This document shows, piece after piece, positions 1-64,000 of a stretch of 64,000 nucleotides of DNA. Source of the stretch: Candidatus Geohabitans tengchongensis (lineage in GTDB: Bacteria > Sysuimicrobiota > Sysuimicrobiia > Sysuimicrobiales > Humicultoraceae). The position numbers were made by a program, and so were the translations under genes. How positions within the stretch are numbered: position 1 is the first letter of the stretch; every line of letters starts with the position of its first letter. Location of the stretch: positions 1 through 64,000 of the forward strand of contig JAVKIH010000007.1 in assembly GCA_031459625.1 (NCBI GenBank). Direction: 5' to 3'. The notes under the pieces were generated by a model. It was not told where the DNA came from and made no database searches. It worked only from the letters and a program-made list of their open reading frames with translations.

Positions 1-130
1 CCCGAGCGGGCCACGTGCCGGGCGGCCGGGGGGCCGCGACCAGGCCATCCAGCGCAACCTCGTAGCCGGTCGGAGGTCGATGAGGGGGTTGACTCTCATA
101 AACATACGATTTTCAGCACCCTGCTAGGCG

Positions 131-550
131 TCACACGAGGCGGACCAGCACCTCCCGCGTGCGCGGGCCGTCCAGCTCGGCCAGGAAGAGGCGCTGCCAG
201 GTCCCCAGGTGCAGCCGGCCACCCGCCACCGGCACCAGGAGGGACGGGCCGAGCAGCACCGCGCGCAGGTGGGCGTCGGCATTGCGGTCGACGCGGTTGT
301 GCGCGTAGGCGCCCTGGCGCGGCGCCACCCGCTCGAGCCAGGCCACCAGGTCCTGCTGGAGGCCCGGTTCCCCTTCGTTCACGAGCAGCGCCGCGGTGGT
401 GTGCGGGGCGAAGAGCGCGAGCGCCCCCTCCGCCTCTGCCGGCAGCGCGGCCTCGACGGTCTCGGTGATGTCGACCAGGTCGACGCGGGCCCGGCTGCGC
501 ACGCGCAGCGCGGTCCAGCCCGAGGGGGCGGCCGACCGGGGGCTAGCCAC
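131..550 (-). CDS. yjbQ: YjbQ/UPF0047 family protein (secondary thiamine-phosphate synthase-like)
   Basis: Motifs HTTAALLVNE, NADAHLRA and LGTWQRLFLAELDGPRTR. Confidence 0.9.
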   Translation of the reverse strand: MASPRSAAPSGWTALRVRSRARVDLVDITETVEAALPAEAEGALALFAPHTTAALLVNEGEPGLQQDLVAWLERVAPRQGAYAHNRVDRNADAHLRAVLLGPSLLVPVAGGRLHLGTWQRLFLAELDGPRTREVLVRLV

Positions 551-573
551 GGACCGGGAACCGGACGCGGCCC

Positions 574-1506
574 CTAGACACGGACCGGCGGGGCGATCTC
601 CACCATGCGGTCGAGCACCATCGTGGCCAGGCGCATGGCCCGCAGGCCGTCCGCCCCGCTCACCAGCGGCTGGGCCTCCCCCCGCACGCAGGCCAGGAAG
701 TGGTTCAGCTCCAGCCGCAGCGTCTCCTGCGCCTCCACCTTGATGCGCTGCGTCTCGCCGCGGTCGTGGCGCACGGTGAGGGTCTGGTGGAGGAAGTCCA
801 GATGGACGGCGCGGTCGGCCATGGTCACCTCCAGGTCGACCGCCTTGGTGGCCGCCACCCGGCTGGCCGTGAGGGTGACGAGACAGCCGGTGTTCAGCCG
901 CAGCTGGGCGACGGCCAGGTCCTCGTGGGAGTTGTGCACGCGGACGCCGATGGCGTGGATCTCCTCGATCCGCCCAGGGACGAGCGCCTGGACGATGTCG
1001 ATGTCGTGGATCATCAGGTCCATGACCACGCCCACGTCCATCGTCCGGGTGACGTCGTAGGGGCGGACGCGCCGCACCTGCACCGCCAGCGGCGCCCGCA
1101 CCAGCGGGAAGAGGCGCTGCACCGCCGGCTTGAAGCGCTCGATGTGCCCCACCAGCAGGACCCGGTCCCGCGCGCCCGCCAGGGCGGTGAGCGCCTCCGC
1201 CTCATCCAGCGTGGTGGTCATCGGCTTCTCCACCAGGACGTGGGCCCCGGCCTCGAGAAAGTCGCGGGCCACCGCGTAGTGCAGGGCCGTGGGGACGGCG
1301 ATGACCGCCGCGTCCACCGCGCCGAGCAGGTCGCGGTGGTCGAGGTAGCCCCGGGTGCCGTAGCGGTGCGCCAGGGCGCGCGCCGTGGCGGCCTTGCGGT
1401 CCACCACCCCGACGAGGTCGGCCCCCGGGAGCGAGGCCAGGGCGCGCACGTGGTGCTGCCCCCACTGCCCCAGGCCGACCACGGCGACGCGGACCCGGTC
1501 CCTCAT
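574..1506 (-). CDS. Gfo/Idh/MocA family NAD-dependent oxidoreductase (GnnA/WlbA-like)
   Basis: GLGQWG Rossmann motif, VLVEKP, VGHIERF, DLMIHDID; ATG at 1506 overlaps the upstream gene's stop. Confidence 0.9.
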   Translation of the reverse strand: MRDRVRVAVVGLGQWGQHHVRALASLPGADLVGVVDRKAATARALAHRYGTRGYLDHRDLLGAVDAAVIAVPTALHYAVARDFLEAGAHVLVEKPMTTTLDEAEALTALAGARDRVLLVGHIERFKPAVQRLFPLVRAPLAVQVRRVRPYDVTRTMDVGVVMDLMIHDIDIVQALVPGRIEEIHAIGVRVHNSHEDLAVAQLRLNTGCLVTLTASRVAATKAVDLEVTMADRAVHLDFLHQTLTVRHDRGETQRIKVEAQETLRLELNHFLACVRGEAQPLVSGADGLRAMRLATMVLDRMVEIAPPVRV

Positions 1507-2603
1507 GTCGGGCGGTAGGCCGACACCACGTCGACGATGCGCCGCAGGTCCTGCGGGGCGAGCCCGGGGTGGACGGGGAGCGAGAGGACCTCCCGGGTGA
1601 GGCGCTCGGCGACGGGGAAGTGCCCGTCGAACCCCAGCCGCCGGTAGGCCGGCGTGTGCGGAATGAGCACCGGGTAGAAGACCTTGTGCCCGATCCCCTC
1701 CCGCGCCAGGTAGCGGGCGAAGGCATCGCGCCCCTCGACGCGCACGGTGTACTGGTTGTAGACGTGGTGGGCGCCGGGCGGCTCCGCGGGCGGGCGGAGC
1801 CACGCCAGGTCCCGGAACGCCTCGGTGAGGACCGCGGCGTTGGCCCGCCGTACGGCGTTGTGGCGCTCCAGGCGGGCCAGCTGCGGCAGCCCCATGGCGG
1901 CGGCGATGTCCGTCATGCGGAAGTTGTAGCCGACGATGTCGTAGCGGTACTCGGCGTCGCCCCGCGGGTCGACCAGCAGGCGGGCCACGCGGGCCACCTC
2001 CGGGTCGGCCGTGACCACCATGCCCCCCTCGCCCGTGGTCATATTCTTCGTCGGGTAGAAGCTGAAGATCGCCGCGTGCCCGAAGGTGCCGACCTTCCGG
2101 CCGCGCCAGGCGGCGCCGTGCGCCTGGGCGCAGTCCTCGATGAGGAGGAGACGGTGGCGCTCCGCCAGCGCGCCCAGCGCGTCCATGTCCGCCGGCAGCC
2201 CGTAGAGGTGGACCACCAGGAGGGCGCGGATGCCGCCGCGCCGGACCACGGCCTCGACCGCATCCGGGTCGAGGTTGTACGTGCGCGGGTCGACGTCGGC
2301 GAAGACGGGCTCGGCCCCCACGTGCAGCACGGCGTGGCTGGTGGCGGCGAAGCTGAAGGGCGTGGTGACGACACGGTCCCCCCGGCCGATGCCCAGCGCC
2401 TGAAGGGCCACCTGGAGGGCGGCGGTCCCCGAGGAGGTGGCGACCGCGTACGGCACGCCCAGGTAGGCGGCGAAGGCCTCCTCGAACTCCCGGACGACGC
2501 GGTCGGCGACCAGGATGCCGGAGTCCAGGACCTGGAGGATGCGCTCGCGTTCCTCGTGGCCGATGAGGGGTCGGGCGAGGGGGATGGTAACGGCCATGCG
2601 CAT
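1503..2603 (-). CDS. DegT/DnrJ/EryC1/StrS PLP-dependent sugar aminotransferase
   Basis: SSGTAAL, VHLYG, IEDCAQAHG, SFYPTKNMTTGEGG; start placed at ATG 2603 from the promoter position. Confidence 0.93.
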   Translation of the reverse strand: MRMAVTIPLARPLIGHEERERILQVLDSGILVADRVVREFEEAFAAYLGVPYAVATSSGTAALQVALQALGIGRGDRVVTTPFSFAATSHAVLHVGAEPVFADVDPRTYNLDPDAVEAVVRRGGIRALLVVHLYGLPADMDALGALAERHRLLLIEDCAQAHGAAWRGRKVGTFGHAAIFSFYPTKNMTTGEGGMVVTADPEVARVARLLVDPRGDAEYRYDIVGYNFRMTDIAAAMGLPQLARLERHNAVRRANAAVLTEAFRDLAWLRPPAEPPGAHHVYNQYTVRVEGRDAFARYLAREGIGHKVFYPVLIPHTPAYRRLGFDGHFPVAERLTREVLSLPVHPGLAPQDLRRIVDVVSAYRPT

Positions 2604-2610
2604 GGGCACT

Positions 2611-2639
2611 ATCTTATAATCTCCGTTCTCGCCGGACAA
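2611..2639 (-). promoter_or_regulatory. Sigma70-like promoter, probably leaderless
   Basis: TTGTCC-N17-TAAGAT on the minus strand; -10 box ends 7 nt before ATG 2603. Confidence 0.55.
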
Positions 2640-2793
2640 TTTTCTCGGCTGGTCGGGGTGGCAGGCGGCGCGCGACACGACCGGCCCCGCGCACGACCGG
2701 TCGCACCGCGGGGAAACCGGCGCAGACGGCGACGGGGCCGCGCCGGGGGGTGGACGCGGCCCCGCTGACCTCGGCCTCCGACCCGCTGGGGGC

Positions 2794-2937
2794 TTACTGG
2801 ACCACGACGCGGCGGCCGGCGACGAGCAGCCAGATCACGAAGAGGACGAGCAACCAGACCAGGACGTCCTGCCCGGACTCGTTGTCGAGGTAGCGGCCGA
2901 CCACGTGACGGATGTAAGTCTGGAGCCAGGTGACCAT
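2794..2937 (-). CDS. 47-aa single-TM small protein with a Flp-prepilin-like leader (..DNESG|Q)
   Basis: AGGAGG RBS upstream of the ATG; hydrophobic stretch VLVWLLVLFVIWLLVAG. Confidence 0.65.
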   Translation of the reverse strand: MVTWLQTYIRHVVGRYLDNESGQDVLVWLLVLFVIWLLVAGRRVVVQ

Positions 2938-3067
2938 CGCTGCACCTCCTGTACCGTAGAGTCCCCCGCTGTTTTTCCCGTCCCCGACCACGCTCTTCCC
3001 GCCCCCGGCGGCACGCCGACGACGCACTCCGGGCCCCGACCGGGCGGCGCGCGCCCGGCGACGGGGA

Positions 3068-3517
3068 TCAGGCCCGGGCCGGTGGGGCCTCCAGCCGGGC
3101 CTTCAAGGCCGCCAGCATCGCCTCGATGTTCTTGCGCATCAACGTGCGCAGCAGCGTGCTGAGCAACGGACCCGCCAGCGGCAGGTCAATCTCGAAGTCA
3201 ACCATCACGGAGGTGCGGGTCCCCTCCCCCGCGGGCTCGAACCGCCAGACGCCGGCGTAGTGGGCGAAGTCCCCCTCCCGCTGGCGGAAGTGACAGGTGT
3301 GGGAAGCGTGGTCCCAGTGGTCCTCCTCCACCCAGCGGACCTTGCGCCCCTGCACCACGCCCACCCAGCGGGTCACCGTGCGGTCGTCGGTCCGCTCCAG
3401 GACCTCGACGCTCTCCAGGTCGGGCATGAACTCCGGGAACTCCTCCACCGCCCGGGCCTGCCGGTAGACCTCCTCCAGCGGGGCGGCAATCAGCGTCGTG
3501 GCTTCCACGCGGGCCAT
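3068..3517 (-). CDS. SRPBCC/polyketide cyclase-like lipid-binding protein
   Basis: Pattern I-x-AP-x-E-x-VY...VEEFPEFMPD...G-x-W-x-FEP; GGAGGAG RBS. Confidence 0.85.
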   Translation of the reverse strand: MARVEATTLIAAPLEEVYRQARAVEEFPEFMPDLESVEVLERTDDRTVTRWVGVVQGRKVRWVEEDHWDHASHTCHFRQREGDFAHYAGVWRFEPAGEGTRTSVMVDFEIDLPLAGPLLSTLLRTLMRKNIEAMLAALKARLEAPPARA

Positions 3518-4455
3518 GGCTCTCCTCCCTCCCCCGCGCCGTTCGTGCCTGCGCCCGGCGCCGCGCCCGCGCCGGGGTGAGCGATGCGCCGGGCCACCGT
3601 GATGAACCCCGTGTGCGCCACCATGCGGTGGGCCGGGCGCACGCTCGGTCCCTCGACGTTCCAGCCGCGCAGGAGCACCTCCACCGTCTCCACCCCGACG
3701 AAGGCGCCGGTGGCCCGCAGCGCCTCCACCGTCTGCTGCACCTGGGGCACGGTGGGGACGTAGGAGAGCCAGATCCCGCCGGGGCGCAACGCCTGGGCGG
3801 CGTGGCCGGCCACCCGCCACGGCTCGGGCAGGTCGAGCACCACCCGGTCCGCCGGCGCGTCGGGGATCCCAGCGGTGATGTCGTGCTCCCGCAGCACCAG
3901 CGCGGGCGTGGGCCCGAGGAAGCGGGCGATGTTGCGCGCCGCCTGCCGGGCGAAGTCGGGGCGCACCTCGTAGGAGGCCACCCGCCCCGTCGGGCCGACC
4001 GCCCGCAGCAGGGCCATGGTCAGCGCCCCCGACCCCGTGCCGGCCTCCACCACCCGGGCCCCCGGGTAGAGGTCGCCCCACACCAGGATGACCCCCAGGT
4101 CCTTCGGGTAGATCACCGTGGCCGCGCGGGGCATCTCCAGGACGAACTCCGCCAGGGTGGGCCGCAGCACCCGCACCCGCTCCCCCAGCGAGGTCTCCAC
4201 CAGGACGCCCTCCTCGCGCCCGAGCAGGGCGTCGTGGGGGATGCGCCCGCCGCGCAGGTCGTGGACGCGCCCGGGGGTCAGCGTGATGAGATACCGGCGC
4301 CCCTTGCGGTCCACCAGGAGGACAGGCTCGCCGGGCTGCAGCGGCCCGCCCGGCCGGAGGCCGCCCGGGGCCTCCGCCTGGCCCGGGGAGGCGGCGCCGC
4401 CCGCCGGCCCGGTCAGGCCGCCACTCCCCGCGGCTTCACGTGCCGGCGCACCCAC
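3490..4455 (-). CDS. trmI: tRNA (adenine58-N1)-methyltransferase, TrmI/GCD14 family; true start probably downstream of 4455
   Basis: [40 protein letters not shown]. Confidence 0.92.
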
Positions 4456-4829
4456 TCGACGATGGTGCCGAGCGGCGTCCCGGGCGTGAAGATCTCGGCG
4501 ATGCCGGCCGCCTTCAGGGCGGGGATGTCCTCCTCGGGGATGATCCCGCCGGCGAAGACGACGATGTCGTCCGCCCCGCGGGCCCGCAGGAGCTCCAGGA
4601 TGCGCGGGAAGAGGGTGTTGTGGGCCCCGGAGAGGATGGAGAGCCCGATGGCGTCCACGTCCTCCTGGATGGCCGCGTTCACGATCATCTCCGGGGTCTG
4701 GTGCAGTCCGGTGTAGATGACCTCGAAGCCGGCGTCGCGCAGGGCGCGCGCCACCACCTTGACCCCGCGGTCGTGCCCGTCGAGGCCGGGTTTGGCCACC
4801 AGGATGCGGATCTTGGACTCCGCCGGCAT
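4413..4829 (-). CDS. Acyl-CoA mutase small (cobalamin-binding) subunit
   Basis: [10 protein letters not shown] (DxHxxG), [14 protein letters not shown]. Confidence 0.95.
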
Positions 4830-4914
4830 CGGGCTGTCAGCACTCCGGTCGTGCCCGTCCCCAGTATACCGGCGGGCGCCGGCGGCATTGAAGCCGCGCC
4901 GCCGGACGCTGCCC

Positions 4915-6624
<1,710 letters not shown>

Positions 6625-6643
6625 GCCCCGTGCCGGGGACCCG

Positions 6644-7630
6644 TCACGGCCCCGCCTGCTTCCGCCGCCGCACCGCCGCGGTCAGGCGGGGGACGATCTC
6701 GAAGAGGTCCCCCACCACGCCCAGGTCGGCCACCTGGAAGATGGGCGCCTGCGGGTCCTTGTTGATGGCGATGATGTGCTTGCTGCCGGACATCCCGGCC
6801 AGGTGCTGGGGGGCGCCCGAGATCCCCACAGCCAGGTAGACCTGCGGGGCCACGGTCTTGCCGGTCTGCCCGATCTCGTAGTCGTGCGGCACCCACCCCG
6901 AGTCCACCGGCGGCCGCGACGAGCCCACCGCCCCGCCCAGCGCGCGGGCCAGCTCCTCGAGCAGGGCGAAGTGCTCGGGGCCGCGCAGGCCCCGGCCGCC
7001 GGAGACGACGATGTCCGCCTCGGTGAGCGGCACCGTCTCCCGCTCCAGCGCCCGCACCTCGCGCACGCGCGCCCGGCTCCCCACCTCGGGCGGGACGGGG
7101 ACGCGCCGCACCTCCGCGCGCCGGTCGCGCCGGGGCGGGACGGGGAAGACCCCCGGCAGGACCACGGCGATGTGCAGCCGGCCGGGGAGCAGCCGCACCG
7201 TGCCGATGGCCTTGCGCGTGTACATCGGACGGATGGCCACGAGCGCCCCGTCCTCCCGCGCCAGCGTCTGGCAGTCGGTAACGATGGCCGCCCCGGCGCG
7301 CACGGCCAGGCGCGGCGCCAGGTCGCGTCCCTGGGCCGTCGAGCCGATGAGCAACACCTCCGGCCGCTCCTGGGCCAGGAGGGGGAGGAGGGCCGCCGTG
7401 TAGGCCTCCGCCGTGTAGGCGGCCAGCGCCGGGGCCGCGAGCACGAGCACCTCGTCGGCCCCGTAGGCGCCCAGCGCTTCGGCGTCCACGCCCCCCTCGC
7501 CGCCCACCAGCACCGCCGCCACACGCCCCTGGCCGGCCAGCTCGCGGGCCTTGCCCAGCAGCTCGTAGGTGAGGCGGCGCACGGCGCCGTCCTCGCGGGC
7601 CACCAGGACCCAGATCCCCCCGGCCATCAC
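6644..7630 (-). CDS. etfA: Electron transfer flavoprotein alpha subunit
   Basis: [34 protein letters not shown]. Confidence 0.96.
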
Positions 7631-8415
7631 AGCACCTTCGCCGTCTCGGCCAGGTAGCGCACGATGGCCTCGACCGCCGCGTCCGGGTCCTGGCCGTCCA
7701 CCCGCTGCCCCGGCGGGCGCGCCGGCGGGGGCGCCAGGCGCTCCAGCACGGCACCCGGCGTGCCCAGCGCCTCGGGGTCGATCCCCGCCGCCTCCAGGGT
7801 GAGCACGGGGATCTCCTTGCGCTTGGCCTTCATGATGCCCGGCAGCGACGGGTAGCGCGGCTCGTTGAGGTTGCGCTCCACGGTGAGCAGCGCCGGCAGC
7901 GGCAGCTCCAGGACCTCGACGGCCCCCTCCAGCTCCCGGTGAACCAGGGCATGGGTGGCGTCCTCGGCCACCTCGAGCCGGCTCACCGCCGTGGCCTGCG
8001 GCAGGTCCAGCAGCGCCGCCAGCGCCGGTCCCACCAGGGCGGCGTTGTCGTCGGTGCTGAGCTTGCCGCAGATCACCAGGTCGGGCCGGCGGGGGGCGAT
8101 GACGGCGGCCAGCACGCGCGCTACCTGGAGGTGGTCGGCCCGGGCCAGACGCGGGTCGCTCACCAGGACGGCCTCGTCGGCGCCCATGGCCAGCCCCTGG
8201 CGCAGCGCCTCCCGCGCCCGCTCCGGCCCGACGCTGACCAGGGTCACCGTCCCCCCGAACCGCTCGCGCAGCTGCAGGGCGGCCTCGGTGGCGTGCTCGT
8301 CGTAGTAGTTCATCACCAGGTTCACTCCGGTCTCGTCGATGCCGCTGCCGTCCGGCCGGATGCGGATCGGCGCCTCGGTGTCGGGCACCTGCTTGATGCA
8401 GACGACGATCTCCAT
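7627..8415 (-). CDS. etfB: Electron transfer flavoprotein beta subunit
   Basis: VVCIKQVPD, AMGADEA, NEPRYPSLPGIMKAK. Confidence 0.96.
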   Translation of the reverse strand: MEIVVCIKQVPDTEAPIRIRPDGSGIDETGVNLVMNYYDEHATEAALQLRERFGGTVTLVSVGPERAREALRQGLAMGADEAVLVSDPRLARADHLQVARVLAAVIAPRRPDLVICGKLSTDDNAALVGPALAALLDLPQATAVSRLEVAEDATHALVHRELEGAVEVLELPLPALLTVERNLNEPRYPSLPGIMKAKRKEIPVLTLEAAGIDPEALGTPGAVLERLAPPPARPPGQRVDGQDPDAAVEAIVRYLAETAKVL

Positions 8416-8470
8416 CCTCGCCCTCCGCCGCGCCCCCGCCGGGGCCGCGCGCCCGCCGCCTGCGGCGGCG

Positions 8471-9616
8471 TCACTTCGATCCTAGCACCTGGCGGCTGAT
8501 CACCAGGCGCTGGATCTCGCTCGTCCCCTCGTAGATCTCGGTGATCTTGGCGTCCCGGTAGTAGCGCTCCACCGGGTAGTCCTCGATGTAGCCGTAGCCG
8601 CCGAAGAGCCGGACCGCCCGGGCGGTGGCCCACGTGGCCGTCTCGGCGGCCACCAGCTTGGCCACCGAGGCCTCGCGCGTGTAGGGCTGCCCCTGGTCGC
8701 GCAGCCAGGCGGCGCGGTAGGTGAGGAGCCGGGCGGCGTCGATGCGGGTGGCCATGTCGGCCAGCGTCCACTGGATCGCCTGAAACTCCCCGATGGGCCG
8801 GCCGAACTGGCGGCGCTCCCGCGCGTAGGCGACGCACGCCTCCAGGGCGGCGCGGGCGATGCCCACCGCCTGGGCGGCGATGCCGGTGCGGCCGCCGTCC
8901 AGCGTGGCCAGGGCGATGCGGCCTCCCTGCCCCCGCTCCCCCAGGAGGTTCTCCGCCGGCACGCGGCAGTCGTCGAGGAGGATCTCGGCCGTGGACGAGC
9001 AGCGGATGCCGAGCTTGCGCTCGACCTTCCCCACGCTGATGCCGGGGAACGCCTTCTCGACGATGAAGGCCGAGATCCCCCGGGCGCCGGGGACGGGCTC
9101 GGTGCGGGCGTAGACGATGCAGAGGTCCGCCTCCACCCCGTTGGTGACGAAGACCTTGCGGCCGTTCAGCACCCACTCCCCGCCGCGCCGCTCCGCCCGG
9201 GTGGTCAGCGCCATGGCGTCGGAGCCGGCCTCCGGCTCGGTCAGGCAGTAGCAGCCGAGCGACCGCCCGTCCGCCAGCCGCGGGAGGTAGCGCCGCTTCT
9301 GCTCCTCGGTCCCGAAGGCCAGGATGGGGTCGCACACCAGCGAGTTGTTCACGCTGATGATCACCTGGACCCCGGCGGAGGCGCGGGCCAGCTCCTCCTG
9401 GGCGATGACGTAGGCCAGCGCGTCCATGCCGGCCCCGCCGTACTGCTCCGGGACCATCATGGCCATGAGGCCGAGCCGGGCGGCCTGCTGGATGATCTCC
9501 GCCGGGTAGCGGTGCTCCCGGTCCAGGGCCGCGGCCTGGGGCTCGATCTCCCGTGCCGCGAACTCCCGGACGGTGGCCTGGAGCAGGCGGTGCTCCTCGC
9601 TGAGGGCGAACTCCAT
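8471..9616 (-). CDS. Acyl-CoA dehydrogenase (short/branched-chain type)
   Basis: CLTEPEAGSD, LNGRKVFVTNG, RRQFG, FGGYGY, RDAKITEIYEGTSEIQR. Confidence 0.95.
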   Translation of the reverse strand: MEFALSEEHRLLQATVREFAAREIEPQAAALDREHRYPAEIIQQAARLGLMAMMVPEQYGGAGMDALAYVIAQEELARASAGVQVIISVNNSLVCDPILAFGTEEQKRRYLPRLADGRSLGCYCLTEPEAGSDAMALTTRAERRGGEWVLNGRKVFVTNGVEADLCIVYARTEPVPGARGISAFIVEKAFPGISVGKVERKLGIRCSSTAEILLDDCRVPAENLLGERGQGGRIALATLDGGRTGIAAQAVGIARAALEACVAYARERRQFGRPIGEFQAIQWTLADMATRIDAARLLTYRAAWLRDQGQPYTREASVAKLVAAETATWATARAVRLFGGYGYIEDYPVERYYRDAKITEIYEGTSEIQRLVISRQVLGSK

Positions 9617-9756
9617 GCGGCCTTCATCTGGTTCGTGCCCCGCGCACGCCTCCCCTGCTCGCGCCCCTGGCGCGGCGGCCCGCCCGGTGCGCGCGGTCTG
9701 GAGGGGTGCGGCGGGGGCGTCGAGAACTCTTGGGGGGTTCCGACCGGAGGACTCCC

Positions 9757-10896
9757 GTGGACAACCTCGTGGCCATCGCCGGCATCGGGCTCACGCCGCT
9801 CCGCCCTGTCTCCCCCGACCTCTCCTTCCGGGAGCTGGTCTTCGAGGCGGCTACCCGCGCCTACGCCGACGCCGGGGTGGATCCGCGCGACGTGGACGGC
9901 GTGGTCACCGTGGCGGAGGACCTGCACGAGGGGACCTCCATCACCGACGAGTACACCCCCGACCAGCTGGGGGCGGTGCTCAAGCCGGTGCAGACGGTCG
10001 CCGGGGACGGGCTGCAGGGGCTGGCCGCGGCCTGCCTGCTCATCCGCTCCGGGGCCGCTGACGTCGTCGTGGTCGAAGCGCACAGCAAGGCCAGCAACGT
10101 GCTGGAGCACGAGGAGGTGCTGGCCATGGCGCTCGACCCCACCTACGAGCGCCCCTGGGGCCTCGACCCCCACGCCGTGGCCGCGCTGGAGATGCGCCGC
10201 TACCTGCACGAGGCGGGCGTGCCGGAGCGCGCCGTGGCCGAGGTGGTGGTGGCCAACCGCCGCCGGGCGCTGCGCAACCCCTTCGCCGCCTATGGGGCCG
10301 ACCTCACGGTGGAGCAGGTGCTGACGGACACCGTGGTGGCCGATCCCCTGCGGGCGGCCATGGTGAGCCAGACCGCCGACGGGGCCGTCGTCCTGGTGCT
10401 GGCCGCCCCGGAGACGGCGCGGGCGCTGCGGGGCCGTCCGGTGATGGTGCGCGGCATCGGCTGGGCCTCCGACGAGCCCTCCCTCAGCGGCCGCCCCTGG
10501 GCGGAGGCGACCTACGCGCACCTGGCGGCGGCCATGGCCTACCGCGACGCCGGCCTCCGGGCGCCCGGGCGCGAGGTCGACCTCTTCGAGGTCGACGACA
10601 CCTACGCCCACAAGCAGCTCCAGCACCTGGAGGCGGCGCTCGGCCTGCCGCCCGGCGGCGCGCTGCGGGAGGGCGCGGCGCTGGCCGCGGCGGACCGGGT
10701 GAACGCCTCCGGAGGGCACCTGGGGATGGGGTACGGGTACGACGCTTCGGCGCTCGTGCGCGTGGCCGTGACCGCCCTGCAGGTGCGCGGCGAGGCCGGG
10801 CCGATGCAGGTACCCGGCGTGCGGACCGCCGTCGTCCTCTCCTGGCGCGGCGTCCCCACGACGACCGGCGGTGCCGTGGTGCTGGGCGCGGCGTGA
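9757..10896 (+). CDS. Thiolase-fold (SCP2/Ltp-like) protein lacking the catalytic Cys
   Basis: VAIAGIG, NRRRALRNPFA, ADGAVVLVLA, VNASGG; GTG start after a GGAGGA RBS. Confidence 0.85.
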   Translation: MDNLVAIAGIGLTPLRPVSPDLSFRELVFEAATRAYADAGVDPRDVDGVVTVAEDLHEGTSITDEYTPDQLGAVLKPVQTVAGDGLQGLAAACLLIRSGAADVVVVEAHSKASNVLEHEEVLAMALDPTYERPWGLDPHAVAALEMRRYLHEAGVPERAVAEVVVANRRRALRNPFAAYGADLTVEQVLTDTVVADPLRAAMVSQTADGAVVLVLAAPETARALRGRPVMVRGIGWASDEPSLSGRPWAEATYAHLAAAMAYRDAGLRAPGREVDLFEVDDTYAHKQLQHLEAALGLPPGGALREGAALAAADRVNASGGHLGMGYGYDASALVRVAVTALQVRGEAGPMQVPGVRTAVVLSWRGVPTTTGGAVVLGAA

Positions 10897-10912
10897 TGGT
10901 GAGGGCCTCGTG

Positions 10913-12085
10913 ATGCGGCGACGCGGCTCGCGCCGGGTGGCGGTGATCGGGGCGGGGCTGTCCCGCTTCGTCCGCCGCGCCCTGGAGACCGGGAAGGAGC
11001 TCAGCTACTACGCCGCCGGCCAGGCGCTGGAGAGCGCGGGGGTGCGCCGCCGTGACGTGGAGGCGGTGGTCATGGCCTCCGCCCCGGACGCCTTCGACGG
11101 GCAGCACATGAAGGGCGAGTACCTGCTGGACGGCGCCGGCGCGTACCGCAAGCCCTACTTCCGCGTCTACGTGGGGGGCGGGTCGGGGGTCTTCAGCATC
11201 ATCTCCGGGTGGACGCTGGTGGCCTCGGGGATGTTCGACCTGGTGCTGGTGGTGGCCGAGGAGAAGATGAGCCCCACCCAGCCCCACCCCCAGGCCGCCT
11301 TCATCACCATCTTCGACCACACCATCGAGCGGCCGCTGGGGCCCAACCTGCTGTGGATCTTCGCCCTCGAGCAGACGCGCTACATGCAGACCTATGGGAT
11401 CCGCAACGAGGAGATCGCCCTCGTCTCCGTCAAGAACAAGCGCAACGCCCTGGGCCACCCGGCCTCGCAGGTGGCCGAGGCGGTGACGGTGGAGCAGGTG
11501 CTGGCCTCGGAGGTCGTGGCCTGGCCGGTGCACCGCCTGATGGTCAGCCCGGTCTCCGACGGGGCGGCGGCCATCGTGCTGGCCAGCGAGCGGGTGGCCC
11601 GGCGCCTGAGCCCCCGCCCCGTCTGGGTGGAGGGGATCGGCTGGTCGCTCGACACCTCCTACTGGGGGAACCGGGACCTGGCCTACCCGCGCTACGTCGA
11701 GCAGGCCGCGCGCATGGCCTACGCCATGGCCGGCATCACCGACCCGCGGCGCGAGATCCACGTCGTCGAGCCCTACGACCCCTTCGCCTACAAGGAGCTG
11801 CACCACCTGGAGGGGCTGCTGCTGGCCGACCGCGGCAAGGCGGCCGAGGACCTGGTCCGCGGCCGGTTCGACCGGGAGGGGGCGCTGCCCAGCTCGCCGT
11901 CCGGCGGGCTGCTGGGGGTGGGGAACCCGATCGCCGCCGCCGGGCTCATGAAGGTCTGCGAGATCTTCTGGCAGCTGCGCGGGGAGGCGGGCCCGCGCCA
12001 GGTGCCCAACGCCCCCAGGCGCGGTCTGGCGCAGGCCTGGGGGGACCTGATGCAGATCGGCACCGTGGTCGTCCTGGGCGTCTAG
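10913..12085 (+). CDS. Thiolase-fold (SCP2/Ltp-like) protein lacking the catalytic Cys and His
   Basis: VAVIGAG, VKNKRNALGHP, SDGAAAIVLAS, EPYDPF, PSGGLLGVGNPIAAAG. Confidence 0.88.
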   Translation: MRRRGSRRVAVIGAGLSRFVRRALETGKELSYYAAGQALESAGVRRRDVEAVVMASAPDAFDGQHMKGEYLLDGAGAYRKPYFRVYVGGGSGVFSIISGWTLVASGMFDLVLVVAEEKMSPTQPHPQAAFITIFDHTIERPLGPNLLWIFALEQTRYMQTYGIRNEEIALVSVKNKRNALGHPASQVAEAVTVEQVLASEVVAWPVHRLMVSPVSDGAAAIVLASERVARRLSPRPVWVEGIGWSLDTSYWGNRDLAYPRYVEQAARMAYAMAGITDPRREIHVVEPYDPFAYKELHHLEGLLLADRGKAAEDLVRGRFDREGALPSSPSGGLLGVGNPIAAAGLMKVCEIFWQLRGEAGPRQVPNAPRRGLAQAWGDLMQIGTVVVLGV

Positions 12086-12150
12086 CCCCCGGGGCGCTCG
12101 ACCCGCCAGGCCCGGGGGCGGATCGGTGCCGGTGCGGACGAGGTGAGGTA

Positions 12151-12816
12151 ATGGCACGGTCACGACCCACAGCGCACCGCGCCCGGAGGGCGGCCGGGCG
12201 GGCCACGGCTCCCGCGCGCCCGGCGGCCCCGCGGGAACGCGCACCCGAGGCGCGGGAGCTCCCCGACGCGGCGTTGAAAGGCGGCGTCCCCGCCGAAGCC
12301 CGCGGCCTGCGCGGGACGCCGCTGTCCGAAGCGCAGGTGCAGGAGGGGCGGGTCAGCCTAGAGCACTGGGACCCGCGCCTGCTCTACCGCTGGGACGCCG
12401 GTGTGGCGGTCAGCCGCTTCCTGGAGGGGCTGCGCGAGGGGCGCATCCTGGGCGTGCGATGCGACCGGTGCCGGCGCACCGTCACCCCGCCGCGGGCGTT
12501 CTGCGAGTGGTGCTTCCGCCCGATGGACGCCTGGGTGGAGCTGCCGGACACCGGCACGGTGAACACCTTCTCCATCTGCACCATCACCTGGGACCTCCGG
12601 CGGCTCGAGGTCCCGCAGGTCCCGGCGGTCATCGAGATCGACGGCACGCAGCCGCGGGTGGGGTTCCTCCACCTGCTCGGGGACCTGGGCAGTACCACGG
12701 TGGAGGGGATCCTGCAGCGGGTGCGGGTGGGGGCGCGGGTGCGCGCGGTGTGGCGGCCGGCGGAGGAGCGCACCGGCGCCATCACCGACATCCGGCACTT
12801 CGCGCTGGTGGAGTAG
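12151..12816 (+). CDS. DUF35 (Zn-ribbon + OB-fold) protein
   Basis: CDRC...PPRAFCEWC, GTVNTF, C-terminal G-x-ITDIRHF. Confidence 0.9.
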   Translation: MARSRPTAHRARRAAGRATAPARPAAPRERAPEARELPDAALKGGVPAEARGLRGTPLSEAQVQEGRVSLEHWDPRLLYRWDAGVAVSRFLEGLREGRILGVRCDRCRRTVTPPRAFCEWCFRPMDAWVELPDTGTVNTFSICTITWDLRRLEVPQVPAVIEIDGTQPRVGFLHLLGDLGSTTVEGILQRVRVGARVRAVWRPAEERTGAITDIRHFALVE

Positions 12817-12840
12817 CGCCGCCCCGCAGCGGGGCGGCGC
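12816..12840. other. Perfect 12-bp inverted repeat between the two DUF35 genes
   Basis: GCGCCGCCCCGC-A-GCGGGGCGGCGC; no U-tract, so more likely an mRNA hairpin than a terminator. Confidence 0.5.
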
Positions 12841-12863
12841 AGCGGGCGGGAGGGACGCGGACC

Positions 12864-13331
12864 ATGGGGCTGAAGACCAAGCTCACCTCCGGGGAGGCGC
12901 TGCGGGCCTGGAGCGGGGCGATCCCCGTGGCCTTTCGCTACACCGCCGGCGTGGCCGGCGAGCGCTTCTTCGACGTGCTGCGCCGCCGCGGGCGCCTGAG
13001 CGTCACCCGCTGCCCCGAGTGCGGCACGACCTACCTCCCCCCGCGCCTGTACTGCCGCCAGTGCTTCGTCGACCTCTCGAGGTACTGGGACGAGGTGCCT
13101 CCGCGCGGCACCGTGCACACCTTCACCGTGGTCCGGCGCGACCGCCGGGGGCGGAGGCTCCCGCAGCCGCAGGTGTTCGGGGTCGTGGCCATCGACGGGA
13201 CCGACGGCTCGCTGCTGGTCCCGCTGGCCGGTCCGCCCGAGGCGGTGCGCATCGGGCAGAGGGTAGAGGCGGTCCTGCGCCCGACCCGCGAGCGCCGCGG
13301 CACCATCCGGGACATCCTCTACTTCCGGTGA
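12864..13331 (+). CDS. DUF35 (Zn-ribbon + OB-fold) protein
   Basis: CPEC...PPRLYCRQC, GTVHTFT, GTIRDILYF. Confidence 0.9.
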   Translation: MGLKTKLTSGEALRAWSGAIPVAFRYTAGVAGERFFDVLRRRGRLSVTRCPECGTTYLPPRLYCRQCFVDLSRYWDEVPPRGTVHTFTVVRRDRRGRRLPQPQVFGVVAIDGTDGSLLVPLAGPPEAVRIGQRVEAVLRPTRERRGTIRDILYFR

Positions 13332-13400
13332 CGCCCGCCGCGGCCGCGCCTCTGCGCAGGGGGTGACGCCGGCGACCGGGGCCTCGACCTCTCACCGCCG

Positions 13401-14228
13401 GTGACCCCGCCGGCCGGCGCGGCCCTGGCCGCCGCAGCGCTGGGTGTCGCCGGCGCCGTCGGCGTCTGGGCCCGGTACCGTCGCTTCCGCGCCGACGTCC
13501 TGGCCCGGCTGCGCACCACCCACCCGGACGTCCGCGTGGTGCGTGCCGTCCCCGGTGGCCTGGTGCTCGACCTCGCCGGCGTGCGAGTGCGCCTCGACCT
13601 GATCTCGCTCTTCCGGCTGACCCGCGGGCGCGGCGCGGAGGCGGCGGTCGATGACACGGTGGACCGCGTCCGCGCCACGCTCCCTCCGCCGCGGCCCGCC
13701 CCCCTCGCCCTGGTGCGCGATCGCCTCCTGCCGCTGCTCAAGCCGGCCGCCGTGGCGGAGACGCTGCGCCGCTACCCGCCGGCGTACCATCCGGTGACGC
13801 GGCCCTTCCCCGCGGGGCTGGTCGTCCTGTACGTGGTGGAGAGCCTCCATCAGGTCACCTACGTCACGGCCGCCATGACCGAAGCCTGGGGGATGGGCGC
13901 CGACGACCTGCACACCCTGGCCCTGGAGAACCTGCGCCGCCGCACCCGGCACGTCCTCGAGGAGATCGGCGGCCCACAGCGGACGTACGACCACCTCGAC
14001 GGGTTCGACGCCGCGCGCCTCCTGGTCCCGGACCTGATCGTCCCCGCGGAGATCGCCCGGCCGGTGATGGCCATCCCCGACGAGCACTGCCTCCTGGTGG
14101 GCGACGACAGCGAGCGCGACGCGCTGCGTGAGCGCGTTGCGGCGGCCTACGCCGGGGCCGATGCCCCGCTCACCCCCGTCCTCTTCCGCCCCGGGGACGC
14201 GCCGGATCGGCCGGTCGTGGTATCTTAG
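13401..14228 (+). CDS. Membrane-anchored hypothetical protein, DUF1444/YtpQ-like
   Basis: N-terminal TM; LVVLYV...WGM...LHTLALENL...DGFDAARLL...AIP pattern. Confidence 0.6.
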   Translation: MTPPAGAALAAAALGVAGAVGVWARYRRFRADVLARLRTTHPDVRVVRAVPGGLVLDLAGVRVRLDLISLFRLTRGRGAEAAVDDTVDRVRATLPPPRPAPLALVRDRLLPLLKPAAVAETLRRYPPAYHPVTRPFPAGLVVLYVVESLHQVTYVTAAMTEAWGMGADDLHTLALENLRRRTRHVLEEIGGPQRTYDHLDGFDAARLLVPDLIVPAEIARPVMAIPDEHCLLVGDDSERDALRERVAAAYAGADAPLTPVLFRPGDAPDRPVVVS

Positions 14229-14341
14229 GAACAGTGCCAAATCCGGCTTCCAGGGCGCTCTGAGCGCCCTCCGGCCACCATCCGAACGCCATGGCACGGT
14301 CAGCAGCCCGGGGGGGCTGACGTCGCTACGGGAGGTGGAGG

Positions 14342-14596
14342 ATGAACGACGCGTGGGGACAGATCATCGGACTCAACGAACTGATGACCAAGGCCGGCCT
14401 CGATCCCCGTAACGAGAGCGATGTGGCGCGCACGCTGAACTGGCTTCGCAACCACAACGTGCCCTACGCGCTCATCGGGCGCGGCGGCGAGGGGCGGCAG
14501 CGCGGGATCCTGGTCGTGGCCGAGGACGTGGCCAACGCCATCCGCGGCGGCCGGCGGCGCCGGACCCGCGCCGGCGGCGAGGCGGCGATGCCCTGA
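14342..14596 (+). CDS. Hypothetical 84-aa protein
   Basis: Strong RBS (GGAGGTGGAGG) before the ATG; protein-like composition; fills the intergenic gap. Confidence 0.7.
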   Translation: MNDAWGQIIGLNELMTKAGLDPRNESDVARTLNWLRNHNVPYALIGRGGEGRQRGILVVAEDVANAIRGGRRRRTRAGGEAAMP

Positions 14597-14635
14597 CCGG
14601 CCTGCCCACCGGCACGCACCCCTGGGCCGACCGGT

Positions 14636-15508
14636 TCATCCTGTCCCGCCGGGTGGCGGCTCGTACTCGTAGAACCCCCGTCCGGTCTTCCGCCCCAGGT
14701 AGCCGGCCAGGACCATCCGCCTGAGCAGCGGCGGCGGCGCGTAGCGGGGGTCCCTGAACTCCTCGTACATGGCCTGGGCGATGTAGTAGGTGGTGTCCAG
14801 CCCGACGAAGTCCAGCAGGGTGAGCGGGCCCATGGGGTGGTTGAGGCCCAGGGTGACCGCGGTGTCGATGTCCTCACGCGAGGCCACCCCCAGCTCCAGC
14901 GCCCGCACCGCGTCCAGCAGGTAGGGCACCAGCAGCCGGTTGACGATGAAGCCGGGGGAGTCCTTCACCACCACCACCCGCTTGCCCAGGGTGGCCGCGA
15001 AGGCCTTCGCCGCCTCCACCGTCGCCTCGGCGGTGCGCAGGCCGCGCACGACCTCCACCAGCGGCATCACCGGCACCGGGTTGAAGAAGTGCATCCCCAC
15101 CACCCGCTCCGGGCGCCCGGTGGCCGCCGCCATCTCGGTGATGGAGAGCGAGGAGGTGTTGGAGGCGAACCAGGTGTGCGGCGGGCAGAGGCGGTCGAGC
15201 TCGCCGAAGACCGCCTTCTTCTCGGCCATCAGCTCGACCACCGCCTCGATGACGAGGTCGCACTCCCGCAGGTCGGCCAGGTCCACCGTGCCGCGGATGC
15301 GTTCCCGGGCGGCCCGGGCGGCGGCCTGGTCGAGCTTGCCGCGTTCCACCGCCCGGCCCAGCGAGGCGTCGATGCGCGCCAGCCCTCGCGCCAGCAGGTC
15401 CGCGGAGACCTCGCGCACCACCACCCGGTACCCCGCCCGGGCGCACGTCTCGGCGATCCCCGAGCCCATCAGGCCGCACCCCACCACCCCGACACGTTCG
15501 ATCGCCAC
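14636..15508 (-). CDS. hbd: 3-hydroxybutyryl/3-hydroxyacyl-CoA dehydrogenase
   Basis: GCGLMGSGIA, ASNTSSL, GMHFFNP, PGFIVNR, HPMGP, LGRKTGRGFY. Confidence 0.93.
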   Translation of the reverse strand: MAIERVGVVGCGLMGSGIAETCARAGYRVVVREVSADLLARGLARIDASLGRAVERGKLDQAAARAARERIRGTVDLADLRECDLVIEAVVELMAEKKAVFGELDRLCPPHTWFASNTSSLSITEMAAATGRPERVVGMHFFNPVPVMPLVEVVRGLRTAEATVEAAKAFAATLGKRVVVVKDSPGFIVNRLLVPYLLDAVRALELGVASREDIDTAVTLGLNHPMGPLTLLDFVGLDTTYYIAQAMYEEFRDPRYAPPPLLRRMVLAGYLGRKTGRGFYEYEPPPGGTG

Positions 15509-15596
15509 GCCGGCCTCCTGTCTCCTCGTCTTTGCACCCGGCCGCGCGATCAGCGCACGATCAGCACGGAGCAGGGCGCCGTCCGCTGCCTGCGCC

Positions 15597-16142
15597 TTAC
15601 TTCTCTCCCGGCTCGGCTTTCCCCCGCTGCGACGCCTCCGCGACCACCTCGACGGTGGCCGAGGTGACGTCGTCTTCGCCCAGCACGTAGACCTGGTCGA
15701 ACCCCTCCTGGGGGATGGTCATCAGCGCCCGCTGCAGCGCCTCCCACTGCCGGCGGATCACCGCCCGCCCCACCCGGCGCTCCCGCCGGGTGTCCAGGGC
15801 ATACGCCCGCTCCTCGCTGACGTCGAAGACCACCAGCACCGCCGGCACCTGGTGGCGGCGGGCCAGGCGCAGGAGGTCGCGGCGGGCCTCCGCACGCAGC
15901 GCGGTGCTGTCCGCCACCGTCAGCCGGCAGTGGCGCAACCGCAGGTCGATGATGAAGTGGAAGAGCTCGAAGGCCTCGCGCGAGACCGAGATGTCCGCCT
16001 CGTCGTCGGCGATCATGGCCCGGCAGGCGTCGGAGGAGACGATCTGGGTGGGGCGGAAGTGGCGGCGGGCGAAGGTGGACTTGCCGCTGCCCGCCGGGCC
16101 GCACAGCACCACCAGCGACGGGTCGGGGATGAGGAGCTTCAC
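15597..16142 (-). CDS. Stand-alone polynucleotide-kinase-like P-loop protein (AAA_33)
   Basis: SLVVLCGPAGSGKSTFARRHF, SSDACR, TVADST; start approximate. Confidence 0.8.
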   Translation of the reverse strand: MKLLIPDPSLVVLCGPAGSGKSTFARRHFRPTQIVSSDACRAMIADDEADISVSREAFELFHFIIDLRLRHCRLTVADSTALRAEARRDLLRLARRHQVPAVLVVFDVSEERAYALDTRRERRVGRAVIRRQWEALQRALMTIPQEGFDQVYVLGEDDVTSATVEVVAEASQRGKAEPGEK

Positions 16143-16197
16143 GACCGGCGCCGCGGCCGGGGACGGCCGGTCCGGAACCGCGGCGGGGGGCAGGGCC

Positions 16198-17517
<1,320 letters not shown>

Positions 17518-17520
17518 CCC

Positions 17521-18525
17521 TCAGGGGCGGGCGGCGTCGCCGGCACCAGGGCGGCACCGCCGCAGGCGGAGGGAGCGGACGCGGTCGGCGACCGGCCGAG
17601 GGGTGCGGCGGAGGAGCGGTCGGCCCACGTACGCGCAGAGCAGGCCGGGCAGGTCCCCCGCCTCCACCAGGTAGCGCTCCGTGTCGGCGACGAAGCGCGC
17701 AAAGGCCGCCTCCGTCTCCGCCCTGGCCGGGCCGCCCTCGAGGGGCTCGATCAGGCGCCAGTGCAGATAGGGGTGCCAGGCCAGGTGCTCCTGCCGGAAG
17801 CGGGACCGGAGCGCCCGGTGCACCCGGGGCCAGGGGTGCAGCCGCATCCTGCCGGCGTACCTCGCCATCCACTCCTGCTGGAGGCGGGCCACCGCCTCAG
17901 CCGGCGAGCCGTCCGGGGGGAAGGGCGGCGGGAGCAGACCGGCCAGCTGCGCCGCCCGCCGCATCTGGTAGAGCCAGGCGGCGCAGCGCCGGTCGAAGCG
18001 GTCGTAGGCGAACTCCAGCGCCACCAGCCGCCCCCCGGGCCGCAGCACCCGCGCGATGGCCCGGAGCGCCGCGTCCAGGTCCGGGACGTGGTGCAGGACG
18101 CGGCAGCAGAGCACGACGTCGAAGGGGGCCTGCACGCGCAGCGCCTCCAGGCGCAGGGCGGCCAGGTCGCCCGCCGCGTAGGTCAGCGGGCCGCGCCGCA
18201 CCGCCTGGGGGTCGGCGGCCGCCGTCCGGCGGGCCACGGCGATGCGCGCGCGGTCCCGGTCGATCCCCACCACGTGGTGGCCGCGGCGCGCCAGCTCCAG
18301 GGCGAACTGCCCCGTCCCGCACCCCGCGTCCAGCACCCGCTGCGGCGGGGCGCCCACCAGCGCGTCCACCAGGCGCCACAGGTCCCCGAAGGTGGGCGCC
18401 ACCAGGTGGGGCGCGCGCCAGGCGGTGCCGGCGAGGTCGGGCCACTGTCGCGGCGCCTGCAGGTCGGCGGTGAAGTCCGGCGGGAAGGGCGTGTGCCCGT
18501 GCCCGGGGTGCGGGCGCGGGCGCAC
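17521..18525 (-). CDS. Class I SAM-dependent methyltransferase; start uncertain
   Basis: VLDAGCGTG, FDVVLC...LHHVPD, RVLRPGG. Confidence 0.8.
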   Translation of the reverse strand: MRPRPHPGHGHTPFPPDFTADLQAPRQWPDLAGTAWRAPHLVAPTFGDLWRLVDALVGAPPQRVLDAGCGTGQFALELARRGHHVVGIDRDRARIAVARRTAAADPQAVRRGPLTYAAGDLAALRLEALRVQAPFDVVLCCRVLHHVPDLDAALRAIARVLRPGGRLVALEFAYDRFDRRCAAWLYQMRRAAQLAGLLPPPFPPDGSPAEAVARLQQEWMARYAGRMRLHPWPRVHRALRSRFRQEHLAWHPYLHWRLIEPLEGGPARAETEAAFARFVADTERYLVEAGDLPGLLCAYVGRPLLRRTPRPVADRVRSLRLRRCRPGAGDAARP

Positions 18526-18569
18526 CGCGGCCCGATGGTCGGCGGCCCGACCGCGCGCGGTCAGGGAGC

Positions 18570-19412
18570 TCAGAGCGGCATCTCCCGCACGATCCGGCGG
18601 ACCAGGCGGATGAACTTCGGCTCCACCTCCCGGGCCACGGCGATGACCTGCTCGTGGGTCACCGGTTCCACCACCTCCCCCGTGGCCATGTCGGTGATGG
18701 CGGTCAGGCCCAGCACCCGCATGCCCATCTGTCGGGCCGCGATGACCTCGGGCACCGTGGACATCCCCACGGCGTCGGCGCCCCACCGGGCCAGCATGCG
18801 CAGTTCCGCCGGCGTCTCGTAGGACGGCCCGGAGACCGCCACGTACACGCCGCGGCGCAGCAGGATCTGCTCCTCCACGGCCGCGCGCTCGGCCAGCTGC
18901 ACCAGCGCCGGGTCGTAGGGTCGGGAGAGGTCGGGGAAGCGCGGGCCGAACGCCTCCTCGTGGGGACCGATGAGCGGGTTCGTGCCCATGGCGTTGATGT
19001 GGTCGGTGATGACCATGAGGTCCCCCGCCGCCCATTGCCGGTTGAGCCCGCCCGCCGCGTTGCTCACCAGCAGCGTGCCGGCGCCGAGCGCGCGCATCAC
19101 CCGGACGGGGAAGATCACCTCGCCCATGGTGTACCCTTCGTAGTAGTGGACGCGCCCCTGCATGGCCACGACGCGCTTCCCCTCCAGCGTCCCCAGCACC
19201 AGGTGGCCGCTGTGGCCGGCCACGGTGCTGCGCGGGAAGTGGGGGATGTCGGCGTAGGGGATGGTGGCCTCGCGCTCGATCACGTCGGCCAGCGCGCCGA
19301 GCCCCGAGCCGAGGATGATGGCCAGGGCGGGCTGTGTGCGGCTGCGGCCGCGCACGCCGCGCACCGCCTCCTCGACGCGCGGCGCCCATGCCGGCCACTC
19401 CCGTGCGCTCAT
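18570..19412 (-). CDS. punA: Purine-nucleoside phosphorylase (trimeric type)
   Basis: [39 protein letters not shown]. Confidence 0.95.
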
Positions 19413-20590
19413 CGCCGTCCCTCCTCGCTGAAGGGTTCCCCCGGCCCGTCCCACGGCACGCCCAGGTGGCGGGCGACGGTGGCAGCCACGTCCGCAAACG
19501 TTCGGCGCACGCCGAGATCGGTCCCTGCCGGCAGCCCCGGCCCCACCGCCAGCACCGGCACCAGCTCGCGGGAGTGGTCGGTGGAGGGTGTGGTGGGGTC
19601 GTTGCCGTGGTCGGCCGTCAGGATGAAGAGGTCCCCCGGCCGCAGCGCCGCCAGGACCGGGCCGAGGGCGGCGTCGATGCGCTCCAGCTGCCGGGCGTAC
19701 CCCTCGGGGTCGTTGCGGTGCCCGTAGAGGGTGTCGAGGTCGACGACGTTGGCGACGCAGCAGCCCGCCTCCAGCGAGCGGAGCGCCTCGGCCAGGCGGG
19801 CCAGGCCGTCCAGGTCGTCGTGGGTGGGGACGTGCCGGGTGATGCCGCGCCCGGCGAAGAGGTCCCACACCTTGCCCACCGCCCACACCGGGACCCCGCG
19901 CGCGGCCAGGGCGTCGAGCACCGTGGGCGCCACCGGCGCCAGGGAGAAGTCCCGCCGCCGATCGGTGCGGCGGAAGGCGCCCGGGGTCCCGACGAAGGGG
20001 CGCGCGATCACTCGGCTGACGGTATGCGGCCCCTGCAGGATTCCGCGGGCCACCTCGCACCACCGGTAGAGCGTCTCCACCGGGACGATGTCCTCGTGGG
20101 CGGCGATCTGGAAGACGCTGTCGGCGGAAGTGTAGACGATGGGCGCCCCGGTGCGCAGGTGCTCGGCGCCGAGCTCCTCGATGATGGCCGTGCCGGAGGC
20201 CGGCCGGTTGCCCAGCACCGGACGGCCGATGGCCGCCTCGACGGCGCGGATGACCTCGGCCGGGAAGCCGTCGGGATAGGTGGGGAAGGGGCGCTCCAGG
20301 ATCACCCCCATGAGCTCCCAGTGGCCGGTGGTGGAGTCCTTCCCGGCGGAGCGCTCCTGCAGCCGGCCGAAGGCGGCGGCGGGGTGCGGCACCGGGGCCA
20401 CACCGCGCAGCGGCACGATGCGCCCCAGCCCCAGGCGCTCCAGGTGGGGCAGGCGGAGCGGACCGGCGACCTCGGCAACGTGGGGCAGCGTGGCGCTCCC
20501 CTCGTCCCCGTAGGCGGCGGCGTCCGGCGCCCCGCCCACGCCCGCGCTGTCCAGCACGAGGACCACTGCGCGGCCGGTCGTCGGGACCAT
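19409..20590 (-). CDS. deoB: Phosphopentomutase
   Basis: [47 protein letters not shown]. Confidence 0.96.
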
Positions 20591-20607
20591 ACCCGCAGGA
20601 CGAGGCC

Positions 20608-21018
20608 TCAGACCCCTAGCCAGTCTGGAGGCGTGCGGGCGCCTGCACGCTGGACCAGTTCCTTGTCCCAGGAGACGAGCGGGGCAGCGAGGACCTCCGC
20701 CGTCGCGACGTAGAGGGCATCCGCTGCCCGCAACAGGCGCTCGGTCCCCACGTCCCGGGCACGCGAAAGTAGCGATGAGTCTACGGGGTGCACCTGCAAC
20801 GTGGGATGGGTGCGCAGGCGCCGGGCGGCTGCACGACCGACCGCCCCGTTCTGTGCCCGCCTGGCCAGGGCACAGGCCACCTCCAGGAGCAGCAGGGCAG
20901 GGGCATGGAGCGCCAGCTGACGCTCCCCGACGATGTGGAGAAACCGGCGGCTCTCCTGGTGGAAGCGGTCGCCCGGATCGAAGGAGGCGACCCAGACACT
21001 GGCGTCAACGGTGAGCAC
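20608..21018 (-). CDS. vapC: PIN-domain toxin, VapC-like
   Basis: N-terminal [25 protein letters not shown]; lower GC than the flanks. Confidence 0.85.
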
Positions 21019-21021
21019 GCG

Positions 21022-21282
21022 CTACTCGAGCCGCCGGCGGTCTGCTGCCAACACCTCCGACGCTGTCGGACCGGGAGGCGCGTGGCGTAGCGACTCCTCT
21101 CCCAGGCGGATCCACGCCGCCAGCCACTCCTCGGACGACGTCTGGCGCGGCTCCGGCGGCTCCTCCGCCAACCACCGCTGGTAAAGCTCCATCGTCACGT
21201 CCCGGACGTGCTTACCGAGGAGCGCGCTCTTGGCTTTGACCCTCCGGTACAGTTCCTCGGGGATTTCAATGGTCACCTTCAT
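21022..21282 (-). CDS. Ribbon-helix-helix antitoxin
   Basis: MKVTIEIPEELYRRVKAKSA RHH pattern; immediately upstream of the PIN gene. Confidence 0.82.
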   Translation of the reverse strand: MKVTIEIPEELYRRVKAKSALLGKHVRDVTMELYQRWLAEEPPEPRQTSSEEWLAAWIRLGEESLRHAPPGPTASEVLAADRRRLE

Positions 21283-21285
21283 ACA

Positions 21286-21321
21286 GTAAACCAGTTTACC
21301 AGGTCCCCGTATACCTGTCGA
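21286..21321 (-). promoter_or_regulatory. TA promoter with an overlapping palindromic operator
   Basis: TCGACA-N17-TAAACT; inverted repeat GTAAAC-CA-GTTTAC (21286-21299) covers the -10 box. Confidence 0.65.
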
Positions 21322-21327
21322 ACCAGC

Positions 21328-21894
21328 CTATACGCCCAGCCGTCGTGCCGTCAGCAGCAGCGAGGCCACCGACTTGGCGTCGCGGATCTCCCCGGCTACG
21401 ACCCGCGCCACCGCCTCCGCCAGGGGCAGGCGGACCAGCGTGAGGTCCTCTTCTGCCGTCCCCTGCGGCGTGCCCAGGTGGAGGCCGGTGGCCAGGAAGC
21501 AGTGCAGCACTTCAGTGAGGACGCCAGGGGAGGGGTAGAGCGTCGCCAGCGGCTCGAAGCGCTCAGCCGTGGCCCCCGCCTCCTCGGTCAGCTCGCGGCG
21601 GGCGCAGTCGAGCGGGGACTCGCCCGGCTCCAGCGTCCCGGCGGGGACCTCGAGCAGCGTCGCCCCCACGCTGTAGCGGTACTGGCGCACCAGCAGGACC
21701 TCGCCCTCGGCGGTGAGCGGCACCACCACCGCGGCCCCGGGGTGGTCCACCACTTCGCGCACCGCCGTGCGGCCGTCGGGCAGGCGGACCTCGTCCACGC
21801 GCAGGCCGATCACCCGCCCCTGGAAGACGCGGCGGCTGCGCACCGGGACCTCCGGCGCCGCGGGCCCATCAGGGGCGTCGCCGGCGGGCGGCAT
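21328..21894 (-). CDS. nudF: NUDIX hydrolase, ADP-ribose pyrophosphatase family
   Basis: REVVDHPGA, VRQYRY, NUDIX box PAGTLEPGESPLDCARRELTEEAG, IRDAKS. Confidence 0.9.
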   Translation of the reverse strand: MPPAGDAPDGPAAPEVPVRSRRVFQGRVIGLRVDEVRLPDGRTAVREVVDHPGAAVVVPLTAEGEVLLVRQYRYSVGATLLEVPAGTLEPGESPLDCARRELTEEAGATAERFEPLATLYPSPGVLTEVLHCFLATGLHLGTPQGTAEEDLTLVRLPLAEAVARVVAGEIRDAKSVASLLLTARRLGV

Positions 21895-21895
21895 G

Positions 21896-22804
21896 TCAGG
21901 AGGCCGGGGAGACGGCGGCCTGGGTCGGCTCGGGGTAGATCGGGGTCCCTTCCCGCTGCACCAGCGCGCGGAAGGCCTCCATCAGCTGGCGGGTGATGGG
22001 GCCGGGGCGGCCGTCGCCGATGGGACGGCCGTCCACCTCGACCACCGGCCCCACCTCCGCCCCCGTCCCGGTGAGGAAGGCCTCGTCGGCGGTGTAGAGG
22101 TCGTGGAGCGTGAAGACCCGCTCCAGCGCGGGCAGGCCGGCCTCCCGCGCCAGGTCCAGGACGGCGTCGCGGGTGACGCCCTGGAGGATGCCGAGGTACG
22201 GCGGGGGCGTCCAGATCTCGCCCCGCCGGACGATGAAGATGTTGTCGGCGCTGCACTCGCAGACGTAGCCGTCGTGGGAGAGCATGATGGCTTCGTCCAC
22301 GTCCGCCTGGTTGGCCTCGATGCGCGCCAGGATGTTGTTCAGGTAGTTGAGGGACTTGATGCGCGGGTTCAGCATGTCGGGGCGGATCTTGCGCGTCCGG
22401 GCGGTGACGGCGCGCAGCCCGCGCTCGTAGGCCTGCGGCGGGTAGAGCTGGATGGCGTCGACGATGATGACCACCGTGGCCCCGCGGCACTTGCGCGGGT
22501 CGAGCCCCAGGTCGCCCACGCCGCGCGCGACGATGGGCCGGATGTAGGCGTCCCGGAGGCCGTTGCGGCGCACCGTCTCCAGGATGGCCTCCCGCATCGC
22601 CTCCCGGCTGAGCGGGATCTCCAGCAGCAGGGCGCGGGCGGAGTCGTAGAGGCGGTCGAGGTGCTGCTCCAGCCGGAAGATCCGGCCCTGGTAGGCGCGG
22701 ATCCCCTCGAAGACGCCGTCCCCGTAGAGGAAGCCGTGGTCGAAGACGGAGATGCGCGCCTCCTCCCGCGGCACGAAGCGTCCGTTCAGGTAGACCTGCT
22801 GCAT
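21896..22804 (-). CDS. ilvE: Branched-chain amino acid aminotransferase (class IV)
   Basis: DHGFLYGDGVFEGIR, KSLNYLNN, ECSADNIF, ILQGVTR, ADEAFLTGT. Confidence 0.95.
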   Translation of the reverse strand: MQQVYLNGRFVPREEARISVFDHGFLYGDGVFEGIRAYQGRIFRLEQHLDRLYDSARALLLEIPLSREAMREAILETVRRNGLRDAYIRPIVARGVGDLGLDPRKCRGATVVIIVDAIQLYPPQAYERGLRAVTARTRKIRPDMLNPRIKSLNYLNNILARIEANQADVDEAIMLSHDGYVCECSADNIFIVRRGEIWTPPPYLGILQGVTRDAVLDLAREAGLPALERVFTLHDLYTADEAFLTGTGAEVGPVVEVDGRPIGDGRPGPITRQLMEAFRALVQREGTPIYPEPTQAAVSPAS

Positions 22805-22866
22805 CGGCGTCACCTCGTTCGTCCCCGGCCGGCCGCCGCAGCCGTCGGCCCCGGGGCGGTGTGGGG

Positions 22867-24519
22867 TCAGCCCCCGGGGGCGCGGGCGGTCGCGCCGGCG
22901 GCGGCGGCGCGGGCCCGACGCAGGGCGGCCCCGACGAAGGCCTGGTAGAGCGGGTGGGGGCGGGTGGGGCGGGAGCGGTACTCGGCGTGGAACTGCGTGC
23001 CCACAAACCAGGGGTGGTCGGGCAGCTCGATGATCTCCACCAGGTCCTTGGCCGGGTAGATCCCCGTGACCCGCAGGCCGTGCTGCGTCAGCACCGGCAG
23101 GTAGGCGTTGTTGAGCTCGTAGCGGTGGCGGTGGCGCTCGCGGACCTCGTCCGTCCCGTAGGCCTCCCGGGCCAGGCTGCCGGGCTGCAGCCGGCAGGGG
23201 TAGCTGCCCAGGCGCATCGTCCCGCCCTTGTCGGCCACGCCGTGCTGCTCGGGGAGGAGGTCGATCACCGGGTGGGGCGTGTCGGGGTCCACCTCCGTGG
23301 TGTTGGCGCCGGCCAGGCCGCAGACGTGCCGGGCGAACTCCACCACCGCCCACTGCATCCCGTAGCAGACGCCGAAGAACGGCACCCGGGCCTCCCGGGC
23401 GAAGCGGATGGCCTTCACCTTCCCCTCCACGCCGCGCGCCCCAAACCCCGGGCAGACCAGGATGCCGTCGAAGGCGGCCAGGTGCGCGTCCACCTCCTCC
23501 TGGGTCAGCCGCTCCAGCTCCTCCGCGTCCACCTTGGTGACCTCCACCGCCGCCCGGTGGGCGATGCCGCCGTGGATGAGCGCCTCCACGATGCTGACGT
23601 AGGTGTCCGCCACCCCCATGTACTTGCCCACCAGGGCGATGCGCACGCGGGCCGTCGGGCGGCGTAGCCGCTCCACCATCTCCGCCCACTCCCGGAGGTC
23701 CGGCGGCGGCGTGTCCAGGCCCAGGCCGCGCACGATGGCCTCGCCGAGCCCTTCCGCCTCCAGCATGAGCGGGACCTCGTAGATGCTGTGGGGGGCGTCG
23801 AGGGCCTGGATGACGTTCTCCACCGGCACGTCGGTGAAGAGCGAGAGCTTCTCCTTGACCGCCGGCGTCAGCGGGTGGGCCGTGCGGCAGACCAGCACGT
23901 CGGGCTGGATCCCGATGCTCCGCAGCGTGGCCACGCTGTGCTGGGTGGGCTTGGTCTTCAGCTCCCCGGCCGCCGGGAGGTAGGGGATGAGCGAGACATG
24001 CACGTAGAGGACGTTGCCCGCCCCCACCGTCCGCTTCATCTGCCGGATGGCCTCGAGGAAGGGCAGGCCCTCGATGTCCCCCACCGTCCCGCCCACCTCC
24101 ACGATCGTCACGTCGGCCTGCGCCTCGCGCACCACCCGCAGGATCTCGTCCTTGATCTCGTTGGTCACGTGGGGGATGACCTGCACCGTCCCGCCCAGGT
24201 AGTCGCCGCGGCGCTCGCGCGTGATCACCGCCAGGTAGATCTTGCCGGTGGTGGCGTTGTTGGCCTTGCCGAGCGGCTCGTCGATGAAGCGCTCGTAGTG
24301 GCCCAGGTCCATGTCGGTCTCGCCACCGTCCTCGGTGACGAAGACCTCGCCGTGCTGGTGGGGGTTCATCGTGCCGGCGTCGACGTTCACGTAGGGGTCG
24401 AACTTCAGGAGGCTGACGCGCAGGCCGCGGGCCTTGAGGAGCCGGCCGATGGAGGCGGAGGTGATGCCCTTGCCCAGCGCCGAGGCCACGCCACCCGTCA
24501 CGAAGATGAACTTGCCCAC
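22867..24519 (-). CDS. pyrG: CTP synthase
   Basis: [49 protein letters not shown]. Confidence 0.98.
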
Positions 24520-24557
24520 GCCACCGCCTCCCTCCCTCCGGCAGCCCAAACCGATTC

Positions 24558-24586
24558 CTTATACACCGGCCGCGGGGGAGCGGCAA
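24558..24586 (-). promoter_or_regulatory. Sigma70-like promoter for pyrG
   Basis: TTGCCG-N17-TATAAG. Confidence 0.5.
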
Positions 24587-24659
24587 GGCGGTGCGTGACG
24601 GGCCGGCGGCCGGCCGCCGGCCCGCCGGCGCCACGCCACCGCGGCACGGGCGCCGGCCC

Positions 24660-25538
24660 TCACGCCCGCTCGCCCCAGGCCAGCTTGGCCCGCAGGATGC
24701 CGTAGAAGGACGGGCGCGACAGGCGGACGAGGCGCGTCACCGCCTCGGCCCGCCGCGCCACCACCCGCTCGCCCGGCCGCACCGGCTGCCCGGCCTGCCC
24801 GTCCACGGTGAGGCGCGGCTCCGCGTCCGGGCGGCCGGGCGGGTCGACCTCGATGGTCACCCGCGCGTCGGCGCCGACGATGACCGCCCGCGCGTTGAAG
24901 GTGTGCGGGTTGATGGGGGTGATGATGAGCACCTCCACCCGCGGGTGGACGATGGGCCCGCCGGCGGAGAGGGAGTAGGCGGTCGACCCCGTGGGCGTGG
25001 AGACGATCAGGCCGTCCGCCGGGTAGCTGGCCAGGAGCTCGTCGTTCACGTAGGCGCGCAGGCGCAGCACCCGCGCCACGCCGGTGCCGGTGACGACGGC
25101 GTCGTTGAGGGCCAGGTAGCGGTCGCGCGCGATCCCGTCCCGCTCCACGGCGGCCTCCAGCATCATGCGCGGCTCGACGGCAAAGTCCCCGGCGGCCAGC
25201 CGCGGGACGGCCTCCGGCAGCTCTTCCACGTTCAGCTCGGCGAGGAAGCCGAAGCCGCCGGTGCGCACGCCCAGCAGCGGCACGCGCCCGGCGCTGAGGC
25301 GCGCGCCGTGCAGGATGGTCCCGTCGCCCCCGACCACCACCAGGAGCCCCGCCTCGCCCGCGAGCGCCTCCGCCGGTGCGGTCTCGACAGGCACCGGGAG
25401 CAGGTCGGCGGCGGTGTCGCTCACCAGCACCCGGCGGCCCAGCGCGCGGAAGCGCTCCACCGCCGCCCCCACGGCCGCGGCCGCCTCGGAGCCGCGGCTG
25501 AGCTTGGTGGGGTTGATGAGGACGGCGACGGTCTCCAT
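24660..25538 (-). CDS. nadK: NAD kinase
   Basis: GGDGT, GFL, ALNDA, DGLIVSTPTGSTAYSLSAGGP. Confidence 0.95.
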   Translation of the reverse strand: METVAVLINPTKLSRGSEAAAAVGAAVERFRALGRRVLVSDTAADLLPVPVETAPAEALAGEAGLLVVVGGDGTILHGARLSAGRVPLLGVRTGGFGFLAELNVEELPEAVPRLAAGDFAVEPRMMLEAAVERDGIARDRYLALNDAVVTGTGVARVLRLRAYVNDELLASYPADGLIVSTPTGSTAYSLSAGGPIVHPRVEVLIITPINPHTFNARAVIVGADARVTIEVDPPGRPDAEPRLTVDGQAGQPVRPGERVVARRAEAVTRLVRLSRPSFYGILRAKLAWGERA

Positions 25539-26422
25539 CAGGTGTCGCGGGCCTCCTCCTCGAGGGGAGCGGTCACCGCGGCCTCGATGGCAGCGGCGAG
25601 GGCCCCGTCGTCGAGGAGCAGGCGCGCCCCCCGCGCCGGGTCGGGGACGAGGAGGAGGAAGAACTCCCGGTTGCCCCTGGGCCCGCGCAGCGGCGAGACG
25701 GTCACCCCGGCCACCCCCCAGCCCTGGCGGCGGGCCCACGCCACCAGGTCGGCCAGCACCCGGCGGTGGACGGCGGGATCGCGCACCACCCCGCCGGGGG
25801 CCATCCCCCGTCCCGCCTCGAACTGGGGTTTGACCAGCGCCACGATGAGCCCGCCCGGGGCCAGCCGCCGCGCCACCGCCGGCAGCACGCGGACCAGCGA
25901 GATGAACGAGACGTCCACGGTGGCCAGCTGCACCGGCTCGGGGACGGTCCGCGCGTCGAGGTGCGCGGCGTGGGTGCGCTCCCGCACCACCACCCGCGGG
26001 TCCTGGCGCAGCCGCCAGTCGAGCTGCCCCCGGCCCACGTCCACCGCGTAGACGCGGGCCGCCCCGTGCTGCAGCAGGCAGTCGGTGAAGCCCCCCGTGG
26101 CAGCGCCCACGTCGAGGGCCACCGCGCCCCGCACGTCCAGCCCGAAGGTGCGCAGGGCGTGCTCCAGCTTCTCGCCGCCGCGGCTGACGTAGCGGGGACG
26201 GCGCGGCACCACGGTGATGGCGGCGCCAGTCGGGACGAGGCGTCCGGGCTTCGCCACCGGCTGCCCGTCCACCAGGACCTCACCGGCCAGGATCGCCGCC
26301 TGGGCACGCTCCCGGCTGGAGGCGAGCCCGCGCTCCACCAGCAGCAGGTCCAGGCGGCGCCGCCGCGCCTCTCGTGCGTTTCCGGCGCCACCGGCCCTCC
26401 GCGAGCGCGCCGGTGCCGTCAT
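25538..26422 (-). CDS. tlyA: TlyA family rRNA 2'-O-methyltransferase
   Basis: S4 domain RLDLLLV, YVSRGGEKL, GGFTDCLLQ, DVSFISL, LVKPQFE, GNREF. Confidence 0.95.
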   Translation of the reverse strand: MTAPARSRRAGGAGNAREARRRRLDLLLVERGLASSRERAQAAILAGEVLVDGQPVAKPGRLVPTGAAITVVPRRPRYVSRGGEKLEHALRTFGLDVRGAVALDVGAATGGFTDCLLQHGAARVYAVDVGRGQLDWRLRQDPRVVVRERTHAAHLDARTVPEPVQLATVDVSFISLVRVLPAVARRLAPGGLIVALVKPQFEAGRGMAPGGVVRDPAVHRRVLADLVAWARRQGWGVAGVTVSPLRGPRGNREFFLLLVPDPARGARLLLDDGALAAAIEAAVTAPLEEEARDT

Positions 26423-26435
26423 GAGGACAGCCCCC

Positions 26436-27371
26436 TCATGCCTCCCGCGCCAGCAGGAGCCGGGCCAGCCCGGCCAGCAGGTCGCCGCGGGCGCCCAGCG
26501 GCCGGAGCGCCTCCACCGCCTGCGCCGTGAGCCCTGCGGCGATCGCCCGCGAGCGCTCCACCCCGTAGACGGTGGGGTAGGTGAGCTTGCGACTGGCGGC
26601 GTCGCGACGGGCGTCCTTCCCCAGCGTCTGCGCCTCGCCCACCTCGTCCAGCACGTCGTCGATGACCTGGTAGGCCAGCCCCAGGTGCGCCCCGTAGGCA
26701 TCGAGCGCCTCCAGCTCCTCGGAGGACGCGTCGCAGAGGATCGCCCCGGCCCGCACGCACGCACGAATGAGGGCGGCGGTCTTGCGCCGGTGGATGTCCG
26801 CGACGGCCGAGGCGAGGTCGCCCGGCCAGCCGGGCATGGCCGGCTGGTCGGGCCTGCGCTCCGCCAGCAGGTCGAGGACCTGTCCGCCCACCATGCCCCC
26901 GGTCCCGATGGCCGCTGCCACCTCGCGCACCACCGCCGTGGCGGCCTCCGGCCGCACCCCGGGGACGGGGCGGGCCAGCAGCTCGAAGGCCAGCGCGTGC
27001 AGGGCGTCCCCGGCCAGGACGGCCATGGCCTCGCCGAAGACGCGGTGACAGGCCGGCCGCCCGCGGCGCAGCGCGGCGTCGTCCATGGAGGGCAGGTCGT
27101 CGTGGATCAGGGAGTAGGTGTTGATCAGCTCGACGGCGCAGGCCGTGGGCAGTACCGGCTCGACCGCTCCGCCCACCGTCTCCGCCGCGGCGATCACCAG
27201 CAGCGGGCGCAGCCGCTTCCCGCCGGCGAAGACGCTGTAGCGCATGGCCCGGTGGAGAATGGCGGGGAAGGCGTCCTCGGGCGGCAGCCAGGCGTCGAGG
27301 GCCGCGTCCACCCGCGCCGTCCGGTCGGCGGCGTAGGCGTGCAGGTCGGCGGCCAGGGCGCGCTCAGCCAA
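26436..27371 (-). CDS. ispA: Polyprenyl (farnesyl/geranylgeranyl) diphosphate synthase
   Basis: GGKRLRP, SLIHDDLPSMD, RRG, GQVLD, KTA, YQVIDDVLD. Confidence 0.93.
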   Translation of the reverse strand: MAERALAADLHAYAADRTARVDAALDAWLPPEDAFPAILHRAMRYSVFAGGKRLRPLLVIAAAETVGGAVEPVLPTACAVELINTYSLIHDDLPSMDDAALRRGRPACHRVFGEAMAVLAGDALHALAFELLARPVPGVRPEAATAVVREVAAAIGTGGMVGGQVLDLLAERRPDQPAMPGWPGDLASAVADIHRRKTAALIRACVRAGAILCDASSEELEALDAYGAHLGLAYQVIDDVLDEVGEAQTLGKDARRDAASRKLTYPTVYGVERSRAIAAGLTAQAVEALRPLGARGDLLAGLARLLLAREA

Positions 27372-27651
27372 TGGTGAACCCCTGCTGCCCGCGGGGCGCC
27401 GCCCAGGTCACCTCGGCGTGCTCCACGACGGCCCCGCGCGGTCCCTCGCGCACCCGGCGCACGAAGGCTTCCACCGCCGCCCGCGGGCCCTCCGCTTCGA
27501 TCTCCACGCTGCCGTCCGGCAGGTTGCGGGCGAAGCCGGCCAGCCCCAGGCGGGCCGCCTCGCGCTGGGCGAAGAAGCGAAACCCCACCCCCTGGACGAG
27601 CCCGCGCAGCCGCACCCGCGCGCGGACGACGGCGGCCTCCTCCACGGTCAC
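27364..27651 (-). CDS. acyP: Acylphosphatase
   Basis: GLVQGVGFR, GFARNLPDGSVE. Confidence 0.92.
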   Translation of the reverse strand: MTVEEAAVVRARVRLRGLVQGVGFRFFAQREAARLGLAGFARNLPDGSVEIEAEGPRAAVEAFVRRVREGPRGAVVEHAEVTWAAPRGQQGFTIG

Positions 27652-28061
27652 TGCCCCTGCACCCGGGAGAGGCGCTCCCGGTAGACGGCGCCGAGGACCC
27701 CGTTCACGAAGCGTCCCGAGTCCTCCGTCCCGTACTTCTTCGCCAGCTCCACCGCCTCGTTGATGACGACGTTGGGCGGGGTGTCCATGGCCAGCAGCTC
27801 GTAGAGGGCCAGGCGCAGCACCGCCCGGTCCACCGCCGGCATGCGGTCGAGCGTCCACCCGCTGAGGTGCTCGGCGATGAGACGGTCGATCTCCGCCCGG
27901 CGCGCCCACACCCCGCTGCACAGCTCAACGATGAAGGGCCACTCCTCGCGAGGCCGCTCCGCCCGCACCTGCTCGAGGACGTCCTCGAGCGGGGCCTTCC
28001 CCACGTCGGCCTGGAAGAGGACCTGCAGCGCCACGTCGCGCGCCCGGCGCCGCGGGCTCAT
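27648..28061 (-). CDS. nusB: Transcription antitermination factor NusB
   Basis: RRRAR, WTLDR, DRAVLR, INEAVELAK, FVNGVL. Confidence 0.96.
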   Translation of the reverse strand: MSPRRRARDVALQVLFQADVGKAPLEDVLEQVRAERPREEWPFIVELCSGVWARRAEIDRLIAEHLSGWTLDRMPAVDRAVLRLALYELLAMDTPPNVVINEAVELAKKYGTEDSGRFVNGVLGAVYRERLSRVQGQ

Positions 28062-28082
28062 CGGGTCACGCGCCCCGCCGGC

Positions 28083-28646
28083 TCATGGCTTCACGCGCTC
28101 GATGTACTCCCCGGTCCGGGTGTCCACGCGGATGCGGTCGCCGGTCTCGACGAAGAAGGGCACCTGGACCACCGCCCCGGTCTCCAGGCGCGCCGGTTTC
28201 CCTCCCCCGTGCACCGTGTCGCCCCGCACGCCGGGGGCGGTCTCCACCACCGCCAGCTCCACGGCGTTGGGCAGCTCCACACCGAGGGGCCGGCCGTCGT
28301 GGAAGACGACCTGGACCTCGGTGTTCTCCCGCAGCCACCGCGTGGCGTCGCCCAGCAGCGCCGCGTCCAGGGAGACCTGCTCGAAGCTCTCCTGGTCCAT
28401 GAAGACGTAGTACGTCCCGTCGTGGTAGAGGTAGAGCATCGGCTTGCGCTCCATGAACGCCCGCGGGTAGCGCTCCTCGGGCATGAAGGTGCGCTCGGTG
28501 ATGGCCCCGGTCTTCAGATTGCGCAGCCGCGTCCGGACGATGGCCGTGCCGCGCCCGCGCTTGATGTGCTGGAACTCCATCACCACGTGCAGCTCGCCGT
28601 CGATCTCCACCACCATGCCCGGCCGGAAGTCGTTGGCCGCGATCAT
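28083..28646 (-). CDS. efp: Elongation factor P
   Basis: N-terminal DFRPG, PGVRGDT, KPARLETG, VPFFV, VDTRTGEY; tip loop reads KRGRG. Confidence 0.96.
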   Translation of the reverse strand: MIAANDFRPGMVVEIDGELHVVMEFQHIKRGRGTAIVRTRLRNLKTGAITERTFMPEERYPRAFMERKPMLYLYHDGTYYVFMDQESFEQVSLDAALLGDATRWLRENTEVQVVFHDGRPLGVELPNAVELAVVETAPGVRGDTVHGGGKPARLETGAVVQVPFFVETGDRIRVDTRTGEYIERVKP

Positions 28647-28663
28647 GCCCTCCCCTCCCCGTC

Positions 28664-29770
28664 TTACACCTCCAGCAGGTCTTTCGGCAGCCCGGTGAGG
28701 ACCTCCACGCCGCCGTCGCGCAGGACCACCAGGTCCTCGATGCGCACCCCGCCCCACCCCGAGCGGTAGATTCCCGGCTCCACGGTGAGGACGACGTCCG
28801 GCTCCAGCGTCGCCTCCTCCCGCGGCGAGAGCGTGGGCCCCTCGTGCACCTCCAGGCCCACCCCGTGGCCCAGGCTGTGGCCGAAGGCCTCCCCGAAGCC
28901 GGCGGCGGTGAGGAGGTCGCGCGCCAGCGCATCCCCGGCTTTGCCCGTCATCCCCGGGCGCAACCCCGCCTCGGCCGCCTCCTGGGCCCGCCGCACCGCC
29001 TCGTAGACGCGCCGCTGCTCCGCGGTGGCGCGGCCCACAACCACGGTGCGGGTGCAGTCGGAGCGGTACCCCCCGACGACCGCCCCGAAGTCGAAGGTCA
29101 CCAGGTCCCCCGCATGCAGCGGGCGGTCGGACGCCCGCCCGTGGGGCATGGCCGAGCGCGGGCCCGAGGCCACCACCACGTCGAAGGCCAGCGCCTCCGC
29201 TCCCGCGCGGCGCATCTGGAACTCCAGTTCCAGCGCCAGCTCGCGCTCGCGCACGCCGGGCCGTACCAGCGGCAGCACGGCGCGGAACGCCGTATCGCCG
29301 ATGGCCGCCGCCCGGCGGATGCGCTCCACCTCCTCCGGGTCCTTGCGCCAGCGGATCCGGTCGAGGCCGGCCACGGGGACCAGCTCCACCTCCGGGAGGC
29401 GCTCGGCGAGCTGCCGCCACTGGGCCACGGTCAGGACCTCGCTCTCGAAGCCCAGGCGGCGCACCCCCAGGTGGCCGACCAGCTCCGCCAGGCCTTCGGC
29501 CATGTTGCTCACGCGGACGTGCCGGGCCTGCGGCGCCTCTTGGACGGCCTGGTCCAGGTAGCGGAAGTCGATCAGCAGGTGGACCTCGGTCGGGGTGAGC
29601 AGCGCCACGCCGTCCCGCCAGGTGTCGTGGGACGGGCCCCCGCCGGTGAAGCCGGTCAGGTAGGTGCGGTTCTGGGGCTTGAGCACGACGAGGGCGTCGA
29701 GCTGCTCCTCCTCCAGGCGGGCCCGCGCCCGCAACAGGCGCTCATCGAGCGGCAGCCACACAGCAGACAT
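28664..29770 (-). CDS. Xaa-Pro (M24) peptidase
   Basis: YLTGF, PHG, DFGA...YRSDCTRT, HSLGHGVGLEVHE, EPGIY, GVRIED. Confidence 0.93.
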   Translation of the reverse strand: MSAVWLPLDERLLRARARLEEEQLDALVVLKPQNRTYLTGFTGGGPSHDTWRDGVALLTPTEVHLLIDFRYLDQAVQEAPQARHVRVSNMAEGLAELVGHLGVRRLGFESEVLTVAQWRQLAERLPEVELVPVAGLDRIRWRKDPEEVERIRRAAAIGDTAFRAVLPLVRPGVRERELALELEFQMRRAGAEALAFDVVVASGPRSAMPHGRASDRPLHAGDLVTFDFGAVVGGYRSDCTRTVVVGRATAEQRRVYEAVRRAQEAAEAGLRPGMTGKAGDALARDLLTAAGFGEAFGHSLGHGVGLEVHEGPTLSPREEATLEPDVVLTVEPGIYRSGWGGVRIEDLVVLRDGGVEVLTGLPKDLLEV

Positions 29771-29791
29771 ACAGCAGGATGATAGCAGACC

Positions 29792-30814
29792 TCACCACCG
29801 TGGCCCCTGCGGGCGCCGACGCTCCACCGTCACGCCCCGGGCGCTCAAGCGCGTCAGCCAGACCTCCACGCCGGGGAGGCGGCGGAGCGCGGCCGCCGCG
29901 GCCCGTGCGCGGCGGGCATCTTCCAGGACTCCGTAGACCACCGGTCCGCTGCCCGACAGACCGGCCACCACGGCCCCGTGCCGGCGCAGGACGGCGGCGA
30001 GGTCCCGGACGATCGGGTGGCGCCGCTCCACGACGGCTGAGAAGACGTTCCCTGCGGCCTTGCCGAGCGCCCGCAGGTCGCCGGCGGCGAGGGCCCGAGC
30101 CGCCGCGGCCACGTCCGGCCGCGGCACCCGCTGGACACGGTGCTCCCGCTCTCGGGCCGCTCCCGGGTGGGCCCCACGGGCCCGGTCGAGGGCCGCATAG
30201 GCCCAGGCCGTGGAGATGGCCACAGGCGGCCGGGCCAGCACGACGGGCAGCGGGGGGAGCGCGGGCAGGGGCTCGAGCCGATCCCCCCGTCCCCTCCCCA
30301 GCGCCGCCCCACCTCTGAGGAGGAAGGGCACGTCGGCCCCGAGGGCTGCGGCCAGTGCGTGCAGCGTCGCCGCATCCGCGCGCAGGCGCCACAGGCGCGC
30401 CAGACCCACGAGGGCCCCCGCCGCATCGGCGCTGCCGCCGCCCAGGCCGGCCGCCACGGGGATCGCCTTGTGCAGGGTGATCCGGGCGCCCGCCCGCACG
30501 GCAAAACGCTCGCGGAGGCGCTGCGCCGCCTGCACCACCAGGTTGCGCTCGCTGAGCGGCACCCCCGAGGCCGCCGCCCCGGGCGCCAGCGCCAGCTGGA
30601 TCGCGCTGCGGTGGGGACGCAGCATCAGGGTGTCGTGCAGGGCGATGGTGTGGAGTACCGTGGCCACGTCGTGGTACCCGTCAGGCCGGCGCCCCAGGAC
30701 GTCGAGGGCCAGGTTGATCTTGGCCCGGGCCCGGACGACGAGTGTCGGCTGGGCTGCGGGGCGCCGGCCGCGCAGACTCCGCCGTGGGGCCGCGGGGCGG
30801 GCAGCTGCCCTCAC
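29792..30814 (-). CDS. ispE: 4-diphosphocytidyl-2-C-methyl-D-erythritol kinase; start approximate
   Basis: AKINLAL, DGYH, KAIPVAAGLGGGSADAA, LGADVPF, LSGSGP. Confidence 0.93.
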   Translation of the reverse strand: MRAAARPAAPRRSLRGRRPAAQPTLVVRARAKINLALDVLGRRPDGYHDVATVLHTIALHDTLMLRPHRSAIQLALAPGAAASGVPLSERNLVVQAAQRLRERFAVRAGARITLHKAIPVAAGLGGGSADAAGALVGLARLWRLRADAATLHALAAALGADVPFLLRGGAALGRGRGDRLEPLPALPPLPVVLARPPVAISTAWAYAALDRARGAHPGAAREREHRVQRVPRPDVAAAARALAAGDLRALGKAAGNVFSAVVERRHPIVRDLAAVLRRHGAVVAGLSGSGPVVYGVLEDARRARAAAAALRRLPGVEVWLTRLSARGVTVERRRPQGPRW

Positions 30815-32034
30815 GCCCGCCCGCGGGTGGTGTCGCTCACCCGGGCGGCTTCCGCGCGGGCCCACCGGTCGGCTTCGAGGATCGCCTCCAGGTCCGGCTC
30901 GGCCACAGGGGTGTGGGCCTCCACGACACGGCGCACCACCCGCACGATGTCCCCAAACGGGAGCGCCCCGGCCAGGAAGCGGGCCACCGCCACCTCGTCG
31001 GCGGCGTTCAGCACCGCCGGTGCCGTCCCGCCGGCGCGGGCCGCCTGGCGGGCCAGGGACAGGGCCGGATAGCGGTCGGGGTCGGGACGCTCGAAGGTCA
31101 GGGGGCCGAGCGCGGCCAGGTCCAGATGCCCGAAGGGCGCCGGACGCCGCTCCGGGTGGTGCAGGGCGTGGTGCAGGACGATGCGCATGTCCGGCAGGGC
31201 CAGGATGGCCTTCACGCTGCCGTCGACGAACTCCACCATCCCGTGGACCACCGCCTGGGGGTGGACCAGCACCTCGATGCGCTCGGGCGGCAGACCGAAG
31301 AGGTGGCTCGCCTCGATGACCTCCAGCCCCTTGTTCATCATCGTGGCGGAGTCGACCGTGATGCGTGGCCCCATGCGCCAGACCGGGTGGGCGAGGACCT
31401 CCTCGGGCGTCACCCTGTCCAGCGTCTCCAGGGGTCGGCGCAGGACGGGGCCGCCCGAGGCGGTGAGGACCACCCGGGCGACACTCTCCGGGGCCTCGCC
31501 GGCCAGGCACTGGAAGAGGGCGTTGTGCTCGCTGTCCGCCGGCACGATCACCGCACCGCGGCGGCGGGCGGCCGCCAGCAGCAGGGGGCCGGCCGCCACC
31601 AGGACCTCCTTGCTGGCCAGGGCGATGCGCTTTCCCCACTCGGCCGCCGCCAGGGTGGGGCGCAGGGCCGCGATCCCCACGATCCCCACCACCACGACCT
31701 CGGCCTCGGGGTGAGTGGCCGCGGCCACCAGACCCTCGGGGCCCCCCACGACCACGGGGCCGCCATCCGCCGGGCCGGGGGTCTCGGGTGCACCGGCGGC
31801 GGGCGAGACAGCGTCGCCCAGGCGTCGGCGCAGCGCCTCGGCCGCCTCAGGGTCGGCGACGGCCACGAGCTGCGGCCGGGCACGCTCGACCTGGGCCGCC
31901 AGCCGCTCGATGTCACGACGCGCGGCCAGCGCCACGACCCGCAGACGCCTCGGGGAGGCGAGCACGACTTCGAGCGCGGCCCGGCCGACCGACCCGGTCG
32001 AGCCCAGGATGGCCACGCCCCGGGGGGCGGTCAC
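30811..32034 (-). CDS. dxr: 1-deoxy-D-xylulose-5-phosphate reductoisomerase
   Basis: LGSTGSVG, ASKE, PADSEH, LTASGGP, W-x-MG-x-x-ITVDSATMMNKGLE. Confidence 0.96.
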   Translation of the reverse strand: MTAPRGVAILGSTGSVGRAALEVVLASPRRLRVVALAARRDIERLAAQVERARPQLVAVADPEAAEALRRRLGDAVSPAAGAPETPGPADGGPVVVGGPEGLVAAATHPEAEVVVVGIVGIAALRPTLAAAEWGKRIALASKEVLVAAGPLLLAAARRRGAVIVPADSEHNALFQCLAGEAPESVARVVLTASGGPVLRRPLETLDRVTPEEVLAHPVWRMGPRITVDSATMMNKGLEVIEASHLFGLPPERIEVLVHPQAVVHGMVEFVDGSVKAILALPDMRIVLHHALHHPERRPAPFGHLDLAALGPLTFERPDPDRYPALSLARQAARAGGTAPAVLNAADEVAVARFLAGALPFGDIVRVVRRVVEAHTPVAEPDLEAILEADRWARAEAARVSDTTRGRA

Positions 32035-32600
32035 GCGCCGCTCCCTCCCGCGGGGGCACCCCGGCCTTCCCGTCCCTCCGGCCTAGCGACCCCGCCCGGA
32101 GCGGCCGCCTCCGCCTGGGCCTCACAGCTACGCCGCGCCACCAGGACCACGGCCATCGCGGCGATGGCCTCGCCGCGGCCCAGTCCGCCCACGCGCTCGT
32201 GGGTCGTGGCCTTGACGCTGACGGCTTGCGGGTCCAGGGCGAGGATCGCGGCGATCACCTGGCGCATCTGCGGGATGTGCGGAGCCAGCGGGGGAGCCTC
32301 GGCGACCACGGTGGCGTCGACGTTCACGGGGACGTAGCCCTGCTGCGCCAGCAGCGAGGCCACGGTGCGCAGCAGGTCGGTGCTCGGCGCTCGGCGGTAG
32401 CGCGGGTCGTCCGGCGGGAAGTGCCGGCCGATGTCCCCCTCCCCCACCGCCCCCAGCAGCGCGTCGGCCACCGCGTGCAGGAGGACGTCGGCGTCGGAGT
32501 GCCCCTCGAGCCCCAGCGGGAAGGGGATCGTCACCCCACCGATGACCAGCGGCCGCCCTGGAGTCAGCCGGTGGACGTCGTAGCCGATCCCTACCCGCAC
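32031..32600 (-). CDS. ispF: MECDP synthase
   Basis: RVGIGYDVH, GHSDADV, DIGRHFP, SVKATT. Confidence 0.95.
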   Translation of the reverse strand: MRVGIGYDVHRLTPGRPLVIGGVTIPFPLGLEGHSDADVLLHAVADALLGAVGEGDIGRHFPPDDPRYRRAPSTDLLRTVASLLAQQGYVPVNVDATVVAEAPPLAPHIPQMRQVIAAILALDPQAVSVKATTHERVGGLGRGEAIAAMAVVLVARRSCEAQAEAAAPGGVARPEGREGRGAPAGGSGA

Positions 32601-32608
32601 GTCGCCGC

Positions 32609-33319
32609 CTACCCGACCGGCTCCGGAGCGGCCGCCCCGCGCCCCCGCAGGATGGCTTCCGCCAGCCGCAGGTCGTCCGGGGTGGCGATCTTGAGGTTGT
32701 CGGGCGAGCCCTCGACCACGGCCGGCGCGTAGCCCATGGCCTCCACCAGGGCGGCGTCGTCGGTGGCCAGCAGTCCCGTGGCCCGCGCGTAGGCATGCGC
32801 CTGCCGCAGCAAGTCGGCGCGGAAGGCCTGCGGGGTCTGGGCCAGCCACAGCGACGAGCGGTCCAGGGTGCGGGTCACCCGGTCCCCCTCGACGACCTTG
32901 ACCGTCTCCGCCACCTTCGTGGCCAGCAGCGCCGCGCCGGTCGTCCGGGCCGCCGCCACCACACGGGCGATGGCTTCCGGCGTCACCAGCGGGCGGACGC
33001 CGTCGTGCACGGCCACCACGGCGACGTCTGGAGGCAGTGCGGCCACGCCCAGCCCCACCGACGCCTGCCGCGTCGGCCCCCCGGCGACCACACGCATGAC
33101 CTTGCGGCAGGCCGCCGCCCGGGCCAGCGCCCACGCGCGCTCGACGTCCTGGCCGCGGACGACCAGCACCACGGCCTCGACGGCCTGGCAGCGCTCGAAG
33201 GCGGTCAGGGTGTGGAGGAGGATCGGCTGCCCGGCCAGCAGGCGGAAGGGCTTGGCCTCGCCGGGACCCATGCGGGTCCCGTCGCCGGCAGCCACGATGA
33301 GGGCGCACATCTCGGGCAC
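32609..33319 (-). CDS. ispD: MEP cytidylyltransferase
   Basis: AAGDGTRM, GGPTRQASV, VHDGVRP, QTPQAF, TDDA, NLKIATPDD; GTG start 7 nt after TGcTATGCT. Confidence 0.94.
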   Translation of the reverse strand: MPEMCALIVAAGDGTRMGPGEAKPFRLLAGQPILLHTLTAFERCQAVEAVVLVVRGQDVERAWALARAAACRKVMRVVAGGPTRQASVGLGVAALPPDVAVVAVHDGVRPLVTPEAIARVVAAARTTGAALLATKVAETVKVVEGDRVTRTLDRSSLWLAQTPQAFRADLLRQAHAYARATGLLATDDAALVEAMGYAPAVVEGSPDNLKIATPDDLRLAEAILRGRGAAAPEPVG

Positions 33320-33463
33320 GGCCCGTAGCATAGCAGGCCGCGCCGCGGTCGCCTATGCCAGAAGCACCGGGAGGGCCGCGGTCTCGTCGCCACGACGCGC
33401 TCGCGCGCCCCCGGCGCCCGCCCGGGGGAGGGGGGACGTCGGGACCCGGGGCGCGGAGCCGCG

Positions 33464-33664
33464 TCAGGCTGAGGCCTGCGGCCCCCCGCGATCGGTCCTT
33501 GGGGTGTGGGGTTCCTCCTCCTCGGCATCGCGCAGAGCCTGCCGGAACTCCCGCAGGGCCCGGCCTAGCGAGGCGCCGAGGCCCGTGAGGCGCTGCGGGC
33601 CGAAGACCAGCAGGAGGACCAGCAGGATCACCGTCAGCTCCATCCATCCGACGTTCGGCAGCAT
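33464..33664 (-). CDS. tatA: Twin-arginine translocase TatA/E subunit
   Basis: GWMEL-TM-FGPQRL...LGRALREFR. Confidence 0.9.
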   Translation of the reverse strand: MLPNVGWMELTVILLVLLLVFGPQRLTGLGASLGRALREFRQALRDAEEEEPHTPRTDRGGPQASA

Positions 33665-33689
33665 GCGCTCCGTCCTCCCCTCGGCGGCG

Positions 33690-34760
33690 TCAGGGCGTGA
33701 AGCCCGGGAACCCGCGCTCGGCCAGCCACCCCAGGAGGCGGTCCCACGCCCGTGGCGGAGCGGCGATCCCCGTCCGATCGGCGGCGGCCAGCAGGCTGTC
33801 GGTACTCACCTCCCCGACCATCGTGAGGCGCCACCCGCCGTAGGCCCAGTGCACCAGGCGCTGCAGGCCGATGTCGTGCACCCACACCGCGCCGCCGGCG
33901 CGGTCCAGCCGGCGGCTACCAACCGGCGGCCGCGGCGACGCACCCGGCTCGCGCGAGACGAGCAGCGTGCTCGCGCCGTCGGAGTAGATCGTCTGCCAGG
34001 TGGGACGGGGACCGTCCAGCAGGTAGTCGGCCACGCGCCGGAAGCCCTCGGGGGTAGCGACGGTAAGCGAAGGCCGCCCCAGACGCCTCGCCGCCTCTTC
34101 GGGGGTGACCGCGCGTGCGGCGGGGCGGCGCTTCAGGCGCAGGTCGGGAGGCGGACCGACCCGCGCCGCCCAGCCGGCCGGCAGCAGCTCCAGCGACAGG
34201 AACGCCGTCAGCTGCACCAGGCGGCCGTCGGGGCTCACGCGCTCGGAGCGCAGCGCCAGCCCCGTCGTCCGGTCCACGTCGATCCGCCGCGTCGGACGGT
34301 CCCCGCTGCGCGGCCGCAGCTCGATCCGGTCCACCGGCCGGCCCAGCAAGGTCGCCGTCCCGCGGACCACCGTGTAGTTGTCCTGCAGCAGCGGCAGATG
34401 CCCTGTCGCAAAGTCATCGTCGAGCTGCTCGGCCGGGTCGCGGGACGACCAGGTCCCGCGGCGGGTGGCGGGGTCGTAGCGGATCACCTCGTGGGCGCGG
34501 CGCAGGACCACCCACCGGCGGGCCGTCCCCACGGGGCGGTACTCCAAGCGGGTCCACCCCTGCGGATCGTGCTCGACGCGCACCAGCGTCACCTGGACCC
34601 CCCCGCCCAGGTGCGTGGCCACCAGCTGCTCTCCCCGGTACGCCACATCCGTTGCGGCCCGGGCGGCGCGGATCAACGGTGCCGCCGGCGGCGACGCCCG
34701 CACGGGTGCGGCCGGGGCCAGCAGCAGGAAGGCCACGGCCACCGACAGCAGCGGGATCAC
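33690..34760 (-). CDS. Exported RseB/MucB-like sigma regulatory protein
   Basis: Signal peptide; Y-x-G, LGR-x-V-x-x-I-x-L-x-P, VD-x-x-TGL-x-LR, YSDG; follows the anti-sigma gene. Confidence 0.7.
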   Translation of the reverse strand: MIPLLSVAVAFLLLAPAAPVRASPPAAPLIRAARAATDVAYRGEQLVATHLGGGVQVTLVRVEHDPQGWTRLEYRPVGTARRWVVLRRAHEVIRYDPATRRGTWSSRDPAEQLDDDFATGHLPLLQDNYTVVRGTATLLGRPVDRIELRPRSGDRPTRRIDVDRTTGLALRSERVSPDGRLVQLTAFLSLELLPAGWAARVGPPPDLRLKRRPAARAVTPEEAARRLGRPSLTVATPEGFRRVADYLLDGPRPTWQTIYSDGASTLLVSREPGASPRPPVGSRRLDRAGGAVWVHDIGLQRLVHWAYGGWRLTMVGEVSTDSLLAAADRTGIAAPPRAWDRLLGWLAERGFPGFTP

Positions 34761-35215
34761 GGCCGTTCCCCCCTGAGGCCGTGGAGCGGCTCGTACGGCC
34801 ACGCGTCTGTCAGGTACCCGGCCAGGGTGATGTCGGCCAGGGGGTGGAGCATGGAAGCCTCGGCGTGTTGTCGGAAGTGCGCGCCGGGCAGGGTGCGTTC
34901 CGCCCCGCGGTCCACGGGCAGGTTCAGCGCGAGGGCCAGCAGCGCCCCCGCACAGGCCGCGGCCACCATCCACCGGAGGCGCGTCCTCCGCCGCCGCCTG
35001 GCCGCGATGCGCGCCAGCACCTTCGGCAGCACCCACGGAGGGGGTTCCGGGTCGGGGAGGGCGCGGAGGAGCCGGCGGACGGCGGTCAGGTCTTCCAGGA
35101 CGCCGTGACAGGCCCGGCAGGCGGCCAGGTGGGCGGCCACCCCGGTGGCCTCCTCCGACGGCAGCGTCCCGTCGAGGTAGGCGGTGAGCCGGTCGCCCGG
35201 GTGGCCGTCCGTCAC
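34757..35215 (-). CDS. Zinc-binding (zf-HC2) transmembrane anti-sigma factor
   Basis: LTAYLDG...HLAACRAC (HxxxCxxC) followed by one TM. Confidence 0.88.
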   Translation of the reverse strand: MTDGHPGDRLTAYLDGTLPSEEATGVAAHLAACRACHGVLEDLTAVRRLLRALPDPEPPPWVLPKVLARIAARRRRRTRLRWMVAAACAGALLALALNLPVDRGAERTLPGAHFRQHAEASMLHPLADITLAGYLTDAWPYEPLHGLRGERP

Positions 35216-35802
35216 GCCTCTTCCCGCCTCAGCGCGTCCACGTAGGGGCGCAGCCACTCCCGCAGCGCCAGGCGGCCCCGGTGCAGTCGGGAGCGGAGTG
35301 TGCCCACGGGGCAGTGGAGGATGGCCGCCGCGTCGTCGTAGGGCAGGCCCTCCAGGTCGACCAGGACGACTGCCGCGCGGTACTCGGCAGGGAGGGCGGC
35401 CAGCGCCCGGCGCACCGGGCCGTCCAACGCCTGCAGCAGCGCTGCCTCGGGGTCGCCCTGCGCGCCGGCCGGCAGCGCGCCCTCCGGCAGGTCGTCCAGG
35501 GAGAAGACCTTGCGGCGCTCCCGCCGGGTTCGGTCGAGGAACGTCGTGTAGAGGATGCGCATGAACCAGCGGTCGAACCGCGTGCCCGGCCTGAACCGGC
35601 TGAAGGCGAGGAAGGCTTCCTCCGCGGCCTGCTGCATCAGCTCCTCCGCCTCGTCGGCACGCCCGGCCAGCCGGTAGGCGAACCGGTAGGCCTGCGGCCA
35701 GTGCCGCGACAGCAGGGCGGCAAAGTCGCGGGGCGTCGCCTCTCCCGCCGCCCCTCCGGCATCCTCCGGCACCGGCCGCGCCCGCGCCCAGGCGTCCTTC
35801 AC
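35212..35802 (-). CDS. ECF RNA polymerase sigma factor
   Basis: Region 2 AEELMQ...FDRWFMRI; region 4 LPAEYRAAVVLVDLEG...GTLRSRLHRGR. Confidence 0.92.
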   Translation of the reverse strand: MKDAWARARPVPEDAGGAAGEATPRDFAALLSRHWPQAYRFAYRLAGRADEAEELMQQAAEEAFLAFSRFRPGTRFDRWFMRILYTTFLDRTRRERRKVFSLDDLPEGALPAGAQGDPEAALLQALDGPVRRALAALPAEYRAAVVLVDLEGLPYDDAAAILHCPVGTLRSRLHRGRLALREWLRPYVDALRREEA

Positions 35803-35855
35803 CGACCGCCCACACGAGGGTGGTGGGCGCGGCGGACCCGCGCCCACCCGTCACC

Positions 35856-36227
35856 TCACTTCAGGATCGTCACCGTCACCGCCTCGAAGCCGGCCGGCTT
35901 GTACTCCCCCGCCACCCGGAGGAGCTCTCCGGCCTTCAGCGCGCTCTTGTTCACCGCCTTGCCCTTCAGCAGGAACCGGGTTCGCGCGCGCTCGGTGATG
36001 GTGAGGTGGTCCCCCACCTTGACCCCGGTGCCGCCGATGACCTTCGTGACGGTGATCTCGAAGGTGTCCCCGGAGACCTTGACGACCTTGCCCTCGACCA
36101 CGAAGGACCGGGGCCGGGGCTGCGCGGCCGCCGGGGCCTTGGTGGCCGGGGCGGCGGCCAGGGCGGACGGGACGGCGAGGGCCAGGACAGCCACACCGAT
36201 CACGGAGAGCACGAGCGCATGCCGCAT
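35856..36227 (-). CDS. Small exported Lys-rich beta/OB-fold-like protein
   Basis: GGAGG RBS; signal peptide; V-x-GKV-x-KV...LKAG-x-x-x-RV-x-G pattern. Confidence 0.7.
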   Translation of the reverse strand: MRHALVLSVIGVAVLALAVPSALAAAPATKAPAAAQPRPRSFVVEGKVVKVSGDTFEITVTKVIGGTGVKVGDHLTITERARTRFLLKGKAVNKSALKAGELLRVAGEYKPAGFEAVTVTILK

Positions 36228-36338
36228 CGGTCATCCCTCCTCGCAGCAGGGTCTCACCCTGCAAGCGCGCGAGGCGGGCAGGGAGTTCCCGGTGGGAAGG
36301 GCGGTGAGGTCGGGTCGAGTCGGCCGGTCGCTGCCCGC

Positions 36339-36776
36339 TCAGGGCCGTGCGGCCGGACGCGTCCGGTCGAGGTAGGTCTGCAGCACCCTGGCCGCCTCGT
36401 CGTGCCGCTCCGCCATGAAGAGGGCGTCGTGGAGGACCAGGTAGGCCGACAGCCAGGCCGGATCGCGCTGCACCGCCTCCCGCAGGGACGCGATCGCCCG
36501 GGGGAGGTAGCCGGCGGCGTAGGGAGCGAGGCCGGCCCGCCAGAGGCGGTAGGCGTGGAAGTAGGCCACGCCCAGCCAGTAATGGGCGCGGGCGTTGGCC
36601 GGGTTGGCGGTGATGGCCGCCTGGTAGGGCTGGATGGCCTGCTGGAACGCCGCCTCGCTGGCGTAGACGCGGCTGGTGTCGAAAGGCGGCACGGCGGACG
36701 GCGCCTGAGCGGCGACCCGCCCGGCGGCGAGGGGAAGGAGCAGCAGCACGAGGAGCGCCGCGTGGGCGGAGCGCAC
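36339..36776 (-). CDS. Exported TPR-repeat protein; start approximate
   Basis: Signal peptide; TPR-like A-x-x-x-Y-x-x-AI-x-x-NP-x-NA-x-AHYWLG. Confidence 0.75.
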   Translation of the reverse strand: MRSAHAALLVLLLLPLAAGRVAAQAPSAVPPFDTSRVYASEAAFQQAIQPYQAAITANPANARAHYWLGVAYFHAYRLWRAGLAPYAAGYLPRAIASLREAVQRDPAWLSAYLVLHDALFMAERHDEAARVLQTYLDRTRPAARP

Positions 36777-36823
36777 GGGCCGGCGGGTCCCGGGCAGCAC
36801 GGCGAGTCGCCGCACCGCTCCGT

Positions 36824-37197
36824 CTACTGCACCGCGAAGGTCCACGACGCGCTCCACTGACGACCCCCGTTGGTGGCCGCCGCGGCCACCCGCCAGCGGT
36901 ACGAGGTGGCGCAGGCCAGGATGAGCGTCGCCGTGGGCGCGTCGGCATCGGTCTGCGCCGAGGTCACCAGGGCGCCGCTGGTGGCGTTGTAGACCTCGAT
37001 GACGTAGTGGTTCGCATTGGTCACGGGGCTCCACGAGAAGGCGAACGTCGCGCCACAGGGCAGCGTGGCCCCGCTGGGCGGGGAGATGAGCTGCGGCGCC
37101 TCCAGGAGCCACCCGGTGCCGAGTCCCACCAGGCTGCACGCGGAGAGCGTCAGGGCGAGAGTGGCAGAATGAAGGTGTGACGCCAGGAGCTGTGCAT
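36824..37197 (-). pseudogene. Lipoprotein with an Fn3/Ig-like domain; apparent 1-nt frameshift in the signal peptide
   Basis: GAGGTGG RBS and ATG 37197 give MHSSWRHTFIL in one frame; ATLALTLSAC lipobox and the P-x-LISP...FSWSPV...Y-x-WRV...WS domain are in another; span is 374 nt. Confidence 0.6.
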
Positions 37198-37239
37198 GGG
37201 TTGAACACCACCTCGGAGAAAGCTCCGGCCACGGCCGCC

Positions 37240-38910
37240 TCAGGGGCGGGGCGCCGGCGGGTCGACGACCTGCGGGGTGATGATGAAGATCACCTCGGTC
37301 TCCGTCCGGTCGGTCGTGGTGCGGCGGAAGAGGGAGCCGATCACCGGGATATCCCCCAGCAGCGGCACCCGCACGATGGTGCGCCGCTCCTGGGCGCTGA
37401 TCAGGCCGGCGATGACGATGGACTCGCCGCTGCGGGCCTGCACCACCGTATTGGCCCGGCGGGTGGAGAGGCGCGGTACCGGCCCCGCGGCGGTCTGCAG
37501 GAACTCGATCACCGAGCTGACCTCCGGCGTGATCTGGGTCGTGATGATCCCGTCGCGTCCCAGCCGCGGCGTGATCTCCAGCACGACCCCCACCGGCTTG
37601 AAGGTGAAGGTGATGCGGCCCTGGGCGTCCACCTGGGGGATGGGGATCTCCTCGCCCAGGTTGACCATCCCCTTGTTGCCGTCCAGGACGGCCAGCCGCG
37701 GCGCGGTGATCACGCGGGCGCGCCCGTCGCGGATGAGCGCCGTCAACCGGCCGAAGATGTCGAAGGTGGAGACGCCCACCGTGATCTGGTTCGGGAAAAC
37801 CCCCTGGATCTGGGTGATCGGCACCCCGGTCAGCCCCCAGTCCAGCCCGGCGTCCCGCAGGACGGTCGTGCTGATGTCCACCACGCGGGTCTCGATGAGG
37901 ATCTGGGCGATCTTGATGTCGAGGCTCTGCAGGATCTTCTGCACCTGCTCCTGCTGGCTCGGGGTCCCGAAGACCACCAGCGCGTTGGTGCGCGGGTCGA
38001 TGGCCACGCGGATCCCCGGCACCGCCGCGGCCACCGCCGCCCGCGCCTGATCGGCGTTGGCGAAGCCCAGCATGTAGACCACGGGCTCGGGCGCCTCCGG
38101 GGGCGGGGCCAGCTTCTCCGCCGACATGACGATGAGGTTGCGTCCCACCCGGCGGAAGCCCAGGTTGTTCGCCTCCAGGATGAAGCGCAGCGCCTCGTCG
38201 CAGGTGACCTCGACCAGCCGGACGGTGATGGTTCCGCGCACGGAGGCGTCGGTGACGATGTTGAAGCCGCACAGCTTGGCCAGCGCGGAGAGGACGTCGG
38301 CGATCTCGGTGTTGCGCAGGTCGAGGGTGATGCGACCGCCCTGGGCCGGCGGGGGCGGCTGCTGCGCCGGGGCCTGGGCCAGGCGCGGTCCGGACGCCGC
38401 GGCCACAGCCTGCCGGGGCGCCGTTGCGAGGGCGGGCGCCCGGGTCCCCGCCGTCGGGCGCGGGACGGCCAGGCGCGCCACCACGAGCCCCGGCCCCAGG
38501 GCCCGCACCTCATAGGCGGTGGGCGCGGCCAGGTCGACGGTGATGCGCACCACCGGCGGGGTGCGCTGCCACTGCCCGCTCCGCACCCGCCGCACCGGCC
38601 CCTGACCCACCTCGACCACGGCCGGCACGCCGTGGGCCAGGACCGCGCCGGGGAGGTCGACGACCAGGCGGGTGGGGGCGTCGAGCGTGGTGGTCGTGAA
38701 GGTCAGCCGCCCCGTGGCGCTCACCGCCACCTGGACGATGCCGGGGAAGGCTTTCACCGTCACCCCGGTGACCCGGGCGGCCGCGGCCTGGGCCGGCCAG
38801 GCCGGCGCACCGATCAGCAGCGCCAGCGCCAGGCAGGCCACGGCGAGGCGCGTGCGGTGGCGCGTCGTCAGGAACCCCTTACGAGCCACGGACCAGGGAG
38901 TGGGCGACAT
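37240..38910 (-). CDS. pilQ: Type IV pilus secretin with an N-terminal AMIN domain
   Basis: AMIN (PTRLVVDL, VRITVDL), N0 (ITLDLRN), N3 (IDPRTNALVV), secretin core QILIE, LEITPR, IAGLI, VPLLGDIPVIGSLF. Confidence 0.92.
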   Translation of the reverse strand: MSPTPWSVARKGFLTTRHRTRLAVACLALALLIGAPAWPAQAAAARVTGVTVKAFPGIVQVAVSATGRLTFTTTTLDAPTRLVVDLPGAVLAHGVPAVVEVGQGPVRRVRSGQWQRTPPVVRITVDLAAPTAYEVRALGPGLVVARLAVPRPTAGTRAPALATAPRQAVAAASGPRLAQAPAQQPPPPAQGGRITLDLRNTEIADVLSALAKLCGFNIVTDASVRGTITVRLVEVTCDEALRFILEANNLGFRRVGRNLIVMSAEKLAPPPEAPEPVVYMLGFANADQARAAVAAAVPGIRVAIDPRTNALVVFGTPSQQEQVQKILQSLDIKIAQILIETRVVDISTTVLRDAGLDWGLTGVPITQIQGVFPNQITVGVSTFDIFGRLTALIRDGRARVITAPRLAVLDGNKGMVNLGEEIPIPQVDAQGRITFTFKPVGVVLEITPRLGRDGIITTQITPEVSSVIEFLQTAAGPVPRLSTRRANTVVQARSGESIVIAGLISAQERRTIVRVPLLGDIPVIGSLFRRTTTDRTETEVIFIITPQVVDPPAPRP

Positions 38911-39574
38911 AGGGTGGGTTCACCTCTTCGGCACGCAGTTCGAAGTTCTCGCCGTCTTCCTGCAGGATGACGATGCCGTTGGTCGCGTCGATCTTGATCA
39001 CGCGGACGCGGTCCTCGATCAGCTCGCCCACGGACACGATCCACGTGCGGTTGCTCACCCGGATGATGGCCACACCCCCGCCATCCCCCAGCACGCCGAC
39101 GAGCTCCGCCCCGGCGGCGAGCCGCTGCGGAGACGGCGGGGCAGTGGGAGCCTCAGGGACGGGAGCCGGCGGCGACCCGGGCGCCGCCGGCGGCTCCGGG
39201 CTGGGGAAGAGCGGCGGGGGCAGCGGTGCCGGCGGAGGGACCGGTGCCGGTCGCACGGGCGCCGCCGCGGCCGCGGTCTGCGGCTTCACCAGCGGGGCGA
39301 AGGGGTCGGCCCGCCCGGCCGCCTGGGGAGGCGGCGGCGGTGGGACGGCCGCCGGTGTAGGCGGCGGCGGCATCACGCCGCCGCCGGGGCCTGGGGAAGC
39401 AGCGGCGGGTGCAGGAGCCGGCGCGGGGGAGGGCGCCGAGCCGACCACGGCCGATCCCCCGGTGGGCGGTTGAGCCCCGCCGGTCAGCAACAGGTAGGCG
39501 ATCCCCACGACGAGCACCCCGATGATGCCCGCCATCGCGGGGTTGCGCCGGACGTAGGAGAGTAGGCGATCCAT
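38879..39574 (-). CDS. Pro-rich PilP/GspC-like membrane-anchored protein
   Basis: N-terminal TM; GR-x-DPF motif; C-terminal LVGVL...AII...VGE-x-I...V-x-x-I domain; directly upstream of the secretin. Confidence 0.7.
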   Translation of the reverse strand: MDRLLSYVRRNPAMAGIIGVLVVGIAYLLLTGGAQPPTGGSAVVGSAPSPAPAPAPAAASPGPGGGVMPPPPTPAAVPPPPPPQAAGRADPFAPLVKPQTAAAAAPVRPAPVPPPAPLPPPLFPSPEPPAAPGSPPAPVPEAPTAPPSPQRLAAGAELVGVLGDGGGVAIIRVSNRTWIVSVGELIEDRVRVIKIDATNGIVILQEDGENFELRAEEVNPPYVAHSLVRGS

Positions 39575-39787
39575 CAGGCAGGCTCCTCTGTCGACCGAGT
39601 GGTCGTGACCCCGGCAGGGGGCTCGGGGCGTCTCCGGCTCTTCGTGACCGGGATCACCCGGCCACCGACAGCCGTGGCGGTCCGTGGCCGTACTCGTTCC
39701 CGCGATACCCAAAAGTAATTCGGTCTAGACGCACTGTGATCCTGCATTTGACGCCTCTCCGCACGCGGTTCCCGCTCTTCCGCCGTC

Positions 39788-40534
39788 TCACCCGAAGTAC
39801 CACCGGACGAGGGAGGCCCCCCAGAACAGCCCTGCCAGGCTGCCGAGCGCGAGGAAGGGGCCGAAGGGGATGGCGTCCTTCCGCCGGCGTAGTCCCAGCA
39901 GGATCAGGGCGATGCCCACGAGCCCCCCGGCGAGGAAGCTGAGGAAGAGGGCAGCGGCGATGGTCGGCCATCCCAGGAAGAGGCCCATCACGGCGGCCAG
40001 CTTGACGTCACCGCCGCCCATCCCGCCCCGGCTGACCACAGCGACGGCCAGGAAGAACGCTCCGGCCCCCACGCCGGCCAGGACCCGCTCCGCCAGGGCG
40101 GCGGGGCCGTCGGGCAGCGCCAGCAGCAGGCCCGCGGCCATCCCCGGGTAGGTCACGGCGTTGGGGATCAGCCGGTGGTCCAGGTCGACGAACACGACGA
40201 CCACCAGGATCAGCACGAAGAGGGCGGCGCGCAGGCCCTCCCAGGTGGGGCCGAAGGCCCGCCAGACCGCCACGAAGAGCAGGGCCGTCAGCGCCTCCAC
40301 CAGCGGGTAGCGCCACGAGATGGCCGTCCCGCAGTGGCGGCAGCGGCCCCGCAGCAGGAGGAAGCTGAGGAGCGGCACGTTGTCCCGCGCGGCGATGGGG
40401 TGGCCGCAGGCCGGACAGCGCGAGCGCGGGGCCACCACCGACTCCCGGCGCGGCACCCGATAGATCACCACGTTGGCGAAGGAGCCCACCATGGCTCCCA
40501 CCACCGCCGCCACCAGCCCCTGCACGGCCGTCAT
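39788..40534 (-). CDS. pilD: Prepilin peptidase/N-methyltransferase
   Basis: GSFANVVIYRVP, CPAC...CRHC, RYPLVE, DL, GMGGGDVKL, IPFGPFL. Confidence 0.96.
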   Translation of the reverse strand: MTAVQGLVAAVVGAMVGSFANVVIYRVPRRESVVAPRSRCPACGHPIAARDNVPLLSFLLLRGRCRHCGTAISWRYPLVEALTALLFVAVWRAFGPTWEGLRAALFVLILVVVVFVDLDHRLIPNAVTYPGMAAGLLLALPDGPAALAERVLAGVGAGAFFLAVAVVSRGGMGGGDVKLAAVMGLFLGWPTIAAALFLSFLAGGLVGIALILLGLRRRKDAIPFGPFLALGSLAGLFWGASLVRWYFG

Positions 40535-40795
40535 CCGTCCTTCCGGTCCTCCTTTCCCATCGGCCCGCCCGGGCCGGTTTGCGGGTGTCGCCGCGCCCCT
40601 CCCGAGCCCGGGCCTCCCCTCCCGCACCGGGGCCTCCGCCAGCCGGAGGGGCAGGAAACCGCCTCAGCCGACACGAAACGGGGCACATACATCGATGGTG
40701 CAGGGTACGGGCCCCGGACTCGTGCCCTGTGACGACGGACCGCTCGATCCGCAGCCCGCGCGCGCCGGGCTGCCCGACGCAGAGGAGGCTCACCC

Positions 40796-41449
40796 GTGCG
40801 ACTCGCCGCTGTCGGTCTTGCGATCGGAGCGATTCTCGGGGGTTCGCTCCCCCTCCTGGCCCAGCAGCCGCCCGTCGCTCCCTCCCCCGTGCTCATCGTG
40901 CCCGGCCACAGCGTGGCCGGCGTCGTCCTGGGCCGCTCGGTGCGGTCGGTGATCGCCCGGCTCGGCCCGCCGGCGGAGATGCGCACGGTGCGGGAGGGGA
41001 CGCTCCTCCTCTTCACCCGCTTCGGCATCACCGTCTACGCCGACGGGGACACCATCACCGCCGTCTCCGCCTCCAACAGCCTCCTGCGCACCCCGGAGGG
41101 GATCGGGCTCGGGGTGAGCGAGGCGGAGGTGCGCCGGGTGTACGGCGCGCAGTTCAGCCCGGCCGTGGTCGAGGGCCTGGCCGGCATCGCCTACGACCAC
41201 CTGGGCCTGGCCTTCGGCTTCGAGCGGGGCAGCGTAGCCGTCATCCTGGTCTACCCGCCGCGCACCGAGGCGCACGCGGCCTTCGTCTCGCTGCCGCGGG
41301 TGGAGACCCTCAAGCCCTTCTCGCCGGAGACGCGGTTCATGTCGCTGGCCGGGTACCTGCGCTACCTGGTCTTCGAGCAGAGCGGCATCTGGCTCTCCTA
41401 CGCCGAGGCGGGACGGATCATCCGCGAGCAGGCGCAGGTGCGGGGCTGA
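40796..41449 (+). CDS. Exported hypothetical protein
   Basis: GAGGAGG RBS; signal peptide; IVPG-x-SVAGV-x-LG and T-x-EGIGLG-x-S-x-x-EV-x-x-x-YG internal pattern. Confidence 0.75.
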   Translation: MRLAAVGLAIGAILGGSLPLLAQQPPVAPSPVLIVPGHSVAGVVLGRSVRSVIARLGPPAEMRTVREGTLLLFTRFGITVYADGDTITAVSASNSLLRTPEGIGLGVSEAEVRRVYGAQFSPAVVEGLAGIAYDHLGLAFGFERGSVAVILVYPPRTEAHAAFVSLPRVETLKPFSPETRFMSLAGYLRYLVFEQSGIWLSYAEAGRIIREQAQVRG

Positions 41450-41527
41450 GCGTCGGGGCCTGGGGGAGCCTCTAAGCCCCGGCAGGCCGCCAGGTTGCTG
41501 CGCCGCTCCCGCGGGAGCGGCGCGAGG

Positions 41528-42526
41528 TTACTCCGCCAACAGGAGGCGTCCGCTGCCTGCGCGCTTCGCCTCGATGAGGGCGGCGTCGGCTTTGCGGATG
41601 AGGTCCTCCGGGTCCACCCCGTCCGCCGGGAACTGGGCGATCCCGGCGCAGACGCTCAGGTGGACGGGCATGCCGTTCCGCCCCACGAAGGTCTCGTCGG
41701 CCACGGCCCGCTGCAGCCGGGCGATGATCGACGCCGCCGGGCCGGCCGGCGTCTCCGGCAGGATCACCACCACCTCGTCGCCCCCGTAGCGGGCGGCGAC
41801 GTCCACGGCCCGCAGGTTGCGCTGGATCACCCCCGCCACCTTGGCCAGGACCTCGTCCGCCACCAGCAGCCCGTGGCTGCGGTTGAGCTCCTTGAACCCG
41901 TCCAGGTCCAGCATCACCAGCGACAGCGGCTTGTCGTAGCGCAACGCCCGCTGCATCTCCTCACGCAGCCGCAGGAAGAAGTAGCGCCGGTTGTACAGCC
42001 CGGTGAGCTCGTCGGTGATGGCCAGCCGCCACATCTTGGACATGAGCTCGAAGTTGGCCAGCAGCCAGGCCAACTGGGCGGCCACCACCGAGATGACCTG
42101 GAGGTCTTCGGGGGTGAAGTCGCGGGCGCCCGAGAGCTTCCCCAGGTTGAGCACGCCGATGACGCGCTCCCGGCTGCGGATGGGGATGATCAGCGCCGAG
42201 CGGGGCCGTGGGGTCGCCCGCGGCGACGGCAGCTCGCCGTAGAGGAGGCGCGGGGTGCCCTCCGCCGCCACCTCGCCCGCCGGACCCTCCTGCAGGCCGA
42301 TGCGCATGCCCGGCGTGACCTCGGCGCTGAGGCCCCGGGCGGCCACGAGGGCGAGACCATCCCCGTCCCGCAGGAGGATGGACCCCTGCTCCGCGTCTAC
42401 CCACTGGAGGAGGCGGTCCAGGTAGCGCTCCAGCGTCTCCTCCAGGTCCTGCCCGGGAGCGACCTCGGCGGCCGTGTCGATCAGCCAGTTCAGGGTGGCG
42501 TGCAGGCGCACCGCTTCCATAACCAT
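41528..42526 (-). CDS. GAF-GGDEF protein (diguanylate cyclase or c-di-GMP receptor)
   Basis: GAF (IIPI...VIGVL...F-x-x-ED); TDELTGLYNRR, DLDGFK, RAVD I-site, RYGGDEV. Confidence 0.9.
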   Translation of the reverse strand: MVMEAVRLHATLNWLIDTAAEVAPGQDLEETLERYLDRLLQWVDAEQGSILLRDGDGLALVAARGLSAEVTPGMRIGLQEGPAGEVAAEGTPRLLYGELPSPRATPRPRSALIIPIRSRERVIGVLNLGKLSGARDFTPEDLQVISVVAAQLAWLLANFELMSKMWRLAITDELTGLYNRRYFFLRLREEMQRALRYDKPLSLVMLDLDGFKELNRSHGLLVADEVLAKVAGVIQRNLRAVDVAARYGGDEVVVILPETPAGPAASIIARLQRAVADETFVGRNGMPVHLSVCAGIAQFPADGVDPEDLIRKADAALIEAKRAGSGRLLLAE

Positions 42527-42731
42527 TTCCCTATGCCCGGGCCCGAGCCGGCTGAGACCGCCCGGCAGGAGGCCGCGGGCGACGGATCGCGGGCCGCGCG
42601 CTGGCCTGCCGACGGCGGGACGACCGCTCCCTGAACCGGCGGCCGGGCACCCGCCCGGAGCGCGGACTGACAGAACGGCGCCGGGCGGACCCACCCGGCG
42701 CCGTCTCCCCGGGACATCCCGGCCTCCGGCC

Positions 42732-43370
42732 CTACGGCCGCGCCTCGGGCAGGACGAAGGTGTTGGAGACGACGTTCAGTCGCAGGCGGGGCAGCGGCTG
42801 CTGGGGCGAGATGGCGAGCTGGGTCATGGCGATGAAGCGGGGGAAGTTCTCCAGCCGGCGCAGCATGCTGAGCAGCGTGTCGTAGGTCCCCTCGAAGGAG
42901 AGCTCCAGCCGGAACTGCTGGTAGGGCGGGGCGGCCGGCTGGGCCTGCTGCCCCTGCCCGGAGGCCGGGGCAGGGGCGGCCGCGGGCGGCTGCCCCTGTC
43001 GCGGCCCGGCGCCGGCCTGGCCGGTGGGGGCCTCCAGGGCGCCGGGGCGGATGAGGTTCATCTTCACCCCGACCTCACTGGCCACCGCCTGCATCTGACG
43101 CAGCAGCGTGGGGATCTCCCGCGCCGGGGGCAGCTTGGCCTCGATGGCCTGGATGCGGTCCTGCAGGGCCCGGTACTCCCGCTCCAGGTCCTCGCGCTGG
43201 GCGGCCAGCTGCTCCATCTCCGCCACCTGCTGCTGCTTCTGGGTGAGCTGCGCGCTGAGGCGGCGGATCTCGTCCTGCTTCCCCGTGTAGACGAAGAAGT
43301 AGAACCCGGCCGCCAGCGCCAGCGTGACGAGCACGCTGACGAGGAGTCGCTCGCGTGGGCTGGTCTTCAT
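42732..43370 (-). CDS. pilO: Type IV pilus alignment protein PilO
   Basis: RER-TM, coiled coil, LP-x-x-x-EIP-x-LL, G-x-Y; downstream of pilN. Confidence 0.87.
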   Translation of the reverse strand: MKTSPRERLLVSVLVTLALAAGFYFFVYTGKQDEIRRLSAQLTQKQQQVAEMEQLAAQREDLEREYRALQDRIQAIEAKLPPAREIPTLLRQMQAVASEVGVKMNLIRPGALEAPTGQAGAGPRQGQPPAAAPAPASGQGQQAQPAAPPYQQFRLELSFEGTYDTLLSMLRRLENFPRFIAMTQLAISPQQPLPRLRLNVVSNTFVLPEARP

Positions 43371-43927
43371 CGGCTGCTCTCCGGGGTGGCGCCGGGCTTG
43401 ACCAGGCGTCCGGTCACCTGGAAGCGGACGACCTCGACCTCGCCCACCCGCTCACGCTCGGCGGAGCTCAGGTCGAGGCCGTCGAAGAGGCGGCTGGACT
43501 CCAGGTTGTCCATGAGCCGCGCCACCGCCACGAAGCTCATGGCCATCCCGTCGATGGTGAAGGACCCGGTGTCGGGCACGTTCAGGGTAGTCATCCAGAC
43601 GTCCCGGGGGATGAGCACCCGGATGTTGGCCAGGATGGAGGAGGCGGGGAGCTGGCTGGCCAGCAGCTGCGCCAGCAGGTCCTCCTTGCGCCGGGCCTCC
43701 TCGATCTGCCGCTTGAGCGCCTGGACCTCCGCCACCTGCGGTTGCAGCTCGGCGATGCGCGCGTCGGCCCGGCGCAGCTCCCCCTGCAGGGCGGCGAGGC
43801 GGGCGGAGAGGCTCAGGTAGACGACGACGAGCACGACGAGCACCGCCACGGGCAGGGCGACCGCCAGGAGCGCCCCGCCGGGCACCTGGCGCCGCGGCCG
43901 CCGCGGCAGGAGGTTGATCCGGATCAT
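43367..43927 (-). CDS. pilN: Type IV pilus alignment protein PilN
   Basis: MIRINLLP, TM, coiled coil, P-x-DVW. Confidence 0.92.
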   Translation of the reverse strand: MIRINLLPRRPRRQVPGGALLAVALPVAVLVVLVVVYLSLSARLAALQGELRRADARIAELQPQVAEVQALKRQIEEARRKEDLLAQLLASQLPASSILANIRVLIPRDVWMTTLNVPDTGSFTIDGMAMSFVAVARLMDNLESSRLFDGLDLSSAERERVGEVEVVRFQVTGRLVKPGATPESSR

Positions 43928-45009
43928 CGCTCCTCTCCCCCTCTGAGCGCGAGGCCGACGGCCACCGACATCACGGGGCCGGTGGAGGCCAGGACGTCGG
44001 GGCCGAAGGCCGCGCCGTTGACCTCCAGGTGGGCGAAGGGGTTGCCGACCTCGACCGGCAGGCCCAGTTCGGCGGCCAGCACGCGGTCGAGGTTGCGCAG
44101 CCGGGCCAGCCCGCCGGTGAGCACCACCTGCGAGACCACGGCGGCGCGCGTGCGCGTCTGGTAGTAGTCCAGGGAGCGCCGCACCTCGGTGATCAGGTCG
44201 CCCACCTGCGGGGCGATGGCGTCGTGGATGCGCTGCACGGTCAGGTCGTCGGGGATGGCGTTCTCGTCCAGGATCTCCCCGCGCTCCTCCAGCAGCTGCC
44301 GGGCCGCCCCCTCGTCCAGGCCCATGGCCTCCTGGACGGCGTGCACGAGCGAAGTGCCGCCGATGGGGATGTTGCGCGTCAGCCGCAGGCGGTCCCCCTC
44401 GGTAATGACGATGTCGCTGGCCTCGGCACCCAGGTCGATGAAGACCACGGTGCGCTCCGGCGCCTGGGCGGGGCGCAGGGCCCGCAGCACGGCGAAGGAC
44501 TCGACGTCCACCACGATGGGGGTGAGGCGGGCCGCCTCCACCGTCTCGATGATGCGCTGGACCACGTCCTGGCGCGTGGCCACCACGACGACGTCCAGCA
44601 TCTTGCGCCCGTCTTCGGTGGACTCCCCCAGCACCTGGTAGTCCATGTAGACGTCCTGGATGTTGTAAGGGAGGTAGCGCTCCGCCTCGTAGCGGACCGC
44701 CGCGGTCAGCTCCTGGGCGGTCATGGGCGGGACGCGCACCTCGCGCACCGTGACGTTCTGGCCGCCGGCGCCCACGACGACGCGGTCGGTGCGGATGCCG
44801 GCCTTGTCGAAGAGCGCCCGCACCTGCGCCCCCACCTCGTCGGGGGCGACCGGCACCCCGTCCCGGAAGGCGCCGGCGGGCGAGGGGAGCGTGGCCATGC
44901 GGGCCAGCCGGTAGGTGCGGCCGGCCCGGACCAGCTCCACGACCTTCAACCGGTCGCTGCCGATGTCCAGCCCGACCAGGGATCCGGAGGAGAACTTGAA
45001 CAGGCCCAT
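43924..45009 (-). CDS. pilM: Type IV pilus assembly protein PilM
   Basis: VGLDIGS, EAERYLP, VDVESFA, IDLGA, EVRRSLDYY, LTGG, AVGLALR. Confidence 0.95.
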   Translation of the reverse strand: MGLFKFSSGSLVGLDIGSDRLKVVELVRAGRTYRLARMATLPSPAGAFRDGVPVAPDEVGAQVRALFDKAGIRTDRVVVGAGGQNVTVREVRVPPMTAQELTAAVRYEAERYLPYNIQDVYMDYQVLGESTEDGRKMLDVVVVATRQDVVQRIIETVEAARLTPIVVDVESFAVLRALRPAQAPERTVVFIDLGAEASDIVITEGDRLRLTRNIPIGGTSLVHAVQEAMGLDEGAARQLLEERGEILDENAIPDDLTVQRIHDAIAPQVGDLITEVRRSLDYYQTRTRAAVVSQVVLTGGLARLRNLDRVLAAELGLPVEVGNPFAHLEVNGAAFGPDVLASTGPVMSVAVGLALRGGEER

Positions 45010-45310
45010 GTAGACAACCGCCTCTGGTGATCTCGGACGTCCCGGCTCCGCTCCCAGGAGTGTTATCGGCCGGGAGGCGCCGGAGAACAGGGCGGGCCGA
45101 CGACGTGGCGGCGGCCCGGCCGTCCGCGTATTCGACGCGAGCCCGCCGGGCCCTGCGGCCGGCTGCCTGCCTCGGTGCCCTTATGCCCGTTTGGAGGATC
45201 CTTCAGGCGCGCCTCATGCGGGAAGGCGGCAGGCTGCCCGGTGGGGGAGGCGGGGCGACGGCCGGGCCGGGCGGCGCCGGGGCCCCGAGGAGCGGCCGTT
45301 CGGGGGCCCC

Positions 45311-47293
45311 TCAGGGCGCGCCCAGCTCCATCCAGCGGGGGCGGTCGTAGAGCGAGTCCTCCCGGCCCACCCCGGGTCCCCGGCGGGCGGCGTAGACGCC
45401 GGTGAGGGGGAAGAAGGGCGGGGAGATGGCCGAGCGCAGGCGCGGGTCGTAGGTGAAGTCGCGGCCGTAGCCCTTCGGGGGTGAGGTGATGGCCCCGAAC
45501 TCCCCGAACCGAAACTGGACGACGCTGCCGAGGAAGTGTACCGCGCCCTTGTCCGGCACCGTGTCCCACCCCTTCACCCAGAACTGCCCGTTGGGGGCCA
45601 GGACGGCCGCATCGACGTACAGGTCGCGCGGCGTGACGAACCCGTCGATGGTGATCCGGCCGCCCAGCGACCACAGGCCCAGGACGTTGCCGGGCAGGTC
45701 GAGCGGGTCGGTGACGACGGGCGGGCGCTCGTAGACCAGGTGGTCGGTGATGTGGATGTCGCCGCTCGCGGCGATGGTCAGGCGCGTGTCGCGCTGCACC
45801 GTCCCCCACAGGCCGCCGGGGTTGGCGGGATTGGCCGAGTTGCTGCGGATCTGCCCCTCGACGTAGACCATCCCGTTGAAGAGGGCGGTGTAGGTGGTGC
45901 AGGTGGCGAACCCCGGCCCCTGGCAGGCCTGGATGCGCGTGCCGGCGGGGTCGAGGACGATCTTCCGCGTGCGGGCGGTACCGCACCCGGCGGTGCAGGC
46001 GCTCTCGACGATGATGACCTGCCGCCCGCTCTCGACGCGCAGCTCGAGGGCCTGCACGTCCCCCTGGATGTAGAGGCCCCCGCACCCCAGGCTCCCGCAG
46101 GTGTCCATCACGTAGATCCCCGGCGGGGGCGGGCCGCCGACGTCGGGCAGGTCGCTGGTGCCGCGCCGGATGGCCGCGGGGCCCGGCGGACCGCCCCACA
46201 GCGGGGTGTCGCCGACCGCGGCCCGGGCCGGGTGGACCGACCCGGGGCCGGTGAGGGTGGGCGGCGCGAGCGGGGCCACCCGGCGGATCACCGCCCCCTG
46301 CACGGCGTCGCATGGGGCGCCGCCGCTCGTGCCGCTCGACTGCTGCGGCAGGAGCGTCACCGGGCGGTCCTCGGTGAACCCGCAGTTGTGGTAGCGGATG
46401 TCCGCGTCCACCTGGGTGGTGCTCGGGTCGTTGAACGTCGGCCGTCCCCAGATCTGGAAGCGGCTGTTCGTGTGCACCGGTCCGGTGAAGACGCTCGTGG
46501 TGTACATCCAGGTGGCCGAGTCGGCCGGGTCGCTGCTGAGGATCCCCAGCGCCCATTCGTGGTAGGCCGCCCGCTCGATCAGCATGGGGAACCCGGTCCC
46601 GCTCCCCGTCCATGCCGCGGTGGGGGGCTCCCAGGCGTCGCAGGGGACGGCCCCGGTGGGCGGACCGACCAGGCAGACCGTCCGCTGCGCGTTCCCGGCC
46701 GTCCCTGTCGCCACGATCCGGTAGTCGAACCACATCAGGTAGCGCTCGGGGGCGAGCGGGCCGCCGACCTGACAGACCACGCCCGTCCGCCGGGTGGGCC
46801 GCAGCGTCACCGTGGCGTGGAAGCGCCCCAGCGAGCGCCCCGCGGGGCTGTCGGTGAGCTGCACGGGAGCCGCGGGCGTCCCCACCGCCAGCCGCACCTC
46901 GCGGTTGGCCGCGTCCTCGACCCAGTCCGTGCTGCCCAGCGTGAGCGGGTAGGCGAAGTCCCGCACGATCTGCCAGGCACCGGCCCCCGGAGTGCCGGTC
47001 TGTTCGGCCGTGCAGGGGGCGAGGAGCTGGCTCTGAGCGGCACCGGCCACGCGGACGTTGAGATCGACGGCAAAGCGCTGGCGGAGCTCCCCCAGCGCGT
47101 AGTAGGCGCCCGCTTCCGCAGCGGCGAGGGCCTGGACGCTGCGGAGCTGGTCTGCGGACATGGTGCGCTCGCCCATGGTGGTGAGGGCCATGACGCCCAC
47201 GAGCAGCGTGAGCACGAGGATGGTGGCCAGGGCGGCCATGAGCGCCACCCCACGTTCGTCGTCGACCAGGTGCACGAGGAACCGGACCGGCAT
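45311..47293 (-). CDS. Large PilX-like minor pilin/putative tip protein, paralog 1 (DUF4900-like C-terminus)
   Basis: ERG|VALMA class III signal without Glu+5; AEAG; FTGPVHTN; TIAASGDI; YDPRL...PPFFP. Confidence 0.8.
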   Translation of the reverse strand: MPVRFLVHLVDDERGVALMAALATILVLTLLVGVMALTTMGERTMSADQLRSVQALAAAEAGAYYALGELRQRFAVDLNVRVAGAAQSQLLAPCTAEQTGTPGAGAWQIVRDFAYPLTLGSTDWVEDAANREVRLAVGTPAAPVQLTDSPAGRSLGRFHATVTLRPTRRTGVVCQVGGPLAPERYLMWFDYRIVATGTAGNAQRTVCLVGPPTGAVPCDAWEPPTAAWTGSGTGFPMLIERAAYHEWALGILSSDPADSATWMYTTSVFTGPVHTNSRFQIWGRPTFNDPSTTQVDADIRYHNCGFTEDRPVTLLPQQSSGTSGGAPCDAVQGAVIRRVAPLAPPTLTGPGSVHPARAAVGDTPLWGGPPGPAAIRRGTSDLPDVGGPPPPGIYVMDTCGSLGCGGLYIQGDVQALELRVESGRQVIIVESACTAGCGTARTRKIVLDPAGTRIQACQGPGFATCTTYTALFNGMVYVEGQIRSNSANPANPGGLWGTVQRDTRLTIAASGDIHITDHLVYERPPVVTDPLDLPGNVLGLWSLGGRITIDGFVTPRDLYVDAAVLAPNGQFWVKGWDTVPDKGAVHFLGSVVQFRFGEFGAITSPPKGYGRDFTYDPRLRSAISPPFFPLTGVYAARRGPGVGREDSLYDRPRWMELGAP

Positions 47294-47313
47294 CGCGCCT
47301 CGAACCTCCCTGC

Positions 47314-48201
47314 TCACCGCGGCGGCGGGGGCGTCGGCGGTGGTGTGGGTGTGGGTGTCGGCGTCCGTGTGGGGGTGGGCGTCGGCGCGGGCGTCGGCGT
47401 CCGCGTGGGGGTGGGGGTCGGGGTCGGCGTGGGCGTCGGTCGTGGTGTCGGCGTCGGTGTGGGCGCGGGCGTTGGCGTCGGAGGCGGAGTGGGTCGTGGG
47501 GTCGGCGTGGGCGTGGGCACGGGCGTGGGGGTTGGCGTGGGTGTGGGCGGCGCGATCGCCCGCCCGGGCGTCGGGCGCCCCGGGACCGTACCCCCTCCCC
47601 CGCTCCCGCCGCCCGCCCCTGTGGGGGCCGAGCGCAGGAACAGGTCGGTGCTCACCCGCCACAGGCCGAACGGCAACCGGGTGGAGCGGCGTACCCCCAC
47701 GCGGGCCTGCAGCCTGACCACGTCCCCCGGCGCGGGTGAGGCGGTCGGCGTGCACCCCCCGGCCGCGTCGCAGTACTCGACGTGAAACTCCTCGATGCGC
47801 GCCGCCAGGACGATGGCCCCGGAGGTCACCGGGCAGCCCGGGCCCGTCCCGTCCACCAGCTCGCGCCGCAACGTCGGCGGCGTGCTCGACCCGTCGTGCC
47901 GGAAGCGGACCCGGTAGCGGCACCCCGGGAAGATGGGGTTGTCCGGCGGGACCTCCACCGTGACCCGGTCGGGGCAGAGACTGCCGGTGCACCCCGCATC
48001 GGCCACGACCGCTTCGGCCCAGCGGACCTCCTCGGCCAGATGGTCCATCCCCCGGCGCGCAGCCTGCTGCGCCTCAAGGAACTCTCCGCTCACCAGGACC
48101 CCTGAGGCAGCGCTCACCGCCATCGCATAGAGCCCCACCGCGGCGATGGCGAGGACCGCCAGGGCCACGACCACCTCCAGCAGGGAGAGGCCGCTGGCCA
48201 T
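47314..48201 (-). CDS. PilW-like minor pilin with a C-terminal Pro-Thr tail; possible alternative GTG start at 48222
   Basis: SG|LSLLE; QQAAR...EEVRWA; tail of about 78 aa of PT. Confidence 0.85.
47320..47550 (-). repeat. Degenerate 6-nt repeat encoding (Pro-Thr)n
   Basis: GGCGTG/GGCGTC/GGGGTG/GGTGTG units on the + strand. Confidence 0.95.
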
Positions 48202-48233
48202 CAGCCGGCGAGACCTGGACACGCCCACCGCCC

Positions 48234-48803
48234 TCAACTCCGCCACCACATCCCGCGCAGGATCGCGGAGGAGAGTTCGGCCCGCAGCAGGCCGTCGTGG
48301 TAGACCCGCACGGTCACCCACTTGACCAGGTTGCTGTCCGTGGCGGCGTTCCCCGTGATGGGGCACGGGGGCCCGGTCGGGTCGCGGGCCACGCGGCAGG
48401 GCACCGGGGCGGACGCCATCGCCACCTGGTCCACCAGGATCTCGTAGGCGTAGGCCCCGAAGGGCGGGGCGAAGGGGGTCGGGCCTTGCGAGGTCAGGGC
48501 GTCCCAGGCCGCGGTCCACTGCGCCAGGGTGGGCTGGGCCTCGACGCGCGCCCGCACCTCCTCGAGCGTGCGGGCCGCCAGGTTCGCCGCCACCGTCGCG
48601 CTGCCGCTGCGGTTGGTCACGACCAGGATGGTGGCGGCAGCACGCGCCGCAAAGAGCAGCGCCAGTGCCGCCAGCGTGAGGGCCACCACGACTTCCAGCA
48701 AGGTGAGGCCGCGCTCGGCCCATCGTCCCTGCCCGCGGCGCGGGATCCGGGTCGGACGCGCACGGCAGGGAGGGTGAGACAGGTTTCCAGGCGGCCAGGG
48801 CAC
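48234..48803 (-). CDS. PilV-like minor pilin; start uncertain
   Basis: RG|LTLLE, hydrophobic helix, ATVAANLA...LEE, KWVTVRV. Confidence 0.83.
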
Positions 48804-48913
48804 GAGACGCCACTCCCTCCACTCGGCCGTGAGTGCTGCAGCGACAAGGGTTGTCGGCTGGTCTGTGAACACGGGCTCATTCGACGCCCCTGGCGCGCGT
48901 CCCTCGTTTCGCT

Positions 48914-48930
48914 ACATTTGCTGACATTTG
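48914..48930. promoter_or_regulatory. Direct repeat ACATTTG x2 with 10-bp period upstream of cassette 1
   Basis: ACATTTG-CTG-ACATTTG in an AT-richer intergenic patch. Confidence 0.4.
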
Positions 48931-49000
48931 GTCGCAGGGGGATGGACGGGAGCGTGCCGGGAGTTTGGCCTGAACGTCCGGGGAAGTTCTCCCGATCCGG

Positions 49001-49522
49001 CTATGGGGCGAGCTCGACGCGGCCGCCCACGTTCACCACCACGCGGCGCTGCCCCCCGCCGGGCGTGCGCAGCACCACGGCCCCCGCGTTGGGGTTGCCG
49101 AACGGCGAGACGGTCATCGTGTTGCCCGCGAAGGAGGTGCTGGCCAGGTCGATGCGCGAGGGCAGGGTCACGGCCCGCAGCGGCTGCCAGCCGGTGGCCG
49201 GGCACCCGGTGGTGACGTCCCACGGATCGGTGGTGAACTGCAGGGTGTAGGCCTCGCCGGCCGGGTCGAAGGTCACCCGCCAGCAGCGCCGCTCGGTGCG
49301 GGCCCGCTGCTCCACCAGGCGCAGGTCCCCGACCAGCGTGCGGGCGGCGCCGGCCAGCCGGCGGTCGTCGATGAGGCTGCGGCCCCCCAGGCTCAGCGCC
49401 AGGAGGATGCCCAGCAGCACCACCACCACGACCACCTCGACCAGCGAGAGGCCCTGCTGGTCACGGCCCGGTCCAGCGGAGGAGCGTCCCATCGCCATCC
49501 CTGTTCCGTCCGCCTCCGCCAT
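49001..49522 (-). CDS. FimT/FimU/GspH-like minor pilin
   Basis: QG|LSLVE; AAR-x-L-x-x-DLR...AR; C-terminal V-x-x-x-GRV. Confidence 0.85.
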   Translation of the reverse strand: MAEADGTGMAMGRSSAGPGRDQQGLSLVEVVVVVVLLGILLALSLGGRSLIDDRRLAGAARTLVGDLRLVEQRARTERRCWRVTFDPAGEAYTLQFTTDPWDVTTGCPATGWQPLRAVTLPSRIDLASTSFAGNTMTVSPFGNPNAGAVVLRTPGGGQRRVVVNVGGRVELAP

Positions 49523-49534
49523 GCCCCTGCCGGC

Positions 49535-51586
49535 CTAGTCGCGCACCAGCTCCTCCCAGATGGGGCGGTCGTAGAGGAGGTCGACGCGATCGCGCGGGTC
49601 GGGCATGTTGGGCCACAGCAGCGCGGTGAACTGCGTGGTCAGCGGGATGAACGGGGGGGCCGTGTTGTAGAGGAAGCGCTGGTCGAAGGCCATCTCGCGC
49701 CCGTACCCGGTGATGGGATCGAAGCCGCCGAACTCCCCGAAGCGCTTCTGGGTGGCCCCGCCCAGGAAGTGGAGGGTCCCCTTGTCGGGCAGCCTGTTCC
49801 ACCCCTCCACCCAGAACTGTCCCCACGGCGCGAGCACCCCGGCGTCGATGTAGAGGTCGTTGGGGGTCATGTCCCCCACGACCGTCACGTCCCGGGGACG
49901 GATCCGCGGCGCGTCGTCGCGCGGGTTGCTCGCGTCGCAGGAGGACGGGTCGCCGGTGCGGGGGCTGGAGCACCAGGCGTACAGCCCGAGCACGTTGGCC
50001 ACCGGGTCAGTGGGCCCGGTGGGCGGCTGGGCGTAGACCAGGTGGTTGGTCACGCGGATCTCGCCGTCGGCGGCGATGGTCAGGCGGGTGTCGGGGTGCA
50101 CGGTGCCGTACAGGCCGGTCCGCGGGTCGCGCGGATCGCTCAGCACGCTGCCGTTCACAAAGAGCATGCCGTTCCACTGCTTCCCCGTGTCGACGCAGGC
50201 GGCGTCGTTCCAGGCCACGGCCCCCGGACAGACGCGCACCGCTCCGCCCGGCAGGAGGACGAACTTCTTCGCCGGGACCGCGGGGTCGGCGTGCACGACC
50301 ACGATCTCCTGCAGGCCGGCGCGGCAAGGCATCGCCGTGCACTGCAGCACCAGGTTGCGGACGTCCCCATGGACGAAGATGCCGCCGCAGGTCGCCGCGG
50401 CGCACTCGTCCATGAAGTAGATGCCCGGGGGCAGCCGCACGCCGTTGATCGTCTGGTTGCGGGCGGCGACGTCGATGGCCGGGTCGGTGGTGCGGCTGCG
50501 CACCTGGGCTTCACTGGGCTGGAGGGGCCGCGTGGTGGGGGCATCGCCGATGACGGCGCGGAAGGGGCTGTAGTCCCCGGGCGGGTTCAGCACCTGCACG
50601 TTGTCGGCCGGCCCGCGCGCCAGCGGCGCGCCCTGGTAGGCCGGCCGGTCGCAGGACGGGTTGCTGTCCGCGGCGAGGAGCTGGGGCGTGCCGCAGTTGC
50701 CGAAAAGCACGTTGGACAGGACCTGGCTCACCGTGGAGCGGAACGTCGGGGCCCCCCAGATGGCGAAGCGGCTGTTCGTGTGCACCGGCCCGGAGAAGAC
50801 CGTCGTGTCCACCAACCAGACCGGGTTGGTCGCGTCGAACGCCGTGTCCAGCGTGGCCGAGGCGAAGCAAACGTAGCAGCGCAGCCCGATAACCAGGGGG
50901 AACCCCTGGTCGCTGTCCCATCGCGGGTCGCCCTTGTCGGGGGCGGCCAGCCAGGCGCCGCAGGCGGCGGTGTTGGCCACGGACTTCAGGCAGATGGTGC
51001 GGCGAGCCTCCTGGGTGACGCCGGTGGCCACGATGAAGTAGTCGAGCGGCATGCGGAAGTACTGCGGGGGGAAGGGCGGCGGTGGCTGGCAGTCGTTGGA
51101 CCCCGGCCCCGGGGAGTTGTCGGCCGGCCGCACGTAGACCGTGGCGTACCACGCGCCCACGACGTTCCCCGCCGCGTCGCGGACCTCGATGGGGACGGCC
51201 GCGCTCCCCAGCGGGAGCCAGGCGTAGCGCTGCGCGTCGTCCTCCTGCCACTCGCCGGGGTCGCCGGCGAAGGCGGCCACCACCTTCCACGCCTGGCCGC
51301 GGTTGGTCTGGCACCAGGTGCGCAGGAGGTTGCCGTCGGCGAAGGTCACGCGGGCGGAGAGCTGGTTGGGGTGGCGCAACCGGTAGCGCAGCTCGGCCAG
51401 CGCGCGGTAGGCGCCGGCCTCGGCCAGGTGGAGCGCCTGGGCGCCGCGGCTCTGGGCGTAGGAGAGACCCGTCTCGCTCATCGTGGCCATGGCCAGCGCG
51501 GCCACGACGATGGTCAGGACGATGACGGCCAGAACGGCGCTCAACAGGGCCACGCCTGCCTGATCGCGACCGAGGGCCTTCCACAT
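49535..51586 (-). CDS. Large PilX-like minor pilin/putative tip protein, paralog 2
   Basis: [42 protein letters not shown]...PPFIP. Confidence 0.8.
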
Positions 51587-51611
51587 CGTCGAGGTCACCT
51601 CTCCTCCTGGC

Positions 51612-52700
51612 TCAGCGGCCCCGCGGCGTCGGCTTGGGCGTCGGGGTCGGGGTCGGCGTCGGGGTCGGGGTCGGCGTCGGGGTCGGGGTCGGCGTCGGCC
51701 GCGGGGTCGGCGCAAGCGTGGGGGTGGGTGTCGGCGCCGGGGTCGGCCTGGGCGTCGGGGTGGGCGTCGGGGTGGGTTTGGGGCTCGGTGACGGGCTCGG
51801 TGTCGGCAGCGGGGTCGGTGGTGGCGGTGGCGGCGTGGGTCCCGGCGTGGGCGTCGGGGCCGGGGTGGGCGCCGGCGTCGGCGTCGGCTGGGGGGTCGGC
51901 GTGGGACTCGGTCGTGGCGTGGGGGTCGGTGTCGGCGCCGGGGTCGGGGTGGGAGGCGGGGTGGGCGTCGGCGTGGGGGTGGGCGTCGGGGTCGGCGTGG
52001 GGGTGGGCGCGCCGGCGCCGAGCGTCACGACCGGGCGCGGCGGCGGCGTGCCCGCCACCGGGGGAACAGGGATCCCGGGCGTGGCCACCGCGCGGCGGAG
52101 GAAGACATCGCTCTGCACCGCACCCTCCAGGAGCCCGGCCCCCTGGGCCGGCGCCAGCCCGGCGGGGCGCGTCAGCCGCAGGTCCACCTGGATGCGGACG
52201 ACGTTCAGGGGGATCGTGGTGGGCGCGTTCGCGGCGTCGAAGTAGCGGAAGACCACGTCGCTGACCTGCGTCGCCAGCACCGTGGTCGTCGTCGCGACGC
52301 CGCGCTCCTCCACGCGCTCGAGCTGCTGGCGGGCGGCGTTCAGCCGAAAGGTCACCCGGTAGGCGGTGCGGGTGAGCGGGTTGTCAGCGGGGATGGCGAG
52401 GGTGACGCAGTCGGGCGCGAGGGCCGGCGCCGGACAGGCCAGGGTGGCCACGTCCACGCCGGCGGCCCACCGGGCTTCCTGGGCGATGCGCGAGAGGCCG
52501 ACGCGGGCCTGCTGCTGCACCTCCATGAAGGCCTCGTTCACACTCGCCGAGCGCAGCGACTCGCGCACCATCCCGTACAGCGACCCGACGACGATCACCA
52601 GGACGGCGATCCCCACGAGGACTTCGAGCAGGGTGACGCCGCGCGTGGCCCGCGGTGGCGGCCAGCGCCGCAGCGTGGGGATGGGACCGCGCCGGCGCAT
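51612..52700 (-). CDS. PilW-like minor pilin with a long C-terminal Pro-Thr tail
   Basis: RG|VTLLE; QQQAR...QEARWA; FRYFD; tail of about 130 aa of PT. Confidence 0.86.
51620..52007 (-). repeat. Degenerate 6-nt repeat encoding (Pro-Thr)n
   Basis: GGGGTC/GGCGTC/GGCGTG units on the + strand. Confidence 0.95.
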
Positions 52701-52703
52701 GGG

Positions 52704-53339
52704 CTAGCGGTGGTACGCCCCCCGCAGGATGGCCGTCGTCATGCGCACGACGCAGATGGCCTCGTCGGGCAGGGCTGCAGGGTCGAGCTGGCAGGAGACG
52801 TGCGGTGGGGGCCGGCGCGTTGTCCCCTCGCCCGGCACGGGACGGGCGCGGAAGTAGACCTCGACCGTCACCCAGCGGACCCGGTCGTCCACCGAGGGGT
52901 CCTCGTCGCGCGCGCAGTCCGGGGCGTAGGGGGAGGCGCCCGGGAGGCTCGGCTCGACGTTCCAGGCCGGCAGGAGGAGCGCCTCCTGGCCCGCCCGCGC
53001 CGTCACCGCCGCCTCGTTCACCAGGATCCGGTAGCTGTACGCCCCGAAGGGCGCCGCGAATGGGATCGGGGGATCGCTGGGGTTGGGCGGGGTGTTGGCG
53101 ATGGCGCAGAAGGCGTTCCGCCAGCCCACGCGGGTCGTCTGGGCCTCCACCGACGTGCGCAGCTGCTCCAGTTGACGTGCCGCCAGTCCCGTCGCCACCG
53201 TCACGCTCCCGCCCTGGGCGGTGACGCTGAGGATCGTGAGGAAGGCCCGGGTGATCAGGAGGATGACGGCCGCCAGCAGCGACAGCGCCACCAGGATCTC
53301 GATGAGCGTAAATCCCCGCTGGCCTCTCATCCGGCCCAT
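52704..53339 (-). CDS. PilV-like minor pilin
   Basis: RG|FTLIE; VATGLAARQLEQ; paralog of 48234-48803 (shared PFAxPFGAYxY and WVTV). Confidence 0.86.
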   Translation of the reverse strand: MGRMRGQRGFTLIEILVALSLLAAVILLITRAFLTILSVTAQGGSVTVATGLAARQLEQLRTSVEAQTTRVGWRNAFCAIANTPPNPSDPPIPFAAPFGAYSYRILVNEAAVTARAGQEALLLPAWNVEPSLPGASPYAPDCARDEDPSVDDRVRWVTVEVYFRARPVPGEGTTRRPPPHVSCQLDPAALPDEAICVVRMTTAILRGAYHR

Positions 53340-53582
53340 CCCGGCTCCCCTCCCGAAGACCGTGCCCCGTTGGCGTGCGCTCCAGACCGTCCCCCGCGCT
53401 CCCCGAGGCGACATGCCCGGCCGGGGGAGGCCCGATCCGCACGCCGGCCGGGCTGCCGCCCGGTATGGGAAACGGCCGGTTCCGGTGGATTTTCCGGGGG
53501 TGGTCAGGCGTCTGTCCGTCCGCCGGATGGCGGCGCCCCTGGGCCCCACCAGGGCTGGGTGTGGTGACGATCCCCTCCGGCG

Positions 53583-55406
53583 TCACGGCGACCGCTGGGG
53601 CACGGGGATCTCCTGCCAGACCGGCTTGTCGTAGAGACTGTCGGGCGGGCGTCGCACCGCCGCGAAGCGCGCCGACCGCGGCAGGGCCGGGGGGGTCCGG
53701 TCCTGCAGCCGCCTGTCGTGGCGGATCACCCGGGCGTACCCCCGCCGCAGGTCCGCCAGGGGGTCGAAGGATCCCACCGGGCCAAAGGTGGCCTGCACGA
53801 TGCCGCCCAGCAAGTGGAAGGTCCCGCGGTCCTCCACCGTGTCGTGCCCGTCCACGGCGAAGCGGCCACGGGGGGCGAGCACCACCGCATCGACGTAGAG
53901 GTCGCGGGGCGCCTCGGCCCCGTCCACCAGCACGCTGCCCGTCGTGCTGTAGAGCGCCAGGAGGTTCACCGCCTCGCCCCCCCGCCCGGGCGGCTCGGCG
54001 TAGACCAGGTGGTCCACCAGACGGATGTCGCCCGAGGCGGCGATGGTCAGGACGCTGTCGCGGTGCACCGTTCCCGACAGGCCCCTGATCGCCCCTTCGA
54101 CGAAGACGACCCCGTTGGGACGGCCCCGGTAGGTGCGGCCGGCCCCGGCGCGCTCGCCCTGGCCGACCCGCACCTCTTCCGCGGCCCAGTCGATCTCCAC
54201 GCGCCAGACCGGCGACCGTCCCTCGGCCAGCCGCAGCAGGATCACCTGGCGGGGGCCCTCGGCGGCCAGCACCATGCGCTCCACGTCGCCGCGGATGTAG
54301 AGCCCGCCCGGCCGCCGCGTGTCCGGGTGACGCACCGAGACGCCGTCGTTGGCCACGAGCACCGCGCCACGCGCGCCGGCCTGGTCGGCGGTCGCGCGCT
54401 GGATGTCGGCGTCGACCGGGTCGGGCCCCTCGGGGTCGAGCCCCAGGGCCGCGCGCGCCGGCTTCGGCGGGCTGTCCGGGAAGGCCACGCGCGAGACGCC
54501 CAGGTGTGGCTGCCCGCCCCGGTACACCGGGTGGTCGCCCGCACAGCTCCCGCTCCTGGGATTGTCGGCCTGCCGCAGGCTCACCGGCGCGCCGCAGTTG
54601 CCGAAGCGGATCGTGGGCGCCGCGCTGCTCACCGGGCCCCCGAAGACCGGCGCCCCCCAGATCCACCACTCCCCGTTGGTGTGCGCGGGGCCGTCCACCA
54701 CGGTGCCGTCGGTGAGCCAGGTCTCTGAGGTGTCCAGCAGCAGGAGCGCCCACCGCGCCAGGCTGGCCCGCTCCAGTAGGAGTTCCACCGGCCGGTCGGG
54801 CGGGCTGCTCAGGCGCACGCCGCGCCGCGCCCCCCCGGCCGACCCCACGGAGAGGACCTCGTAGTGGACGAAGAACCGGTAGCGTTCCTCCGCCTCGGCG
54901 CCGGACCGGCATTCCGGCGGTGGCGCGTCACCGCCGGCGGAACGGACCCGGACCGCGGCGGTGAACGTGCCGACCTCTCGCCCGTCCCGGCCCAGCGCCG
55001 CGATGGGTCGTCCGCCGCCCAGCGCCAGCACCGCCTCACTGCGGCCGGGATCGGCCCCCCAGTCGCTGGGACCCTCGAAGTGGGCAAACTCCGCCACGAC
55101 CATGGCGCCCTGGTCGGATGCGCACCACGCCGCCAGTACGTCACCTATCGCCGTGGCCAGACGGGCGTCGAGCTGCACGGCGAGGCGGTGGCGCAGCTCC
55201 GCCAGGGCACGGTAGGCCCCGGCCTCGGCCAGGAAGAGGGCCTGGGCCCCGCGCAATTGCCCGCTGGAGAGGGCCGTCTCGCTCATCGTCGCCACCACGA
55301 GCGCGCCGACCAGCAGCGTGACGATGAGGATGACCCCCAGCACGGTGACGAAGATGACCCCGTCCTCCCGCCCCAGCGGGCCTCCCCGGCCGGAGGTCAG
55401 CCGCAT
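53583..55406 (-). CDS. Large PilX-like minor pilin/putative tip protein, paralog 3
   Basis: [56 protein letters not shown]. Confidence 0.8.
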   Translation of the reverse strand: MRLTSGRGGPLGREDGVIFVTVLGVILIVTLLVGALVVATMSETALSSGQLRGAQALFLAEAGAYRALAELRHRLAVQLDARLATAIGDVLAAWCASDQGAMVVAEFAHFEGPSDWGADPGRSEAVLALGGGRPIAALGRDGREVGTFTAAVRVRSAGGDAPPPECRSGAEAEERYRFFVHYEVLSVGSAGGARRGVRLSSPPDRPVELLLERASLARWALLLLDTSETWLTDGTVVDGPAHTNGEWWIWGAPVFGGPVSSAAPTIRFGNCGAPVSLRQADNPRSGSCAGDHPVYRGGQPHLGVSRVAFPDSPPKPARAALGLDPEGPDPVDADIQRATADQAGARGAVLVANDGVSVRHPDTRRPGGLYIRGDVERMVLAAEGPRQVILLRLAEGRSPVWRVEIDWAAEEVRVGQGERAGAGRTYRGRPNGVVFVEGAIRGLSGTVHRDSVLTIAASGDIRLVDHLVYAEPPGRGGEAVNLLALYSTTGSVLVDGAEAPRDLYVDAVVLAPRGRFAVDGHDTVEDRGTFHLLGGIVQATFGPVGSFDPLADLRRGYARVIRHDRRLQDRTPPALPRSARFAAVRRPPDSLYDKPVWQEIPVPQRSP

Positions 55407-55458
55407 GCGCAGCGCCGCACCTCGCACCGGGGCGGGACGGGTGTGCCGGGGCATGGAA

Positions 55459-56295
55459 TCAGCGCGGGTAGCCGGCGGGCGCGTGGGTGGGGGCGGGGGC
55501 GGGTCGCTCCTCCGTGGAAGCGGTCTCGTCCTCCGGCACGGCCTCGCCCGAGCCTGGCGGCCGCTCTCCCCTAGCCCGGGCGGAGGGCTGCGCTCGGTCA
55601 TCGGCGGTGAGCGCCGTCACGGGCCGAGGGGTGGGCCGCCAGGAGAGATCCCGTCCGGGTTCACCGGCGAGCGGCTCGGTCGGAACGGGCGAGGGGAGCT
55701 CCGCCACCCCGACGTTGCGGAGGAGGATGTCGGCCGGTGTGGTCCTGCGCACGCCCCTCCCGCCGGGGGAGGCCGTGGTCACCTCGACCTGCAGGCGGGC
55801 CACCTCGCGGGCGTGGGCGGGCTGCCCACCCTGCGCGGTCAGGTACCGGAAGGTGAGCTGGGCGACGCCGGAGGCGAGCACCGCCTCCTGGCCGTCCTGG
55901 CGGCGCACCACCTCCTGGCGCCGCGGGTCGTACCGGAACTCCACCCCGTAGGGGCGGCCCGGACGGATGGGATTGGCGGCGGGGATGCGCAGCGCCACCC
56001 GGTCGGGGCACAGGCCGGTTGCCCCGCACCCGGCGAGAGGCAGGATCGCTTCCGCCCACCGGACTTCCTCGCCCAGCCGCTCGGCCACGAGGCGCCCCGC
56101 CTGCTGGGCATCCAGGGCATCCTCCACCAGTCCAAAGGACTGCATGGCGGTGAGGACCAGGCCGTAGACCCCCGCCAGGGCGACGGCCACGACGGCCAGG
56201 CCGACGACGATCTCGATGAGGGTGTAGCCGGCATCGCTCCCGGAGCGCTCGGCGTCGCCTCGGTCGAGTTCGCAGCCCCGGCGCATGGCGGGCAT
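55459..56295 (-). CDS. PilW-like minor pilin with a P/T/S-rich but non-repetitive tail
   Basis: AGGAGG RBS; AG|YTLIE; QQAGR...EEVRWA; CPDRV shared with 47314-48201. Confidence 0.85.
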   Translation of the reverse strand: MPAMRRGCELDRGDAERSGSDAGYTLIEIVVGLAVVAVALAGVYGLVLTAMQSFGLVEDALDAQQAGRLVAERLGEEVRWAEAILPLAGCGATGLCPDRVALRIPAANPIRPGRPYGVEFRYDPRRQEVVRRQDGQEAVLASGVAQLTFRYLTAQGGQPAHAREVARLQVEVTTASPGGRGVRRTTPADILLRNVGVAELPSPVPTEPLAGEPGRDLSWRPTPRPVTALTADDRAQPSARARGERPPGSGEAVPEDETASTEERPAPAPTHAPAGYPR

Positions 56296-56500
56296 ATCCC
56301 CTCCTGACGCGGCCGGTCTCTGGGCGCACGCAGGAGCCCGGAGTGGCGGGGATGGGGAACCGTGGAGGGAGCGTAGCACGGGACCTTCCTTAAACCTACT
56401 ACCGGATCAGCCAGAACCCTCCTCCCCCCCGGCCCCGGTCCTGGCGGAATCCCGGTCCCGTTCCGGCGTATCCTCAGGACAACGGCCTCCGGAGCCGAGC

Positions 56501-56530
56501 GAGGGACGCGTGGAGGAGGGACGCGTGGAG
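56501..56530 (+). repeat. Perfect 15-nt tandem duplication in the divergent intergenic region
   Basis: GAGGGACGCGTGGAG x2. Confidence 0.8.
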
Positions 56531-56629
56531 ACCGGCGAGGTCGCGGAGGAGACGAGGGAGGCGCTGAGGGAGCCCTCACACGCGCTCGAACGCAGGAGCC
56601 GCGGGCGGCCCGCCGGCTCCGCGGCGCAG

Positions 56630-57787
56630 GTGGACGCGCGCCGCACAGCGGCAGAAACCTTGCTCGTCTTCGCCGCCGTCCTGGCCGTCTACCTGGCCGC
56701 TACGCCCCGGACGAACCAGGCCTACCGCCACTTCGTCTACCAGGCGGACGCCTTCCTCCACGGCCACGTCGACCTGCGCGGCCTCCCGGCGTACTACCAC
56801 GACGTCGTCCACCTGGATGGGAAGGTCTACGCCCCCTTCCCCCCGGTGCCGGCCGTCCTCCTCCTCCCTCTGGTGGCGGTGGTGGGGACGGACCTGGACC
56901 AGGGGCGGGTCGGGCAGGTATTGGCCGCGCTCGCCGTCGCCGTCTTCACGGCGGGGCTGCGCCGGCTGGGACTGCCCCGGGCGGTGCGCCTGTGCACCGC
57001 GGCGGCGCTGGCCTTCGGGAGCGTGCTGTGGCCTGCCACGGCCATCGGCACGACCTGGTTCTTCGCCCAGGTGGTCGTGGTGCTGGCGGCGGCGGCGCTG
57101 GTCTGGGAGCTGGCCGGGCCGGCTCGAGGCGCGGTGGCAGGTGCACTCCTGGCGGCAGCCTGGCTGAGCCGGGTGAGCCTGCTCCCGGCAGCGCCGGCGG
57201 TAGCCCTGTGCCTCTGGACCCGCCACCGCCGGCCTACAGCCCTGTGGGCCTTCGCCGCGGTGCAGGTCGTGGGGCTCCTCATCTATCTGGCCTTCAACCA
57301 GGCCCGTTTCGGGGACCCCCTGCAGCTCGGGTACCGCCTCCTCTCGATGGGGGCGCCCAACGCGGAGGCGGTGGCGCGGTGGGGCTTCTTCAACGTGCGC
57401 TACATCCCCCACCACCTCTACGCCATGTTCCTCCAGGGGCCGGAACTGATGGAGGGACCTCCCTTCCTCCGCCCCTCCCCATGGGGCCTCGCCTTGATCT
57501 TCACGAGCCCGCTCGCGGCGCGGCTCCTCTTCACGCCGCCACCCCCGGAGGTCTGGTGGCCGTGGGGCGCTGTCGTCCTCTCGCTCGTGCTGCCGATGCT
57601 GGCCTACTTCTCGGTGGGGTGGGTGCAGTTCGGGTACCGCTACAGTCTGGACTGGTGGGTCTTCCTGCTGGTGCCGCTGGCCTACGCGCTGCGGCCCGCG
57701 CCACGCGTGGTGGACTACCTGCTGCTCGCCGCCGGGATCGCCATGAACGCGCTCGGCGTCTACTGGGTGCAACGGCTGGGGTGGTGA
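56630..57787 (+). CDS. Polytopic membrane protein, probable GT-C-fold glycosyltransferase; start uncertain
   Basis: About 10 TMs; QADAFL-x-G, G-x-x-Y-x-PFPP-x-PA, N-x-ARFGDP, QFGYRYSLD. Confidence 0.65.
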   Translation: MDARRTAAETLLVFAAVLAVYLAATPRTNQAYRHFVYQADAFLHGHVDLRGLPAYYHDVVHLDGKVYAPFPPVPAVLLLPLVAVVGTDLDQGRVGQVLAALAVAVFTAGLRRLGLPRAVRLCTAAALAFGSVLWPATAIGTTWFFAQVVVVLAAAALVWELAGPARGAVAGALLAAAWLSRVSLLPAAPAVALCLWTRHRRPTALWAFAAVQVVGLLIYLAFNQARFGDPLQLGYRLLSMGAPNAEAVARWGFFNVRYIPHHLYAMFLQGPELMEGPPFLRPSPWGLALIFTSPLAARLLFTPPPPEVWWPWGAVVLSLVLPMLAYFSVGWVQFGYRYSLDWWVFLLVPLAYALRPAPRVVDYLLLAAGIAMNALGVYWVQRLGW

Positions 57788-59085
57788 GCGTGACCGGGAG
57801 TCCGGCCGGCCCCGGCCTCGTGGCGGACCCGCTCCCCGAGCCACCCGAGCGCCTCCCTGCGGCGTCGGCGCAGGCGCGCCGTCTGTGGGTGTGGCTGGCG
57901 GTGGCCGCGGCCCTGCGCGTGGCCATCCTGCCGCACGGGGGCTTCCCGTCGGACATCGCCTCCTTCAAGGCGTGGGCGGCCACGCTGGCCGAGCACGGGC
58001 CCCGCGGCTTCTACGGCCGGGGGTTTGCCGACTACCTGCCCGGCTACCTGTACGTGCTGTGGGGCGTGGGTGAGCTGACGGCCGCCCTCCGCCTCAACGA
58101 CGCCGCTGCGCTCGTCCTGCTGAAGCTCCCCGCCGCGCTCGCCGACCTCCTCGGTGCGGCGGTGGTGCTGCGGCTCGCCCGCCGCGTCCTGCCGGAGGCG
58201 GGCGCGGTGACCGTGGCCGTCCTCTACCTCCTCCACCCCGCGCTGCTCTTCACGACGGCCTACTGGGGACAGGCCGACAGCGTGGGCGGGCTCCTGGGGG
58301 CGGCCGCCCTGTGGCTGGCGCTCCAGGGCCATCTGCTGGCGTGGAGCGTGGCGGCGCTGGCCGTCCTGGCCAAGCCGCAGACCGCACCGCTGCTGGGCGT
58401 GATGGGGGTCCTGCTGCTGCGCCGGGCGCTGTGGCCGCCCGAGCGTCCTCCCGCATTCCGGCCGCAGCCCGGCCCCGTCGCCGCGGCCCTCCCCCTCTTC
58501 CTGGCCACGGCCGTGCTGGTCGCCGCCCCCTTCGGGGTCGGCCTGCTCGGCCTGCTCCACCTCCTGCGCAGTGCCGCCGAGGTCTACCCCTACGGGAGCG
58601 TCATGGCCTTCAACCTGTGGGGGGCCGTGCAGGGGTTCTGGCAGAGCGACCTCGCGCCGGTGGCGGGCTGGCCGCCGCTGCAATGGGGGATCGCGCTCAC
58701 CGCGGTGGCGCAGGCCGTGGTGCTGTGGGCGGTGTGGCGCCGTCCCGACGAGCGCACCGTGGTGACCGGTGCCGCCACGGCGCTCACGGCCGCCTTCCTC
58801 CTCCCCACGCGGATCCACGAGCGCTATCTTCTGCCGGCCCTCCCCTTCCTGCTGGTGGCGGGGGCGGCCGACCGGCGCGTCCGGCTCCCCGCCGGGCTCC
58901 TCAGCCTCGTCCTGACGCTGAACCTGCTCTACGCCTACACCCGTCCCTACCTGCAGACGGTGACGCTGCCGGGGTGGCTGGAGGCCACACTCTTCAGCCC
59001 GCCGGCCACCCGGGTCCTCAGCGCCCTGGCGGCAGCGACCCTGCCGCTCCTGCTGCGGGCGCTCGTCCTCCCGCCGCGCTCCTGA
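57784..59085 (+). CDS. GT-C lipid-phosphate-sugar-dependent glycosyltransferase (mannosyltransferase-like)
   Basis: SDI-x-x-F-x-x-W, DYLPGYLY, KLP-x-x-LAD, WGQADS, KPQ, HERY; many TMs. Confidence 0.75.
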   Translation: MSVTGSPAGPGLVADPLPEPPERLPAASAQARRLWVWLAVAAALRVAILPHGGFPSDIASFKAWAATLAEHGPRGFYGRGFADYLPGYLYVLWGVGELTAALRLNDAAALVLLKLPAALADLLGAAVVLRLARRVLPEAGAVTVAVLYLLHPALLFTTAYWGQADSVGGLLGAAALWLALQGHLLAWSVAALAVLAKPQTAPLLGVMGVLLLRRALWPPERPPAFRPQPGPVAAALPLFLATAVLVAAPFGVGLLGLLHLLRSAAEVYPYGSVMAFNLWGAVQGFWQSDLAPVAGWPPLQWGIALTAVAQAVVLWAVWRRPDERTVVTGAATALTAAFLLPTRIHERYLLPALPFLLVAGAADRRVRLPAGLLSLVLTLNLLYAYTRPYLQTVTLPGWLEATLFSPPATRVLSALAAATLPLLLRALVLPPRS

Positions 59086-59764
59086 GCTGCCAGTACAGGC
59101 GGAACAGGTCGTAGAAGGCCCGCAGGATCACCCGGAGCCGTCCGCCGGTCTGGCGCCCGGCCCGCCGCGGCCGGTGGGAGACCGGGACCTCGGCGAACCG
59201 CGCCCCGGCCCGTCGCGCCCGGGCCAGCAGTTCGGCCGTCATGAAGGCGCCGCGCGACTCCAGCGGCAGCGCGCGCACCAGGTCGCCGCGCAGCAGCTTG
59301 AACGCGCAGTTCACGTCCCGCACCCGCACGTCCAGCAGCGCCGCCATGAGCCGCCGCCACAGCGCGGCGAACCAGCGGCGGTGGAGCGGGTCGGCGCGGT
59401 GGACGCGGTAGCCCAGGACAAAGTCCGCGCCCTCGCCGGCGGCGGCGAGCAGCCGCGGCAGCTCCGCCGGGACGAACTGCCCGTCGGCGTCCATCAGGAG
59501 GATCCAGGTCCCGCGGGAGGCGGCGAAGCCCGTGCGCACCGCCGCACCGTACCCCTGGTTGCGAGCGTGGCGCAGCAGGTGCACCCGCGGGTCAGCGCGC
59601 CCCAGGGCCTGGGCCGCGGCCGTCGTCCCGTCGGTGGAGCCGTCGTCGACGATGAGCACCTCGTAGGACCGCCCGGTGGCCGCCAGCGCGGCGGTGAGCT
59701 CGCGCACCGTGCGCTCGAGGTTGGCCGCCTCGTTGAAGGCGGGGAGGACGGCGCTCAGATCCAC
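59018..59764 (-). CDS. GT2 polyprenyl-phosphate sugar (mannose) synthase, DPM1-like
   Basis: LPAFNE, VDDGSTDGT, N-x-GYG-x-A, MDADGQF, DVNCAFK, EVPV-x-H-x-PR. Confidence 0.9.
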   Translation of the reverse strand: MDLSAVLPAFNEAANLERTVRELTAALAATGRSYEVLIVDDGSTDGTTAAAQALGRADPRVHLLRHARNQGYGAAVRTGFAASRGTWILLMDADGQFVPAELPRLLAAAGEGADFVLGYRVHRADPLHRRWFAALWRRLMAALLDVRVRDVNCAFKLLRGDLVRALPLESRGAFMTAELLARARRAGARFAEVPVSHRPRRAGRQTGGRLRVILRAFYDLFRLYWQLRSAAGGRAPAAGAAGSLPPGR

Positions 59765-60963
59765 GTCCCGAACCACATCAGCCGCTGGAAGCGCGCCTGG
59801 GCCAGGGGCAGTGCCGACAGCAGTGGGTAGTAGGCGACGAACCACAGGGCGGCCGCAGCCAGGTAGAGGCCCACGACGGCCGGTCCGGCCCGCGCGCGCC
59901 CGCGGGCCAGGGTCAACGCCAGGGCCAGCACCATGAACGGCAGGGCGGGGAGCATGTGGTAGAGGAAGAGCGCCCGGCCGATGAAGACGTACGGGAGGTA
60001 GCTGGCCAGGAATCCGGCCAGGACGAAGGTGCCGGCCGGTGTGCGACGGCGTACCGTCTCCCACCCCAGGAGGAGGAAGGCGGGCAGCGCCGCCCACCAC
60101 ACCACCACGTTGCCGAGCGCGATGATGCCGCGCACCTGCCCGCCGCCCAGGTCCTGGTAGTCGTACCAGATCGGCCGCACCAGCAGGGGCCACGACCACC
60201 ACGCCGACTGGTACGGGTGCGTGGCGGTGAGCCCGGCGTGGAAGCGGAACATCCAGACGTGGAAGCGCGCCCACTCCCCGAGGTCGTGCCCGCGCAGGAA
60301 GTAGGGGGTCCAGGCCAGGAGGTAGACGAGGAGCGGCACAAGGCCGTAGGCCCCGGCCAGGTGGGCCCAGTGCCGCCGTGGCAGGCGCGCCCACCCCTGC
60401 CACAGCAGCAGCGCCAGGAAGAGCGGGATCACCCCGAGCGGGGCCGCCCCTGTCCACTTCGTGGCCACGCTCATCCCCGCGGCCGCCCCCGAGAGGTACA
60501 GCCACCCGACCCGGCCCGACCGCAGGTAGCGCCAGAACGCCCAGTAGGCGGCGACGAGGAAGGTGACGAGGAAGATGTCCGGCTTGGCGATGCGGCTCTC
60601 CACGAAGGCCAGACCGTCCAGGGCCAGCAGCACCGCCGCCATGGCTGCGGTGGACGCGCTGCCGGTGACCTCGCGGGCCAGGAGGAAGACGAGGAGCACG
60701 AGCAGGGTCCCGCTCACCGCGGGGGCCAGCCGCCACCCCAGCGACCGGTCGCCGGCCACCGCCATGCCGGCGGCGATGAGGAGCTTGCTCATGGGCGGGT
60801 GGGTGATCTCTTCGGTGATCTCCTGCCCGGCCAGGTACTGGCGTGCCGCCTTGGCGTAGTAGATCTCGTCGAAGATCATGGCGGGCGGCTCGGCGAGGCG
60901 GAAGGCGCGGACGCCGCCGGCGAAGAGCAAGACGGCGGCGAGCAGGACCAGGGGACGCGACAC
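59755..60963 (-). CDS. PMT/GT39-family protein O-mannosyltransferase-like
   Basis: IFDEIYY (DE motif), HPP-x-x-K, GWR, SR, KW-x-G, HPYQS-x-WWSWP, FLYH-x-LP. Confidence 0.85.
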   Translation of the reverse strand: MSRPLVLLAAVLLFAGGVRAFRLAEPPAMIFDEIYYAKAARQYLAGQEITEEITHPPMSKLLIAAGMAVAGDRSLGWRLAPAVSGTLLVLLVFLLAREVTGSASTAAMAAVLLALDGLAFVESRIAKPDIFLVTFLVAAYWAFWRYLRSGRVGWLYLSGAAAGMSVATKWTGAAPLGVIPLFLALLLWQGWARLPRRHWAHLAGAYGLVPLLVYLLAWTPYFLRGHDLGEWARFHVWMFRFHAGLTATHPYQSAWWSWPLLVRPIWYDYQDLGGGQVRGIIALGNVVVWWAALPAFLLLGWETVRRRTPAGTFVLAGFLASYLPYVFIGRALFLYHMLPALPFMVLALALTLARGRARAGPAVVGLYLAAAALWFVAYYPLLSALPLAQARFQRLMWFGTWI

Positions 60964-60999
60964 CGACTTGGGTACGGAGGTGAGCGGCTCGATTGTCCC

Positions 61000-61260
61000 T
61001 CAGGACGGCGGGCTGTCAGGCGGCAGCGCCTGCCCGTGGACGACCCGCCAGACCCCGGCCGCCCGCGCCACGTCGTGCTCGTCCACCACCGCAGAGACTT
61101 CGGCCACGAGGTATCCCTCGGCATCCCGCACCCGCAGGCGCCCGCGCACGACCACATCGGCGAACAGCAGGGCCTGGAGGTCGGGGAGGGGCACCTGCCG
61201 GCGTTCGGCCTCGTGGGCCAGAGCAGCCTCTAACCTGTCGACACGGGCATCCAGCGCCAT
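61000..61260 (-). CDS. Short hypothetical protein, possibly a deleted remnant of a PD-(D/E)xK-like family
   Basis: ADVVVRGR...YLVAEVS...DVARAA then an abrupt GVWRV end; preceded by a consensus promoter. Confidence 0.5.
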   Translation of the reverse strand: MALDARVDRLEAALAHEAERRQVPLPDLQALLFADVVVRGRLRVRDAEGYLVAEVSAVVDEHDVARAAGVWRVVHGQALPPDSPPS

Positions 61261-61277
61261 GGCGGATCTCCGGGCCC

Positions 61278-61306
61278 ATCCTAGAAGTGGGGGCTGGGGG
61301 TGTCAA
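61278..61306 (-). promoter_or_regulatory. Near-consensus sigma70 promoter for the 61260 ORF and probably the PMT and GT2 genes
   Basis: TTGACA-N17-TAGGAT. Confidence 0.7.
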
Positions 61307-61342
61307 ATGAGCTCGACGATGCGCTATGCGAACCGTCGAGGA

Positions 61343-63943
61343 TCAGGGCCCGACCTTGGTGGAGGAACCGTCGGCGAAGAGCGTCACCAGGATGGACTCG
61401 CCGGCGACCAGCCCGCACTTCATCGGCCGGCCCCCGCCGGCCTGACCGGTCGCCCGCATCTGAATCTCTGTGGCGGTGCCACCCGGCGGGACGATCTCGT
61501 ACGCCCAGCACGAACCGGAGGTCGGGGGTGGCACGAAGCCGAGCTGGGCCGGGTCGGTGATGCCGACCCACGTGTCGTACTCCTGGTAGTGCATCCAGGC
61601 GAAGCGCTTCAGCTCGATGAGGACCTGGTGGGCCTCGGCGGCCAGGGCCCCCTCCCGGGCGCCCAGGTACCGCGGCAGGGCCAGTGAGAGCAGGACCCCC
61701 AGGATGGCCAGCACCACCACCAGCTCGACCAGGGTGAAGCCGGACGCTGCGGGATCGGGTCCGTCGCGGCCAGGGCCACTCCCCGCAGGCCCGCCCTGTC
61801 CCCTGCGCAGCCGCCCGCGCCACCTTGTGACGCCCCGGGCCGTCGCGGCCTTGGCTGCAGCGCGCGCCGTTACCGCGTCGGCCGCGGCGCGGATCGCCTC
61901 CAGGTGGTGCGGCGTGATGCGCGGTCCGTAGAGCGCCTCCTCCACCACGGCCGTCATCCTCCTCACCTCCGGCCAGCCCAGCGCGCGCTCGGCCCGCCCG
62001 GCGAACTCCCGTGGCGTCTCCGCCTCGCCGCGCGCCAACCCGCGGCGGCGCAGCACGCGCAGGCAGCGCGCATACTCCGCCAGGACGCCGTCCCGCGGGT
62101 CGGCCGGCCGTCGACGACGCCCCATCCGGGCCCCGACCAGGATGATGAGGATCAGGAGGAGTGCGGCCTGCGCTGCCGGGGCCCATAGAGGGGATGCCCA
62201 CCCCGGCCGCCCCGCAGACCCGTCGGGGTGCCCCGGCCAGCGCGTGCGCAGGTAGCGGGCCAGCCCCTCGAAGCCCCACCGCGGCGCCGTCCGGGGCAGC
62301 GCCGCCGGCTCGGCGAACCCCGGTGTGGGCTCGAACTCCACCCAGCCGACCTCCGGGAAGAAGACCTCGACCCAGGCGTGCGCGTCGCTGCTGCGCACCT
62401 CCAGGAGCCCGGTCAGCGGGTGGAAGGTGCCGGGTGTGTACCCGGTGGCGAGCCGCGCCGGGACCCCCACCAGGCGCAGCAGAACAGCCATGGCGCTGGC
62501 GAACTGCTCGCAGTACCCCCGCCGCTCCTCGAAGAGGAAGTAGTCCACCGCGTCCCCCGGCCGGCGCTGCGGCGGGATGGTGAGGTCGTAGCGGTAGTGC
62601 GTCCAGAGGTACCGGTTGACCCGCAGGGCCCGCTCGTAGGGGGTGCGCGCGCCCGCCGTGATCGCCTCGGCCAGCCGCCGGACCCGCTGCGGCACTGTGT
62701 CGGGCACCTGCAGGTAGCGCGCCAGGAGCTCGTCCGGGTAGCGGTCGCCGGCGGCGGCCAGCCGGGCCGGCGTGGGGTCGACCACGCGCGAGACGACGGT
62801 GTAGATCATCCCCGGCTCGAGCACGAAGGGGAGCCGCACCGCCGAGTAGCGGTCGACGAAGACGTGCCGCCCCGGGAAGTAGACCTCCTCCACGCGGGGG
62901 GCGGCGAAGGCGACATTGGGCTGTTCGCGCTCGACGTAGAAGGTCTGGATCAGGCGCCGTGCCCCCCGCGACGAGGCGTAGCTGTCGTCGCGGCCGCGGA
63001 GGACCTCGATGGGAGGGACGACGGCGGTGTGGCGGCGTACCCGGTCGTCGCCGATGCGCCAACCCGTCCCGGTGTAGACATCGAAGACCAGCGCCCGCCA
63101 CAGCCGCGGCTCCCCGGCGCGCACGCGCATGACCAGGGCGTCGTTGAGCCGACCGCGCAGCCGCAGCTCCACGGTGGGACTGAAGCCAAAGTACCCGTGC
63201 GGGTTGAAGACGGTGGTGCCGCCCGCCGTGCCCGCGGGGTAGGCCGGGTTGACCACCTCGCCGTCCAGCGTCGGTCCCAGCGGGACGCGCGGCGTGAAGG
63301 GGAACGAGGTGATGAAGAGGCCGTCCAGGCGCGGGGTGGCCAGGAAGACCACGACGGCGAGGGCCGCCAGCGGCACCGCGGCGCGCACGGCCGAGCTGCC
63401 GGTCTCGCGCAGCCCCGCCAGGACCCGCAGGCCGCTCCCCACGCGGCCCCCCTCCGTCGCCCTTTCCGCAGCCGGCGCGGGCCTCCCGCCTCCTGCCGCC
63501 TCGCGCGCCGCCTCGGCGGCATTCAGCATCAGCGCCGCGACGGCGGCCACCAGGTAGGGGGTCAGGTAGAGGGCAAAGCGCAGGTCCAAGCTGAAGGCCG
63601 CCGCCACGGCCATCAGCACCAGCGAGGTGAGGAGGCTGAAGAGCAAATCGCGCCGGCGCGGCAGGTCGAAGCTGTGCAGCACCTGCAGCCACAGCAAAAA
63701 GACGGTGAGGGGGATGCTGGTGTGGTACGGCGCCGCCGCCAGCGCCCGCAGGAAGGCCCACCCGGCGAGGAGGCACCCCAGGGCCAGCGCCGCCTTCAGC
63801 CAGGTGTTGCGCCGCCGGCGGCGGTACCAGGAGACGACGAACCCGCAGGTGGCCAGGGCCAGCATCTCCCAGCGCAGAGTCCCGAAGTCCTGGTGCGCGG
63901 TGATGGCCAGGATGCTGAGGAGGACGCAGAGGTAGACCCACAC
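61343..63943 (-). CDS. TgpA-like transglutaminase-domain membrane protein (DUF3488-TGase-TM-DUF4129) fused to a C-terminal type IV pilin; frame stays open to the window end
   Basis: N-terminal TMs; GYCEQFASAMAVLLR, DAHAWVEV, GWVEFEPTP; DUF4129-like GL-x-R-x-x-x-ETP-x-EFA...E-x-x-LYG; then SG|FTLVELVVVLAILGVLLSLALPRY. Confidence 0.85.
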   Translation of the reverse strand: MWVYLCVLLSILAITAHQDFGTLRWEMLALATCGFVVSWYRRRRRNTWLKAALALGCLLAGWAFLRALAAAPYHTSIPLTVFLLWLQVLHSFDLPRRRDLLFSLLTSLVLMAVAAAFSLDLRFALYLTPYLVAAVAALMLNAAEAAREAAGGGRPAPAAERATEGGRVGSGLRVLAGLRETGSSAVRAAVPLAALAVVVFLATPRLDGLFITSFPFTPRVPLGPTLDGEVVNPAYPAGTAGGTTVFNPHGYFGFSPTVELRLRGRLNDALVMRVRAGEPRLWRALVFDVYTGTGWRIGDDRVRRHTAVVPPIEVLRGRDDSYASSRGARRLIQTFYVEREQPNVAFAAPRVEEVYFPGRHVFVDRYSAVRLPFVLEPGMIYTVVSRVVDPTPARLAAAGDRYPDELLARYLQVPDTVPQRVRRLAEAITAGARTPYERALRVNRYLWTHYRYDLTIPPQRRPGDAVDYFLFEERRGYCEQFASAMAVLLRLVGVPARLATGYTPGTFHPLTGLLEVRSSDAHAWVEVFFPEVGWVEFEPTPGFAEPAALPRTAPRWGFEGLARYLRTRWPGHPDGSAGRPGWASPLWAPAAQAALLLILIILVGARMGRRRRPADPRDGVLAEYARCLRVLRRRGLARGEAETPREFAGRAERALGWPEVRRMTAVVEEALYGPRITPHHLEAIRAAADAVTARAAAKAATARGVTRWRGRLRRGQGGPAGSGPGRDGPDPAASGFTLVELVVVLAILGVLLSLALPRYLGAREGALAAEAHQVLIELKRFAWMHYQEYDTWVGITDPAQLGFVPPPTSGSCWAYEIVPPGGTATEIQMRATGQAGGGRPMKCGLVAGESILVTLFADGSSTKVGP

Positions 63944-64000
63944 GCGCAGCGCCCCTGAGCCCGTGCTGGGAAGATGCGCGTGGTCTGCCGGACCGGCCGG

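Follow-up and report, generated by a model that had tools for sequence, protein, structure and literature searches.

A PMT–GT2–GT-C gene block and Thr/Pro-tailed minor pilins in a type IVa pilus locus of the Sysuimicrobiota: a candidate general O-glycosylation system

A type IVa pilus locus in one family of the Sysuimicrobiota (CSP1-3), whose members are uncultured and live in hot springs and soil, holds an inherited block of glycosylation genes, composed of a PMT-type protein O-glycosyltransferase, a GT2 lipid-sugar synthase and GT-C-like genes. On balance, this block would serve general protein O-glycosylation, with the Thr/Pro-rich tails of the minor pilin PilW among its likely substrates. 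The locus is a real, family-wide and new combination of known parts. Next to the block lies an in-frame fusion of a TgpA-type transglutaminase to a PilA-like pilin, which is real but confined to a genus-level lineage.

Layout of the locus and its minor-pilin cassettes

The window, i.e., the whole stretch of 64,000 nt that was analysed (G000:C45:1–64000), has a GC content of 74% and belongs to a genome of 2.76 Mb. Its reverse strand carries the secretin gene pilQ (37240..38910; Secretin, Secretin_N, and AMIN domains) and the gene of a Pro/Ala-rich protein (38879..39574), which is assigned to the PilP position by its place and has a C-terminal part conserved in relatives and no Pfam match. The prepilin peptidase gene pilD (39788..40534; PF06750 and PF01478), a GAF-GGDEF diguanylate cyclase gene (41528..42520), recognised by domain matches and syntenic across the family, and pilO, pilN, and pilM (42732..45009) follow on the same strand. 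A preliminary description of this DNA had placed pilQ, pilD, and pilMNO beside the cassettes, which the Pfam/NCBIfam matches confirm. It had also regarded the region as contiguous with pilMNO. The genes are indeed adjacent, but not as a single operon: because both GT-C-like genes are encoded on the opposite strand and a promoter-like site precedes pmt–GT2, the region reads as a cluster of several transcription units, and one operon is excluded. The site in question (61306–61278), a sigma70-like match to 10 of 12 consensus positions, was one of two sites found versus 0.2 in shuffles. It shares the interval 61278..61345 (reverse strand) with a hairpin 3′ of the fusion stop, whose computed energy of −17.6 kcal/mol is a raw value without shuffle comparison.

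Past the end of the window, the locus continues with genes for DUF58, MoxR, and GtrA (C45:66871–67284), a Wzy_C gene of the O-antigen ligase/OTase family 4 kb from pilA, two more PMT_2 genes, pilA, pilC, pilT, pilB, a second pilB, and a fourth cassette. The whole genome holds five PMT_2-type GT-Cs besides the PMT and two Wzy_C genes. Two more DUF4900 cassettes are found on contig C15, where PilW is untailed.

The three cassettes of the window, all on the reverse strand, comprise three PilX (DUF4900), three PilW, two PilV, and one FimT, labels which derive from family matches, gene order, and size. The full FimT–PilV–PilW–PilX priming set is found only in V2–W2–X2–FimT, with PilV2 (52704..53339; Pfam/NCBIfam), PilW2 (51612..52700), PilX2 (49535..51598; DUF4900 by Pfam), and the sole FimT of the three cassettes (49001..49522; GspH family). 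The set V3–W3–X3, with PilV3 (48234..48803; family match, start uncertain), PilW3 (47314..48201), and PilX3 (45311..47293; DUF4900), is without FimT. The set W1–X1, with PilW1 (55459..56295; Pfam) and PilX1 (53583..55406; DUF4900 by Pfam), is without PilV and FimT. Of the three cassettes first described, the three PilW–PilX sets therefore stand, but two of them are partial, and W1 and X1 could be decaying instead of forming an alternative tip. There is no PilY1 gene among the annotated genes of these cassettes. Invertible or recombining cassettes were considered and rejected, as neither near-identical repeats nor recombinase-type inverted repeats were found; the cassette paralogues are 60–87% alike in DNA, in short stretches.

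The three PilX proteins are mutually 34–38% identical. A single-sequence model of PilX was discarded (pLDDT 36), while modelling PilX3 with 25 homologues gave a pLDDT of 85. The best Foldseek match of this second model is ComZ (6qvi; E 2.6e-8). VIA aligned it to Thermus ComZ with Z 14.0 and rmsd 11.9 over 363 residues, and to ice-binding solenoids with Z 11–12; the TM-score is only 0.26–0.31 and the rmsd is high, and the domains match separately. A search of PDB sequences with the PilX profile gave no match. According to the model, PilX3 is a pilin fold with an inserted ComZ-like β-solenoid. Several FimT–PilV–PilW–PilX sets with a ComZ-like PilX would, we infer, prime alternative tips on one machine.

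The glycosylation genes and the tails of PilW

The product of pmt (59755..60963, reverse strand; 402 aa) matches PF02366 and PF16192 with 88 and 87 bits, both above the cut-off, and yeast Pmt1 with E 5e-18 and the DE motif aligned; its score of 107 against NF058602 is below the cut-off of 800. The motifs are represented by D32-E33 in loop 1, R124/D129 (Rx4D), and R330/F333 (Rx2Y/F). In the 32 aligned PMT rows, F31-D32-E33, R124, H249, Y267, and R330 are invariant. Position 129 is Asp in 27 rows and Glu in five, all from the families f3 and f5 (f1 denotes the host's CSP1-3 family; f2, f3, f4, f5, and f7 are other families), and the remaining motif positions vary only between Asp and Glu or Tyr and Phe, except for the position after F333. 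As described in PMC12331936, such residues are needed for activity, an aromatic cradle binds Pro-rich acceptors, and MtPMT prefers acceptors containing Pro; the Mtb residues were mapped by motif from that paper and not by alignment of the Mtb sequence. By its domains and motifs, pmt is assigned as a true GT39/PMT orthologue, in agreement with the PMT-like gene noticed earlier. Its closest named relatives are in records of CSP1-3, Armatimonadota, and Ca. Fervidifonticultor.

The adjoining GT2 (59018..59764, reverse strand; 248 aa, no predicted TM helix) is placed in the polyprenol-phosphate sugar synthase group by Pfam/NCBIfam matches and by its solved relatives ArnC (E 6e-26), DPMS (3e-19), and GtrB (5e-12). 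Its best NCBIfam match is PgfS, far below the cut-off. The original label of a DPM1-like donor synthase, and with it mannose as the sugar, was not upheld, since GT2 is nearer to ArnC than to DPMS. One gene product that may be a Man-1-P guanylyltransferase reaches a score of 147 against a cut-off of 440. The two further GT-C-like genes, both on the forward strand, were borne out to different degrees. GTC_b (57790..59085) is listed as GT87 in the Atlas and its profile matches GPI mannosyltransferase 1 (E 2e-5), with an Alg6_Alg8 Pfam score below the cut-off. D57 and D83, among them the conserved loop-1 Asp, are invariant across 20 homologues. It resembles GT87/PIG-M enzymes by profile and is a candidate chain extender. 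For GTC_a (56630..57787), neither Pfam nor the PDB gave a match, none of 20 homologues matches a GT family, and hhalign against GTC_b returned a probability of 5.9%. Its putative GT-C label derives from a predicted topology of eight TM helices and from a weak lead in the Atlas, where PMT_2 falls on 13% of one cluster. One or two copies of this gene are present in most family loci.

With GtrA encoded beyond the window, a GT2 donor synthase, a flippase, and a GT-C are all present at the locus. In the proposed mechanism, GT2 would load a nucleotide sugar on polyprenol phosphate, the GtrA protein would flip the lipid-linked sugar, and PMT would transfer the sugar in the periplasm to Thr residues of Pro-rich disordered segments. 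The glycan would be extended by GTC_b and perhaps GTC_a, and some tips would bear a stiff, protease-resistant glycosylated tail.

The presumed acceptors are the tails of PilW3 (77 aa at 47317–47547; 29 T, 40 P) and PilW2 (131 aa at 51615–52007; 43 T, 4 S, 67 P). The Pro-Thr tails, at first described simply as lying on pilins, thus hold for W2 and W3 but are confined to PilW and do not extend to PilW1, which has seven Thr in its last 76 residues and no Thr/Pro repeat. Among the 21 f1 relatives with a visible pilM-side cassette, PilW bears an in-frame Thr/Pro tail in 13 (a short one in one case, and visible only in part at contig ends in three). One relative has the tail repeat out of frame, and seven have a cassette without PilW. 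Most tails in relatives hold 22–30 Thr within the last 60 residues, on the periplasmic side of the membrane-anchored prepilin. The 17 PilW-like proteins examined in f2, f4, and f5 are all untailed. When 1.84 billion representatives were searched with a profile, a Thr/Pro stretch occurred in seven of the 40 best matches and in none of the next 110; a word-index search with PilW2 returned a single match and is uninformative.

Comparable linkers are present in other proteins. A Pro/Thr/Ser linker of BamA was found in all 14 fully visible f1 genomes; it is shorter in f3 and f5 and almost absent in f2 and f7. Because two f4 genomes (G032 and G038) have a clear BamA Thr/Pro linker and no PF16192 match, such linkers do not require this PMT. 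The distribution of the BamA linker speaks for a general system but is no proof of it. A linker of an LptD-like protein was rejected as a conserved substrate, being present only in the host genome (1 of 14). A genome-wide scan for S/T/P-rich segments was left out, as it was swamped by out-of-gene frames.

The distribution of the block across families points to its history. PF16192 was found in 23 of 25 other f1 genomes, 9/9 of f5, 1/1 of f3, 1/18 of f2, 0/18 of f4, and 0/1 of f7, and pilM in 38 of the 40 genomes searched. Extra PMT loci were left out of the counts as possible duplicates of genomes already included. In the host family, tgpA lies at most two genes upstream of pmt in 22 of 24 relatives, the other two being contig ends. 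Pilus genes lie within 20 kb of pmt on the same contig in 18 of the 24, and the contigs of the remaining six measure 4–11 kb. The unlinking of glycosyltransferase genes from pilin cassettes, named beforehand as an argument against the proposed system, is not seen within f1: there, the linkage extends across the family, and the tails are conserved as well. Outside f1, the picture is different: no pilus gene was found at the pmt locus in any of nine f2/f3/f5 genomes (fetched stretches of 7.8–40 kb), where the orthologous pmt–GT2 block stands apart from pilus genes, and pilM is elsewhere in the genome in all four f5 genomes tested. In f3 and f5, the block adjoins housekeeping-looking genes, which from their translations we take to be tilS and ftsH, with an ArnE/F-like flippase in three; in G026, an ArnE/F-like gene lies between pmt and GT2. 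A quick tree, the only one used for the phylogeny of the PMT, places f1 as sister to f3+f5. The simplest history would have an old glycosylation block transferred to the pilus locus in the ancestor of f1 (a direction presumed without rooting), and the PMT block is likely inherited and not a pilus accessory. Tail and pilus linkage coincide on this one branch, which is a single event and not a statistical association.

A pilus-dedicated system, as put forward in the preliminary description, would have recruited the PMT block for the PilW tails and little else, with tips swapped for glycan display. The family-wide physical linkage, the cassettes inserted among glycosyltransferase genes in G001 and G012, and the restriction of tails to the family with linkage are all consistent with it. 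It is nonetheless unlikely, as the block is kept in the seven of 21 relatives without PilW in the cassette (on the same contig in six; G019 shows GTC_a only), and five of these seven, when searched, had PilW elsewhere only in untailed or short Pro/Ser-ended form. The unlinked block in 9/9 outside genomes, the separate promoter-like site of pmt–GT2, and the similar linker of BamA also argue against exclusive use. A general system is thus clearly preferred to a dedicated one on these genomic grounds. Slightly less likely still is that the tails are plain polyproline-type spacers, unmodified or modified by Wzy_C or PMT_2 GT-Cs, and that the PMT block acts on different proteins or on glycolipids, its linkage being no more than inherited gene order. 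Such a view gains from the Wzy_C and PMT_2 genes beside pilA as other candidate transferases in the locus, from the Thr/Pro linkers of f4 genomes that are without this PMT, and from a gene order which preserves unrelated neighbours as well. However, every motif of the protein O-mannosyltransferases is present in the PMT, the aromatic residues for acceptor binding among them, and the tails are Thr-dense and on the periplasmic side in most relatives. General O-glycosylation with PilW among the substrates is therefore retained as the preferred reading. Glycosylation of the tails by this PMT is quite probable; the other PMT_2-type GT-Cs or the Wzy_C enzymes of the genome could modify them instead.

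The TgpA–pilin fusion

The gene upstream of pmt (61343..63943, reverse strand) is a single ORF of 866 aa with TgpA_N, transglutaminase, DUF4129, and N_methyl domains, which stands behind DUF58 and MoxR. Its TgpA part has Cys478 and His522, and the third triad position is Glu538. Its pilin part has the prepilin motif G|F-x-x-x-E (N_methyl 26 bits, above the cut-off; TM 738–756), with a predicted cut at G735|F736, a mature pilin encoded by 61343–61738, and an internal SD-ATG at 61957. Between this gene and pmt, a coiled-coil protein family is represented by a shortened remnant of 86 aa (61000..61260, reverse strand); in L214, a 243-aa homologue occupies that place.

An assembly error was rejected as the origin of the fusion. 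Two runs of what is likely the source study have the ORF unbroken and without differences in their contigs, the junction is bridged by contigs of three further studies, and the fusion is retained in a second lineage (P0002/L214) at 89% protein identity. Runs X1 and X4 may themselves stem from the source study and are not treated as independent; X4, an RNA run, consists of contigs only and says nothing on expression. In run X5, 17 of 18 differences were checked and none creates a stop; in run X6, 30 of 53 were examined, so that the frame is only partly covered. The transglutaminase–pilin fusion reported at the outset thus exists, as one in-frame ORF with an independently bridged junction, but its place as a part of the system does not hold, as none of the other family genomes searched has it. 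A family trait was likewise discarded: in 34 family genomes, every other match to the pilin is an open frame of ≤332 aa, and the other copies of the PilA-like pilin stand alone.

The comparison with L214 gave 21 synonymous versus six amino-acid changes in the fused pilin, which indicates purifying selection at the sequence level. The linker between the two parts is 56% identical in DNA between the two fused lineages, versus 92–93% on both sides. Because 63–79% of randomly mutated linkers stay free of stops, an open linker alone says little. In a hydropathy scan, G735|F736 comes just after a likely cytoplasmic segment, for which reason PilD could release the pilin from the fusion.

The TgpA–pilin ORF would have arisen recently and in this lineage only, when a spare PilA paralogue became fused to a MoxR-DUF58-TgpA operon. 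The pilin is probably set free from the read-through protein by PilD, translated from an internal start, or both. A serious contender, with a probability somewhat below even, is an accidental loss of the stop codon, where the pilin would be made from the internal SD-ATG at 61957 and read-through would be incidental. In both fused lineages, GGAGGT stands 7 nt before Met663, a feature noticed post hoc; only 174 internal ATGs out of 10,439 have GGAGG at that spacing. Among the unfused relatives, the site could be located in four, each without Met at this position. The divergence of the linker, together with the frequency of stop-free random linkers, fits the same view. However, there is no stop between the parts in either lineage, so that every full translation of TgpA includes the pilin, and the linker indels are multiples of three. 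The leader of about 72 residues that would result is long for a type IVa prepilin, whose leaders are typically shorter. A more elaborate proposal joins both halves of the locus: exchangeable-tip pili across the family, with a mucin-like tail on the core tip pilin PilW that a eukaryote-type PMT would O-glycosylate densely, and, in this genus, a transglutaminase–pilin polyprotein which PilD would cut internally and which would couple pilin one-to-one to an envelope cross-linking enzyme. In this complete form it is unlikely.

Significance and comparison with known systems

If general O-glycosylation is the correct reading, the PMT type, which has been studied in Actinobacteria and eukaryotes, would then be known also from a diderm phylum of thermophiles and soil bacteria, and on proteins of the pilus tip. 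There, a brush of glycans could modulate adhesion or provide a shield from proteases and phages. The GT2–GtrA–PMT set would be compact and likely thermostable for the glyco-engineering of Thr/Pro peptides. The fusion, in turn, is a natural test of a prepilin peptidase cutting at an internal site of a multi-pass membrane protein. A literature search at the level of paper listings, with few subscription papers among them, found no GT39 PMT in a pilus locus, no PMT-glycosylated minor pilin, no tailed PilW, and no TgpA–pilin fusion; the main text of PMC11604079 has zero occurrences of pili, pilus, and glycosyl.

With MtPMT (Rv1002c) and yeast Pmt1/2/4, the enzyme described here shares the PMT and PMT_4TMC domains, the DE, Rx4D, and Rx2Y/F motifs, the aromatic cradle, a lipid-linked donor predicted to be made by GT2, and Pro-rich Thr acceptors. 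In contrast to them, it belongs to a diderm host (BamA, LptD-like protein, secretin), its gene is part of a pilus locus, and its activity is a prediction, with a sugar that may not be mannose. According to PMC12041528, GT2 + GT-C pairs, i.e., streptococcal Pgf (PgfS/PgfM1/PgfM2) and GtrB/PgtC2, glycosylate Ser/Thr-rich disordered regions of many exported proteins. The combination of a GT2 lipid-sugar synthase with a GT-C for such segments is similar, whereas the present locus has a PMT_4TMC-type orthologue and Thr/Pro repeats on pilins, in a diderm instead of a monoderm. Three-component systems of GT2, flippase, and GT-C are likewise on record (PMC11127046).

Glycosylated pilins are not new in themselves: Thermus pilins carry O-glycans (PMC7203116), and GT-C pilin glycosylation is already known from TfpW. 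The preliminary description had set the locus against known pilin glycosylation, a contrast which is weakened by TfpW being itself a GT-C with a GtrA-like protein and by the Wzy_C gene close to pilA in this genome. As described in 10.1101/2020.04.19.049825, TfpW (Pseudomonas group IV, arabinosylation) shares with the present locus a GT-C gene by pilin genes, a lipid-linked monosaccharide, a GtrA-like helper, and Ser/Thr O-linkage. It differs in being Emb-like with a TPR region and in acting on the globular domain of the major pilin, while a GT39 enzyme and disordered minor-pilin tails are predicted here.

Multiple tip cassettes are already known elsewhere. Myxococcus xanthus has minor-pilin clusters 1–3 on one machine (PMC7541494) and cyanobacteria have two priming sets (Com/EPS) with a solenoid PilX (PMC13759059). 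As in these systems and Thermus ComZ, several FimT/U–PilV–PilW–PilX sets share one machine, and PilX carries a ComZ-like β-solenoid by its model. Unlike in them, two of the present cassettes are partial and PilY1 is missing from the annotated cassette genes, and PilW has Thr/Pro tails, a feature not seen in the parts of PMC7541494 and PMC13759059 available. For the fusion, TgpA (PA2873; PMC3507681) and the MoxR-DUF58-transglutaminase trio are the closest known system, and PMC4858521 links transglutaminase-family genes to archaeal T4P loci. The present protein is like TgpA (PA2873) in its TgpA_N and transglutaminase domains, in Cys478 and His522, and in its place behind DUF58 and MoxR. It is distinguished by Glu538 at the third triad position and by the in-frame C-terminal pilin, which is found only in this lineage.

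TgpA and the pilus genes in a second family

At three loci of family f2 (L109, L112 and L117), the genes for MoxR, DUF58 and the transglutaminase protein TgpA immediately precede pilD and further pilus genes, while the PMT block is absent. This arrangement suggests that TgpA and pili share an association of older date.

Minor-pilin cassettes, PilW tails and a recurrent coiled-coil family

Beyond the window, the source genome carries a second PilB, itself containing a TPR region, and a fourth FimT-PilV-PilW-PilX cassette (L032:5688-11196, corresponding to C45:81687-87195), whose PilX gives weak ice-binding-like matches. Two additional DUF4900 cassettes with a tailless PilW lie on contig C15 (L127:1242-8419), and an orphan pilW is found on contig C46 (L128:1593-2264). 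Cassettes of the C15 type sit among glycosyltransferase genes in the relatives G001 and G012.

Loss of pilW goes together with a PilX shortened to about 250-290 aa in G001, G014 and G019 (L033, L060, L138), yet genus g8 has a cassette without pilW and a full-size PilX. The tail repeat of PilW falls in a different reading frame in G045 (L231:8192-9592), reflecting either an error of assembly or slippage within the repeat; a genuine change would make on/off variation of the tail possible.

A coiled-coil protein family recurs at variable positions in these loci: a shortened copy lies at 61000-61260 of the window (minus strand), the member at the matching site in L214 has 243 aa, and an intact copy occupies L031:3246-3824.

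Glycosylation genes and candidate glycoproteins

BamA (L124:2265-3941), an LptD-like protein (L125:2071-4095) and a probable SPOR-type protein, so named from its translation (L126), have Pro/Thr linkers and are candidate glycoproteins.

In families f3 and f5, a small ArnE/ArnF-like flippase gene lies between pmt and GT2 (L061:4534-4950; L046; L062). An additional, divergent PMT copy (31-33% identity) occurs in G007, G018 and G006 (L130, L141, L142), near genes resembling Tad/Flp pilus components in G007 and G006.

Directly downstream of pilA, outside the window, are genes for GtrA, Wzy_C and two GT-Cs of the PMT_2 type, together with part of a GT2 gene (L031:5872-12278, corresponding to G000:C45:66871-73277); the Wzy_C gene belongs to the O-antigen ligase/OTase family. 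This stretch varies strongly among relatives and looks like a variable major-pilin glycosylation island.

What the first reader, a model, noticed from the sequence alone, without database searches (positions are those of the whole stretch)
61343..63943. Transglutaminase-like membrane protein fused to a type IV pilin, with an internal prepilin-peptidase site
Seen: one uninterrupted frame of at least 866 aa. It encodes a TgpA-like protein (Cys in GYCEQF, His in HAW, FEPTP, a second membrane anchor and a DUF4129-like tail), then a basic Gly-rich linker, then a textbook class III motif SG|FTLVE (Gly codon 61739-61741). After that come the hydrophobic helix, LPRY and a 131-aa mature pilin with two Cys. 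There is no in-frame ATG/GTG/TTG between the DUF4129-like region and the motif. Known: PilD cuts G|F at the cytoplasmic face of the membrane, and prepilin leaders are normally short. Inference: the DUF4129 tail should be cytoplasmic, so the ~735-aa TGase part could act as a giant leader. PilD (39788-40534) would then release the pilin and the Cys-His enzyme 1:1 from a polyprotein, possibly to cross-link or process pilus subunits. Alternative: a lost stop codon or a 1-nt indel, since out-of-frame GTGs exist in the linker.
Basis: partly seen in the sequence, partly recalled or inferred. Interest (0 to 1): 0.85.

Follow-up and report, generated by a model that had tools for sequence, protein, structure and literature searches.

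The report
Pilin gene nested in transglutaminase gene
In a small group of uncultured heat-loving bacteria, a membrane transglutaminase gene has no stop codon and runs on into a complete type IV pilin, and a strong ribosome-binding site inside the enzyme's tail suggests the pilin is also made on its own, so the pilus-maturing protease PilD would likely act as the enzyme's missing stop signal.

Summary
The fusion is real. One open frame joins a TgpA-like transglutaminase to a type IV pilin with an intact G|F site. It is identical in two runs' contigs and kept in a second species (89% identity). No other genome among 94 of the phylum has it.

It follows a near-perfect Shine-Dalgarno built with a rare AGG codon, a combination seen once in 1130 comparable sites. 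A third lineage has lost the enzyme's catalytic Cys. It carries 16 own changes upstream of Met663 and none in the 28 residues after it or in the pilin.

Best reading: a prepilin gene nested in the same frame. It likely gives a 204-aa prepilin and an unavoidable 899-aa fusion, both predicted to be cut by PilD. A strict 1:1 polyprotein is unlikely, and nothing supports pilus cross-linking. Translation and cleavage are untested. The scan has noted internal prepilin fusions on other DNA (unchecked). New variant of known kinds; interest 0.5.

The parts
61343..64000 (-). Fused ORF, TgpA-like transglutaminase + type IV prepilin. It runs past the window edge; likely start is the ATG at contig position 64042 (899 aa, 97.9 kDa). 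Residue numbers below count from the GTG at 63943.
   Evidence: own start has a weak Shine-Dalgarno, -5.2 kcal/mol (GTG 63943: -5.7)
62768..63928 (-). TgpA_N (DUF3488): N-terminal membrane helices and start of the extracytoplasmic region
   Evidence: E 1.5e-25; hydropathy scan
62327..62677 (-). Transglut_core with Cys478 (62510-62512), His522 (62378-62380) and Glu538 (62330-62332) where TgpA has Asp
   Evidence: (6G49, E 4e-22)
62132..62188 (-). Last membrane anchor (586-604), followed by an Arg-rich run, so what follows is predicted cytoplasmic
   Evidence: positive-inside rule (established knowledge)
61880..62074 (-). DUF4129 tail; its second half also codes the start of the predicted short prepilin
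   Evidence: E 1.2e-9
61963..61970 (-). Internal Shine-Dalgarno GGAGGTGA, 8-nt match to this genome's 16S tail, 5 nt before ATG; kept in L031
61955..61957 (-). Met663 ATG, predicted internal start of a 204-aa prepilin with a 73-aa leader
   Evidence: Met kept in all three lineages
61742..61873 (-). Basic Gly/Arg-rich linker with poor codon adaptation; 40% identical to the second species, frame kept
   Evidence: CAI 0.40, below the 1st percentile 0.44 of 12,848 windows; 0.57 in L031
61739..61741 (-). Gly(-1) of the class III cleavage site G|FTLVE
61343..61738 (-). Mature pilin, 131 aa, two Cys, and the only stop codon of the frame
   Evidence: (dN/dS 0.11)
61278..61306 (-). Sigma-70-like promoter just after the pilin stop, before a coiled-coil ORF and the PMT gene; also seen in L031
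   Evidence: 2 sites found in the region, 0.0 expected
39788..40534 (-). PilD prepilin peptidase/methylase, the predicted processing enzyme

Best explanation
A type IV prepilin gene lies in the same reading frame as the 3' end of a TgpA-like transglutaminase gene, and it likely has its own start at Met663 inside the enzyme's DUF4129 tail, so the locus would give both a 204-aa prepilin and an 899-aa fusion, each predicted to be cut by PilD at G|F. Shown: the single frame, the domains, the Shine-Dalgarno plus ATG, their retention in sister lineages, and purifying selection on both halves. Inferred: ribosomes start at Met663, probably more often than at the enzyme's weak start. A stop codon after Met663 would destroy the pilin, so the enzyme is locked into read-through. 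PilD cleavage of the long form would then release a near-normal membrane enzyme (768 aa, 84 kDa, about 10-35 residues longer at its tail than in relatives) plus one more pilin, standing in for the lost stop codon. The 13.8-kDa pilin would join the membrane pool as a secondary pilin beside the separate major PilA. No functional coupling between enzyme and pilus is needed.
For: (1) The Shine-Dalgarno at Met663 scores -15.4 kcal/mol against the genome's own 16S tail. 21 of 8325 internal in-frame ATGs score as well, this one included. The major pilA start scores -14.5 and the enzyme's own start -5.2.
(2) Of 1130 in-gene sites with the same Glu-Val codons after a G, 1 is followed by AGG and 9 have ATG at this distance. 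Only this site has both. AGG is 1.9% of Arg codons, and the codon is kept in L031.
(3) Local mRNA structure is weak: -6.8 and -5.0 kcal/mol, against a median of -8.6 at 196 strong-SD model starts.
(4) 40 of 42 unfused loci aligned at this position have Leu, Ile or Val, none has the full 8-nt site, and all 42 stop 34-72 codons later (some rows are duplicates).
(5) The P0005 lineage (6 records) lacks the enzyme's N-terminal part and catalytic Cys, and the matching contig of run X7 leaves the gene at 62404. It has 16 own changes in 147 columns before Met663, 0 in 28 columns from Met663 to 690 and 0 in 131 pilin columns.
(6) Against L031, dN/dS is 0.11 for the pilin and 0.10-0.43 for the enzyme's domains.
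(7) PilD is intact. PilD needs no other protein and leaders vary in length (PMC10191384, passages). Geobacter PilA is reported as two isoforms with short and long leaders, both cut by PilD (PMC6201914, passage).
Against: - No translation, cleavage or expression data. The RNA run X4 is kept as contigs and may hold DNA.
- A 73-aa leader is about twice the longest (7-38 aa) among the 27 free pilins examined.
- The GGAGGT core comes free with the conserved Pro-Glu-Val. 2 of 42 unfused loci have ATG at the same place with a weaker site, and G001 has GGAGGT before a TTG there.
- The statistics are post hoc.
- The decay contrast is partly because pilin is conserved anyway. Against the window genome's own changes (5 before Met663, 2 after) Fisher p is 0.083. 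Zero changes in the 28 columns has a chance of 0.04-0.06. Two of the 16 changes are doubtful: a start-codon artefact and one ambiguous column.
- The P0005 remnant could be translated from its own first GTG instead, and its DNA was seen only through the read-laying tables.
- No promoter was found inside the enzyme gene.
- Only three lineages of one apparent genus carry the fusion.
Confidence: 0.6

Rival explanations
1. True polyprotein: only the long form is made, and PilD releases enzyme and pilin 1:1, perhaps so that the enzyme processes or cross-links pilus subunits.
For: The frame is open in three lineages, both halves are under purifying selection, and the topology fits. The cluster lies among pilus and glycosylation genes. 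Transglutaminase-family genes are linked to some archaeal pilus loci, role unknown (PMC4858521, passage).
Against: A strong internal start unique in the genome. The pilin stays unchanged where the enzyme has lost its catalytic Cys. The enzyme is unfused in 42 of 42 other aligned loci. The enzyme's own start is weak.
Confidence: 0.15
2. The pilin comes only from the internal start. The long form is a tolerated by-product that PilD does not cut, so the enzyme keeps a pilin-shaped tail.
For: Same internal-start evidence. No tested case of PilD cutting behind a polytopic protein was found.
Against: Long and short forms share the same 73 residues before the site. Processing depends on Gly(-1) and happens at the cytoplasmic face (PMC6497953 and PMC10191384, passages), so a difference would need a steric or insertion block.
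Confidence: 0.15
3. The pilin starts closer to the cleavage site at lineage-specific codons (CTG at Leu712 here, a GTG 34 residues upstream in L031), giving an ordinary short leader, and the Met663 site is incidental.
For: These give leaders of 24 and 34 aa, within the 7-38 aa range of free relatives. Scores are -7.7 and -9.5 kcal/mol.
Against: Both are much weaker than -15.4 and neither is shared. The AAGG before the CTG is changed in X5 and X7, CTG is a poor start codon (general knowledge), and the L031 GTG aligns with ACG here.
Confidence: 0.08
4. Assembly or sequencing error that removed a stop codon or shifted the frame.
For: The genome is a metagenome assembly, and frameshift-like pilin-pilin 'fusions' do occur in public protein sets.
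Against: Identical contigs in X1 and X4, in-frame linkers in X5 and X7 from other studies, and full fusions in three further records with a different linker.
Confidence: 0.01

Closest known systems
TgpA (PA2873) of Pseudomonas aeruginosa; DUF3488 + Transglut_core, PDB 6G49
   Same: Same N-terminal membrane domain, extracytoplasmic Cys-His core (E 4e-22) and further anchor. It sits at the end of a gene cluster (MoxR-DUF58-TGase here; PA2875-PA2874-tgpA co-transcribed, PMC3507681 passages; that those two genes are MoxR and DUF58 is recalled).
   Different: Glu in place of the third catalytic Asp (also in unfused relatives). No stop codon; continues into a pilin. Activity untested here.
Type IV prepilins with a class III signal, cut by PilD (Pfam N_methyl, TIGR02532)
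   Same: Hydrophilic basic leader, Gly(-1), Phe1, Glu5, hydrophobic helix; about 50% identical to free pilins of the same family.
   Different: The signal is not N-terminal. The predicted leader is 73 aa (short form) or 768 aa (long form), against 7-38 aa in 27 free relatives.
Geobacter sulfurreducens PilA long and short isoforms (Richter et al. 2012, seen only as cited in PMC6201914)
   Same: Two precursors with different leaders giving one mature pilin through PilD.
   Different: There the leaders are 10 and 29 aa. Here the long form's leader would be a whole polytopic enzyme.
In-frame internal start sites such as E. coli arcB / ArcB-C (10.1101/520783, abstract and section 7)
   Same: A Shine-Dalgarno plus start codon in the 3' quarter of a membrane-protein gene gives a separate C-terminal product.
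   Different: There the short product is a domain of the same protein. Here it is an unrelated gene product, and a protease is predicted to separate it from the long form.

Membership tests
TgpA-like transglutaminase | DUF3488/TgpA_N followed by Transglut_core | tested here: met
   both over cut-off
TgpA-like transglutaminase | Cys-His-Asp triad | tested here: inconclusive
   Cys478 and His522 align with 6G49; the third position is Glu538. Cys is absent in the P0005 lineage.
TgpA-like transglutaminase | Extracytoplasmic catalytic domain between membrane helices | tested here: inconclusive
   Hydropathy and charge pattern fit; no dedicated topology predictor or structure model was available
TgpA-like transglutaminase | Transglutaminase or peptidase activity | not testable with these tools
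   needs an assay
Type IV prepilin (class III signal) | Gly(-1), hydrophobic tract, Glu5 | tested here: met
Type IV prepilin (class III signal) | Signal at the N-terminus behind a short hydrophilic leader | tested here: not met
   Long form: 768 residues precede it. Predicted short form: hydrophilic leader (11 K+R, 6 D+E) but 73 aa long. It works like a prepilin, but the long form is not a standard member.
Type IV prepilin (class III signal) | Cognate PilD and assembly machinery in the genome | tested here: met
   PilD, PilB, a PilT-like ATPase, PilC, PilM/N/O and a secretin on the same contig
Type IV prepilin (class III signal) | Cleavage, N-methylation and incorporation into the filament | not testable with these tools
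   needs experiment
In-frame internal translation start (nested same-frame gene) | Start codon with a well-spaced Shine-Dalgarno inside the main ORF | tested here: met
In-frame internal translation start (nested same-frame gene) | Site conserved beyond what the protein needs | tested here: inconclusive
   Rare AGG and ATG kept in 2 DNA-level lineages and Met in 3, but few lineages, and the core motif is protein-coded
In-frame internal translation start (nested same-frame gene) | Initiating ribosomes or a short product observed | not testable with these tools
   only contigs were available
Obligate polyprotein (1:1) | Both products depend on one start codon | tested here: not met
   Strong second start, and pilin kept where the enzyme is broken; by sequence evidence only

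The most novel reading that the evidence does not exclude
Prepilin peptidase serves as a proteolytic stop codon. It matures an 899-residue polytopic enzyme by cutting a pilin off its C-terminus, in an arrangement that evolution cannot easily undo because the pilin's own start lies inside the enzyme's last domain. PilD would then have a non-pilin product and accept leaders of any size, and one mRNA stretch would feed the same pilin by two routes.
Probability: 0.5. Interest if true: 0.7.

Novelty: new variant of a known kind. Interest (0 to 1): 0.5.

Why it matters
How PilD recognises its substrates is described as poorly understood (PMC10191384, passage), and pilins are defined and searched for by an N-terminal signal. 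This locus offers one natural substrate with predicted leaders of 73 and 768 residues, so a single co-expression test would show whether leader length or an upstream membrane domain limits cleavage. It also shows a route by which an inserted gene gains a start by a point change beside a protein-coded Shine-Dalgarno-like motif and thereby locks in a fusion. Reach is limited: one apparent genus, three lineages, one of which has already lost the enzyme. No description of a transglutaminase-pilin fusion or a PilD-cut polyprotein was seen in the searches (listings and passages only; subscription papers and supplements not covered).

Tried and rejected
- Assembly error: rejected.
- Wide conservation: not found. 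None of 40 relatives has both halves in one match. Only G000 among 94 phylum genomes matches across both halves at E<=1e-22 (many genomes are incomplete). Only P0001 and P0002 appeared among 8000 scored candidates of 476-1516 aa. Only P0001 covers both halves among the best 150 listed from 1.84 billion representatives.
- Recent duplicate of the major pilA: rejected. Identity is 45-49%, and the pilin forms its own 100/100 clade on a long branch (all 49 rows kept).
- Long proteins with two N_methyl motifs: 16 scanned, 10 read. The two-motif ones look like frameshifted neighbouring pilin genes and were not used.
- Promoter inside the enzyme gene: no sigma-70, sigma-54 or extended -10 match in 600 nt before Met663 in either species. 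The same scan also found none in 250 nt before pilA, so it is uninformative.
- DNA of the P0005 lineage: not found in genome contigs or among same-genus genomes. The first metagenome scan found nothing.
- No structure model was obtained, so fold and topology rest on sequence. No complex prediction was sent, as an enzyme-substrate pair would not be informative.
- Direct searches for the Geobacter isoform paper found nothing. It was seen only second-hand.
- The phylum paper PMC11604079 has no mention of pili.
- Unpublished genomes G008 (L005) and G018 (L014) are in the tallies, and L014 is in alignment A3. No claim depends on them alone.
Full report
Observation. The window's minus strand holds one ORF from 63943 to 61343, 866 aa. 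The window is the first 64 kb of contig C45 of a 2.76-Mb genome of 73% G+C. The frame is open further upstream, and an ATG at contig position 64042 that is matched in a second species gives 899 aa. Pfam finds TgpA_N, Transglut_core, DUF4129 and N_methyl in that order, each over its cut-off. The core matches P. aeruginosa TgpA (6G49, E 4e-22), with Cys478 and His522 aligned and Glu538 where TgpA has Asp. The mature pilin is 131 aa, 13.8 kDa, with Glu5 and two Cys. A same-family relative's locus has the same codons at the tested site as a record titled Armatimonadetes CSP1-3, so the genome is likely in the CSP1-3/Sysuimicrobiota phylum (inference).

It is not an assembly error. Contigs of X4 and X1 cover the junction with no difference, but both runs belong to study P1 and may be the source. 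X5 (hot spring, study P2) and X7 (soil, study P3) cross the linker at about 96% and 93.5% identity, each with a single 6-nt insertion and no frameshift. Only 40 of 212 listed differences were shown, so a stop in X5 is not excluded by that table alone. Protein searches gave a second full fusion, P0002 (897 aa, 89% identical, cluster of 3), whose DNA is L031. Against L031, dS is about 0.2. dN/dS is 0.10 (membrane N-part), 0.16, 0.28 (core), 0.43 (DUF4129) and 0.11 (pilin); a 40-residue loop gives 1.8. The linker is only 40% identical and aligns poorly.

Distribution and origin. None of 40 relatives has both halves in one match, and only G000 does among 94 phylum genomes at E<=1e-22. Of 57 loci given to, 55 matched and 44 aligned at residue 663. 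Two of these are the fusions; the other 42 stop 34-72 codons later with no pilin motif. The order MoxR-DUF58-TGase-PMT recurs in the family. In the fused lineage a pilin and a promoter-led coiled-coil ORF stand between TGase and PMT, and another coiled-coil ORF on the opposite strand stands between DUF58 and TGase. The pilin is 45-49% identical to the genome's major PilA and forms its own well-supported long-branch clade among the family's pilins. The linker's codon use is poor in G000 (CAI 0.40, below the 1st percentile) and low in L031 (0.57), as expected for DNA recruited from outside a gene (inference). The contig carries a full pilus set, PilD included, with both Cys pairs and both Asp motifs.

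The overlooked start. Met663 (ATG at 61957) lies inside DUF4129, 5 nt after GGAGGTGA, an 8-nt match to this genome's 16S tail. Its score, -15.4 kcal/mol, is reached by 21 of 8325 internal in-frame ATGs of my rough gene model (2354 genes) and by 2% of model starts. It exceeds the major pilA start (-14.5) and far exceeds the enzyme's own (-5.2). The site needs an AGG codon, 1.9% of Arg codons. Among 1130 in-gene sites with the same preceding codons it is the only one with AGG and the only one with both the extended match and the ATG. L031 keeps the site, the AGG and the ATG, and local folding is weak in both. Against this: the GGAGGT core is supplied by the conserved Pro-Glu-Val, 2 of the 42 unfused loci have ATG at the same place with a weaker site, and G001 has the core before a TTG. 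The test is post hoc, and the implied 73-aa leader is longer than the 7-38 aa of 27 free pilins.

A natural deletion. A search of shorter proteins gave P0005, 353 aa, the only one of 47 hits with DUF4129. Its cluster has 6 records, 4 of them 353 aa on contigs of 9-30 kb. It begins after the catalytic Cys and runs in frame through anchor, DUF4129, linker and pilin. Its linker matches the insertion and substitutions seen in X7, whose contig leaves the gene at 62404 and does not cover 62405-62600. The 30 bases beyond that point hint at deletions within the core (weak). This lineage has 16 own changes in 147 columns before Met663, among them the conserved Glu of the core's last strand and the DUF4129 motif. 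It has 0 in 28 columns from Met663 to 690, 3 in 42 linker columns and 0 in 131 pilin columns. The raw contrast is strong (p 5e-6) but is inflated because pilin is conserved anyway. Against G000's own changes (5 and 2) p is 0.083, and the 0 of 28 has a chance of 0.04-0.06. The safe reading is that the pilin is kept without an active enzyme. That the boundary falls at Met663 is suggestive.

Mechanism. The last anchor (586-604) is followed by a run of Arg, and TgpA's core is extracytoplasmic (PMC3507681, passages). So DUF4129, the linker and Gly(-1) are predicted cytoplasmic, where PilD cuts without help from other proteins (PMC10191384 and PMC6497953, passages). I infer two products: a 204-aa prepilin from Met663 and, whenever the enzyme is made, an 899-aa fusion. 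PilD would give the same pilin from both and free a 768-aa enzyme. Selection on the short prepilin alone explains why the linker stays open and in frame at 66, 67 and 69 codons, and why the enzyme cannot regain a stop without losing half of DUF4129. Confidence 0.6. The rivals are a strict polyprotein (0.15), an uncut long form (0.15), other nearer starts (0.08) and an artefact (0.01).

Comparison. Each part has a precedent: TgpA; class III signals; two PilA isoforms cut by PilD in Geobacter (second-hand, passage in PMC6201914); and internal in-frame starts such as ArcB-C (10.1101/520783, abstract and section 7). Archaeal pilus loci are linked to transglutaminase-family genes of unknown role (PMC4858521, passage). 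The combination was not seen in searches (6 papers listed; 20 of 88 listed; 2 listed). Supplements were closed and subscription papers are not covered. Earlier scan notes describe internal prepilin signals in four other genomes (AI notes, not checked), so the theme may be wider than this locus.

Verdict. Observation confirmed, first interpretation partly supported. The locus is a real, narrowly distributed fusion best read as a same-frame nested prepilin gene with PilD predicted to trim the read-through enzyme. New variant of known kinds; interest 0.5.

Noticed in passing
window 61000-61260 (-); G000:C45:64227-64823 (+); L031:12836-13567: Paralogous coiled-coil ORFs flank the fused gene and sit at different places in relatives' clusters, like a mobile or often-inserted gene. 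The downstream copy is 86 aa here but 243 aa in L031, so it is internally deleted in this genome. No Pfam family passes its cut-off.
   Followed up: partly
G000:C45:65808-78729, and window 56660-60963: The MoxR-DUF58-TGase cluster sits among PilB, PilT-like, PilC and PilA genes, three PMT-family glycosyltransferases, a GT2, a GtrA and a Wzy_C (O-antigen-ligase-like) gene: a likely pilin or surface glycosylation cluster, conserved in the family.
   Followed up: partly
window 45311-56295 (-): Three repeated minor-pilin cassettes, each with a large DUF4900 protein, upstream of PilM/N/O, PilD and the secretin.
   Followed up: no
G000:C45:73277 (-); L206, L213, L215, L216: The major pilA of this clade appears to start with TTG after a strong Shine-Dalgarno in several genera. 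G001 and G012 have two tandem copies where G000 has one.
   Followed up: no
G000:C1 minus strand, an 883-codon ORF, codon 411: Another internal ATG with a strong Shine-Dalgarno and weak coding signal on both sides: perhaps a second fused or nested gene pair, or an error of my gene model.
   Followed up: no
window 62330-62332; L005, L019: The third catalytic position is Glu rather than Asp here and in unfused relatives, a family-level variant of the TgpA triad.
   Followed up: no
L031:12691-12730: A short direct repeat, three copies, starts at the pilin stop codon in the second species.
   Followed up: no
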